From assembly GCA_024137785.1 (NCBI GenBank), contig JAHRHZ010000067.1:7848088-7912087 (forward strand): DNA of 64,000 nucleotides. The letters run 5' to 3'. The DNA comes from Ginglymostoma cirratum. Lineage: Eukaryota. This document shows, piece by piece, positions 1 through 64,000 of this stretch (position 1 is its first letter; the number at the start of each line of letters is the position of its first letter). The position numbers were made by a program, and so were the translations under genes. Below the pieces are notes generated by a model, which saw nothing but the letters and a program-made list of their open reading frames with translations, did not search any database and was not told where the DNA came from.

Positions 1-2059
1 CAGGACCTAATTAATTACAGTAAGGATTACACATGCCCATCTCAAATACATCTGATCCAACAATGTGGTTCAGTGTTTTGTTTACATTGGGTGATTGATA
101 CTCCACAATGACATGACAAATAACAAGTCTACACAATTACTTTGAGATCTCATTTAGCCATAGTAGTCATTCACATGCAACATGTTTATTAGTCAAATAA
201 TAAAAATGTGTTAAATCAATCTCTAAATGGACTGCATATGCAAAGACAACCCGATTTTTAAAAAAGTGTCTATTTAGCCTATTCCAGGTTAGGCTGGAAA
301 AATAAAGGACTTTTCATATTTTCCTATTCTTCACAAATAAATGCCAAGTGTCAGAGGAAACACCATAGTTTCAAATTAAAATTTACTTGTTGACAATATT
401 TTAAGAAAAGCCATTCTAAACTTTAAGAGATGGTCTTCGAGCAACACCTTCTGTAAATTGCTTAACCAGAAGAATCAGAAATATCTTTAATGTGAACATG
501 AACCAGTACAAACAGTTTTACCCCCAAACTGAAGCAATAATAAAAACAAAATGATTTAATTGGATGCATTAAGAAATGGCCATTTTCAGTGCAGCTGCCA
601 CAGTGAAGTATCTGATATTATTAGAATCATTGTCAATGTGTTGGCATTGATACCCAGACTAATCTCAAGCTACAAAAGAAAAGTCAGAACCACATTCAAG
701 GAATACATATGTCTTTAACATATAAAAATAAACTTCAGATGATCTTTATACTATGGTTACAGTTCAAAATTCTGAATTTTTTATTTTAAACTTGAGTTTT
801 ATGTAAGAAATACCTTGAGCACTTTAAAACTACAGTTATCTGTATCAAACACCATAACCTTACACAAACTAGATTACTACTATGGCATGAAAATGACCAG
901 TTTGAAGACTTATCAGTACATATGTTTTGTATGAAGTATGTAGGTTGCATTCAGTTTAAAGATTATTCATGTACAAAACTGAATACATTTATAAAATTTG
1001 GTCCACCTATTGCTACTTGCCTGAAAAAATGTAAGAGATATCAGGATGGATGTTCATTTGTCAGCCGTCTTTCAAGAAGAAAGACTTTCACACCATCGAA
1101 GGGAGGGGCTTCTAAAAGTTTCTTGCAATTTTCAGCTTAGCCACAACTACTAATTAAAGCATTTTTTCAGAATGTCAAAAAGCAAAATATTTGAAAATTC
1201 TTCAAGCATTCAGAGCAGGCTCAAAGAGTTGAATGTTCCACCCCTCCTCCCATTTTCATTGCTTTTCTATACAAAGGGCAACATAGATTTGTCTGTCTTG
1301 TAAACAATTCTTTGATCTGGCAGCATAAATGACAAAGTACTCCCTATTATTTTCACCATCATAGCGAATTTTTTACATTTCAACAGTAGGTGGTTTACTT
1401 GCAATTAAGATTAAATCAGAGAAGGGAAAATGCAACTAATTCTAGAACATTCTACCACTGAAAACAATTATTTTTAAAATAAACAGTAAATGATTTCTCA
1501 AACGGAAGTGACTAAATCCTATCTTACTGGGATTTCTGTACAAGTTTTGGGCATGTAGAATTTTCATACTGTTTTCAGAGCACACAAGAAGATTCAACAG
1601 GATGATGCAAATTAATACACACCAATTTAAAGAAAGAAAAGAAAGGACACCAAACATACTGATTGCTAGGTGGCACTTTCAAATGGCAACAAGTAGATCA
1701 TACAGTGCCAGTCTTCTGTACGATGCAATCTAGGTTGATCTGCTGCTTGCTCCCTGTACCACTTGACTCAAGATTTAAAGACTAGGATGAATAGTTTTTA
1801 TGTTCTATATGGAGCATCCAGGGCACTGTGGGGTAGACAATTCCAAACATTTACAACTGAATGAAGAAATTTCTTTCAATAGAAACGCTGAGTAATTATC
1901 CCCTTTTGCAGAGCCATGGGGACCTAGGAAACCTGAGTCCACTCTATCACATTGATTATTATGAATGTGCAAGGAAATTAAGAGGTGCACATTTGAGACA
2001 GATATCCTCATCTTTCTCTGCCTGTAGTCAATTTCAAGTCCATAACAGACTAATTTTTA

Positions 2060-2180
2060 GCCAGAAGAGAATCAAGAGTTATGGGATATGACAAGAAAGT
2101 GGAATCAAGGATCACCAGTCATGATCTCAACTATGGGCTGAAAGGCCCACTTCTGCTCCTACATTTTATGGTCTTATGGA
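2060..2180 (+). mobile_element. CR1 LINE 3' end fragment
   Basis: Resembles the 3' UTR of the CR1 at 18.5-20 kb (GAATCAAGAGTTAT...CATGATCT...CTGCTCCTA). Confidence 0.6.
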
Positions 2181-2889
2181 TTATCTCAAAGTATTCTAAC
2201 CTCCAGAGCGTATATACCCAATTCACTCAACCTATCATATAATATCTGAGGTGTCACACCTCATTAGGGTAGTACACTGGAAATCAAGTTCTACTATTCC
2301 AGGAGTTATGAAAGTTTAAAAATGTATCAAAATAAACAAAGTTCCTAATTTACCTGTCAAACCCAGAATAAGAAAACAAGAACTAGGTTTTTATACTTAA
2401 AAAGAGCTACTATTTCTTACAAATAGTTGTTTACCTGTGGTTAGAATCTATGAACTGTTGACATCCAGCCCTATGAGCTAAAATTCTAACCGTCTTAGAA
2501 CTTCCAACACTCCCCACACACAGACTAAAGGAAATTGATAGTATTGGCAGATATAGAAAAATGAGAAAGCAGCTCAATGCCCCAGTCCACAGGATTCACC
2601 AAGATGACCTTTCTTCCAACCAGGATTCTGTGTTCTTCAATCTCTCTTCTCCAGGTTCTTTTGACTGCTTCACAAAAACCACAGGTGATTCGTACACTAT
2701 CTGCAAAGTGTCTTAGTTGCTGGTTAAAAGCTACAGTTTACAGCAACTGGCAACGGAAAGTGAACTAGTTTTCTTCAGGCTTTAGGTTTTTTACTGCACG
2801 GAAAGACCTAGGGAACAATGAGCATAATATGATACAATTCACCCAGCTTTGAGGGAGAGAATCTGGAACCAAATGCAACAGTATTACAG

Positions 2890-3680
2890 CTGAGTAAAGG
2901 CAACTACACACATTAAGGAAAAGATGGCCAGATCAGATTGGAAGGGGACCCCAGCAGGAAGACAATGGAGCAGCAGTGGCAGGAGTTTTTGGGGTTAATT
3001 CAGGAGGTATAGCAGAAATTCATCTCATGGCTGACAAGAGATGTCAGTGACAGTATAAAAGCAAAAGAAAAAGCATAGAATGTGGTGAAATTAGTGGTAA
3101 GCCAGAGGACTGGGAAGCCTTTAAAAATTAGAGGAGGATAACAAAAAAGTGCTGAGGGGAGAGAAGATGAAGTGAGGGTAAGCTAGCTAATACAAAATAT
3201 TGCAAGAGTTTTAAGATTATGGAAACAGAGTACAGAGATTTAGAGAGAGGAAAGAGTAGACATTGGACCAGTGGAAATGAGGCTGGAGAAGTAATAATGG
3301 GGAACAAAGAAATGGTGGAGGATTTGAATAGGTACCTTGCATCAGTTTTCAGTGAAAAACAGCAACACATCAAAACTTCAACAGTGAGGGGCAGAGATGA
3401 ATGTAGTGACCATTCAGGGAAAGGTGCTGGGGAAGCTGAAATGTCTGAGGATGGATTAAACACCTAGACTACATGGACTACAACCCAAGGTTCTGAAGGA
3501 GATAGCAGAGGAGACTGTAGGTGAACTGGTGGTGATCTCTCAGGAGTCACTGAGGGAGTGGGGTGGCGGGTTCCCCCAGAGTACTGGAAAACGGCTAATG
3601 TAACATCCCTGTTTAAAGAAGGGAGGAAGATGGTAGTGGACAGGAAAGTACAGGCCTGTTCACCTGATGTCAGTTGTAAG
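2890..3680 (+). mobile_element. Degenerate CR1 LINE ORF2 fragment
   Basis: Broken peptides KGNY, EQQWQEF, GNKEMVEDLNRYLASVF, WKTANVT, YRPV.L.SVV from the region preceding the RT. Confidence 0.8.
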
Positions 3681-5129
3681 CAAAGTTAGTGTGAGCAAAG
3701 TGAAGCAAGGAAGAGAACAACTCCCTCTAGACAGCTAAACTCTAAACTCCCACTCTAACAGATCTGAACTGCCAGTGGGGTAGAATATACTGTTGTGGGT
3801 ATATCACCATAAGTTATTTAATTCGGCTACTTATTAAGAAATCTCTTAGACAAGTAAATACTGTAACAATGATTTAAAAACTTTATTGCATGTAGCAACC
3901 AAAATAAGACACTTCAAGCAAGTTAGTTAAGCCTCATAACCCAACTTGGCTATTGCCCGATTAATGATGGAATCTAGCCAGGATTTCACTATCAATGACC
4001 TGTCTCTAGGAGTATACAGGGTTCAATGCTTGTGCAGTGTTGTTCTTCAAATTTCTGCTACTGACTTGTTCTGGTGTTGGATTCTTATAAAAATTTCACT
4101 CTTTAGTTTGTGGTTGATATTATTGATGATTTAATAGATCCTTTCGTCCCCAGCATTGATTACATCTCTGGAGACCTCAACTATGGAACTTGTCTTATCT
4201 GAAGGAGCTCCCCTGTTCCTCATTACATTCAGGGTTGGCTGTCTAAAACACAGATTTTCTTGCAATTAGCCCACTACTTCAGACCATTGCTTCTGCACGC
4301 AGACTTTAATTGCCCATTTGTCATGAGACAGCAGATGATCAAACAGTTATCATCGTCTCTTCCTAGGAACTTCTTGTGCTCTGTTCAACTTCTTTCCAGG
4401 AATGGCTAATTCACAAGTTTCTCTTTACCCCTTTCATCACAAGAAAGTTTATTCCAAAGAATTATTGCTGATTCTTTCAATCCATGAACAGTTATTAAAG
4501 TTTTGATGTTTATAATATCACATACCAAAGTATGTGATATTTGTTGCCTCTAAATTGGTATGCATGATTCAGGTTGTTGCTTGACATATCCAAGAGACTG
4601 GTCTCATAATTTGGCACTAGCCTCAACTGACTGCAAGGAGGATTTTGTAGGATTAACAGGACTGAGAACACCATTGTCATTTCCTGTGCATAGGTCAATG
4701 CCAGGTGGACCATCCAGTTTCATACCACAAACTTTCACGTGTTGCAGTCAAGCCATACCTCCTGTCCTATCATCTCCACTTATCCCTACTTCTTTCATTA
4801 CGTCACTAAAATAGTAACCAGTTTGTCAAAGTAATAACAGTTAACAGTTCATTAATGACTACCCTCTTTTCTGAAAAAAACTGAAATTATAGATTAAGTC
4901 AATCTTAATTCTATTGAGGTTAAAGCAATTGGACAAAATCATCAAAACGTAGGCTGCACTTGACCAGTTTATTAGAAGCCTTTGGAGGAAAAGGACAGAA
5001 ATAAATTGAGAACTGAATGCTGACAGTTGTAGCGCAAGATAGCTTTAATTGTTTTGCACAAATCTAAATTTTGCTTGTAGCAGACATTAGTTTGCATTTA
5101 GCTAGAATTTAGATTGTGGATTTCAAAGT

Positions 5130-8100
5130 TCCCAGCCTTAAACAGAGTTTTAACAAGACATCTATCGAAGAGCAGTTGAGCTTAGTTAATTAAAGCAGCT
5201 GAATCTAGTTCTGAGTCGGCTAGGCCTTTTGCATGAGGAGCACATACAACATGCCAACTTTGTACAAGTAGGATTTGAGTGAGGCTTACAATGGAGTGGA
5301 ATTAGGTGATCAAGGAAGTTAGTGAAAGGTTTATCTTTGCTTTTTCTAACTGTGTCAGCCTCTATGAATTAGTTCCTATTCTGCTACAGGAGAAACAGCT
5401 AGTTTTATAGGGTGTCTGGTAAGTTATTAACACCTATTTTCTAAGGCTCAAAAGTAGCATAAGAGCTAAAGGTAAAGTTAATAAAAAACAAAGTAAATAT
5501 ATAATTGAATGTAATTAGTTAAAACACATTAAGGGTAGCAAGAACGGATGATGACTCGGCTGCATGCCAGTTTGAACCAGGGCAAAGACGCCACCAATAG
5601 GTGTCTGAAGTTCAAGCAGCTTTAGATCAGAGCTGGAGGCTGAACTATATACACTGCAATGGCATCACAGCAGGTGGAAATTAATTCGATTATTTGTGAC
5701 AACGTCTTTTAGGATAGAGTCTTCCGATTTGATCAGTACTCTGCAACAGTTAGGGCAGGAACCTCAATTTCTGCAGCTATCCAAAATGTTTGAGCTTCTT
5801 TCACCTTGTTTGGATCAAAATAGCAGCTATAAGGTGGTTGAGCTAATTAGCTGTAACATTCTAGCATAGAAATCCATTCAAGTGCTGGGAGGAGGGAGAA
5901 AAGAAGTTTAAATGGTTGTTAGGAACAGTATAAATCGGACTGAGTGTTATCATTCTCCCCAGAACTAGACTGCAGATGGCTGTATTACCTGCCTTGTTTT
6001 GGAGTTTGGGACATCTGCTCAGGATTAAAGATGTACTTGAGGGGTAAGGATACAGTTGTTGTAGTTAGGTAGCAGAATACGCAGGTCAAAAGGAGGTGGT
6101 TCTGCACAGCTAGTATGATGAGCTGGATACCAAATTAAGCACAACTCCAAACGTTTTAATCTCTTGATTATTACCTGAGGCATGTGCAAATTGCATAGGA
6201 CAAATCAGATTAGAGAAATGCACGTATCGGCTCAAAGACTGGTGTGGAAGTCATTGGTTCTGACATGAGCATTGTGGAAAGTGAGTTCAATACTGTTAGG
6301 ATAGTCTCCAGCTGAAAGTGCTGGGGCTGCTAGGGCATAACTGGGCAAAGAGAGGGGATGTTAAGCTATCAAAGGGATCAAATTTAAGAAGTGGTAAAAT
6401 CCAAGGCAAGAGAGAATGGTATTAATTTGGGAAATGATATACTGTGCCAGAAGAGTATGCAAATCTAACAGTAAATCAGAGAAGGATAGAAACTACAAAA
6501 CGCATTAAAAAGGACAAGATTAAAGACTGAACGGACATAAGATTTGAAATAAAACAGATGAACTGAGTCTGCAATAGAAATAACTTAGAAAGTCCAACCT
6601 GGATACAGGACATAGCTGCAGAATGGCATAGATTGGTTAACAAATACTGAAACACACATTATGCTTAGAGAAGAAAGGGAGGTAGGCAAAAAGGTGGATG
6701 GCTCTTAGTTAATTATAGTACCAGCACAATAAAGGGGGATTGTCCTCAATCAAGGAAACCAGGATGTAAAGAGAGTTTGGACAGAGAAGAGAAATGATAA
6801 ATACACACTTGTGGCAGCCCCCTGACAGTAACTACATTATAGAATAGAGTATTAAAATAATAGAGGAATGGGAGTTTGTCAGAAAGGAATGGTGATAATC
6901 ATGGAAGACCTTGGATTATATATAGACTGGAAAAGTCAGATGAGCAAAGATAAATTTGATGAGGAGTTCGCAATGTTTTCAGAGTAGTTTCTTAAAACAG
7001 CATATTCTGGAACCAAACAGAGCAGATTATACAAGACCTGTTAATGTGCAACAAGATAGCAGTAATGATCTTTTAGTGAAGGTGCCCTAACTAGCAATTC
7101 AACTTGATTAATTTAACATTTAGTCAAGGGGGAAGAGGAGTAAATTCACGATCCGTAATTTAAAACTCAAAGGATGGCAATTAAGGAAAGGCTAGTTAAG
7201 GAGAACAGAGCAAGCTAAAGTGTATGACAATTTAGGTTAAGGGACATTAGTAGAGATGCAATGACGACATTTAAGGAGAGAATTTAGAACACAGAATTCG
7301 GGGTTCTTGTGGCACAGTCCCTCCCTCAAAGCCAACAGGCCCAAGTTCAAGCCCCACCTACTCCAGAGATATATAATACCACCTAAACAGGGCAATTAGG
7401 AAATCTCTAGAATACGTTGAAAATACATTCAACCAAGAAAGAAAAATCCTAAGGAACAGATCCACAACTTGTGGTTAACTGGAAGAGAGGTAGAAAGCAT
7501 TAAAGCTTAAAGAAAAAGTATACAGTCAAGCAAAAATTGTGGCAAATTAGACAAATCAAAAAATCACCTAAAAGTTAATAAGCAAGACAAAATTACAGTA
7601 CAAAAAAAAAGCCAGCCAGAAACATAAGAAAGTAAGGATTTCTAAATATTAAAAGAAGTTAGTGGACATTCCTCCTACAGAAAATAAATCAGGAGAATTG
7701 ATAATAGAAAATAAAGATGACAGATAAATTGAACAAGTATTTTGCATTAATATTTGCTATGGGGAATATACTTGACATCCAAGAAGCCGCTATAAAATGA
7801 AGAAATGGAAACAAAGTAGTAGTCCAAGAATATTACAATCAGAAGTGACACTGTAAATTGTTGAAGTTACAGCCTGGACAAAATTTCATCCTAGGGTCTT
7901 AAAATGAAGTGGCTAATGAGATAGTTGATGCATTAGTTATGTAATTGTCCAAACCTGCCTCAAAATCTGAGGTTATTATATTGGAAAGACAACAAAAAAA
8001 GTCCTTACTTAAAACACAGGCACAAAGCCGAAAGCTTGACATCTGTCGTAGGGAAAATGCCACAGATGTTATAATAAGGATTTAGATAAGTTCAAAGGAA

Positions 8101-9550
8101 TCAGGCAGAGTCAACAATTTTAGGAAAAGGAAAACATGTTAATCAGTCTATTGGAGTAATTTGAGGTGGTAACATTTGCTGTAGATAAAATAGGGACAGT
8201 GGACCTACTGCACTTAGATTTCTAGAAGGCATTTGGTAAAGTGCTTCAAAAGGTTATTTTGGAAAATAAAACATCATGGTGAATGGATAACATGTTGGCA
8301 TGGACACAAGATTAAATGGTTAACAGAAAACAAACACGCATAAATAGATATTTTTCAGTTTGGCAAGCTACCACAGAGATAAGTGCTCTGGCATCAGCTG
8401 TTTACCATGCATATGATTGATACAGATAAAGTGAAACAAGAGATAGTCGCTAAAATCAAATGACTTAAAAGACAGTGAAAAATAAGGACGACGACATGGA
8501 GGTTACAAAATTATACGGATATGTTTAGTGAATGAGCAAAAATCCGACAAATGAAATACAATGTCAGAAAATGTGGACTGTCCATTTTGGTGCGGAAAAA
8601 AAATATCATTACCTAAATGGCAAGAGATTTCAAAGCTCTAAGATAGAGATACCTGGATATCCTTATGCAAGAATCACAAAAAGGTTAGTGTACAGGTATA
8701 GCAAGAGCCTGTGAGGTATTATTTGTGAGGGCAATTGAATAAAAAACAGAAATACATACAGGGCACTAGCAAAACTACATGTGGTTTACAGCACTGGTCA
8801 TCTTAGTTAAGGAAGGATGAAAATATGTTGGAAGTTCAGAGAAGGTTTACCAGACTAACGCATGGAATAAGGCAGGTACCCTTATGAGGGACGGTTAGTC
8901 AGGATAGGATTTTTAAAAAAATCTGGTGTTTAGAAAAGTAAGAGGCAACTTGATTGAAACATACAAGGTCCTGAGGGATCCACCTCAACAAGACAGATAT
9001 GGAAAGCATGGCTCCTCTTATGGGACGATACAGAATTAGGGGTCACTGTATAAACTAAAGGATCACCCATTTCGATAAAAAGGATGACATTAACAAACAA
9101 ACAGAGAAATAGACACCATATACAGAACGCTGTTGAAAAACAGAAGTGACAAAACCCACCACACCAGAATATCAAATTCAAAACTGAGCAGAACATCAAT
9201 GCTTTGATTAGAAGTCGCACTGATGTTTCATTACCATTCTAGGCAACATCTGCACACCACGGAACTGGCTCGGTGAGCAAACGAGTAACCGCAATAAAGA
9301 GATAAGTCAATTTTATTTTCTCAGAGGGTGGTGAGTCTTTGGAACTCTTTCTGAAAAGGTAGCGGAAGCAGAGTTTTTGAATATTTTTAAGGAACGTGTA
9401 AATAATTTTTTGGTAAGCAAATGGATGAAAGGTGATTTGGGGAAGTTGGGAATGTGGACTTGAGGTTACAATCAAATCTGTCATGTTCTTATTAAATGGT
9501 GGTGCAGGCTCAGCGGCTGAATACCTACTCCTCATTCCTTGTTTGTATGT
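5130..9550 (+). mobile_element. Ancient near-full-length CR1 LINE (ORF1 remnant, endonuclease, RT, 3' UTR), heavily decayed
   Basis: Colinear remnants: ORF1/esterase-like motifs ~5550-6350, endonuclease ~6550-7150, RT LDF.KAF.KV at ~8210, C-terminal region ~8750-9070, CR1 3' UTR ~9310-9550. Confidence 0.75.
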
Positions 9551-9939
9551 TCACATTATTTCATACACGTCTTACCTCAAATCATCAAAAACATTTGATA
9601 AACTACTGCAGAAAGAATAAAAAAAAAACTTGTAAAGTAAAACCCGAGGATAAGGTAAAAGATTTTTCTCTGAAAAGTTATAGCAATTGGTGGTCTACTG
9701 AAGTCAGCGTTGAGAAAGCTTATTTGATGTATGCACAGGAACTCAATTAAATGAAGATACTGGCATTTGTGAATAGTTTTAATTTTGGGAGTATGAAAAT
9801 TATAAAGACTTCAAGATAACACCACAAGGGGTTTGGCAGATGCAGCTGAAAAGAAAATTATGAAGAAAGAATGTACATTATAGGCTCCCACATCCTCAGG
9901 CCATTAGTTATTCAATGATGTACTTTAGTATGGCAACCA

Positions 9940-10210
9940 GTTTGTATGACGTGAACCTCAAATTAGATAAAAGCTGCTAACCTGTTTAGCTGACGTTGAT
10001 CAACAGAAAATCTGTCAAAATTCTTCTCTTCAATTTACACCATGGGATCTATTAGATCTACTTAAACACTGCCAGCTTATATTTACATCTGAAAAACTGC
10101 ACCAATATGGCAACACTTCTCCTTCAGAACTTTTCAGCAAATGTCAACTTCACTTAGCTGCTAAGGTCCTAGAGTAGAAACTGGAATATCAACACTGAAC
10201 CAAGATAACA
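9940..10210 (-). mobile_element. Old tRNA-derived Deu-domain-type SINE
   Basis: Degenerate match to the copies at 30230-30575 and 37190-37610 (CCATGGGATCT...TGTCAAC...CTAGAGT). Confidence 0.55.
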
Positions 10211-10419
10211 CTTCATCTATTTGGAAAAATAAATATCTCAAGTACAAGTAGAAGAGCACAGGAATCTTAATACAGAAGATAGAAAAGCCATGAAAGACCA
10301 AGCAACCGTACAAGACTACAAAAAGACAGAAACAATTTGTCATTCGTCAACTCAAAAGCAACGCTGTACTGAGTGTTTAAGTCATCTTAGGCTACAACTG
10401 CATGTACTGTAAATATTTT

Positions 10420-10870
10420 AGTACAGGAATAAGGGCATAAACATATCTGGAAAGGTGCACTATAGACCCACAGGAATATTAATTACAAGGGTAGCTAATA
10501 TTCATCATGCTGAAAAGTTCATGTTTTACTCGCCAGAGGTTAAAGAGTAACCAAAAGAAGTGTTACCGATGAAGAGTGGCAATTATGAATATATATAATG
10601 ATAGAGTCTTCCCTATTACATTATAGAATAAAAACAAGGCAGCATTGATTTAACAAGCACAAAAAACTGAGAGATAAGAAAATGTCCTTTGGGGGGTGGT
10701 CAGAAGATGGAATTCTCCGCCACAAATAGTTGTAGTAGAGTTGGTAAATCGCTGCTTGAAATCAGAAAAAATATAGAGAATATGCAGCAGGATAGCACTA
10801 AATTATGGACTTTGTGGAAAAAAAATTGAATAGTCCACTTGTGTGCTGCGTAATTGTTATGATTTCTGTA
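10420..10870 (+). mobile_element. Highly decayed CR1 3' fragment
   Basis: Remnants of the RVV..WNSLP motif near 10695-10725, followed by 3' UTR-like sequence. Confidence 0.5.
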
Positions 10871-13276
10871 GTCTTGCTAAGTAACCAACTTAGGCTGGGA
10901 CACCACTCTCAAGAATCCACTGATATTCAAAAAAACTTCAGTGAAATAAGTGAACAAAAATACAATCTATTTTGAAGATGGGTCAAAAAACCTGTCCTTT
11001 TTCTCTTTAGTCAAAGTTAATGCAAGTAGTGTCTGGCAAGATTAATTATAAGTAAAACACTGATATTTCCCCTCAAGCACTAAAACCAACTACAATTTGT
11101 CTCATCTGCAACAAGACAAGCCAGAAATTAAGTCTTCCTGCTTACATTGCATTACTTGTTGCAACGCTAAGCTATCATATCAGATGTCAGGACAGCCCAA
11201 AAATATGATTAAAATATATTTATGTAGCAAGCAATGCAAAATTGAATGCAGAAGGTCGAGATTTACTTTAAGGCTGATGGATCAAGAACCACAGAAATGT
11301 TAATGTGTTGGAAGAACTTTATTCCAATTGATGGGCAATATTAAGCCAAAAGTAGACATGTTGAAAATAGTCTAAAATATCACACATTTTTTGCAATCTT
11401 AGACTAACGTATTGAAAATTAACACTTGCGTAGAGTGAAATTTCACTGCCTTGCAGTAAGAAATTTCACTTTCAGCAATCAACCATGTAAAACTACAACT
11501 GCACTTGGTGTGACATCATTAGATATCCTCTCAAACTTCCTTAATTATCATTTCACAAGCAATTTTCTCCATATCCCATCACCTTTCATTTCTACTGTAT
11601 TTTCCAGATTTGCATAAACAAAACAGAATGTTTATCCAAATTATTCACTTAAGAACAAACGGGAGTTGGCCCCTGAGCATCAAGCTTGATCTTCCATCTT
11701 TTCAATTTGTTTGCACTTTCAAAGGACTTAAAGTCATTAACACCTAGTTATTCTATTAACCTAGTAAGTTATATTTGCCACCGTAAAAAGAAACTTACGA
11801 AGTCAAACATGATCCAAAAAATCTAACATTTCCTTGAACTACAATAAACTGTAAATTAGGGCTGGGGTTTATAACCATTTTGAGTTACAAATTCCTTGAA
11901 TGCAATATTATAGCTTTCTAGCAAAGCCAAACCATATTATCTAAGTACAAAGTAAATTTCCTCAAATGAACAAAAAGGTCAGCAAAATGATTTATAACCT
12001 GATCACACTACTGTATTTAATGTTTTAGAAAAAAATTACTTAACAGATATGAATAAGGACAGGAATTTAAAATCATCTCTCCAGGTACAGGGTTTAGTGA
12101 CATTCATAAAGTATGCCAGCTGGCAATTTACACCATCGGAACCACTCAGTTGAATTACTGCATTTCAACACTTCTACAATTATTAACCCAATCTGCACGA
12201 GTACTAGCTAGTTAGCATGCTCATAAGGAATAGCGTTCTGTATGAAGTATTGCTGCCATTACAAAAATAATTCCCATCATGGAATTACATTGACCTTTTG
12301 AAATTCTGAAAACTCAAAAATTTGAAGGATATTAATTAGGACAGCTCTTGTTTAAAAAAAAACAAAAATTCACTGAACAGTAATTTCACCCTTACTCCTG
12401 AAGGGAACTGGGGAATGATTACACATACACAGTAATGGATTTGTTCCTTCAAACTAAATACATCATTATCAGTTATAGAATAGCAAATTATACATATCTT
12501 TGCCTAAAAAGTGCGGTGCGTCAAACCAACTGTCTCCACTTTGGCGACAACTAAATTACCACCTAATACAAGGCAAGATCTTTAAAAAAATTTCCAAGTC
12601 AATTTTTAACACCATTCTTAAGATTTTTTTCAAATAAGTGGCAAAATTTAATTTGTTTTTGGCAATTTACCATCGCAGAAGGAACAAGATTTACACAAAT
12701 AACTGTACTGAATGTTGTGGGGGGGGGGATCGTACAGCTATCTTTCTTTTTAATTTAGTTTTTTTTATATAAAGAATAAGCAGTTTCCTATCAGTTGGGC
12801 GTCAAGAGACCCCTATAATAACTCAAGGACGAAAAGGAAATCTGACCAAGCTTTGTCTCTGATTCGTGTCTTGCAGGAAGCTTTTTTTAAAAAAAAGCAC
12901 CTTAGTGACAAAAGCACCTTCTAGTGCCGCACGAAAATACAACCAAATAATGAGGGCTAATTTCCGCCACCCGCCAAGCAATGTCACTTCATAAAAGATT
13001 TAGATTTCTGACGTTACAGTACGCTCTATTAGAACCGAACTCACCTAACCCACAGGCATCTGGGGAAGCAAAACATTTTGAAACTCCCAACAAGTTCAAC
13101 ATTGTCAGCGCATTTGAGGAAACACCCAAACTGCGCAAAGTTGATAAGCTGTTTATCTGAAGTAAAAGTAATTGATAAAAAATTGCGACTTTGTTGAAAA
13201 ACAGTATTGTTATTTGAAGATATTATTTTCAACCTGTTAAAACGCTTGGCAAACAAGTCTTGCTCAGGAAACCTAC

Positions 13277-13947
13277 CAGACTACTCCGAAGGCTCCATAT
13301 CCGATGGGTCTGTCTGGCTCGATATCCAGCTGATGTGCCTTGGCAGCGGCGGCGGCGGCGGCGGCGGCGTGAATCTGCACCGAGGCGGCGGCAGCGGCCG
13401 GCGCCGGGGACGGGAAATACGGCGCCTGGCCCGGGTTCAGCATCGCCGCCGCCGCCGCCGCCGCTGCTGCCGCCGTGGCGGCGGCTGAGGCGGCGGCGGA
13501 CGACGACGATGAAGAGGATGAGGACGACGAGACGGCGGCCGAGCTGGCGGCGGCGGCAGCAGCAGCGGCGGCGGCGGCCGGGTGATGGTGATGCTGGACC
13601 GGGTGTACCGCCGTGCCGATACCGCCACCTCCTCCGGCGGCAGCGGCACCACCGCCGCCGCCGCCGCCAGTTGCAGCGGCGGCGGCGGTGGCGGCAGCAG
13701 CCCCGGTGTGTATTTGATGGTGGTGGTGATGATGAGGAGGTGGTGGCGGCGGTGGATGTTGGTGATGGTTGTTACTGCTGCTGCCGCTGTTGTTGTGGTG
13801 ATGATGGTTGTTGTGATGGTGGTGGTGGTGGTGATGATGATGATGATGATGGGCGGCCCCGGCGCCGTTATAAGCCATCAGCTTGGCGACGCTTTGGCGC
13901 TGCTGCTGGCCCGCCGCCGCCGCCGCCGTGGTGCCGCACAGCGCCAT
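13277..13947 (-). CDS. NLK: Nemo-like kinase, first coding exon (low-complexity N-terminus up to the kinase glycine-rich loop)
   Basis: Translation MALCG...KLMAYNG...poly-H...AVHPVQ...poly-A-MLNPGQAPYFPSPAP...QLDIEPDRPIGYGAFGVVW matches the vertebrate NLK N-terminus. ATG at 13947 is in a good Kozak context (GTCATGG). The exon ends TG|GTAGGT (phase-2 donor at 13276). Confidence 0.97.
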
Positions 13948-14660
13948 GACCAACGGCCGTACCGCGCGCCCAGCCCGCGCTCCACCGGCCGCCGCCGCCT
14001 CGCCGCTCGAGCTCCGCCTCGGCCGCACTCTCCTCGCTCCGTCCTTCCTAAACCATCTTCCAGCAAATTCCACACCCGGTTTTCCTCAGGAAATTCAATA
14101 ATCCGGCTTTTCAACTCCTCGGAGAGAGAGAGAAAAAAAATTCTTCAAAAAGACTTTGGCTTTCACTTCGCACACATTTTTTCTGAGGGGAAACTCCTTC
14201 AGTTTTCCTCGGCAAACATCATCGGAACAATTGTAAAGCTTATTTTTGGCTTTTTTTTAATATAAAAAATAAAATTTGCCCCCCCACCCCCCCCAAAAGA
14301 CACCAAGAGGAGAGCAACTAAACACGAAACCCTCGAAAGCCGGAGAGTCCCACCCCCCACAACTGAATGCTCCCGCCCCTCTCGCTCGGAAGCCCAGCCG
14401 CGCGCATCCCAACGTGATCGTCTGCAGCTCAGCCCGCCTCCTTCCACGGAACGTCGCCGACCGCTGCTTGATTGACACCATCTCTGTCGAATGGAAATGC
14501 ACGCTTGCCCTACGGTGCTGCTGCGTCCAGGTGCCGAGCGTGCTGCAAGGGTGGGTCGCCCCGTACTGCAAGCAAGTTTCGTTGAGCGAACACAAAGGGC
14601 ACGTGATCCAGATCTTCTCCCACAAAGCCCAGCGATGCCAGAAAGAGGTCAACTCTTGTA
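13290..14660. promoter_or_regulatory. CpG island covering the NLK promoter, 5' leader and exon 1
   Basis: Abrupt GC- and CpG-rich block in AT-rich, CpG-depleted flanks. GC boxes near 14372 and 14433, TGATTGACA at 14469-14477, CACGTG E-box at 14600-14605. Confidence 0.88.
13346..13930. repeat. Coding trinucleotide repeats (GCG/GCC, GTG/ATG, TCN) inside NLK exon 1
   Basis: (GCG)8 at 13346-13369; His13 at 13813-13851; Ser11 at 13498-13530; Ala10 and Ala11, Gly7 and Gly5, Pro7 runs. Confidence 0.95.
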
Positions 14661-15981
14661 TTGATGGGACCCCAACTGGTTAATGGAGGGAATCACACAG
14701 AGCACCAGTGTATCTTATCCTGGGGCTTTAAGCCATTGGGGAGGATATGCTACCCACCCCCCACCATGGAATTCAAAAATAAACTTTTAAATGTGTTTTT
14801 TTAAAAGCTCACCTCTTAAGCACCCTTTCTGTCTTATGCATGAAATAATGTAATAAGTCCTGTGCAGATAGATTATCTTCAGTTCTCTTTGGTTTACCAT
14901 AAAGGTCGAATATGGTAATATTGAAAACTGTGATAACTTGAACTATTTCTAACCTCTCACTTGTAATAATGCCAAAAGTTATACTTTGAAATAAGCAAAA
15001 TCTGTATTTTAATGCTTAGTTACTTGAGACTGATTTTTAATAACTGTATTGAAGAGAGACATCGGTTACCTAATCGAGACAGTTCTACTTAGCTCAGTTT
15101 CCAGGTCAGCTGCCCACTTACACATGTTACTGTACCATATATGGCCTGGGAAAAGTGGGTCAGGATACAGATGGGCAAAAACATGTATTTGTAATGTTCA
15201 GCCTGTCTTCATGCAAAATGACAGCCGTGTCAGCATCATAGGAGAGACTTTCTTTTGTAAGTTAATGTGTGTTTTTGAATTTGTTAGATTGCTAATTGTA
15301 TTACCACCACATTTATAATTGTGGCAAAATGCAAAATTAAGAACTTTACCCTATTTATTGCTCAACTGAGTGGTAATCTCAATTGTATAAACCACAGACG
15401 CAGTTTAAAATATCTCGTAATAATTTAGTTGGAAAGAGATGGTTAAAATTCAGTTTTTTTTTCCATTTATTGTTACATCACTGAAAAATTACCTTTTGAA
15501 ACTGAAGGCCGGAATAAGGTCCCATTTGAATCAGACATTATACTCAGTACAGAGAAAATTTCGATTACTACATTTTCAAGATGAAAATTTCCAAAAAAAC
15601 ATGTCTGTTGTCAATACATTGTTGCAAAAATGATTTTCCTTTCAGTAAAATCTTGTAGAAATGGAAAATGGGTTACATCGTGATCTGGTTTACAAACACA
15701 AAGAAATATAATTCTTTCATGAATGATGCCTTACAATCATAATAAATAAGAAGGATGATCAGTGAGTTACTAATTGTCATCTCATAACGACAACATATCC
15801 AACTAAAAAGGGTTTGACAAAACTTTTTCCACCTCTTCAGAAAAGTGCAAAGTGTCACTTGGACACAACACTATCATGATAAAAATGGGTGCACCGGTTT
15901 GCTAAGTACTGCATTGTGAAAGCAGTGTCCCTTTAATAAGAAAAACAAAAGTAAATGGAATTTGGCTCTTTCCACCCCGCG

Positions 15982-16001
15982 CCCCCCCCCCCCCCCCCCC
16001 C
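15982..16001. repeat. Poly-C/poly-G run
   Basis: About 20 consecutive C residues. Confidence 0.95.
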
Positions 16002-16061
16002 ACCCGGGCCATATGGAACCAATTTACCATCATAATTAGGGCAGCATCATTACCATCATTA

Positions 16062-16340
16062 GGGCAGCATGGTGGCTCAGTGGTTAGCACTGCTGCCTCA
16101 CAGCACCAGAGGACTCAGGTTCAATTCTAGCCTTGGGCATCTGTCTGTGTGGAGTTTGCACATTCTCCCCATGTCTGTGTGGGTTTCCTCCCACAGTCCA
16201 AAGGTGTGTAGGTTAGGTGGATTGGCCATGCTAAATTGCCTGTAGTGTTTGGGGTAGGTGGGTCTGGGTGGGATGCTCTGAGGTTCAGTGTGGACTTGTT
16301 GGGCCAAAGGGCCTGTTTCCACACTGTAGGGATTCTATGA
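16062..16340 (+). mobile_element. tRNA-derived V-SINE (HE1-like)
   Basis: A box TGGCTCAGTGG, B box GGTTCAATTCT, V-domain TGTGTGGAGTTTGCACATTCTCCCC, CR1-like tail. Confidence 0.88.
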
Positions 16341-18554
16341 AATCTTCTATAACAATCATTGTGCTTTGATCAATACATCAATTCTAAAATGGGAGTTTGT
16401 GACAATGATGTAAAAAACTACTATACAAATATAAATTATTTTTCTTTGTGTGACAGCTCCTCGCAATGGTGATAACTGGTTCCCTAAATTATCTCAGTTA
16501 ATAAAGTTCTTATATTGTAAATTTTCTTTATTAACCTGGAAAGTGTGAGGTAAGTTGTACTTGAATACCAGTTATGTCTTTTTTAATCACTAATCATTCC
16601 ATTATGCATTTATGTTTCATTCTATTCAGTACAATTGTTTCATCTTGAAGATACATACACTGTTAGAATATTAAGATGCAAAGCTAGGGTAGGTGGCCAG
16701 AAGTGGTCATCAGTGAATATTAGCTTTGGCAATTAATGATAAAGCGTCCAGTCATCCAAAGTTATTTGAGCCAACCGTTCTGGCCTGAATGCTACAGATT
16801 GTGTACCACCATCCCATTTCTGAATTTTGAAGACTTCTAATAAAATGTATTTGTTTGTTTAAACGTGTGCACACTTTAGGATGCTCCCTTTCAAAGACCA
16901 AAAAGTTGTTGACTTAGTATAAAATCTAGAGGTTTGAAACAAATTTATATATTGGTGTTAGGCATTTTGTAAAATCTAATATAATATCTGCCTACACAAC
17001 TGCTTTTACAGAAGGGAAACAATTTGCATCTTTATTCCAAACACTGGGGGTAGCTCTGCGATTAAGAACTGAACATACACCACAAGATAATTTGGCAACA
17101 AAACATTTGCAAGAAGCATCTGCTAAATGTGAGAAGTTTGAAAGGTGGCACTTAGCGTAATGTACATCTTAATTGCAGAGAGCAATGTGTGGATCTGATT
17201 ATACTAAGTGATTTGCTCAGAGGGTAAGGGTAGGCTTTTAGATTTCAATGGGGGAAAAGCCACTGAAGGGATCCTCTAGATCACTGTCATTTTCTTCTTG
17301 TTTAGAGAGGAGGTAATGACCTATCGTAGTATTAAGTTTTGAAGCAAGGGAAGGAAAAATAGGTTTTCATAAAAAAATTTGTCAATTTATTGAAGAAACA
17401 AAACTGGTTTGTAAGATATGGCACCGATAATTTAAGGATAGAAACTTGGCTTTTGAAAATGATCAACATAATAATGAGACAGGCTACATATTAAATTCAC
17501 AAAAAAATCTGTTATTTCTGAAGTCAACGAGTTGACACAAAAATAAGCATTACTTAAGCATGTGATTCTTTATAAAAGAAAATCAAACTGGCGAATAGGT
17601 ATAGCTATTGATGCTCAACTGACTGCAAATCCATGGTGATGCCTAAGCTATTAATTTGGAACAACAAAACACAAACAGTAATGTTAAAAATTAAGTGAGC
17701 TACCTGTTTTTTCTGCAGATAGCCATAAAATTATTAGACAGATATGTTAACATTCTAATTCAGCGCAGATTTGTTCTATAAATAATTCTTTCAAAAAAAT
17801 TGAAATACAATTGTAAGCAGCAATTTTACAATATGTTGCATTTACAGGAAATTCTTTTAGAAAAATAAATCTAGGCTGAATTAAGTTAGTCAATTCTTAA
17901 CAGACTAGTGGTGTATTGGAAGAATTATCATTGGTACCTTCTAGGTGCATGGGGGAAGAACCATCTCTGCTGTTCAACACAACAGAGTAGTTTCACATCA
18001 AATCAATCCTCTACCCAAATTCCCGAAAGAGTTTAAGCAATGTTACTATTTGAAAATAGGAATAGATTTAGCATTTTGTTTTCAAACTTTTTTTTTACAG
18101 AGCATTGATTACAGCTCCAGGTAGTATTCACACTATGTTATCGTCTTTTCTCATATTCATTCAGATTTACTCTCAGTTCAGAGTGACAAGCTGATATCCT
18201 ACATTCACATCTCTGTTAAATAAATTAAATAGAGCATGTCATTCAATTTGGCAACTAAGGTGTTTAATGCAGTATCAAAAAAATTGTCTCCCTGGGTAGC
18301 CACAGATAGTATTCCAAACCTCAGCATTGCTATCAGGTAGGAATCAATACTGTCAGTTAGAATGCTACCATTCCATGATATCTTACATCGAATGATAAGC
18401 ACATTACCATTTTTAAAGAACAAATCTCATTTGTTTCACAGGTTACATCCTAATTTAAGACTCAATCTTGAGATTCTTGGTCCACCTACTCAGGAAGTGT
18501 TGTCAGATTGGTTTCCTGTTCCCTTCATCATGCTTTTGTATCTATAGTGTACCA

Positions 18555-20030
18555 TCCAGATTGGAAAACAGCAAATGTGACACCACTATATAAGAAAGGA
18601 GGTAGACAAAAGGCAGGTAACTATAGGCCTGTTAGCTTAACTTCTGTAGTGGGGAAAATGCTTGAATGTATCTTTGAGGAAGAAATAGCGAGACATCTGG
18701 ATAGAAATTATCCAATCAGGCAGGCACAGGATGGATTCATGAAAGGCACATCATATTCAACTAATTTATTGGAATTCTTTGAGGACATTATGAGTGCTGT
18801 GGACAACGGGGAACCAGTGGATGTGGTGTATCTGGATTTCCAGAAGGCATTCGACAAGGTACTGTACAAAAAGCTGCTGCGTAAGATAAAAGTGCATAGC
18901 ATTACGCATAATGTATTAGCATGGACAGAAGATTGGTTAACTAACAGAAAGCAAAGAGTGGGGGTAAATGGGTGTTTCTCTGGTTGGCAATCAGTGGCTA
19001 GTTGTGTGCCTTAGGGATCAGTGTTGGGACCGCAATTGTTTACTATTTACGTAGATGATTTAGAGTTTGGGGCCCAAGTGTAGTGTGTCCACATTCACAG
19101 ATGATACTGAAATGAATGGTAGAGCAAAGTGTGCAGGGGACACTGAAAGTCTGCAGTGGGATATAGATAGGTTAAGTGAGTGGACCAGGGTCTGGCAGAT
19201 GGAGTACAATGTTGGTAAATGTGAGGTCATCCATTTTGGTAGAAATCACAGCAAAATGGATTATTATTGAAATGGTGCAAAATTGCAGTATGTTCCTGTG
19301 CAGAGGGACCTGGATGTCCTTGTGCATGAATCACTCAAAAAAGTTGGTTTGCAGGTGCAACAGGTAATTAAGAAGGCAAATGGAATATTGTCGTCCATTG
19401 CTAGAGGGATGGAATTTAAAAATAGGGAGGTTATGCTGCAGCTGTATAGGGTGCTGGTGAGGCCACACCTAGAGTACCATGCACAGTTTTGGTCTCCTTA
19501 CTTGAGAAAAGATGTACTGGCACTGGAACGGGTACAGAGGAGGTTCACTGGGTTGATTCCAGAATTGAGAAGGTTGCCTTTTGAGGAGAGATCGAGTATG
19601 CTGGGACTGTACTCACTGGAATTAGAAGAATGAGGGGGGAATCCTTTAGAAACATATAAAATTATGAAGGGAATAGATAGGATAGAAGTAGGAAGTTAGT
19701 TTCCACTGGTGGGTAAAACTAGAACCAAGGGTCATAGCCTCAAAATAAGGGGAAGCAGATTTAGATCTGAGTTGAGGAGAGACTTCTTCATCCAAAGGGT
19801 TGTGAATCTGTGGAATTCCCAATACAGTGAAGCAGTTGAGGCTTCTTCATTGAATGTTTTTAAGGTGAAGATAGATAGATTGTTGAACAGCAAAGGAATC
19901 AAGAGTTATCGTGAGCAGGCTGGTAAACGGAGTTGAGTCCACAAAAATATCAGCCATGATCTTATTGAATGGGGGAGAAGGCTCAATGGGCCGGATGGCC
20001 TACTCCTGCTCCTATTTCTTATATTCTGTT
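18555..20030 (+). mobile_element. 5'-truncated CR1 LINE (RT pseudogene plus 3' UTR)
   Basis: DWKTANVTPLYKKG, NYRPVSLTSVVGK, YLDFQKAFDKV, FTDD, VRPHLEY, RVVNLWNS, interrupted by stops and frameshifts. Confidence 0.95.
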
Positions 20031-22176
20031 AGATGGGCTACAATGAATGATTGTAGAATCCTATCTACTCTTTACCTAAATGGATTCTGTGGTCTGGTAT
20101 TGGACCTGTAAGCAAGTTGTAGGGTGAATACCTCAAACAATTTCAGCATGTTGTGCTGTTAATGTTGATTAATTTATCCATTGCACAACATGGGGAGGAA
20201 AAATATAATACAATTATTTAAATTAAAGGATCAGTTCTCCTGATTCACAAATGCAAACTATTCATCACAATCTGAATGATTTTGAAAGCACTCTAGGATT
20301 TACATTTCCATTCTTTGTATTCAGAAGAATAGTAGGCAGTCTGTTCAATTCAGTTGGAAAAGAATAGAAATGAGGCCAATCTTTACATACAAGTTATTTG
20401 CAGATTGTATGCATTCACCTCCTGACACAACAACAAAAGTTTTATCTGTCACTATTTATAGAGGCTCAATGAATTTCCGGTTAATGGCCACCACCTGCAT
20501 ACAACTAAATATGATTAACATAATGGGGAAAATGGCCTTTTTCATTCCTGAGATTTAGCAGCAAGGCTGTTGTATTTTGGCTGACTTGGTGAATTGGATT
20601 GTCCATGCTTAAAAGTGTGTGAAAATTGAGTGACGATAAATGAGCATTTTTTTATTGTAATGTTTGTAAAGCCTTACCTGAGGGATGTGTAATGGGAGCC
20701 ATTTTGTTCTCTGCTATTATGTGATGGATGTCCTGAAAGATTTTGTTTGTTTTGCTCAAGATAGTCCCTATGCGGAGTGGCTGCTGAATGGTCAAATGCA
20801 AACTAGACACTGCTGACCAACGTAAAAAAAGGAGACATATGCTTCAGTAACAACAATACCAAGGCAAAAACAATCACGAATGCTGTAAAGCGGTTCACAT
20901 CTCTTCTAATAAGTGTAAAGGATGGTCTACTCTTCAGTCAGCCACATTTGTAATTACATCCAGCTGTGCTGGGATTGACAGCCGGCTACAGTTCGGACAC
21001 GTTGAATCCCAAGCAGTCTTAGCATGTTCACAACTCAGATGCTACCACAGTGTTCCTCAAATCTTGCTCCTGTCCAGAAATTCAGAGGAATTTCAAACTG
21101 CAGAGAAAACGTTTAACTTCCTTAAAATGACATTAAAACCAATGGAAAATCTATTTCCTTTAACAGCATAAAGCCCTACACAAGATTATTGGAACAGCAT
21201 CACGAAAGAAACTCTTGTTTAAACCACACCTCTGAATTTTTCCCAGGAACACATAATTCTATGCGATTGCCTGCTGAACCACTGTTGTTGGATTTTGCAT
21301 TAAGCCACAAGAAACTGTGAACTTACCTCTATTTGCATGCTTGATTCAAATCTTCTCAGTTTTTTGTGTCAAGCCATTTTATTGAACTATAAGAATATTT
21401 TAAAAAATAGAAGCAATTGTAGTTCCTACGAACCTTCAATAAGATTGTGGTTGACTTTCTATAGCAACTCCACATTTGTGCACTATGTCCATATAAATTG
21501 TTGCAGTTATTTCCCTTGTATGTATCATGGCTGGAAGAAAAAACGGTGAATCATGCACTTGGCTGTCAGGCAGCTTATTTGTTAATATTGCAGGCTCCAG
21601 TTTGGGATTATGTCTTGGGATATGGGGGAATGAAAATAATGAAAAAGTTGTAGGAAAAGCTATTTTGGGATAGATCTATCTTTCCTAACTTCTGATGTGC
21701 TTTATGCAGATAACCTAATTTGTTCCAATATTTTGAATCAGGAAAGATTGCTTTGTATGCAATATGAGTTTATTACTATGGTTGGTAGGATTTGAATTGT
21801 TGTTTCTTTGTCAGTAACGCGCAAACTGTGCCTATGATCTGAATAGCAGATGGCTTCAATGATTTAATTACCAAAGGTTTCCGTGACATAGAGTAAAAAT
21901 ATTTGATTAGTTCACTAACAAAGCAACTTAATTTGTGCGTGAAACTTGTTTGTCTGTCCCTCATTAGAAGGGCTTATATATTTTCTATTGTATATGACAA
22001 AATGTGTTTTCAATCAGATATATATATAAAAGTATCATTCAATATGTTTTATAAACATTGCGAGCATTTCTGAAGTTTGCTGGAAATTTAGTTGAGCAAT
22101 TGTTTGATTTTGATCTGGAAAGGCATTATTAAAATTTTTAGGAACCATCGGTCTGACACAGTTATGAAGAAAAGAA

Positions 22177-22220
22177 GATTATCTCAGATTCTCCAGCATC
22201 GACAGTTCCTACTATCTCTG
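22177..22220 (+). mobile_element. Isolated Penelope family-1 terminal tail
   Basis: TTATCTCAGATTCTCCAGCATC..CAGTTCCTACTATCTC, the same tail as at 29865-29905, 36350-36390 and 54165-54203. Confidence 0.75.
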
Positions 22221-22433
22221 GCTCTGGAAAGTTGTATTTATATTTGTGGACTGGCAACTTTCTTCATTATGTGAAATATTTTTCCCATATTATTATTTCT
22301 TGAAACAACCAAATTGTTTGTGATATTTTAACTTCTACCTTGACCCATATATATGTTCTACTCATTTATTTTTGAACTCTGTAAAATTTAGTTTAAGTGA
22401 GGGATAATCAGTGCATTTTATTTCCTAGTATAT

Positions 22434-22840
22434 GGGGAGGCAATGGCTTAATGCTTTTATTGTTAGACTATTAATGCAGAAACTAAGCCAACATTCTGGG
22501 GATCTAGGTGGAACTTGCCATGGTAGATTGTGGATTTGAATTCAGTAAATATCTGGATTTAAGAATCTAATGATGACCTTGAAACCATTTTCAATTGACA
22601 GGAAAAGCCCAATGATTCAGTAATGTCTATTACCTGCCATCTTCACTGGTCTAGCCTACAACAGTGTGTTTGACTCTCAGATACCTTCTGAAATGGCCTA
22701 GCAAGCCACTCAGTTGTATGGATCTACCTACATCACATGGACTGTAACAGTTCAAGAAGCCAGCTCGATACCACCTTCTCAAGGGCAACTAATTCTGGCC
22801 CAGAAAGCAACATCCATGTCCCATGAGTGAATGAAAAAAA
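22434..22840 (+). mobile_element. SINE with LINE-like 3' tail
   Basis: Degenerate tRNA-like head, body, and a tail CAGTTCAAGAAG...CACCTTCTCAAGGGCAACT...CCCATGAGTGAATGAAAAAAA ending in an A-run. Confidence 0.7.
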
Positions 22841-23050
22841 GTTTGGAGTCTTCTAGAATGCTTCAGTGTATTAGGATGTTTAGCCTTCTTAGCTTTTGCT
22901 GTATGCCTGGAGATACCTTTGGCTTGGTAGCAGATTCAGTACCGTGTTAGAAAAGGAAAAATCCATGCTACAGAGATCACTGCATATTTGAGAGAAACGT
23001 TCTTTGCCACTTAGCCATTGACCACAAAATCTAGGACATTGAAGGAAGTA

Positions 23051-23456
23051 TAAATCTCCCCTCCCCCAACCGCATCCCAAAACCAGCCCAGCTCATCTCC
23101 ACCTCCCTAACCTGTTTTTCCTCTCACCTCAAGCCACACCCCCATCTCCTATCTACTAACATCATCCCGCCCCCTTGACCTGTCCGTCCTCCCTGGACTG
23201 ACCTATCTCCTCCCTACCCCCCTACCTACACTCACCTTTACTGGCTCCATCCCCGCCTCTTCGACTTGTCTGCCTCCTCTCCACCTATCCTCTCCTCTAT
23301 CCATCCTCTATCCGCCTCCCCCTCTCTCCCTATTTATTTCAGAACCCTCTTCCCCTCCCCCATTTCTGATGAAGGGTTTAGGCCCGAAACGTCAAGTTTT
23401 CCTGCTCCTATGATGCTGCTTGACCTGCTGTGTTCATCCAGCCCCATGCTTGTTAT
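23051..23456 (+). mobile_element. Penelope-like element family 1, 3' UTR/pseudo-LTR fragment with 14-bp TSD
   Basis: Near-identical inverted copy of 50950-51370, flanked by CATTGAAGGAAGTA at 23037-23050 and 23457-23470. Confidence 0.92.
23366..23393 (+). ncRNA. Minimal hammerhead ribozyme motif (PLE-associated)
   Basis: CTGATGA-A-GGG(TTTAGG)CCC-GAAA-CGTC: CUGANGA and GAAA boxes, stem II, palindromic ACGU and a GUC cleavage triplet. Confidence 0.7.
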
Positions 23457-24329
23457 CATTGAAGGAAGTAGTTACCTTTCAGCTCACATTTCTAGAGAAT
23501 GGATTATAAAAAAAAATTCAACTTGCAAATCCTGAGTGACAATGGTATCCTGGTGAAACTTACTGCTAGACTGTTATAAAAGTTCAAATTTGAAATTATA
23601 GCTCATATTTATGTAGTGCTTTGTAATGCTAAAAACAAAGAAAAATAATTGTAAAAGTAAGAACAATTAAATGCATAAAATAAGAATGCTGAAATGTTTG
23701 CACTTGCTTTTGCTTTCAGTCTGAAGCTTATAATTGGATCAACGACTAGCCTCCATTTGCAGACTGCCACCACATAAATTTAAGACATCTTTCTAATGAA
23801 ATGTTGCAAGCAAAGACTCTAATTTTGACCATGTCACAAGGTAAATTAGGAAATTGAATTTTTATTGTATTATTTTGTTAATGCTTTCTTAAACCTTTTT
23901 GATCAAACAGTTTACTGAATTGATGTCATAGAAATCTCACCCTTCTAAACTGCCTGTGATAATGAAAAATGTAATTAAACCTAACATAAATATTGATATT
24001 CAGATGGTCCAAGGCCACATTGCAGCTACAAAAATGAAAACATTTTACTTGAAAAATGTTACAAAAGTCAAAATCTTACATGATTTGAAAAGGTGCAGTG
24101 TGTTGAAGTGGCTATCAAGACTCCACCAAGCATATGTTCTCACAGTAATCCCTCAGAGAATCACATTTGAGTGGAACACTCACCTGCATTCTTCCTGGGA
24201 TGGACAATTTCTTAAAGTGGTGTACTACAATAAAATGACACACACACAGTGGGATTGTGTAGGCGTCTGAGCAATGTGGGCTATGGTGAATTGTGTTGTC
24301 GAATTGGGCAACAAGTGTGGTGAGGCCCA

Positions 24330-26570
24330 TCTGGATGTTGCAATCTTATTTTTGCTTTTCGCAAGCACGTGGCGTGATTCTCACTTGGCAGCAGCGAGAT
24401 ACCAATTGACTGGGATTAATGCTTGTTAAACACCTTGTTAATGGCACAACTCACCTCATTAACATTCAGCACTGCCCCACCACCCCCCCTAAAGATTTTA
24501 CCTAATTCACCAAAGTAACTAGATATTGGGAAATCTTGACAAGTAAACAAGAGCGGGTACCTGGCAGATTCACCTCGCCATTTGTTCTGAATGACCTCCA
24601 TGTTGGAAATCGAGTACCAACATCTCACTCCATGGTCAGTAGCCATATACACCTCACATTCACAGACATTGGCATCTGACATGTGACACTGCTAAGAATC
24701 TCTGTGGTACATCTCTAATTCACTTGCAGAATGTTCTGCACTTCAATGCTACATCACTGGTTGCACTAGCAACTGTCATTGTAAAGCTGTGCTCTGGAAC
24801 AAGCACCCAGGTTATGGATTGATCAGGTTAGAGATACCAGGCTCATAGTCGCTGCGTTGGCATCCCATTTAGTGCAGAAACAAAACCAGGAAGCTTGTCA
24901 TAGTTGTCAGCAGGCTTTAATCAAGTTGAGGGGAATAGCTTTGCATGGGGGTCCTGGCCCAATAAGTCAGGGCCAGCTTGGGGCAGTCACAGTCAGGATC
25001 TTCTCCTCATAAAGGGTGAGCAACCAAATGACAGGCAGCTCAACGCCCATTTTGACACTTTCTGCCTTATCGTGGGCTGTTTTCTCTTAGAATAAGAGAG
25101 ATGGCAGGCATTACAGGTGATGAAAGTGGGTGGCACAGCTTTTACTGTTCTAATGTTACACAATTCTAAAGAGGGTGCGGGAGTAGGGGGACCTGGGTGT
25201 GTAAGTACACAGATAATTGAAGGTGACAGGACAGGTGGAGACAGTAGTTGATAAAGTATACAGTGTCCTCAGCTTATTCATTGGGAAATAGAGTACAGAG
25301 CAAGGAAGTGATGTCGAACTTATGTTAGACTCAACTGGAGCATTGTGTACAGCGCATTATACCACATTATAAAAAAGATATGAATGCATTGGAGATAGTG
25401 CAGAAGCAATTTACAAAAGTAGTTCCAGAAATTAGAAAGTTCAGTTATGAGAATAGATTGGAAAAGTTGGGACAGTTCTCTTTGGAGAGAAGAAGGCTGA
25501 AAGGACATTTAATTGAGGTTTTCAAAATTATGAGTGAGCAGGAAAGCACAGATAGGGAGACATGATTCCTGCTTCTAAAAGGCACAAGAATGATAGTACA
25601 TAGATTTAAGGCGATGTGCAAAAGAAGCAAGGTGATGTGACAAAGAACTTTTTAATGCAGTACCTAGTTAGGATATGGAATGCAATACCTGAAAGTGTGG
25701 TGGAGGTAAGTTCAATTGAGGCATTCAAGAGGGCTTGGGATGACTATTCGAATAGAAATAGTGTGCAAGGGTGTGGAGAAGAAACATGCGATTGGCAATA
25801 GATTATGATGCTCGTTTGAAGAGGCAGTCAGGCTGGATAGGCTGAATGGCCTTCTTCTGCTCCATAATGATTCTGCGATTGTTGTTGCAGATGGGGAGCT
25901 GCCTCAAGTAAGTGAGTAAGCAACAGCAAGGGCATGCAGGTTCAGTGATGTCAGAGTTTGGTGTCAGTGGGAACGAGTGAGGAAGATGTTGCAAGCAATT
26001 GTGGGACTAGTAGAACATGACACCTAGTGGGCAGTGATACCAGATACAGAGTGAGGCAAGGTATCGGAGAGAAAATGGTGGCACATATCCTGACAGAGTG
26101 AAGAATGATATTGACCTTCTTCCCTTAGTGCTGGGCATTCCTCTGGATGGCTGATAGTGCTTTAATCCAGGTAGCATACTTGAATCAGGTTGACATGGCG
26201 TAATATCGTGGTCTCCGTTGCTTGGCCTAGGCGAAGAGAAAGTACCACGTCAGCTTCATCCCATCCAGCAGAACCTACAAGACCCCATCCACACAATGGG
26301 GCAAAAATTGTCTGCCATGTCCAGGACAAATGTCAGCAATTGTGCTTGCAGCTCCAGGCCGTCCGTGAAGGTCCATGATGGACTTTTAAAGATTATGTGA
26401 GTACAATGGATACATTGTTTTGGTGAATGGTGTGTTGTTCCAGGAGTGGCACATGGTAAGATGGGGCAGAAATCAGACATGAGAGAAACCATAAGGACGT
26501 GGTAGGTAATCAATGCGGCAAGTTTGGTAGGATATGATGGGAGAACCTGCTAAACCTTGTGGTGAAAAGT
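24330..26570. mobile_element. Fossil PIF/Harbinger-like DNA transposon, interrupted by a CR1
   Basis: Minus-strand decayed Myb/SANT-like peptide at 26108-26277 (VLLDG..LF..RRP..W..LSAIQRNAQH*GKKVN) in relatively GC-rich flanks. Boundaries are uncertain. Confidence 0.5.
25170..25875 (+). mobile_element. CR1 LINE 3' fragment
   Basis: LEIVQKQFTK..SYENRLEKLG..LIEVFKIM..VRIWNAIPESVV, followed by a 3' UTR. Confidence 0.9.
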
Positions 26571-28199
26571 CCCTCAAAAAACTTAACACAATTTGGACTT
26601 AGCCAAAGAAAGGTAAGATACAGCCTACTGTTTAATTGCATATTTTCTCAATCATTTCCAGTTTTCTTGATACAGAGATATAAATTTCATATGTATTGAA
26701 GTGTTGTCATCTGCAAAATAAATGTTAGAACTCAATTCATAGATATACATCTTGCCCTCTTCTATCCAGTACCCTGCCTTTGGACATGAAAGAAAATGGG
26801 AACCTATGCCAAAGGACTGAAATATCAACTCCAATAAGATTAAGAATTTAAAAATAAATCAGCACTATCATGATAATACATCAGCCTTCTCACTGATCAT
26901 CCAATAGATGCGGCTTAGATTACAGGAGTATCTGAGGAGCAGTGTGGAATAATCTCCACAATGGAGCATTTTGAAGACTTAGAGCTTTGTTTAGACTGAT
27001 AATTTGAATTTATGTCTTTTTACATGGCAATCAACAAGTCTTTTTAGATTAAGAAGCAGGCTGAATTCTACTCCCACACTGCATTTTAATGATGTGCTGT
27101 GACCAGTGTTGTTAATGTCAGCTTTTATTCTAATCCACTGAGATGAATAGCTTTCCCTTGAAAACGTGAACCCAGGTCCTAAAGACTTTGGCACATGTAC
27201 TTTTAAAGTATTAAATTTTTAACTGAATTAATTTAATTACAACCTTTCAATTAAATTCACTGGTGACAAAGTTTTAATGATGTAGAGGAGAATATATGAA
27301 TGAAAATACCTTCATTTTGAAAATTTACCATTTCTTCCAGAATGGTGGTTATTTTCAACCCCTACGTATTTTGTTTATTCATATCATTGACAAGTGTTCT
27401 ACAAACTTCTCTCTTGCTTTGTAATTGGCAGGTACTAAACATACAATGTAGCTGCAAGTTGCACATCTGGACAAAATCCCATATTCACAGGATAGAAGCT
27501 GTGCAAAAGCTTTAGCATCTGCCAAATGATAAATTGGAAGAAATATTCAACAGGTAGGTATCTTTAGGTGGGTCATATACATAGGAAACGTTTAACCATG
27601 GTCTACTCACATTCAACTAGCTACACCTTCCTCCTAAATGTGAGAGCTATGTTTTCCTTTTAACTTGGCTAAATTTGAAGTTTTCCAAATGAATAAATTT
27701 TTTAATCCTGTTAATGAATCTTTTTTCTAGTTTTACATTATTTTCTAGTTGAGTAGTTCTGAAATTTTTGTATCCTGACTCCAGCAAAATTCTTGTGTTG
27801 CGCTAGCTATGGACAGTAATGGCATTAAGTTCAAAAAAATGTTATCCATTACAGAGAATACAGAAGCAATATGTGTTACTAAGTAATCCATGTGTTCTGT
27901 GTATATCAGTACAAGCAAAACTAGGAAGGTCAAATGAGAGTGATGGGTGGGAACATACAATTCACTTGTTCTTAGTGTGCAAAAGTTTAATTATGTATTC
28001 ATAGCACATTCTTAACAACGCTTGATGTTAGCTCTCTCATGTGAATAAACATAAGAAGGTTAATCTGATAAATTTTGGATTTAAGTAGATAAATCAGAAT
28101 CCAATTGAAAAGTAATGGACCAGCATTCCTATGTAGACCAAAGACACACAGCTCCTCCTTCAATCCCACGATTGATCTCCCATTACATTAGGATCTGGA

Positions 28200-28790
28200 C
28201 AAGCCAAAATATAATGCAGCTTAATGTCAGCAAAATCAATGAAATCCTCAAAGTACTTTGAGCCTTGGCTCCATCTTCCTCCATGACTGCCACCTCAGAC
28301 TTAGCTGGAAACAAAACTTGGTTTCTTCTTCCCAGGCCAATCTATCACCAAGGTTGCTCCTGCAATATCACAGATCTCCACCACCAGCCCTTCTTCCCCC
28401 TGCCCCCGCAATTAGAGCTATTATTCACAGTTAAAACACCTCACATTGGTTTCCTTCCCCAACATTTTCCATGCTAACATCTCTGTTACCATTCATGTTT
28501 TCCACAGTCCTCCTGCACGGCCCATGCCTTTGCCAAGCTATAATGGTGATCATTGCACAGAAAAATGATTTAAAATTCTTGTCCTGACTTCAGTTTTTTC
28601 CATTTAATTACCCTATACTGTCACGATAATCGTTGCAAGTTCTGTATTCTTGCTCATACTATCTGGTCTTCAAACATCAGCTTATTTTTCCTTTTCTGTT
28701 CCCTCTGCTTCAACATTTATGGCTTCTCCTTCAATCACTGATGTCTGAAAGTTAGCTCATCACAAATTTTAAAATCTCCTCATTTCCTCG
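28200..28790 (+). mobile_element. Very old L2-like LINE 3' fragment
   Basis: Weak colinear similarity to the L2 copies at 49.7-50.3 kb and 57.9-58.5 kb (FKILVL motif near 28570). Confidence 0.4.
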
Positions 28791-28851
28791 TTAACCATAC
28801 TTTTTTCCCTCCTCTCCTCTTTCTACTCTGTACCCACTCACTATCTATCAC

Positions 28852-29436
28852 CTTATTTGATTTATTGTAGTCACATGTACCCAAGCACGGTGAAAAGCTT
28901 TGTTTGCAAGCAGTACAGTCAGATCATGGTAAGCAAGGACCTACAGATCATAGGGTGCTTAGACAGAGTGAGGCATACAGGTTACACTGCACAGGAGGTG
29001 CGCAAAGCAAAATCCACATTAACAAGATCAACATTACTTGAAGTAGAGAGTCCATTCATCAGTCTAATAGCAGCAGGGAAGAAGCTGTTCTTGAACCTTT
29101 TGGTGTGCATGTTCAAGCTTCTGTGTCTTCTGCCTGACATAAAAGGTTGTAAGAGAGCATTAGCGTGGTGGGAGGGGTCTTTGATGATGTTGGCAGCCTT
29201 TCTGTGGCAATGAGAAATGAAAAGGGAGTCCATGGATAGGAGGCAGTCTCCTGTGATAGTCTGGGCTGTGCACACATCCTTCTGTAGTTTCTTATGGAGC
29301 TGCGCAGACCAGTTGCTGTACCAGGGCCTTATGCACCTGGACAGTATGCTTTCTGAGGTGCATCTGTAAAAGTTGGTGAGGGCCGTTATGGACATGCTGA
29401 ATTTCCTAAGCTGCCTGACGAACAAGAGGCATTGTA
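28852..29436 (-). mobile_element. Rex1/Babar-clade LINE 3' fragment
   Basis: LTNFYRCTSESILSRCI..WY..KKLQK..KAANIIKDPSH..SGRR..RFKNSFFPAAIRLMN; homologous to 53.4-54.5 kb. Confidence 0.88.
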
Positions 29437-29771
29437 TAAAATCAGTGAGATGGTACATTATCTGTATTGGCATTCCACATGTATTTTGCACAGAATCCAT
29501 CTGTGGGAAAAGGCCATACCATCCTAAGTTGATGTGGAAAACAAAAAGCAGTTAAGAAGAAGCATATCAATTTTATATGATTGCTGCAAACCTAAAATGT
29601 ACAAATCTGACCAGTTCAATAAAACAAACTGACTGAAGCCACAAGTACAACCTGATCTACTTAAGGGAAAAATGTGGGTTTGAATCGGATGTGTATGTTA
29701 CACCCCATTCAATTTTACTGTATTTTGCCTAAACTGGTTATGGATTAAAAAGATACCCAGGCATTTTATTT

Positions 29772-29908
29772 GAGATAACAAGGTGTAAAGCTGGATGAAC
29801 ACAGCAGGCCAGGCAGCAACTGAGGAGCAGGAAAGCTGACGTTTCGGGTCTGGACCCTTCCTTGTTATCTCAAATTCTCTAGCATTGGCAGTTCCTACTA
29901 TCTCTGAG
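29772..29908. mobile_element. Miniature Penelope family-1 insertion (inverted pseudo-LTR plus tail) with 14-bp TSD
   Basis: GAGATAACAAGG...CCTTGTTATCTC inverted ends; CAGGCATTTTATTT at 29758-29771 and 29909-29922. Confidence 0.9.
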
Positions 29909-30229
29909 CAGGCATTTTATTTTATACTTTTGTCCTAATTTCATATACTGCTTCAGTTCAGGTGGTGTGATAATGTTCACTGCAAAATGTAACATCTTTG
30001 TGAGTAAGATTTGGAAATATCGGCTGGTGCATTTATTTATTTTGGACCGCACGATCATACAATTCTTATTCAGATTGAGTTTGAAGTGAGATATGCTGGC
30101 ATGCGTGCACATAAAATTTTGGGATCTCATCCTTGGCAGAGCTGGTGGCTACAAGTGGTTTGTGCACATTTCAAAAAGATGAAGCTTATTTTTTTTTAAG
30201 AGTTAGCTCTTTGTAAAACTTCTCACATA

Positions 30230-30575
30230 CCAAAACACTTCACAGTTTACAAAATTATTTTGAAGAGTCATTTACGTAGACAGTTGTGACAGTTAATTTG
30301 CATACAGCAATGTACCTGTACTTCAAACAGTAAATAACTGACCTGTTAATCTCTTTTCGGTGATGTTCGATATCAGCATAATTCCCCTGTTCCCCTTCAG
30401 AAAGTACCCTGGTGTATGTTCGCACCTACACAGGAGTGGATTTGACTTTCATTTTAAGTCTTATCCAAAGGCAAGGCAACACTCCACTGAAATATCAATT
30501 TAGACTATGTGTGGGATGAAGCTTTAAGATGAGATTTCTTATTGAGAAGCATGGATGTTATTACTGAGCCAAGCC
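30230..30575 (-). mobile_element. Old tRNA-derived Deu-domain-type SINE
   Basis: Reverse A box (ACTGAGCCA near 30563) and a body matching 37190-37610. Confidence 0.6.
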
Positions 30576-30607
30576 AATGGTTAGTATTAGCTTCTATAGT
30601 GTTGAAT

Positions 30608-30818
30608 GGTGGAGTTTGGTTAGCTCAGTTGGCTGGACAGATGGTTTGCAATGCAGAGTGATACCAACAACAGAGGTATACTGGCTGAGGTTACCAAGAA
30701 AGTCCCATTTCTCAACTTCTCCCTTCACCTGAGGCACAGAGACTCAGGGATTAAACTACCACCAGTCATCTCTAATGAGAGAGCAGTCTATGGTCCTGTT
30801 GAATATGGCAACTTTACA
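30608..30818 (+). mobile_element. tRNA-derived SINE (third family)
   Basis: A box TAGCTCAGTTGG; body and tail shared with reverse copies at 45285-45410 and 58500-58645. Confidence 0.8.
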
Positions 30819-32780
30819 TAATATTGAGTGCCTACCTGTTTTCCACGTCACAGACGTTCAACATAGTAATGTGTTTAAAATAATTGTTGGTAAATGCTCC
30901 TATTTCTTCAATTTACTCATTCAATGGAACAAGTACTCTCCAAATGCAATACCTATGGTCACAGTTAGACTACAACTACCAACCTGAAACAGAATCTTAC
31001 GTGGTGTGATCACAGTCGGCAGACTTTTTGCTATGTTTGCAGACGTATTGAAAACATATACTTCAACACGTACTGGATTCTGCTCCATCTGCTGCTCATT
31101 TTTAATGTTAGGAAATAGAGGTAACACTATTCTCAAGCATTAAAGAAATTAAATGGTAAATTTTAAAATTTTCCAGGTCATGCAGTGGCATACATACAAA
31201 GTAAATATAGATCAGTGTATGAGAGAATCTTTTGGATAGGTGTTGCATTATTTGCCTTCAATGCACTCGTGTCATGAAATATGAGTTTTGTTTGCACCAA
31301 TACATATCAAATACTAGATTCACATCAAAATGGACAGTATCACTACAACCAGGATGGCCCCCGTTGAGTCAGGCAGCTTCCCAGTGATGTTCATATATGG
31401 AATTCTTGATGAGAGTCTGCTTCCTTTCCCTTTGCCTGACCATACTGCAGTATTATTTGATGTGTAGAAGAAGGAAAATTCTGATGATGTAGTAAAAAAA
31501 TCCTGCACATCAACACCAGCAATACTGAACTTTACTTAAAGCTGCGAAAAAATAATATTTAGCACAGAAGTTACGAATTTCTTAGTTAACATAAGGAAAC
31601 TTTCATCTGCTTGGGGTTGTTATGTTATATTTTTAAGGACAGAGAGAGCCAAGCAACATTTCCCCAGTTATTTACTTAGAGGCATATTTTTATTATGGTG
31701 CAGCTTTTTTTAAATATGTGCATTTTCCTTCTAGAAACTTGATCGGCAAATGAGTTCAATTCAAAGTGTGCTGTAACTTCATATTTTTACCTTTTCCCGT
31801 CTCATTCTGTGATAAGATTTGACCCGTAGCTAAGAAGTTGGATGAACCAATCATAGTGGTAGATTTCCTGTTGTTCTGTGCCTGTGGACCACCTCGGTTG
31901 CAGTGCTGAGATAAGTGGCAAATAATTTAAGAGGCAACAGCATCAAACCTTTGTTGGAGACTAAAGCAGGGTCAGCGCCTGTCAGTTCACAGCAGCTTTG
32001 CTGCGTGGGTGGTAAGCCTAGGCCACAAAGGAAGTTACTAAACAGCAGTGACAACAGTCACTTCAAATACTGTTTCTCGTTTAGTCTTATCACAGGAAGA
32101 ATTAACTTAAATGCAGTTGTAGATCCAAGCAAATAACTATATTTTGAAATGTTATTAATAAATATACATAGGGTGCTTAACAACAACTATTGGAAATAGA
32201 ATCAACGCTGCGTCAAAATGAAGAAACAGGTCAGACCCATACCAAAATATCCAAAATTCTCATATCAGAAATTAACAAATTTTATTGCAACAGGAGAAAG
32301 TCTAATTCAGATAAATAGTAAGAAAATTGTTTGCTTTAACAGGGGGATTTGATTAAATTTCTTTTGATCGGCGTAAAGATTAGAATTCCATGGAGAAATG
32401 AAGAGATTAAGAAAAAGTAAGGCTCAGAAAAGATGCTGATAATAATTAGAGGGGAATTAATGCACAAATAAACTGTGAGAAATATAAAAGGTATAGCAGG
32501 GAGGCAAAGGAAGGATATAAATGAAGGTGGATAGCAAGGACTGTTGTAAACAGAAGAGAGATCAAAGAATAGTTCAAAAAGGAAGATCTTTAATTAATCT
32601 GAATGAGAGAGTAGCAAAAGTTACTTAGTAAGTGTTTCACCTCAGTTATATAGAAGAGATTAAGGGAAGGCCAGTGTATTTTTAACTCTATCAGCAGATA
32701 AAGCTGATTAAATATACTGCAAATGTCTCTTTTTCTCCCCACTTTCATTGTGACAGTGTCTAAAATGAATGGACAACAGG

Positions 32781-33110
32781 AATCATAGAATAGTTTAGAG
32801 CATGAAGAGGCCAATCATGAGCTTGAGTCTGTGCCAAGTATTTCAAAAAGCAACCCAGTTTCCCCATGTCCCCGGAAGTTTTTCTTCTTCATTGATGTAT
32901 CCAATTTTCTTTTGAAAACATGTCTTGAAGCTGTATCCACTGTATCATCAGGCAGTGCATCCAAATCCTAACCACTGATTGAGGGAAAAATAATTTCCTC
33001 ATGTCACCCATGCCTCTTGCCAATCACTTTCAATCTGTCACCTCTGGTTATCCACCATTCATCAATTGGAAACCCCTTATCTTTCAACACATTATCTAAT
33101 TCCTTCTTGA
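32781..33110 (-). mobile_element. Decayed CR1 3' end
   Basis: Begins GAATCATAGAAT and is colinear with the reverse-strand CR1 3' ends at 43.3 kb and 60.6 kb. Confidence 0.7.
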
Positions 33111-33429
33111 GAATAGCCTAAGAATAGTAAACTCTGAAAGTGCACATCACCGGATGGTCAAAGAAGGGTCACAGGAAACACAACCTCATTTGTCGTACAT
33201 ACTCAGTTATAGTACTTTATTGGTTATTTGTCAACTTGCATAAAAAATATCTTTGAAAAAAAGATATCAAAATGTACACACGGACGTTATCCTAGGTACT
33301 AAGCGCTACTCAATAACATATGAAAATCATAACGGCAAATTAGTTACATGAATCCAGTTGAAAAGTGAGATGAATTCTATATTTAATAACACATTATCCA
33401 ATTTCCCTTCTATTCCCCGAGTGGAGAAT

Positions 33430-33740
33430 AAAATAAGAACAGAGAAGACAGGAATGGGAATAGACTATTCAGTCCATTGAGCTACATTTGACATTTTGGT
33501 TGCCATTCTAACTCTTCACATTTATATTTATCTTCTCTTCAACCACATCAGATGATCCCATTACCTTTCAGGGCAGTTATGTTCTACAGTCACACTATTC
33601 TGGATTCAATTTTAACCGAACCACCATTATCAAATTATACAGCCTGTGCAATCGTAAATGTAGAAGGCACTTTGGTAAGTCCCATGGTATTATGTAAAGA
33701 GACATTCTTTCATCTCCCTATTAAACTATATCTGCCAGCT
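33430..33740 (-). mobile_element. Highly decayed CR1 3' end
   Basis: ATAAGAACA...AGGA...ATTCAG.CCATTGAGC reverse 3' UTR signature. Confidence 0.45.
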
Positions 33741-34339
33741 TGAAAATCTCATTAGCAGGGATTAGAATTTAAGTTATAGTTAGATACAGGACAAAATATC
33801 TTCCTATTTAATTGCTTGATATGTTGCCCCAGTGCCTTAACTTAAAATATTTGAATAGAAATTAATTTTACCCGTGCATTTGAAACAAGTGGTTGGTATC
33901 ACTGATGGGCTTTCTTCAGGTGGTTTTTAATAAAGAATGTCTAACAGCTCCAATGAGGTACAAAGGTAGACATTTACTCTAACTTGATAATATGCGAAAA
34001 GATGGTGTATTTTGAACTGAAGGGGCAACAGCAGTTTCCCAGGTAAGATAATGTAGGAATTTATAGAGCAAACAAACCTGTTTGTTAAAATTGTACCCAC
34101 AGCAAATTATGAATTTGAAGTTAATAAATTTGGTAATTTTTGAGCTAGTACCAGGAAAATTGATTAAGCAAAATGCTGGATTTCAAAAAACACGATCTAG
34201 TTTGCTTGAGTTCCTGAGAGAAGTGTACTTGCTATCTCCACCTGGTTTAGACGTGACACCAGCATCACACTTTATGATAAATTTTAATGTTCTTTGAAGT
34301 GGCTCAGAAAATCATGCAGTTATAAAACTATCACTGCAA

Positions 34340-34665
34340 AAGAAAACAAGTTGGTTCAAGATTCCCTATCAGATGCAAGCACATAGACCAACATTCTATT
34401 GTAGTACTGAATGAATGTTCCATTGTCAGATGTACCATCCACGGTTGAAACCTACCTGACCTAATGATTTAGATCCTTTGCATTATTCCTTCAGCAATAA
34501 ACAGCACACAGAATAGATTATATGGTTATCCATCTCATTGCTGTTTGTTGGATTATACTGTATCTGCCATATATGCTGTCTTACTAGATGCTGCACTTCA
34601 AAACCGTAAAAATATGTGAGCTCTGAGATACATCAGAGAGACATGTTAAGATTTTTAAAATAAAT
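34340..34665 (+). mobile_element. Highly decayed Deu-domain-type SINE
   Basis: GGTTCAAG B-box remnant and CAGA.TAGATTAT.TGGT.AT..ATCTCATTGCTGTTTGT core. Confidence 0.5.
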
Positions 34666-36071
34666 TTAAGTCTTTAGGTGGAATTATTAAATTTTTTAAG
34701 TTGCTGCTTACAAGAATCTATCTTCCTACGTTAATATATATTTTCATATTACTAAGAGCTCTTTCATGTTGAAATAATTCTTGTAAAATTCTCCTTTAGT
34801 TATACAATGTTCTACCACTACCTTAAATGTGTATGTGTTTGATTTCTTAAGTGTACAGAAATGCACAGCCTGATACTATAGTGTAATCCCACTTAGTTAA
34901 TCCAGTTAATTCAGATTCAGAAAATAATTGTATCATTGCACTTGATGGAGAAGAGGATTGAACTCCTATATATAAGGTTCCTGACTCAAAATTATTTCAT
35001 TAGTGGGCAGTTCTCTGAGTAGAATGATTTGTGATATAAGTAGTTTAGTTGGCATTCATGGCTGGCCATTTCTGAATTCAGCTTGCATCCCCTAACTTGG
35101 CAAATGAACTTGATGCTACAATTTTCTGGCAACTGCGAAGGCAAGACCACCCCTAAGAAACTCAGGGGATTATATGACCACCCTGCACTCCCAAAAACCA
35201 AGTGAGTTTCTGTAAGTTTCTGCCACGCCTCCTAAGCATCTTCTCCATTGCAAAAAAATCATCTTCCTAATGGAGCAAATATGGTTTGTTTATCTGTTGA
35301 CTAGAAATCTACATAACAACTATAACCCTCAATCCATACTGCTCCACCCTCTGCTGATTAGAAGCTGTAATGGTCAAATGCTTTCCTTTGTACATTGACT
35401 GACAAACCCCAGGCAAACCCACACTTCCTATTTCAGATTAGAAGAATCTGCTCCAGAACAGTTGACGCCTGCTGACAGTAAATTGTATGGTGTTGAATAT
35501 CTCCACACAGGATACTTCCCCATTCAAAAATTTCCCATCCCACTTTTGTGACATAAGATATATTGCTTTCTGTACATAGTATCTCAAAATAATCATAGAC
35601 CATTGCCATCCTGCAGGAAACAAAATTGTAGCCTTTCTTTTCAGCTTTATATTTATTTTAATTTTTGTTTTTCCATTTGGCCATCTTCAAATCAATTCAC
35701 TGTCAGTCTACAGCTTTATACCATTCTTCAGAGCAGCCATCAACAAAGGCCTCTGTTCATGTAACTTTTATATTTGGTCTAAGTCAGACCGATACCACAC
35801 AACTAGACCTTACACCTTTATATCCATCCACTCCAGTTATGATGTGGCCAGAGTCACTTCTTTTTCAGATCAAGAGAAACCCTACAGTAGAAAAATTGGT
35901 GTACAAGTTGTTTAGTTCTTGACTTAGTTCTACATAAAACTAAAATGGAAAGAGAACTTGAAGCAGAAGCACATAACGCTGGACATAACACAAATGTATC
36001 CTTAAAAGGAAAAAGGACAGATCAATGTTTTGGCTGGTGATCCCTTGATATCCTGAACACTTACTTGTCTT

Positions 36072-36390
36072 AACAAGGTGTAGAGCTGGATGAACGCAGC
36101 AGGCCAAGCAGCATCAGAGGAGCAGGAAGGCTGATGTTTCGGGCCTCGACCTTTCTTCAGAAATGAGGGAGGGGAAGGGGGTTCTGAAATAAATAGGGAG
36201 AGAGGGGGAGGCGGATAGAAGGTGGAGAGAGGAGAAGATAGGTGGCGAGGAGACAGACAGGTCAAAGAGGCGGGGATGGCCCAAAACATCAGCCTTCCTG
36301 CTCCTCTGATGCTGCTTGGCCTGCTGTGTTCATCCAGCTCTACACCTTGTTATCTCAGATTCTTCAGCATCTGCAGTTCCTACTATCTCC
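36072..36390. mobile_element. Penelope family-1 fold-back insertion with 14-bp TSD
   Basis: ~75-bp near-perfect inverted repeat (36071-36145 vs 36278-36352); TSD CACTTACT(T/C)GTCTT at 36058-36071 and 36391-36404. Confidence 0.92.
36133..36160 (-). ncRNA. Decayed minimal hammerhead motif
   Basis: CTGAAGA-A-AGGTCGAGGCCC-GAAA-CATC (ACGT changed to ACAT by CpG decay). Confidence 0.5.
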
Positions 36391-37189
36391 CACTTACTCG
36401 TCTTTTCTGTTTTCAGATCCAGAATGACATGCAGTGTATTTCTAGCATTTTCTGTTTTTCTGTTTTTAGATCATCCTAAATGCATGTTTTCAGGCTAATC
36501 CCAGCAAACATTAATCAACTGTCAGTAATGTGCTCTGCTTGCTACGGGTTATTAAATTGCAGTGAATTTGTAGAACCAAGTGGAATGCCAAAGGATATTG
36601 CTTTGGGCACAAAGTTAGTTCTTTAGCTACAATGGAGAACAAAGAATCAGCATCAGCCAAGGGAGACACATGAATCAAGGAAAATCACAAGACTGGCGGG
36701 TGCTTTCTGTTTAGCGCATAGGGCATGCATATTACAAGGGAGATGGGCCTGGTGGATTGAAGAATAGGGAATCTCGTCTCTTCCTGTGAATCCCGGGTGA
36801 CAGCAGTCAAACAGTAAAAGAATAAATAACAAGTCAAGTGTGTTAAAGAATTACATGCAGAGGGCTTCCAGCAGGTTTTTTTTAATGGAGGTTATACTGA
36901 TCTTCGGATGACATAATTTATTTTTCTTTATTTGTGTTGGAAAAATATGCTGACATGCTTCACAATAGACATTTTCAAATACGCTTATGAGTTAAAAATA
37001 TACATTTTTTCTTCAAGCAACACTTAACACTTTCATTAATATTTTTAAGCAATTATATTTTATGCTGAGGTGTAGATTTTTTTCCGATATTTGCTATCAC
37101 CCTTGGGCATTACACTTTTTTTATGCAGCTATTCATTTACCAAATCATAGGTTCGCAACATTGCGTCCAAACTATTAATGAAGCAGTCT

Positions 37190-37610
37190 ATCACTACAGC
37201 AGTAGTCACACTTGCCTATCAGTTGCAAGGATATGAGATAAAGCATCATTTCAAAGACTTGAGTACATTGCATAGGTGTGCTTTCAAGTGTAGTCAAGGG
37301 GTGCTGCTTTGATGGATATGCTGCTTTTCAGGTGAAATGTTAAACTGAGGTTTTTCTCACTCTTTCAAGTGAATATAAACATTCCCAAGCCACTCTATGA
37401 AGAAGGAAAAGGAGTTCTTACAATTCATAGCTAAAATCTATTCCTCAATTAGAACCTAAAATGGAAGAGTTTGTCATTCATTTCTTTGCTGTTCGCAGGA
37501 ACTTACTAGCTGGCTGTATCGTTTCCTTGCATGACTATTGTGACTACATTTTAACAGTATATCTTTAACTGGGTTGTCCAGAGATTGTGCATCATATAAA
37601 CACAAGACTT
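37190..37610 (+). mobile_element. Old tRNA-derived Deu-domain-type SINE
   Basis: tRNA-like head, TTTCAGGTGAAATGTTAAACTGAGG, GAAGAAG..AAGGAGTTCT and TTGCTGTT core motifs. Confidence 0.65.
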
Positions 37611-37884
37611 TTGTTCATTTCTTTCCTTTTTTAACTTTGCTGGACTTCATGCAGAATTATTGGACTTGTACAATTGGGAATTGCAGTCTTAGCTGACGTG
37701 AGGTAATTTCCTATTGTTTTATGGCTTGTTTAGGAGCTGTCAAGCAGTTCAAGGTGGCAAGGAATCAGTGGCTGTCTCTTGGATATTGAATGCCTGCCTT
37801 TTACAATGTTCACCACCTCTAAATGGGCACCGAGCCTTCCCCCACAAGACCAGAGCGATGGTTGGTTGCAATCACACACACACT

Positions 37885-38047
37885 NNNNNNNNNNNNNNNN
37901 NNNNNNNNNNNNNNNNNNNNNNNNNNNNNNNNNNNNNNNNNNNNNNNNNNNNNNNNNNNNNNNNNNNNNNNNNNNNNNNNNNNNNNNNNNNNNNNNNNNN
38001 NNNNNNNNNNNNNNNNNNNNNNNNNNNNNNNNNNNNNNNNNNNNNNN
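37885..38047. other. Assembly gap next to a (CA)n microsatellite
   Basis: Run of N preceded by CACACACACAC. Confidence 0.99.
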
Positions 38048-38530
38048 GTGAATTTGAATCTGCAGATACAGTCCATTTTGTTCAAAAAGCACACAATTTA
38101 TAGACAGTCAGTCAATGTGGTGTTTTATAAATTCCTACTTTAGAAATAAAACCAGTCTGACTCCAGACCAAAACACAAATAGATTCTAAACAAGGTCTCA
38201 CACCTAACATGCATTATCTGACCTAAAATGTCACCTCTTCTTTACCTGATAAAACCTTTAGTTCTCTCAGAGCAGTGACTTGAAGGAAATTCAGGGATTT
38301 ACATATACATATTAATCAATTAAAACCTTCTAACTGATTAAAGATTTAACAGCATCTTAGGTTTGTTTAATACATCCTCATTAGTGGTGTGACTCTTTGG
38401 TCTTTCACTTATAAATTCTGTGTCTGATTCCACCTGTCTCACTAACATCTGAAGAAGGAGCGAGGCTCTGAAAGCTTGTGTTTTTAAATAAACTTGTTGG
38501 ACTATAACCTGGTGTCGTGTGATTTCTGGC
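38048..38530 (+). mobile_element. Penelope-like element family 3, 3'/pseudo-LTR segment
   Basis: Ends in a hammerhead-like motif followed by AATAAACTTGTTGGACTATAACCTGGTGTCGTGTGATTT. The left boundary is uncertain. Confidence 0.6.
38444..38483 (+). ncRNA. Minimal hammerhead ribozyme motif, second type
   Basis: AACAT-CTGAAGA-A-GGAGC(GAG)GCTCT-GAAA-GCTT-GTGTT: stem I AACAT/GTGTT, 5-bp stem II, palindromic AAGCUU. Confidence 0.6.
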
Positions 38531-39345
38531 AATGTAAATTAGGATTCCATTTTGGCTGTAGGACCCAATATACAATTTTCAAGTAACAATTTACATCATT
38601 TCTAAAAAGGCTTGTGAAAGATGCTTCATAAATGATCTTGAACAATTTCTGCAGACATCTGTGCAGGAACAAGAAAAGCAAAATTGCTGCTCCTGGCCTG
38701 CCAAACTACCTCAATATGCTGCCAGTTACTGGACAGCTTCATTCTATTGGCCTTCCTCATTTTTGTGCATTTTAAAAGCATTTCAAATATTATGCATAAT
38801 CTGACATTTCTAACTATGCGGCTTAAACATTATTCAAACAGGTTGAACTTTTGGCTTAGTGGTGCGAATTGCTGAGTCAAAGGAATCGGGGCTTGAATTC
38901 TGTTCTCAAGTGGTGACTGGAATTCTGGATCTGAATTGTAGATTGTTATCCAGGAGGATACCGCAGATGATGGATAAGTTTACATGGTCGCTTCTCAGCC
39001 TGTTAATCAGCTTGGAATTCCTTCCATCTCTCTGTTCCAAAAGAAGATTGTGATACAACAAAAATAGCAATCCTATTCTCATTGATAAGTTCTATTTTAT
39101 TCTTTATTTAAAATATAGTATGTGGAGTCCATTCACAAGTAGACCACAATCTCACTGAATGGCAGAACAAATTTGAGATGGCTTGGGCCTGTTCCTATAT
39201 TCTCATATATAGCAATAGTAAAATGATGACCATTTAACTTTTTAGCTAAGAGGGACACTCTCTGAACCAATAGATTTTAACGTGAAGCAACTGATATAGT
39301 TTCTTAGGTCAAAAACCACTGCTAGTATGACAACCGTATGTGTAC

Positions 39346-39625
39346 TGCTGTATATGTTAGCTCACATAACATACACCACAAATACTGGCTTCTTGTTGAG
39401 ATAGATGTCTTAAAGTTTATTAACAACAACACTTACATAGACTTACACCTAATCTGGGTTCTGTGCTTACTGATGTTATGTAAATTACATACACATAACT
39501 GACTCAATTGTACTGAAATCTTGACCAAACTCTAGATGGTTGCCTTTTATACCAGAACAGCACATGTTATGATATGCAACCTTCTTTAAGGTACACTGCC
39601 TATACGATTTTGAATGTATACAACA
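39346..39625 (-). mobile_element. Candidate solo LTR (Gypsy-like)
   Basis: Ends TGCTGTATA...TATACAACA (8/9 inverted match, TG..CA). On the minus strand TATAAAA (~39545) precedes AATAAA (~39417). No clean TSD. Confidence 0.5.
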
Positions 39626-41969
39626 ACACAATAGCAACCACCTGTTTAATGAAAGAAATTGTTTAGTGATGCAATGCTGAATTCTGTCTCCTAAGTTTCA
39701 GGGTTGTTGTAATCAGTAATTTGGGTGCTTGGATAGAAGTTTGCCTTGCAAAAATAAAACATTGAGGCTTAACATTCTTAAATTATGCTTTCTGTAAAAA
39801 GGGGAAAAAGCTGCTCTTGGGAGGTACAGCATTATAAGCAACAAATGAACTAATTATACAAGTTTAATAGCTCAATGGAAAAAAATATCATTAGTAAAGA
39901 TGACACTTTAGTCATAAAAATAGAAAAGCACAGTATTTTAAAGTATGTGTTAAACTTGTAAACTTAGATCTGCACTTCCCAAATATGGACATTCTAATAA
40001 AGAACTTCTAACTCAAAGGAATAAAATGTGGTCTATTGTAATAAGCATCTGAATTGAGCGAGATTGGTTGATCTGAATACTGATTCGGAGCTATAATGCT
40101 TGTGGCTCCCACAGGATGTGATTGGAAATACTTTAAGTGTATCCCTAAGTATTATTGCCTGATCTGTATGCTTGACCAGGAGTATGCAACATTAGCATTT
40201 GAAGAACCTTTTTAATTTTGAGAAATAAATGGAACATTTACTCATAAGTTAAAGTAACACTATTAAAAACTGACCTTGTTAAGTCTTGAAAATAGGTTTT
40301 GTGGCTGTTTTATATGATAGGTGTCAGGCCCTCACCTTAAAGTTCTATATGTTAGGCCTGCATCACACATGAGAAAGAGGCTGAGAAATTACAGCAATAG
40401 TGTCCTGGGGGAGTTCTGTTGATAACAAAATTGACACATTGTAAGGACAAGCTTGCAGTTGCTGTCTGCATTTTTCAACCATTATTTTTAAATCAGGCAT
40501 TTGCAAAAGATTTGATATTCAATCCCATGGGACACTTGTATAACAAAAGAAACTAAATGGATTTTACTGAAAAATGCACTTGAATATAAAATGACATAAC
40601 AAACATTCAAAAAACATAAAGAAGACATTTTTAAAAGGTTTGTTCTGTTTAAAATTGATAAAAACAAATTACTAACATAATTACAGAATCCTATTGAGCT
40701 CTAATATTTCCAATGTGTCTTACAGTGTCTGCTCATGTACGTTTGTAATCCTGTTCAACGATTTGAAAAAATGCTAAAAAAACCTAATCACAAGTCTTGT
40801 ATCATCAAACTGAGTGAAACTGCTAGTTGTACCCAGAGTAAGAAGATGATCTCTTTTTGAATCTGCACAAATAGGCTGAGTTGGTGTTTTGGGAAGTGTA
40901 AAAGGCAGAATGTTTGTAAAGGAGCTCAGGTTAAAATTGCAGTGTCACTTTATCATTTTTATCTGGTAATGTTTTGCCAATTTCTAGAAGAAGGTTGTCT
41001 CCTATTTAACAAATCCATTTTGTGAGCCAATATTCTTTGAAGTTTTCATTTTTATTATTGACTTTTCCAGTTTATGTACATAAATACAAGGTGATCTCTC
41101 TTTTGCAGATGCAACACGAATATCTATACATTTTAAAATGTTTCTGTTAGTGCTGTTCACACCTTTTAAATTAAAGTAAAGTCATTCATTCTTTAAATCC
41201 TGTGTGATGTGAAATAAATGAACAGACTTTGTGCGAACAAGATGTACAATCACATGTGGTTAGCACATAGAGCAAATATCACACTAACCACAGAATCTTC
41301 AAACCAATTGTTTTCATACATTGTATTTCAAAAAACTTCCCAAAAGATATTTTTCGTCAAGAGAGAAACCAATAAGATTTTTAAAAATCAATTCTCCAAT
41401 ATTACCAATCATAAGGATGGCTTTTCTTAATGAATTGAGTGTGCTGACCTGGATAAAGATATTGTTCAATTCTATCTCTGGTGCAAGTGAGATTTTTAGA
41501 CCTCCCAAGTCACTGGTTACCTCTGGGAAGGGATCAAGCAAGAAAAAGAAATAAAATGAAGACTTTAAGTAAATAGCATGCGGCAAATTTCTAAGCATGT
41601 TGAATTTATTGTTAATGCTAATAAGGAAAGGAAATATTGAGACATGATTTATGGCCTTATATTAGTTACTCACATTAGCAGCATTGAGAAGGGTGAATGG
41701 AGAGCTCAGCAGGAAAGCCCTGTAATTTAGAGTGATTTAGAGAAAGTAATTTTTCCACTGAGTTACCAAAATAAAATTCTAAAGTTAATGGCACTTTAAT
41801 ACTTTCCAATCACATAACTTACCCCTTGAAAATTCCGTTCTCCCTGAAAAAAATGTCAGAAGTTATTTCTCCTATTTCATAAGGATTGCAATTGCAATAC
41901 ATATTTTTATTTTAAAATCAATGGTTCTTGATTAAAAGTTTAGACAGCTCTTTGATCAGAACGCTATTC

Positions 41970-42100
41970 CAGACCTGATGAAAGGCATTTACCTAAAACA
42001 TAATCTGACTTTTCTTATCAGACATATTATTTGTTGGGACTATTATTAGTCATTACTTGCTACATTTTAAGTTTCCGTTCAGCATTTGCATTTTTAAGAA
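41970..42100 (+). mobile_element. Very old Penelope family-2-like pseudo-LTR
   Basis: CTGATGAA-AGG(CATTTA)CCT-AAAACAT, then decayed similarity to 42320-42460. Confidence 0.4.
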
Positions 42101-42319
42101 TTTTGTTTTTAAAATCTTTGAGAGATGATCATATTTATTGTTGTTAATCAATGAAGCTTCATATGTATATAGATTATGCAGAGTAGAAGGGAAGGGTGAG
42201 ATGATTGAGACTACGTACACTCTGTTGTAAAGCTTTCAGGAATTTTTAGATCAATAAAGTCTTGTAGTAAAAGGATATGTTGTGTACGTGTGGATATAAA
42301 GGCCAACCAACAAAATTTT

Positions 42320-42460
42320 GGTTCTGAAGAAGGGTCACTAGACCCAAAATGTTAACTCTGCTTTCTCTCCACAGATGCTGCCAGACCTGCTGAGTTTCTC
42401 CTGCAATTTCTGTTTTTGTTTCTGATTTCCAGCGTCCACAGTTCTTTGGGGTTTTGTTTT
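42320..42460 (+). mobile_element. Penelope family-2 pseudo-LTR with decayed hammerhead
   Basis: CTGAAGAA-GGGTC(ACTA)GACCC-AAAATGTT...AGATGCTGCCAGACCTGCTGAGTTT; repeated at 52560, 55540 and 63890. Confidence 0.7.
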
Positions 42461-43261
42461 GGTTTTATATTTTTTGTCCTTCTGACTGGCATCAGATTTC
42501 AGCATCAGTTCTTTGCCTGCAGTGTATTCCAGAAGGGAAAAAAAGAGTAATAATTGGAAATTAACATAGTGGTCACACACGAGTTCCATTTTGAGGTACA
42601 TCAGACAAGTCAAACCAGCATGCATCATTTGCAAGTTTAATTACTATGGCCTTCTTGGGGGTGACCTGATGGCTATAATAAGAGATTTGTAAGCTCGAGG
42701 TTGTGAATTCTAACCATTACTGTGGCATAGGGTGAAACTGAATTCAGAACTCCTTGGGTTGCAGGCACCTGAATTGATCCCTGAAAGCCTTTGGTAATGT
42801 CTTTTACTCCAGAACCTACCATTCCTATCAGGTCTAGCCTCACACAGCAGGGAGCTGACTTGCCTTTTTGGGTCATTACTTCCATGATAATGGTGGAGTA
42901 CCACATTGTGAGGGGCAGTTCCTGGCTTGCAACAACTAAAGTGGTGTGTATTGGGATTTATGGCACCAGCATCATGAATGGCAGAAGTACCTGGCAGTGG
43001 TAAGCAATTTCACCTCTCCTGTTGTATGATTACATGAAATGGGTGCTGAGGAATCCATTGCATAATTAATGAGCTGGAGAACAGAAGGTTATATGAGAAA
43101 TGTCGCTGTGGACTATGGCAAACCAGATATCATGAATCTTATTCAACAACATAATTTAACCGAAATTAGGAAAATTCCGCCTCTAGTTCTAGAATTTCCT
43201 ATAAGAGGAATCATCCTTTCCACATGAACTCTGTCAAGGCACCTCAGAATCTTACATGTCT

Positions 43262-45153
43262 GAACAAAGATCAAAGAAAATGGAAAATTACAGCACAGGA
43301 ACAGGCCCTTCGGCCCTCCAAGCCTGAACTGATCCAGATCCTCTATCTAAACCTGTCGCCTATTTTCCAAGGATCTGTATCCCTCTGCTCCCTGCCCATT
43401 CATGTATCTGTCTAGATACCTCTTAAATGATGCTATCGTGCCCGCCTCTACCACCTCCGCTGGCAATGCATTCCAGGAACCCACCACCCTCTGCGTAAAG
43501 AACTTTCCACGCATATCTCCCTTAAACTTTTCCCCTCTCACCTTGAAATCATGACCCCTAGTAATTGAATCCCCCACTATGGGAAAAAGCTTCTTGCTAT
43601 CAACCCTGTCTATACCTCTCATGATTTTGTAGACCTCAATCAGGTCCCCCCTCAACCTCCATCTTTCTAATGTAAATAATCCTAATCTACTCAACCTCTC
43701 TTCATAGCTAGTGCCCTCCATACCAAGCAACATCCTGGTGAACCCCCTCTGCACCCTCTCCAAAGCATCCACATCCTTTTGGTAATGTGGCGACCAGAAC
43801 TGTACGCAGTATTCCAAATGTGGTCAAACCAAAGTCCTATACAACTGTAACATAACCTGCCAACTCTTGCACCCAATACCCCGTCCGATGAATGAAAGCA
43901 TGCCGTATGCCTTCTTGACCACTCTATCAACCTGCATTGCCACCTTCAGGGTACAATGGACCTGAACACCCAGATCTCTCTGTGCATCAGTTTTCCCCAG
44001 GGCTTTTCCATTTACCGTATAGTTCGTTCTTGAATTGGATCTTCCAAAATGTATCACCTCACATTTTCCTGCGTTGAACTCCATCTGCCATTTCTCCGCC
44101 CAACTCTCCAATCTATCTACATTCTGCTGCATTCTCCAACATTCCCCTTCACTATCTGCTACTCCACCAATCTTAGCATCATCTGCAAACTTGCTAATCA
44201 GACCATCTATACCTTCCTCCAGATCATTTATGTATATCACAAACAACAGTGGTCCCAACACGGATCCCTGTGGAACACCACTGGTCACAGTTCTCCATTT
44301 TGAGAAACTCCCTTCCTCTACAACTCCCTGTCTCTTGTTGCCCAGCCAGTTCTCTATCCATCTAGCTAGTACACCCTGGACCCCATGCGACTTCACTTTC
44401 TCCATCAGCCTAACTTGGGAAACCTTATCAAATGTCTTACTGAAGTCCAGGTAAATGACATCTACAGCCCTTCCATTATCTATCAACTTTGTCACTTCCT
44501 CAAAGAATTCTATCAAGTTGGTAAGACATGACCTTTCCTGCACAAAACCATGCTGCCTATCACTAATAAGCCCATTTTCTTCCAAATGTAAATAGATCCT
44601 ATCCCTCAGTATCTTCTCCAGCAGCTTCCCCAACGCTGACGTCCGGCTCACCGGTCAATAATTACCTGGATTATCCTTGCTACCCTTCTTAAACAAGGGG
44701 ACAACATTAGCAATTCTCCAGTCCTCCAGGACCTCACCTGTGCTCAAGGATGCTGCAAAGATATCTGTTAAGGCCCCAGCTATATCCTCTCTCGCTCCCC
44801 TCAGAACCTGGGATAGATCCCATCTGGACCTGGGGACTTGTCCACCCTAATGCCTTTTAGAATACCCAACACTTCCCCCCTCCTTATGCTGCCTTGACCA
44901 ACAGTGATCAAACATCTATCCCTAACCTCAACATCTGTCATGTCCCACTCCTCGGTGAATACCGACACAAAGTACTCATTAAGAATCTCACTCATTTTCT
45001 CTGACTCCTTGCATAACTTCCCTCTATTGTCCTTGAGTGGGCCAACCCTTTCTCTAGTTACCCTCTTGCTCCTTATGTATGAATAAAAGGCTTTGGGATT
45101 TTCCTTAGCCCTGTTTGCTAAAGATATTTCATGACCCCTTTTAGCCCTCTTAA
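43262..45153 (-). mobile_element. 5'-truncated CR1 LINE (relatively young), inserted into an older CR1 fragment
   Basis: 275-aa RT segment (QHGF, LDFSKTFDKV, GVPQGSVLGP, FADD) and C-terminal ORF. Older CR1 pieces at 43215-43260 and 45170-45275 are colinear across it. Confidence 0.96.
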
Positions 45154-45284
45154 TTCAAGTAAGAGTAACTTCTGAATCAAGTAACTTCTTAGTCTTCGAA
45201 ACTCCAGAGGATACAAGCCTAGCCTGTCCAACCTTACCTCATAAGGCAAGACACCCATTCCAGGTATAGTATGGTAAAAGATAA

Positions 45285-45410
45285 AGGTAAAGGCATCATA
45301 GTTGGACCAGATCATAGGGCTGCTGTCTCATTAGAGAGAGATGATGCGAGGTGGTTTAACCTGAGGGTCACAGTGCCTTAGGTGAGGGGCAGGGTTGAAA
45401 AGGAAAGTTT
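45285..45410 (-). mobile_element. SINE 3' half (family of 30608-30818)
   Basis: CATAGGGCTGCTGTCTCATTA...GAGGGTCAC...AGGTGAGGGG shared with 58500-58645. Confidence 0.8.
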
Positions 45411-45469
45411 TTCACCAGATAGTTTGGAAAACCTTCTCTTGGCTGTTTCCAATGCATTTACATTCTTCT

Positions 45470-47752
45470 TAAATTATGCACCTCCTGTGAGATGTGGGAG
45501 ATCAGGGAGAAGTCAAATATTCCTGTCAGTATTGTCTGCAGAAAGTGCGTCCACCTGCAGTTCCTTTCAGACCGCATGGATTGGTTGGAGTGTCAGTTGG
45601 ACTCACTGAGGAGCATACAGGAAGTAGAAAATTTTATGGGTAAGAGTTTCAGGGATGTGGTCTCACCAAGGTTTCAGCTAGATAGATGGGTGACTGCCAG
45701 GAAGCACAGGCAGGCAATGCAGGAGTCCTCTGTGGCACCATCCCTCTCAAACAAACTCACAAATTGTTTATCCTCTCATAGACTTCTCAGTGCCTAAATG
45801 TCAGATTGCACCTAAACTGAGGGAGCACCAATATCCTTGCAGGGAGGTTTCTAGTGCCACTCGTAAAGGTTGAAATGAGTGTGGCAGGGGATGGGAACCA
45901 GAGCAGTAGCTCAGCATGTGGAGTGGTTGAGGAGAAGTTAGAGGTTGAATCAAGTACGTCTAATAGGAAGAACAAACAGGGCCAAGTTAATGAGCATGGC
46001 AGTACTGGTGGTTTGAAGTGTTTTATTTTAATGGAAGGAATATACAGGTAAGGCAGATAAGCCTAGATCCTGGAATAAACTATGGAACTTCAATATTGTA
46101 GCCATTAGCCACTGTATAACAAAAACTTGACTGAGAGAAGGGCAGGACTGGCAAATGTTTCAGGTGTGATAAAGAGGGATGTAAAAGGGATGGAGGAGTT
46201 GGGTTACTGTTTAAGGAGATGTCATAGCTACACTAAGACAGGGCATCTTGGAGCGCTCATCCAGTGAGGCTGTATCGGTAGAACTCAGAAATAAGAAAGG
46301 TACAATCACTATGATGGGTTATTCTATAGGCATTCCAATAGCCAGCAGGAGATAGAGGAACAGATATGTAGACAGATCATGGAAACGTGTTTCAAAAAAA
46401 AAGTGTTGTTTTTCGTGGGTGATAGTAACTTCCCCAAAGTTGATTGGTGCTCCCTTAGTTCCAGGGGCTTAGATGGGAAAATTTGCTAGGTGCATCTGGG
46501 AGTGCTTCTTGAAACAATATTCTGATAGCCCAACTAGGGAAAGGGCTGTACTAGACCTTGTACTGGGGAATGAACCTGGTCAGGTGTTTCAGTGGGGGAG
46601 CATTTTGGGAACAGTGATCATAATTCTGTAAGTTTTAAGATAGTTATGGATAAGGATAAGACAGATCCTTAGGTGGATGTGCTAAATTGGGGTAAGGCTA
46701 ATTACAACAGATATTAAGGAGGAACTGGTGAAATTAGCTTAGGAATAGCTGTTTGAGGGTAAATCCACATCTGACGTGTGGGAGTCTTTTAAAGGTCAGT
46801 TGATCAGACTACAGGATCGACATGTTCCTATGAGGATGGAAAGATAAGGATGGCAAGATTTAGGAATCTTGGAAGACAACAGATATTGAACTTTTAGTCA
46901 AAGAAGGAAAAAAAAGAAACAGATGTAAGGTTTAGGAAACTGAAATTAGATAAGGCCCTTGAATATAAAAATTTGTAAGTCTGCAGATGACATGAAAATT
47001 GGTGGACTAGTGGATAGTGAGGAAGGTTGTCAAAGGATACAGCAGGGCATAGATCATAAAATCATAGAATCCCTAGAGTATGGAAGCAGGCCATTTGGCC
47101 CATCAAGTCCTCATCAACCCTCTGAAGCCAGACCACCAGACCACTCCCCTACCTTATCCCTGTAATCCTGTATTTCTCATGGCTGAATCACCTAGCCTGC
47201 ACGTTCCTGGACACCATTGGCAATTTAGCATGGCAAATCCACCTGGCCTATACATCTTTGGGCTGTGGGAGGAAACTGGAGCACCCAGAGGAAACACATG
47301 CAGATACAGGAAGAATGTGCAAGCTCCTCACAGACAGTCACCTGAAGCTGATAATGCTTTTGCTAGGATGATGCCTAGATTTCAGGTATTAGATATAAGG
47401 AGAGGTTGGACAATCTTGGATTGTTTTCGCTAGAGCGCCAAAGGCTGAGGGGCAACATGATAGAAGTGGATAAAATTAAGAGAGGCATGGATAATGTGGA
47501 TAGTTGGAATCTTTATCCCAGAGTGTAAATGTCAAATACTAAGGTGAGGGGGGAAAGTTTAAAGGAGGTGTATGAGGAAGCAGAAATGAATGCAAAGTAT
47601 AAGAGGCATTTAGACAGACACATGGACAGGCAGAGAACAGAGGGATATGGACCACGTGTAGGCAGATGGGATTAGTTTAGAATGGCAACATGGTCAGTGC
47701 AGACATGTTGGGCTGAGGGGCCCATTCCTATACTCTACAGTTCCATGTTCTA
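45470..47752 (+). mobile_element. Internally deleted CR1 LINE (ORF1 Cys-rich/coiled-coil remnant, endonuclease, RT end, 3' UTR)
   Basis: CEMWE...CRKC..L..R..LE.QLD ORF1 motif; endonuclease motifs at 46050-46640 (SDHN); jump to K.ADD at ~46975; 3' UTR at ~47700. Confidence 0.85.
47052..47350 (-). mobile_element. V-SINE (HE1-like) nested in CR1
   Basis: Reverse match to 16062-16340 (GGCAATTTAGCATGGC, TGTGGGAGGAAAC). Confidence 0.85.
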
Positions 47753-47769
47753 AATAAGGAGCCCAATAC

Positions 47770-48965
47770 TGTACTGTACTGATGATAACATCCATTCTAT
47801 TGTACGCAACAGTCCTAGCAATAAATTTTAAAATTCTATTAGCTTTCATAATTACTCATTGTCCTCCCATACCTGCTTACTGGTAGTTGTGATTTATGCA
47901 CTGGGTTATCCATATCCTTCTGCATCTCAGAGCTCTGCGATGTCTCACCATTTAGCAAGTAGGTTTGTTTTTAAATTCCTCCTGCCAAAATGGACAATTC
48001 TACATTTACTACATTGTACTGTGTTTGCCATATCTTTGCCCACACATTGAACCTATCTATATTCCTGGCCTTACATCCTTCTCAAAAATTTATTTCTTAT
48101 CTTTGTATCATCAGTAAATCTTGCAATCATACCTTCAATCCTTTCATTTATATAAATTGTAAAGTATTGAGACACCGACATCAATTCCTGTGGCACATTG
48201 CTTGTTAACAAAAAATGTCATTCCAACCAAAATGACTCATTTATGCCTATCTGTTTTTTATCAGCTGGTGAATTTTATATCCATGTTAATATGTCACTAC
48301 CAACACCACGAGTTTTTATTTTTCATAATAAGGTTTGATGTGATAACTTATCAAGCGTCTTCTGGAAATCTGAAGACAATGCATCCAATGCTTCCCCTGT
48401 ATCTACAGCACATGTTACTACCTCAGAGTACTTCAATAAGTTCATTAAACATGATTTCCTTATCACAAAACCACGTTGAATGTGCCAAGTCAACTGTGGA
48501 AAAAAGCTCAAAATTTGCAATGAATGAAACCAAGGGAAAAGTGATAATCAAGGTGATTTCCTCCTACCCTTCCATTCACTTCTGAAATTTAGTTGTACCC
48601 TCTAGTAAAGCCTAATGCAAAATACCTGTTCATTTCATCTATCATCTCTTTCTTTTCCATTACTAATTCCCCAGATACATTTTTTCTGGGACAAATGCTC
48701 ACTTTGTTCATTCTTTCCTTTAAAATATCCTTTCTATTTGTATATTTCTAATTAGCTTTCTCCCATAGACTAATTTTTTCTCCATACTAATTTTTTAGTC
48801 ATTCTTTGATGCTTTTATAGTCTGTCCAATCTTCTGGCCTGCCTCCCATCTTTGCGAAATTATATGATTTTTCTTTAAGTTTAATAACATGTTTAACTTT
48901 TTTAATTAACCACAGCTGGCTGGTCCTCCCCCTGGAATTTTTATTTCTCTTTGGGATGTACCTGT
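47770..48965 (-). mobile_element. Decayed CR1 ORF2 fragments
   Basis: QRGFV.RKSCLMNLL...DFQKTLDKLSH RT motifs on the minus strand. Confidence 0.75.
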
Positions 48966-49729
48966 TTTAGTGGAATGGCATGACTATTCTGTTTTTACAA
49001 AAAATGCACAAACGTTGCTTGCATCTTTTAGTCTAGCATAAAGGGGATTCCATAAGCATATTAAACACAACTGTCTCAAGAAAATACGAAGTGTACATCA
49101 ATTTTAATTTGCTGCATTTTATTATTATTTGCATATTTAAAGTGGGGTGCTAAGGATGGGCAGTGTTAGAATCTGTCTGATAATAAAATACAGTCACCAC
49201 AGTGATTGCATTCATGTATCTTGGCTAACTTGTGTCTCAGTACCTGGCCTTATATTAAGCACATTCCAAATGCCGTCATTTTTAATATGCAGATCACCTG
49301 TTTGCTTACAGTACAAGAGACAGATGTTCTGGGCTTCTGAGCTGTCCCCAGATGCATGTAAATGAAAAAGTGCATTTAAACCAGTGATACAGTGTCATGC
49401 ATGATATATTAATTAAAAGGAAACAACTAATCCCAGAAGACATAATTTCATTATTTACTTAGGAGATTTTTACAAATTACTTCACATTGTTCAGTTCTGA
49501 GCATTTAAAGGCAGTTACAACAGTAGCTGTAACATCACCCAGAAACAAGAAGAGGTTTGCAATATCACATATATACATAAGGGGGCTTATTTTGAATACC
49601 ATCTCCTCAGCACATTACAGCTAACAAAACTGAGAGAGAGCCGTTACAGTGTTTGAGCCATGGTTTGCATAATGATGCAGAATCCTGGGTTACTTCAATG
49701 TGCTATGACAAGAGTTAATGGGATAGCTA

Positions 49730-50310
49730 TTTATTCATATCACCATATCATTGGCTGACTACACAGCCCTGCCTCAGCTCAATTGCTGCTGAAAGCTTCA
49801 TTCTTGCCTTTGTTACCTAGTCCCTTGACTATTCAAATGCACTCATGGCTGTCTCCCACATTGTATCTTCTACAAATATAAGGACATCATAAACTTGGCA
49901 CTAACCAATCTTGCCTATGTTCCATTCAATAACTGGGCTATTCTTATTGACCCACATTGACATGTGATCAAAGCATCGATTTTAAAACCTCATCCTCGTT
50001 TTTAGATTTCTTCCTGGATCCACAACTCCCCACTCCTTTAATCTTCTCCAGCCCTGCAACCTTCCTAGATAGCTGCGTTTCTTTAATTCTGATCGCATGA
50101 CCATTTCCAATTTTAATTGCCTTTCCATTAGTGGCAGCGCTTTCAGTTGCCTATGGCCTAAGTGCTCGAATTTGTTTCTTACACTTCAGCTCTTTGCTTT
50201 CCTCCATAAGACAGCCCTTAGAAACTACTTTTTTGACTAAGGGTTTTGGTCATCTGACCTAATATCTCCTTTTGTGGCTTAGTGCCATATTTTATTTCAT
50301 AATGAACTGT
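49730..50310 (+). mobile_element. L2 LINE 3' fragment
   Basis: PCLSSIAAESFILAFVT..LDYSNAL and IDFK motifs typical of the L2 ORF2 C-terminus. Confidence 0.75.
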
Positions 50311-51012
50311 ATAAACATAGGTTATTGTTGTTTATATTCTGAACCATTCTGTTCTGCAGTGAATTAAGAGAAGAACAGAGTGAAGTAAACTGTTAGTGTA
50401 TAAATAAGGACATTCTGAGGATATCATCTATTTTTCAGCACTTCCAGATGCTGAGCAACAGACCAACAGAAACTGGAGAACAGATTATTTTTTTGACAGG
50501 AAATAGTACACTGTGGTGAAGCTACTAAAATGGGGACAAAATAATATATTTTCATTTTCTTTCCCTCCTGATTGAGAATAGCTATCTAAGAAGTCCGTCA
50601 TCAAATTCACACCAGCCTACCACTAAATATTTTGGGCACTTTTCCATTGTATGATGCCTTCCAGAACAGTGGATAAATGGACATTGATGCCACCAAAGGT
50701 GATATGGTATGCAGAATGAAAAGCACAGGGAGAAATTTTGTGTTTGGCAAGTATATGAACAGTGGGATGTTATTGTACTCATTTGTGAAAGTGAAGAGAG
50801 TGCAAAAATTATTGTTGGAAATGACAGAATTTGTATTTGGTTTCGTTTTTAATGCACATGCAGAAGCATAATTTTTTTCAATAAGCAACACAATAAGATG
50901 AGTTCTGTGATAGAGATAAAAGGTACTGCAGATACTGGAGAATCCGAGATAACAAGGTGTGGAGCTGGATGAACACAGCAGGCCAAGCAGCGTCATAGGA
51001 GCAGGAAAACTT

Positions 51013-51040
51013 GACGTTTCGGGCCTAGACCCTTCATCAG
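51013..51040 (-). ncRNA. Minimal hammerhead ribozyme motif (best-preserved copy)
   Basis: CTGATGA-A-GGGT(CTAG)GCCC-GAAA-CGTC; weak stem I ATTT/AAGT. Confidence 0.72.
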
Positions 51041-51312
51041 AAATGGGGGAGGGGAAGAGGGTTCTGAAGTAAATAGGGACAGAGGGGGAGGCGGATAGAG
51101 GATGGATAGAGGAAAGGATAGGTGGAGAGGAGGCAGACAAGTCGAAGAGGCGGGGATGGAGCCAGTAAAGGTGAGTGTAAGTGGGGGGGTAGGGAGGAGA
51201 TAGGTCAGTCCAGAAAGGACAGACAGGTCAAGGGGGCGGGATGAGGTTAGTAGATAGGAGATGGGGGTGGGGCTTGAGGTGGGAGGAGGGGATAGGTGAG
51301 AGGAAGAACAGG

Positions 51313-52548
51313 TTAGGGACGCGGGGACGAGTTGGGCTGGTTTTGGGATGCAGTTGGGGGAGGGGAGATTTTGAAGCTTGTGAAATCCACATTGATACCA
51401 TTGGGCTGCAGGGTTCCCAGGCTGAATATGATTTGCTGTTCCTGCAGCCTTCGGGTGGCATCACTGTGGCATTGCAGGAGGCCCAGGATGGACATGTCAT
51501 CTGAGGAATGGGAGGGGGAGTTGAAATGGTTCGCGACTGGGAGGTGCAGTTGTTTGTTGCGAACTGAGCGCAGGTGTTCTGCAAAGCGGTCCCCAAGCCT
51601 CCGTTTGGTTTCCCCGATGTAGAGGAGGCCACAATGGGTACAGCGGATGCAGTATACCACATTGGCAGATGTGCAGGTGAACATCTGCTTGATGTGGAAA
51701 GTCTTCTTGGGGCCTGGGATTGGGGTGAGGGAGGAGGTGTGGGGGCAGGTGTAGCACTTCGTGCGGTTGCAGGGAAAAGTGCCGGGTGTGGTGGGGCTGG
51801 AGGGGAGTGCGGAGCGGACAAGGGATCCACGGAGAGAGTGGTCCCTCCGGAAAGCAGACAAGGGTGGGGAGGGAAAAATGTCTTTGGTGGTGGGGTCGGA
51901 TTGCAGATGGCGGAAGTGTCAGAAGATGATGCATTGGATCCAGAGGTTGGTGGGGTGGTACGTGAGGATGAGGGGGATTCTTTTTTGGTTATTATTGCGG
52001 GGACGGGGTGTGAGGGATGAGTTGCGGGAAATGCGGGAGATACGGTCGAGGGCGTTCTCGACCACTGTGGGGGGGAAGTTGCGGTCCTTGAAGAATGAGC
52101 ACATCTGAGATGTACGGGAGTGGAATGTCTCATCCTGGGAGCAGATGCAGTGGAGGCGAAGGAATTGGGAATAGGGGATGGCATTTTTGCATGAAGGTGG
52201 GTGGGAGGTGGTGTATTCTAGGTAGCTGTGGGAGTCGGTGGGCTTGAAATGGATATCGGTTTCTAGGTGGTTACCCGAGATGGAGACAGAGAGGTCCAGG
52301 AAGGAGAGGGAGGTGTTAGAGATGGTCCAGGTGAACTTCAGGTTGGGGTGGAAGGTGTTGGTGAAGTGGATGAACTGTTCGAGCTCCTCGTGGGAGCACG
52401 AGGCGCCGCCGATACAGTCATCAATGTAACGGAGGAAGAGGTGGGATTTAGGGCCAGTGTAGGTACGGAAGAGGGATTGTTCCATGTAACCTACAAAAAG
52501 GCAGGCATAGCTTGGGCCCATGCGGGTACCCATGGCCACCCCCTTTGT
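51313..52548 (-). pseudogene. Penelope RT/GIY-YIG endonuclease ORF (5'-truncated, one internal TGA)
   Basis: ORFs 51919-52539 and 51313-51861 are in the same frame, separated only by TGA at 51919-51921. Confidence 0.92.
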
Positions 52549-52559
52549 CTGTTCTGTTT

Positions 52560-52657
52560 CATGTTCTGATGAAAAGTCACTGGACTTGAGACATTAACTC
52601 TATTTCCCTCTTAAGATGCTGCTAGACCTGCTGAGTTTCTCCAGCACTTTCTGTTTA
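52560..52657 (+). mobile_element. Penelope family-2 pseudo-LTR, left part (resumes at ~54537-54565)
   Basis: CTGATGAA-AAGTC(ACTG)GACTT-GAGACATT...AGATGCTGCTAGACCTGCTGAG; the missing tail CTCCAGCATTTGCAGTTCTTT appears after the Rex1 element. Confidence 0.7.
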
Positions 52658-53636
52658 AGCCTGTACCCAAGGCACATGCAGTGTGCTTTAATGACTACTG
52701 CCCAACAGCTCTGACTTCAATAATAATGAAGTGCTTTGAGAAGCTGGTCATGGCCCACATCAACTCCAGTCCCCCAGCGTGCCATGATTCCCCTACAGTT
52801 TGCCTATCGACATTACAGGTCCACAGAGGATGCCATATCCCTAGCCCTGCCCTCATCCCTGGAACATCTGAACAACAGAGACACCTATGTTAGACTCCTG
52901 CTCATTGACTACAGCTCCGCCTTCAGCAACTTTATCCTCCCCCAGATTGATCTCAAAACTGTGTGACCTTGGTCTCAGCTCTGTCCATTGCAAGTGGACC
53001 CTCAGCTTTCTGACCAATAGGCTGCAATCTTCTCCACAATAACACTCAACACTGGAGCTCCCCAAGGATGCGTTTTCATGCCCCCTACTGTACTCGCTGT
53101 ACACCTATGAATGTGTTGCCAAATTCCGAATGAACACCACCTAGAAGCTCACTGATTACACAACCATAGTGGGACGGATATCAAACAACAACAAGTCAAA
53201 ATACAGAAGGGAGATACAGAGCTTGGTGACGTGGTACAATGAAAACAGTTTATCTCTCAACATTGGCAAAACTAAAGAACTGAACATCGATTTCAGAAAG
53301 AAAGGAGGAGAACACACCCCCCATCTACATCAACAGAACTGAGGTTGGGAAGGTGAAGAACATCAAGCTCCTCGGAGTGACGATAACTGACGACCTGTCC
53401 TGGACTTCCCACATAGATGCGACAGTCAAGAAGGCACAACAATGTCGCTTCTTCCTCAGGCGTCTCAGGAAATCTGGCATGTCCATAAGGTCCCTCACCA
53501 ACTGCTGCAGATGCACCATACTATTTGGGTGCATAACGGCCTGGTATGGCAACTGTTCTGCCCAGGACCATTAGAAACTATAGGAAGTTGTGTGCACAGC
53601 CCAAACCATCACGGAAGCCAACCTTCCATTCATGGA

Positions 53637-54204
53637 TAACAAGGTGTAGAGCTGGATTAACACAGCAGGCCAAGCAGCATCNNNNNNNNNNNNNNNNNNN
53701 NNNNNNNNNNNNNNNNNNNNNNNNNNNNNNNNNNNNNNNNNNNNNNNNNNNNNNNNNNNNNNNNNNNNNNNNNNNNNNNNNNNNNNNNNNNNNNNNNNNN
53801 NNNNNNNNNNNNNNNNNNNNNNNNNNNNNNNNNNNNNNNNNNNNNNNNNNNNNNNNNNNNNNNNNNNNNNNNNNNNNNNNNNNNNNNNNNNNNNNNNNNN
53901 NNNNNNNNNNNNNNNNNNNNNNNNNNNNNNNNNNNNNNNNNNNNNNNNNNNNNNNNNNNNNNNNNNNNNNNNNNNNNNNNNNNNNNNNNNNNNNNNNNNN
54001 NNNNNNNNNNNNNNNNNNNNNNNNNNNNNNNNNNNNNNNNNNNNNNNNNNNNNNNNNNNNNNNNNNNNNNNNNNNNNNNNNAGAAGGGTCTAGGCCCGAA
54101 ATGTCAGCCTTCCTGCTCCTCTGTTGCTGCTTGGCCTGCTGTGTTCATTCAGCTCCGCACCTTGTTATCTCAGATTCTCCAGCATCTGCAGTTCCTGCTA
54201 TCTT
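53637..54204. mobile_element. Penelope family-1 fold-back insertion nested in Rex1, spanning an assembly gap
   Basis: Inverted arms on both sides of the gap; TSD TTCCATTCATGGA at 53624-53636 and 54205-54217. Confidence 0.88.
53682..54081. other. Assembly gap
   Basis: 400 N residues. Confidence 0.99.
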
Positions 54205-54929
54205 TTCCATTCATGGACTCCATTTACACAGCTCGTTGCTGCAGAAAAGCAGCCAACATCATCGAAGACCAATCGCTCCCTGTTAATGACCTCCTACAAC
54301 CTCTTCTGTCAGGTAGAAGATACAGACACCCGAACACAAGCACAAGCAGGTTCAGGAACAGCTTCTTTCAGGCCATTATCAGACTGTTGAACGAACTCTA
54401 GCCTCAAATAATGTAACCTGCAACGTAACCTATATACCTCTATGTCTTTTTGATCTGTACAGCTCATTAGCAAAGCTTTTCACCTTTTTCACGTATTTCG
54501 GTGCACGTGACGATAAAATCAATCAATCTAAAAAAGGTCTCCAGCATTTGCAGTTCTTTGTTTTAATATCATATCAAGGGGTGGGGTTAGGGGATTTGTT
54601 GGCTTTTGAATTTGCTTTTAAAGTGACTCTAACAGCCTTTTTCTCACTTACCCGTCTATTTTGCGTGCGAAGTAACAAACAAAGGTTTTCCATTGGCTTT
54701 TGAATTACTGCAATGGCTAACTTTCATTGTGAAATACTTCAAAAGGACTCAGTTGCCTCATGTTAAAAAGGAAGTATTTTGTAATGGAAAGTGGTGTGAC
54801 CTGCAACATCCAGCTACTGAATGCATCTGTCTCGGAATTACTTTATCAGCAAGTTGTCTGGGTTTGATGTCAGGGGAGAACTTGATTACTGTCAAGTATT
54901 ACAAGATTACTGCTTTTCATGAAAAGAAA

Positions 54930-55790
54930 CATCAATATTTATTTACATAGTATCTTTGCCATGATGAAACATTCTGTGTTGCTTCATATGAATATCATAC
55001 ACTTAAGCATGACACTGACCCCATTAGGAGACATTTGATCAATTGAGCAAAAATTCGGTCAAACAGATAGGTTTTAAAGGTGGAAAATAGGGAGGCAGAT
55101 TGGTGTAAAGAGGGCATTCTGGAGCTTAGTGCCTTGGTATCAAATGGTGCACCAATTATAAATGGTGCTGCTCAAGATGCCAGAATCAATGAGCACAGAT
55201 CTTGGAGGTGTGTGGAGCTGGAGATTACAGTGGTAAAAAAGAGCAAGGCCAAGGAGAGATTTGAAAACAAGGATCAAAATTTTGAAATCAAGGCTTTGTT
55301 TTATATGGGGCTAGTGTGATGGTTGATTTGGATTTGGTACAAGACACAGGCAGCAAAGCTTTGGATGACTTCCAGATAATGGAATATTAGAATATGGGCG
55401 AGCAGATAAAAGTGCACTGGAAGAGTTAAGTCTGGAGTTGGAGAAGGCATGTAAAGGTGTTCAATAGCAGATTAGCTAAGATGAGGTATGATATAAGTCA
55501 ATGTTTTTCAGCTGAAACAGGTGGTCTTAGTGATGGAACAAGTACAGAAATTGCTGGAAAAGCTCAGCAGGTCTGGCATTATCTGTGGAGAGAAATCCGA
55601 GTTAATGTTTCAAGTCGAGTCGCCCTTCCCCAGAATCATTCCACAGATGCTGAGCTTTTCCAGCTTCTGTTTTTGTTTCTGATTTCCAGCATCCTCAATT
55701 CTTTCTGTCTTAGTGATAGTGTGGATATGTTGATGGAAGGTCATCTCAGGATCAAATTTGACATGAGGGTTCTGATGTTGTAAAGCCTAT
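54930..55790 (-). mobile_element. Decayed L2 LINE 3' fragment
   Basis: Colinear with 57900-58490 (GGAGAGATTTGAAAACAAGGAT..AATTTT.AAATCAAG). Confidence 0.7.
55536..55706. mobile_element. Penelope family-2 fold-back insertion in L2
   Basis: Inverted plus direct pseudo-LTR pieces; TSD GTCTTAGTGAT at 55524-55534 and 55707-55717. Confidence 0.8.
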
Positions 55791-56664
55791 CCAATTGCAT
55801 TAGATGTTATTATGGTGAAAGGATGCTTGAGTTACTGTATCATTTTTCTGTGTTTATTTAAGTTGGGTAAATTTATCTGTTGTAACTTTGATCATTAGGC
55901 AACATAAAAACCTGAAAATGTAGGAGGAGCAGCGTTATTATTGTTTAACTGAAGTTTCCATTCCACTTTTGCCTCATTACAATTGATGATCAGAAAAAAT
56001 CTGGTGTAGAAACTCAAGCTTTGTTGCCTATCTCTGGGAGACAGCAATATATACTCAGCCGAAGATACTGTGGAGACACTTAAAGCTCTATAAAACTCAA
56101 TTAATTTATTAATTTATTAGGTACTTAAATGAATAACACACACTTTTAACTACTAGAGATACCTCAATCACTGTCTTTCACTACCCTGTGTTCTGTAACT
56201 AACCCCAAATGTTATTACCCAGGAGAGTTAACAGCTGGCCAGGCCAGAACTCTTCTTAACGTCTTCACCATACCCCCTGATGTGGGGTACCACCTGCAGA
56301 TCTATGCTTCAAAGTTCTGCTGAAAGTCAAGGATTTTCTCAGACTGCTTTATACATGGGAATCTGCACCAAGTGGATGCCTTATTTGGAATTATCTGTGC
56401 ACGTGACCAATCCTTTTGTTTGTCCTTGTTTGGTAGAGATTGCAGTTACTGATTTCCTGTGATCTTAGCTCTTAGCAGACCTGAACGACTCAGTACAATT
56501 CCAAACCAGCCCATTGTAAAGCTTCTTATCAATTTCTGATATCTTCAGTCTTATTCGATACCTTTTTTTCATTTGTTTGCACTGAAGGCTTGTTATGTAA
56601 CTCTGCTGGTCTAAAGTTGTACCAAACTGAATTAGCTCTGTAAGAACTGTGACTACCATTGTAC

Positions 56665-57055
56665 GTCAGAGGTTAGGAATCTTGTAGCGAGTAACTCACC
56701 TGCCGACTCGCAAAGTCTGTCCACCATTTACTAGTCAGGGGTTTGATGGAATACTCTTCACTTGCCTGGATGACTAGAGCTCCAACAACACTCAAGAAGC
56801 TCATTTCACTTGATTGGCACCGCACCCATGAGCATCCACTCCTTCCCCCACCGACACTCAGTAGCAGCAGTATGTACTATTTACAAGATCAACTGCAGAA
56901 GGCTCCTTAGACAACTTCTTCCAAATCCATGGCTGCAGCCATATAGAAGGACAAGGGCAGCAGGTCCATGGGAGCACCATCCCTACAAACCATTCATCAT
57001 ACTGACTTGGAATATATTGCAGTTTCTTCACTGTCTCTGGGTCAAAATTCTAGAA
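56665..57055 (+). mobile_element. LINE 3' fragment (CR1/L2-group, distinct family)
   Basis: RLGIL.RVTHL..SLSTIY..MEYS.LAWM..APTTLKKL..LIG..IHS..HRHSVAAVCTIYK. Confidence 0.75.
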
Positions 57056-57899
57056 TTAAAAACTATATAAAAATCTTAATACTGTGTACTTCAGTGAGGA
57101 ATAATCATTAAAAGTGGAGTTGTGCAGAGCAGAAAGTGAAATATGTTGATTTTAATTCCAAGGGAAATGGTCTATTTATGAAATTTGTTCATGGTCTATT
57201 TGGAAATGTCCTACTAAAACCTTGAATTGTAATAATCATATGAATTATAGAGCATTTTGTCTCTTGCTAAGCAGTAATAGTGGTTCCATTAGTATGAAAT
57301 TTATTCTTCCTTGCCCTGCGGTGGGAATTGGAGACAATTATGTAAAGTTTGGTAGTTCAACTTGTTCAAGAGCCAGAACTTCGTTCCCCACTCATTGCAG
57401 TTTCCAACATGAACTCGGAGGGCTTTTAAGCTAGCTGCATGTGATATGCTGATGAATTCACACACATTACCTAATAAATGTTACTAATGCAAAACACTTG
57501 GTAAAATACTGTAATAAGTATTTTCCAATATCAATTTGTCTGTATGTTTGAATTTGCAGAATAGATCTGAAATCTGAATGCCATATCTTAATGATTCACT
57601 TAAACAACTGGGATCTGTTCTTCTTACTGAATAGTTAAGAGAGCTGAGAAGAGGTAAAACTGCGAATTGTTGTTCTGACCAATACTCATTCCCCAATCAA
57701 TACCAAAAAAAATTAAAAGATTAACAGTTTTTGGGACCTTAAGGTGTACCAATTAGCTCCAGATTTGTGATCATATCAATCACTTCAAAATTTTTAAAAA
57801 GAAGTACTTCAAAGCAACAGTAACAGAAACTGGTATTTATATAGTGCCTTTAGTACAACAAAATATCTCAAAGTGGTTCAACAGAACTTGGATTTATTT

Positions 57900-58490
57900 T
57901 GCAACTTTTATGTAATGAAACATCTCAAGTTGCTTTACAGGGCCATTGTAAAACAACATATTACACCAAGCTTTGTAAAGAAATATCAGATGACCAGAAG
58001 CTTGATTAGAGAAGAATGCTTCAAGGACCATCCAGGATGAGGGTGGAGAGGCAGAGAGCTGTATGAAGGGAATTCCAGAACCTGTGGCATTGGTAGCAGA
58101 AGGCAAAACTGCCAATGGTGGGATGACTAAAACTGGAAATGCCAGAATTAGAGGAATGCAGAAACCTTGGATAATTGGAAGAGATTACAGAGATAGGGAG
58201 TGCAAGGTCATGGAGGAATTTGAAAACAATGATGAGAATTTTAAAATCAAGTTGGTGTTGGGCCAGAATCCAATGTAGGTCAGCAAGTACAGGTGTAATA
58301 GGTGAAAGGGTCTTAGTACGAGTTAAGACACAAACAGCAGATCTTACGAACACCCCAATTTTATGGTAAGATATATATGAACGCATGTGGGAGACCAGCT
58401 GGAATTGAATTGAAAGAGTCACGCCTCGGAGAAAATAAGGCATGGATCGGGATTTCAGCGGCAGATGAGCCAAGTTTGCTGGGTGATTAT
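57900..58490 (-). mobile_element. L2 LINE 3' fragment
   Basis: SAVCVLTRTK..SPITPVLADLHW..LDFKILI.VFK.LH..AF.Y....WNSL. Confidence 0.88.
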
Positions 58491-58499
58491 GAAACATAT

Positions 58500-58645
58500 A
58501 AGGTAAAGTTGCCATAGTCCTACTGGGCCATAGGGCTGCTGTCTCATTAAAGAGGGGTGACTGGTTATGGTTTAACATGAGGGTCACCACACCTTAGGTG
58601 AGGGGAGAGGTTGAAAAGTAGAGTCCTTCATGGAAACCTCAGCCA
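58500..58645 (-). mobile_element. SINE 3' part (family of 30608-30818)
   Basis: Reverse match to 30685-30818. Confidence 0.8.
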
Positions 58646-58759
58646 CTAAATACGGAGATAATAAGGTGGGTAACCAAAAGCATGGCAAAATAGGTAGGTT
58701 TTAAGAATTGTCTTAAAGAGAAAGGCAAGGCTTAGAGATGAAGGACGGCCAGAGGATTG

Positions 58760-59760
58760 ACAGGTGTTCTATTAGTGTAAATCATTTTCTTCATCAGTCA
58801 ACAACAGGAATGAATTGCTAACTACTTTTAAACCTGACCAAGCATTTGAATTAAGAAAAAAACTTTGAAAATTGTTTTGCTGATTCTTCATTAAAGATAT
58901 TATCTTGTAAGTGCCAGTTACCACATCATACTATTGTTACGACAACATTTCATGTGTAGTATTTCTTGGAGGACTTCGTTTTGAAAGATTCCATTAAGGT
59001 TGATTCATTTCATGTATTGTGGATCTATCTAGAATGGTTTCTTAAATAGACATCATTAAAAGGTTATTGTGGCTAGTGGAGTTTGTTTCTTTTTACAAGG
59101 CCACTTAGAAACCACATGACTGAAAATAACAGCCTGCTTTGCTGTAGATCCCAGTTTTGCTGGGACTGTTAGAATAACGACTGGATTGAAATATCTGGAA
59201 TCAGGTGAGGCTCGAGAGGGCTACAAGGAAGAACCACCCAGCTGATTTCTCTCATTTCTGAAAATAAACCTCTTTTGTTGCGTTCAGTGTGAAACCTATT
59301 TGTTCTTCTTAAAACAGTGACTGGAAGAACTTTACAATGTTGTATTTTGTCACTAAACTGAATCTGAAGAACTCCAGAAACAACTGTGTGTGATTAGTGA
59401 CTTGACCACACATGCCTGAATATCAGATCTACAGACCTCAGAACACTCTACATTTTCTTCTTTTACTTTCAAAATGCCCATTGAACCACAACATCTTTTC
59501 CCCAGAGAGTCAATCTCTTCCTAGAAATCAGCGTTTTCTCTTTACCTGAATACTGCGTTTGTCTGTGTGTTTTTCAGATGTTTAAAGGGATAAGCGCTTA
59601 TACTATATTTCTATATTGCTGTGAAGGTTAATCGGTTATTTCATATTAATTGATTATGTTTTATTTTGATAATAAACCAATAATTGAGTTTTTTTAAGAA
59701 ACCTGGATGATAAATCTTTGATTTTAAACCTGATATCACGAGTGTGAAGATTAAATAATT
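58760..59760 (+). mobile_element. Possible decayed LTR-like repeat
   Basis: Layout resembles a long solo LTR (AATAAA near 59671), but termini and TSD were not established. Confidence 0.25.
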
Positions 59761-60174
59761 CTACAAAAATATTAAATTTTCTCATGAAAATTTTCACATT
59801 TCAAATACTCGCAAGAAATTTTGCCTTTCACTCTTTGGATGTCTACCAACCAAATTAGAAAGAACATCAAAATGTGACCACAGTCCTTAGAAAGGAATAA
59901 AATAAGCAACTTAATAGCAGGCTTAATTCAAGGATCACTGTTCACATTGAAAGTCAGGTATCTTCTTGTTGTAATTTAAGTATCATCTGTAGTAAAGTTG
60001 TGGGAAGATTTTCTTGTTAAATTTTGTGACTTGGAATTGTTATACTGTGTCACTAAATATGGAAGTGTTTACACGGTTATCTCAGTGACACAACTCTCCT
60101 TGTGTCAGTATTACTGTGCGCTCACATGATGCTTTGAATGTTCTTGATTTTCAGTTTGGAAAATTGCTGATGTT

Positions 60175-60458
60175 ATAGAATCCCTACAAAGTGGAAGCAG
60201 GCCATTAGGTCCATTGAGTTCACACCAACTCTCCAAAGCGTTCCACCACCCCACCCCACAACCCTGCAATTCCCATGGCTAATCCACCTAGCCCGCACAT
60301 CTTTGGGCTGTGGAAGGAAACTGGAGTACCTGGTGGAAACACATGAAGACACAGGGAGAATGAACAAATTCCACACAGAGAGTCACCCAAGGGTGGAGTC
60401 AAATCCAAGACTCTTGTACTGTAAAGCAGCAGTGTTAACCACTGTGCCACCATGCTAC
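60175..60458 (-). mobile_element. V-SINE (HE1-like)
   Basis: Reverse A box (AACCACTGTGCCACC) and V-domain; matches 16062-16340. Confidence 0.88.
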
Positions 60459-60571
60459 TCCTCATATATCACAATTCCAGGATGGTTTGGAGTGTGGCAG
60501 TGACAGTAATGGAGTTTGCAAATTCTCTCCAAATAGCTGCACTTACAATGAACAGAATTCCTGGTGCTGTT

Positions 60572-62378
60572 AAACATAGAACATAGAACATAGAACAGTA
60601 CAGCACAGTGCAGGCCCTTCGGCCCATGATGTTGTGCCAATCTATTATCCTACTAAGATCAATCTACCCTGCATAACCTGCATTTTACTATCCTCCATGT
60701 GCCTATCCAAGAGTCATTTAAAACTCTCTAAAGTATCTGACTTCACTACCACTGCCAGCAGTGCATTCCACACGCCCACCACTCTCTGTGTAAAGAACCT
60801 ACCTCTGACATCTCCCCTACACTTTCCTCCAATCACCTTAAAATTATGCACCCTCGTAATAGTCATTTCCGCCCTGGAGAAAAGTCTCTGACTATCCACT
60901 ATATATATGCCTCTCATCATCTTGTAAATCTCTAACAAGTCACCTCTCATCCTGAAAAAAGGCCTAGCTCCCTCAACCTTTCCTCATAAGACCTGCCCTC
61001 CAGTCCAGGCAGCATCCTGGTAAATCTCCTCTGAACCCTCTCTAAAGCTTCCACATCTTTCCTGCAATGAGATGACCAGAACCGAACACCATATTCCAAG
61101 TGTGGTCTAACCAGAGTTTTATAGAGCTGCAGCATAACCTCATGGCTCTTAAACTCAATTCCCCTGCCAATGAAAGCCAACACACCATCTGCCTTCTTTA
61201 CAACTTATCAACTTGGGTCGCAACTTTGAGGGATCTATGGACACGGACCCCAAGATCCCTCTGTTCCTCCACACTGCTGAGAATCCTGCCGTTAACTCTG
61301 TATTCGGCATTCAAATTCGACCTTCCAAAATGAGTCACTTCACACTTTTCTGGATTGAATTCCATCTGCCACTTCTTTGCCCAGCTCTGCATCCTGTCAA
61401 AGTCCCGTTGCAACCTACAACAGCCCTCCACACTATCCACAACTCCACCAACCTTTGTGCTGTTGGCAAACTTACTTACCCAGCCAGCCACTTCCTCATC
61501 CAAGTCATTTATAAAGATCACAAAGAGCAGAGGTCCCAGAACAGATCCCTGCAGCACACCACTGGTCACCCAGCTCCAGGCTGAATACTTTCCATCTACT
61601 ACCACCCTCTGTCTTCTACTGGACAGCCAGTTTTGTATCCAGACAGCCAAATTAACCTGAATCCCATGCCTCCTTACTGTCTGAATGAGCCTACCAGGTG
61701 GAACCTCATCGAATGCCTTACTAAAGTCCATATACACCACATCCACTGCTTTACCTTCATTGATGTGTTTTGTCACATCCTCAAAGACCTGCCCCTCACA
61801 AAGCCATGCTGACTATTTCTAATTAAACTGTGCTTTTCCAAATAATCATAAATACGATCTCCCAGAATCCTCTCCAATAATTTGCCCACCACAGAAGTAA
61901 GACTGTTTGGTCTGTAATTTCCAGGATTATCCCTATTCCCTTTCTTGGACAAGGGAATGACATTTTCCACTCTCCAATCTTCTGGGACTACTCCAGTAGA
62001 CAGTGAGGATGCAAAGATCGTTGCCAAAGGGGCAGCAATCTCTTCCCTTGCTTCCCGTAGTAACCTTGGGTATATCCTGTCTGGGCCAGGGGACTTACCT
62101 ATCCTCATGTTTTTGAAAATTTCTAGCACATCCTCCTTCCTAGCAACAACCTGTTCGAGCATATCAGCCTGTTTCATGCTGTCCTCACAAACGTCAAGGT
62201 CCCTTTCACTGGTGAATACTGAAGCAAAGTATTCATTAAGGACCTCCCCTACCGCCTCTGACTCTGCGCACAAGTTGCCTCCACAATCCCTGATTGGCCC
62301 TACCCTCACTCTGGCCATCTTCCTGTTCCTCATAAAAATATAGAAAGCCTTGGGATTTTTCCTGATCCGACCCAAGGA
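60572..62378 (-). mobile_element. 5'-truncated CR1 LINE with (CATAGAA)n terminal repeat
   Basis: GKSPGPD.IYPR, NYRP.SLTSVVGK, MDFSKAFD, QGSVLGP, VRPHLEY, RVVGVWNAL; three CATAGAA units at 60574-60595. Confidence 0.96.
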
Positions 62379-63884
62379 AAACAGTTAACACTTCTTAGTT
62401 CCAGCTGCTTTAATTACAAAAAGAAAACTGCTCTCCAAACAAATGCACTCTTCCCCTAGTTAATCACCAGCTTCACTCTGCTCGGCTCACTTTATGTTCT
62501 TCTCTTTTCTCTCTGGACTTTGGTCTACTGCTCAGTTATTTTCTATATTCTGCTATTGTGCTTTTTCCCTATCCTAGATAAAGAGCATGCTGTATACATC
62601 ATAACTATGTTTCTAATCCTACACTGTTTGTGAAAACACCATGGGAGACCAATCAATGTTGATTAACCATAACAACATTCGTCATCATTGGAAAATAAAT
62701 TCTTGATCCAAGGAAACCAACATTCCAATATTGTTCCCTTCTGCCCACTATGCTACACGATGGAGTCAATTTACTTTAACCCTAGAACAACTCAATTTAT
62801 TTCAAAGGGCACCACATATTTGGGTTCACTTGGCCAATGTGCTGGAGCCACCTCAACCTCAGGAAACACATCACATGGTATAATTCTTTGTTTCTCCATT
62901 TACTCTTTTATCCTTGTGAAACTATTGTATATTTGGGTATCATGGTACTTGCAGGAGTGGTACAATTAAAAATCAGGCTTCCTTGGTGATCCTACTTACC
63001 TTTGGAATGGTGTAAGTGGTAAAGTGACATGGTTATTATTGGAGTGGTAAGGATCACCCTGCCTTCTGGTAGCTCTGTTGTTTGGGTGCATCATCCTATT
63101 CTGTCTCCAGGTGGGTGGCCTACTGATGATATGTTTTCTTCTCCTGGATGTCATTTTGAGTGTTTAGCGCAGAGGGTAAGAAATGGATTTGTCCTGAATG
63201 TCAAAGATGAAGTGTGAAATTCACAAATAAATTACCAAACTCAATTTGTTCAGCCTAAAGAAATGACTATCTAAACTGTCTAAAAAATAACCTTGCTTTC
63301 AACCTCAATTCTGTTACAAATTGAGAAGAAACTATTGAAATCCCCAGTTCAAAAGCAGATTTGAAAAGGGCAATTACAGGCTGTGCAATGAGACTTCTAA
63401 TGATACCTCTCTAAATAAACAGGTAAAAACAAGCTGCAGATGGGATCCTTCATCCACTTCAATCCAAACAGGAAACAGAATTTGCAAAACCACCCTTCCT
63501 CAACATAAATAAAAACTAGCACAAAAGTATAAATTAAACTGAATTCCCAAGCAAGAATACAGCAGCATATCATGGCCAATTTAATCTGTCTATGCCTATA
63601 ATCTTTAAAAGTTGTGGCCTCTCTTCTGAACTTCCTCTTGCTCCTGCAAGTATACTTTGATAATAACACTTCCTCCTCCTGGTATTCTCTCCGAACTCAA
63701 ATTAAGACTTAATGCATGATCTCTAATTTGGATCTGATTTATTTTCTGGTAAATCAGAACAAGCAGTTAATCTTTCTTCCTTTCTGGGCCTCCTGGAGTC
63801 TTCAAGCTCTGAGAACCCAAGTTTGGTGTCACTTAATTTGCCTCATTATTCTTCCTCATTATTTTCATCCTTATTATTCTTACA

Positions 63885-63960
63885 TTAGAAAGGGAAAATA
63901 TTGGAAACAATACTCAGCAGGTTAGGAACCTTTTGTATCAAGAGAAAGAGAGAGTTAATG
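63885..63960 (-). mobile_element. Decayed Penelope family-2 pseudo-LTR fragment
   Basis: TGGAAAC..TACTCAGCAGGT...GAGAAAG.GAGAGTTAAT resembles the reverse of 42350-42410. Confidence 0.5.
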
Positions 63961-64000
63961 GGTGGAATCTTCCCAGCCTTTCATGGTCAAGGACAGGACC

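What the first reader, a model, noticed from the sequence alone, without database searches (positions are those of the whole stretch)
23051..55706. Dense population of hammerhead-ribozyme motifs carried by three Penelope-like families
Seen: about ten CUGANGA-A-[stem II]-GAAA-[palindrome] motifs. Intact-looking copies lie at 23366-23393(+), 51013-51040(-) and 38449-38478(+). Decayed or partial copies lie at 29838-29860(-), 36133-36160(-), 41975(+), 42324(+), 52566(+), 54082(+) and ~55605-55633(-). Stem II differs between families but keeps pairing (GGGT/GCCC, GGAGC/GCTCT, GGGTC/GACCC, AAGTC/GACTT), and all have one extra A after CUGANGA. Established: PLE pseudo-LTRs encode minimal type I hammerheads with a palindromic stem III that can fold as dimers. 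Inference: this density implies a very large genome-wide set of self-cleaving motifs in this shark, mostly on short non-autonomous insertions, which could affect transcripts that read through them.
Basis: partly seen in the sequence, partly recalled or inferred. Interest (0 to 1): 0.7.

Follow-up and report, generated by a model that had tools for sequence, protein, structure and literature searches.

The report
Penelope retroelement mini-hammerheads, 150,000 copies
The motifs are real: they are the known miniature hammerhead sequences in the end repeats of Penelope-like jumping genes, present in over 150,000 core-intact copies in this genome, but the scattered copies decay like neutral DNA and are predicted to be mostly inactive, so this is a known thing at an unusually large scale.

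Summary
Observation confirmed. The motifs are minimal type I hammerheads in the pseudo-LTRs of Neptune-type Penelope-like elements; one lies in sense 276 nt behind an RT/GIY-YIG reading frame in the window. The extra A, the palindromic stem III and mass dispersal were described in 2014 (PMC4209133). Genome-wide, 156,227 strict cores match against 383 in the control, far above the 4,000-9,000 published for coelacanth and Xenopus; stems I, II and III covary between families. The window is not a hotspot. The host-effect idea is not supported: the catalytic G12 is lost by CpG decay as often as its tolerated neighbour (7,209 vs 7,165), an adjacent NLK-like gene holds 18 sense and 19 antisense copies, and copies are mostly solo or head-to-head, not tandem. 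One feature stands out: 73 of 202 sampled copies, and about half of young family A genome-wide, begin within 9 nt upstream of the core, only 7 at the cut site. This fits copying of uncleaved RNA to a start site at the ribozyme's edge (inferred). The scan noted these elements, and the fixed start, before on other DNA.

The parts
23051..23457 (+). Family A 5'-truncated PLE end (3' UTR + pLTR, short 3' end at +92), flanked by a 14-bp target-site duplication (23037-23050 / 23457-23470)
23362..23397 (+). Core-intact minimal hammerhead, family A1: stem I 4 bp, stem II 4 bp, ACGU palindrome, predicted cut after GUC at 23393
29768..29904 (-). Family A arm starting at G8 (core lost; 29768-29860) joined to an inverted tail piece (29860-29904); 14-bp TSD
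36071..36389 (.). Head-to-head family A pair: 36071-36279(-) with core but G10.1A and broken palindrome, 36278-36389(+) truncated inside stem II; predicted to fold as one long hairpin on either strand; 8-bp TSD match
38048..38535 (+). Family B PLE end behind a CA repeat and an N stretch; 5' limit not readable
38444..38482 (+). Core-intact minimal hammerhead, family B: stem I 5 bp, stem II 5 bp (G-U at 10.1/11.1), AGCU palindrome, predicted cut after CUU at 38477
41975..42030 (+). Doubtful old relic of family C type; G12 lost, no stem I; not a ribozyme
42321..42455 (+). Family C short copy beginning 3 nt upstream of the core; G12A
51922..52551 (-). 3' part of the family A reverse transcriptase frame (YIDD motif), 5'-truncated and ended by an in-frame stop
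   Evidence: RVT_1 E 0.02, below cut-off
51316..51918 (-). Zn-finger-like linker (C-x4-C-x2-C) and C-terminal GIY-YIG endonuclease of the same family A copy
   Evidence: GIY-YIG E 2.4e-6
50911..51315 (-). 3' UTR and pLTR of that copy with the long 3' end (tail)
51009..51044 (-). Core-intact minimal hammerhead, family A1, sense to the ORF; predicted cut after GUC at 51013
52559..52682 (+). Decayed family C short copy, 5' end about 8 nt from the truncated end of the family A ORF, in opposite orientation; A14G
53635..54203 (.). Head-to-head family A pair (53635-53681(-), 54082-54203(+)) with the middle unreadable (N); 13-bp TSD
55544..55712 (.). Head-to-head family C pair: (-) arm begins 2 nt upstream of a decayed core (A6G), (+) arm 55627-55712 lacks the core; 11-bp TSD
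22174..22218 (+). Isolated family A tail fragment without hammerhead

Best explanation
These are minimal type I hammerhead motifs in the end repeats (pLTRs) of several Penelope-like retroelement families, scattered as 5'-truncated solo or head-to-head insertions that decay like neutral DNA and are predicted to be inactive in host transcripts. Shown: motif, linkage to RT/GIY-YIG frames, tail, TSDs, covariation, counts, symmetric decay. Inferred: the fold is kept by selection only in the source elements (N7 and loop II vary, core and pairing do not), where it would cut as a dimer or with help of the element's protein. Inferred: reverse transcription starts at two sites about 93 and 127 nt downstream of the core on both nicked strands, giving one short and one long arm, and often ends just 5' of the core, most likely because the uncleaved element RNA begins there (initiator-like CCATTTC, TCAGTTC, TCACTTC). 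After insertion a solo copy has no stem III partner, an inverted pair folds back on itself, and two CpGs in the core region (11.1/12 and 15.2/16.2) wear the motif away.
For: Family A motif in sense 276 nt after a GIY-YIG frame in the window; family C after GIY-YIG frames in L058 and L061 (E 2.7e-4 and 3.9e-3, below cut-off); family B locus L028 carries a related endonuclease stretch (29% identity, E 1e-12). Covariation in 181 distinct strict-core copies: stem I pair 1 U-A (A, C, E) vs C-G (B, D); pair 2 U-A, U-G, A-U, C-G; pair 3 U-G, G-C, C-G; pair 4 U-A 16 vs A-U 6 within B; palindrome CG vs GC; B 5' strands pair 0.84 with own 3' strands and 0.03-0.34 with others. G12A 7,209 vs C11.1U 7,165, p 0.72; in the sample 22 vs 24 for A plus C. 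NLK-like gene: 18 sense, 19 antisense of 37; solo 9 vs 10. Arrangement: 81 head-to-head, 61 solo, 11 only same-strand neighbour of 153; 23 of 29 listed family A pairs join a short and a long 3' end. Pair 36071-36389 folds at -182/-173 kcal/mol as a hairpin. 5' ends: 73 of 202 at -8..+1, 7 at +27..+33; genome-wide 35,128 of 73,436 keep 9 nt upstream against 65,571 that keep 9 nt downstream, while 26 of 28 long copies match the upstream 9-mer. Low in vitro activity of min-HHRs (PMC4209133); protein-assisted cleavage, internal priming and uncleaved RNA as template in Anolis PAc (PMC11167929).
Against: Core positions outside CpG mismatch less than downstream positions (A 23 of 590 vs 220 of 2,546; C 26 of 350 vs 203 of 1,456; B 6 of 80 vs 18 of 147), which could mean selection on inserted copies; the downstream figure is inflated by subfamily differences and indels, so the test does not separate the two. 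The CpG test covers young family A only, pools strands and compartments, and cannot see insertions purged at birth. The intron test is one gene, with only 3 strict-core copies. No cleavage assay and no raw RNA reads were available, so activity and start site are untested. The initiator-like motif is short, degenerate and recalled; in D. virilis the start lies about 120 nt upstream of the ribozyme. Family A2 has only a 2-bp stem I.
Confidence: 0.8

Rival explanations
1. One reading: the dispersed motifs cut host transcripts that read through them (by pairing between distant or separate RNAs, or helped by the element's protein) often enough to matter.
For: At least 156,227 strict cores; family sequence is abundant in contigs of runs guessed to be RNA; core bases look more conserved than downstream bases; one of nine Xenopus dimers cleaved strongly in vitro (10.64898/2026.07.22.740005).
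Against: Symmetric loss of G12 and C11.1; no strand bias in the NLK-like gene; no true tandem among the 11 window copies, 81 of 153 sampled copies in fold-back pairs; the hammerhead fold equals the minimum-energy fold in 1 of 21 copies folded; eight of nine Xenopus dimers did not cleave.
Confidence: 0.07
2. The fixed 5' end is not an RNA start: reverse transcriptase stalls at the C-rich tract or the junction is made by microhomology between the T run before the core and T-rich target ends, or by self-priming on an antisense template.
For: Many family A junctions lie in T runs; head-to-head palindromes were ascribed to antisense self-priming (PMC3846280); the Anolis enzyme prefers an ATT site near its own ORF-pLTR junction.
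Against: The same position is used in families A, B, C and D, whose upstream sequences differ; T runs just downstream of the cut site draw few ends (+34..+45: 3 of 85 A, 0 of 52 C, though my filters lose copies starting later).
Confidence: 0.35
3. The short copies are self-standing non-autonomous elements (retrozyme- or SINE-like) spread from short masters, possibly through ribozyme-cut circular RNA.
For: Fixed start and two fixed ends give units of about 100 and 130 nt; non-LTR retrozymes are reported in one chondrichthyan; L201 holds a two-unit direct repeat.
Against: Short copies share subfamily marks and ends with long ORF-bearing copies and grade into them (5' ends from -1515 to +38); junctions differ at every locus; only 7 of 202 start at the cut site; no tandem array in the window.
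Confidence: 0.12
4. The boundary is a 3' splice site, as in D. virilis where the pLTR intron ends at the 5' edge of helix I.
For: PMC4209133; family C has a pyrimidine tract and CAG 3 nt before the core.
Against: Family A has no AG at -9..-1; the flanks upstream of 58 short copies show no shared upstream exon; none of the 15 joints shown (of 36) in the laid contigs has intron ends.
Confidence: 0.08

Closest known systems
[quoted passage not shown]
   Same: Core, one nucleotide between 9 and 10.1, G10.1-C11.1, palindromic 15.2/16.2, short stem I, several consensus families per genome, mostly single dispersed motifs, opposite-strand pairs 100-700 bp apart.
   Different: Count: at least 156,227 here vs about 9,000 (X. 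tropicalis) and 4,000 (coelacanth), with different descriptors and a larger genome; stem II 4-5 bp rather than the 7-8 bp of Schistosoma; no cartilaginous fish is named in the parts read.
EN+ Penelope-like elements, Neptune type (Craig et al. 2021, PMC8557442; Arkhipova et al. 2013, PMC3846280; passages read)
   Same: RT then Zn-finger-like linker then GIY-YIG; strong 5' truncation; inverted 5'-truncated copy; 30-40-bp tail on one arm; short TSD.
   Different: A sharp pile-up of 5' ends at the ribozyme's edge is not mentioned in the passages read; clade not tested by a tree.
Poseidon_Ac of Anolis (Frangieh et al. 2024, PMC11167929; parts 1-2 of 4 read)
   Same: Two internal priming sites that define the tail; uncleaved RNA as main template; no RNA-seq ends at the cut site.
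   Different: Other clade; its ribozyme needed the element's protein, untested here.
Non-LTR retrozymes (10.64898/2026.07.22.740005; parts 1-3 of 5 read, supplements closed)
   Same: pLTR-derived, type I hammerhead, present in one chondrichthyan.
   Different: Defined by tandem units each with a ribozyme; the window has none.

Membership tests
PLE min-HHR | CUGANGA and GAAA core with NUH triplet | tested here: met
   3 window copies intact; 156,227 vs 383 genome-wide
PLE min-HHR | One unpaired nucleotide between A9 and 10.1 | tested here: met
   A in 92 of 102 unselected copies spanning the core
PLE min-HHR | G10.1-C11.1 pair and covarying stem II | tested here: met
   pair 2 G-C vs A-U (E), pair 3 G-C vs A-U (B), pair 4 U-G, U-A, G-C; many of these loci were picked by patterns that fix stem II
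PLE min-HHR | Palindromic 15.2/16.2 with no helix III loop | tested here: met
   ACGU in A, C, E; AGCU in B
PLE min-HHR | Short helix I | tested here: met
   4-5 bp in A1, B, C, E, not fixed by any search pattern; only 2 bp in A2
PLE min-HHR | Located in the pLTR, sense to the ORF | tested here: met
PLE min-HHR | Self-cleavage as a dimer or with protein | not testable with these tools
   no assay; only contigs were available
Canonical hammerheads in Rfam | Match to a hammerhead covariance model (helix III with loop, full helix I) | tested here: not met
   no hammerhead family at E<=1 in the window or E<=10 in two 141-nt stretches
EN+ PLE | RT followed by C-terminal GIY-YIG | tested here: met
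   RT match is weak because the copy is truncated
EN+ PLE | Optional 30-40-bp tail, inverted truncated arm, TSD | tested here: met
   3' ends near +93 and +127, contig loose ends at 50946/50912, pairs, TSDs 8-14 bp at 5 of 8 window units examined
Neptune clade | Zn-finger-like CX2-5CxxC linker between RT and EN | tested here: met
   C-x4-C-x2-C in window:51316-51918(-); feature from PMC8557442
Neptune clade | Placement by RT phylogeny | not tested
   no tree built, no full-length element sought
Non-LTR retrozyme | Tandem units each with an intact hammerhead | tested here: not met
   0 of 11 window copies; 22 of 153 sampled copies have a same-strand neighbour 346-1545 nt away, none shown to be an array

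The most novel reading that the evidence does not exclude
In these shark-type Penelope families the hammerhead's stem I overlaps the element's transcription start, and internal priming on the upstream pLTR copies uncleaved RNA out to that start. The genome would then hold several hundred thousand stumps that map the element's RNA 5' end to within a few bases, each carrying the start site, the ribozyme and both priming sites, and the ribozyme's job would be to remove the first 30 or so bases of a minority of RNAs rather than to free the copied template.
Probability: 0.35. Interest if true: 0.55.

Novelty: new member of a known kind. Interest (0 to 1): 0.3.

Why it matters
The role of PLE hammerheads is still open in print (PMC8557442). 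This genome offers the largest count I found for the motif and enough copies for statistics: they show selection on the fold in source elements, none detectable after insertion, and templates that were not cut at the ribozyme site. That narrows the open question and gives natural covarying variants for assays. As a discovery it is modest: the motif class, its extra A and its dispersal are published, and the scan has met these elements many times.

Tried and rejected
Rfam found no hammerhead; its models do not cover this minimal form, so this is no evidence against. Idea that short copies start at the cut site: rejected (7 of 202). Idea that the window is a hotspot: rejected. The MAFFT alignment shifted family B by one column and was not used for pair counts; pairs were counted by anchoring on the core. 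RNA: all runs served were contigs, most only guessed to be RNA, so starts, ends and strand could not be seen. In window 19000-37800 the unique DNA between repeats had little or no contig cover in four runs; a part without cover proves nothing, and no spliced host gene was seen. A motif scan for a small gene on the + strand upstream of the NLK-like gene (window and 180 kb beyond) found none. Core-versus-flank mismatch test judged confounded. Rows dropped before the counts: local score under 60, 3' end before +60, 5' end after +45, same-strand overlaps, and five microsatellite hits; 25 of the 80 sampled 10-kb stretches read wholly N (267,473 of 800,000 bases). Lunse et al. on PLE hammerhead dimers was not held; only its title was seen. 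Paper searches found no paper on shark PLE hammerheads or on the fixed 5' end; supplements of PMC4209133 and of the 2026 preprint were not seen and may list sharks.
Full report
Observation. Three have all invariant core bases and a cleavable triplet: 23366(+), 51040(-), 38449(+). The rest are decayed, truncated or partly unreadable, and 41975 is only marginally above chance CTGANGA sites (score 36 vs at most 31 of 33 others). Rfam has no matching hammerhead model. A census by alignment gives 11 pLTR copies in the window.

What carries them. On the minus strand, 52551-51316 encodes the 3' part of a reverse transcriptase (YIDD), a C-x4-C-x2-C linker and a GIY-YIG endonuclease (Pfam E 2.4e-6), followed in sense by a pyrimidine-rich 3' UTR and the 51040 hammerhead. 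Family C follows GIY-YIG frames at L058 and L061, and a family B locus has a related endonuclease stretch. The linker is the mark of Neptune and Nematis PLEs (PMC8557442). Copies end at two points, about +93 and +127 from C3 (also loose ends of contigs at 50946 and 50912), the known 30-40-bp tail; five of eight window units examined have 8-14-bp target duplications.

Scale. Window place is G000:C67:7848088-7912087 in a 4.36-Gb genome. Family patterns give 73,436 (A), 682 (B) and 12,020 (C) exact matches with 0 in controls; a general strict core gives 156,227 vs 383. This is a lower bound, since withheld stretches read N. In 80 stretches taken at round coordinates on eight large contigs, 532.5 kb was readable and held 153 pLTR copies (85 A, 52 C, 10 B, 6 D) and 38 strict cores; scaled up this would be about 1.2 million copies of all ages (inference). 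The window is no denser than that. Two more families (D, E) turned up.

Is the fold real? Across 181 distinct strict-core copies, N7 takes all four bases, loop II varies, and stems I, II and the stem III palindrome change in pairs between families; within family B stem I pair 4 is U-A in 16 and A-U in 6 of 38. Stem I was not part of any search pattern. This is selection on the source elements (inference). The extra A is present in 92 of 102 unselected copies and is one of the four hallmarks listed in PMC4209133.

Do inserted copies matter to the host? C11.1-G12 is a CpG. Decay on one strand removes G12, the general base (PMC6155905); on the other it leaves a G-U pair. The two products are equally common genome-wide, 7,209 and 7,165 (p 0.72). 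The NLK-like gene next to the window (name recalled from its kinase motifs; exons located) has 18 sense and 19 antisense copies in 146 kb, only 3 with strict cores. Of 153 sampled copies 81 are in head-to-head pairs, 61 solo and 11 have only a same-strand neighbour within 1.6 kb. A solo copy cannot form stem III; an inverted pair folds into a long hairpin. Against this reading, core bases outside CpG mismatch less than downstream bases, a test confounded by subfamily differences. Published assays point the same way as my counts: no monomer and low dimer activity, cleavage only with protein in Anolis, one of nine Xenopus dimers active.

The fixed start. In 202 copies from two samples, 73 begin at -8..+1 relative to C3, 20 at +2..+11, 7 at the cut site (+27..+33), 33 at -50..-9 and 53 further upstream. 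Genome-wide, 89% of family A cores keep the 3 bases upstream, 48% keep 9 bases upstream, and 89% keep 9 bases downstream, while 26 of 28 long copies match the upstream 9-mer. So about half start there. The templates were therefore not cut by the ribozyme, in line with PMC11167929. The simplest reading is internal priming on the upstream pLTR and run-off at the RNA's 5' end; an initiator-like motif (consensus recalled) sits at that point in A, C and one B subfamily, and pLTR promoters are known. Stalling or microhomology is a serious rival; splicing fits less well. No raw reads were available to decide.

Comparison. It is a member of the PLE min-HHR class on every sequence feature tested; activity is untested. 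It is not a canonical Rfam hammerhead and not a tandem retrozyme. Papers seen: PMC4209133 and PMC11167929 parts 1-2 of 4; the 2026 preprint parts 1-3 of 5; PMC2377424 passages and one section; passages only of PMC8557442, PMC6765202, PMC6155905, PMC3846280, 10.1101/443036, PMC8782182; no supplements. The scan holds 137 notes with these words in at least 14 genomes; my reading was noted before that look-up.

Verdict. Real, known kind, unusually numerous, with no sign of an effect on host RNA; the fixed start is the part worth an experiment. Interest 0.3.

Noticed in passing
window 13276-14085(-) and G000:C67:7704587-7788803(-): First exon and further kinase exons of an NLK-like gene (name recalled) in a CpG island; the first exon has long His, Ala, Gly and Ser runs.
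   Followed up: partly
L116:9114-9500 and L189 (C67 about 7759500-7760050): Two short head-to-head family A arms enclose 300-390 nt unlike the element or any other held locus; the L189 unit has a 9-bp TSD match, suggesting captured DNA (capture between pLTRs is described in PMC3846280).
   Followed up: partly
window 51021-51032(-): Family A stem II with its loop is a nearly self-complementary 12-mer; co-folding two copies gives a stem II duplex rather than the stem III dimer.
   Followed up: partly
window 52551-52559: [quoted passage not shown]
   Followed up: no
L201:843-1750 and L202:604-1480: Direct repeats of family A ends: a two-unit partial tandem, and a four-arm unit with every arm starting 3-5 nt upstream of the core. 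Candidates for a natural cis dimer.
   Followed up: partly
L021, L178 (family D); L069, L151, L153 (family E): Two further hammerhead families not in the window, with other stem I and stem II pairs.
   Followed up: partly
window 43350-45102(-), 60745-62384(-), 18472-19550(+), 28985-29551, 53390-54414: Fragments of other LINE-type reverse transcriptase elements; ordinary repeats.
   Followed up: no
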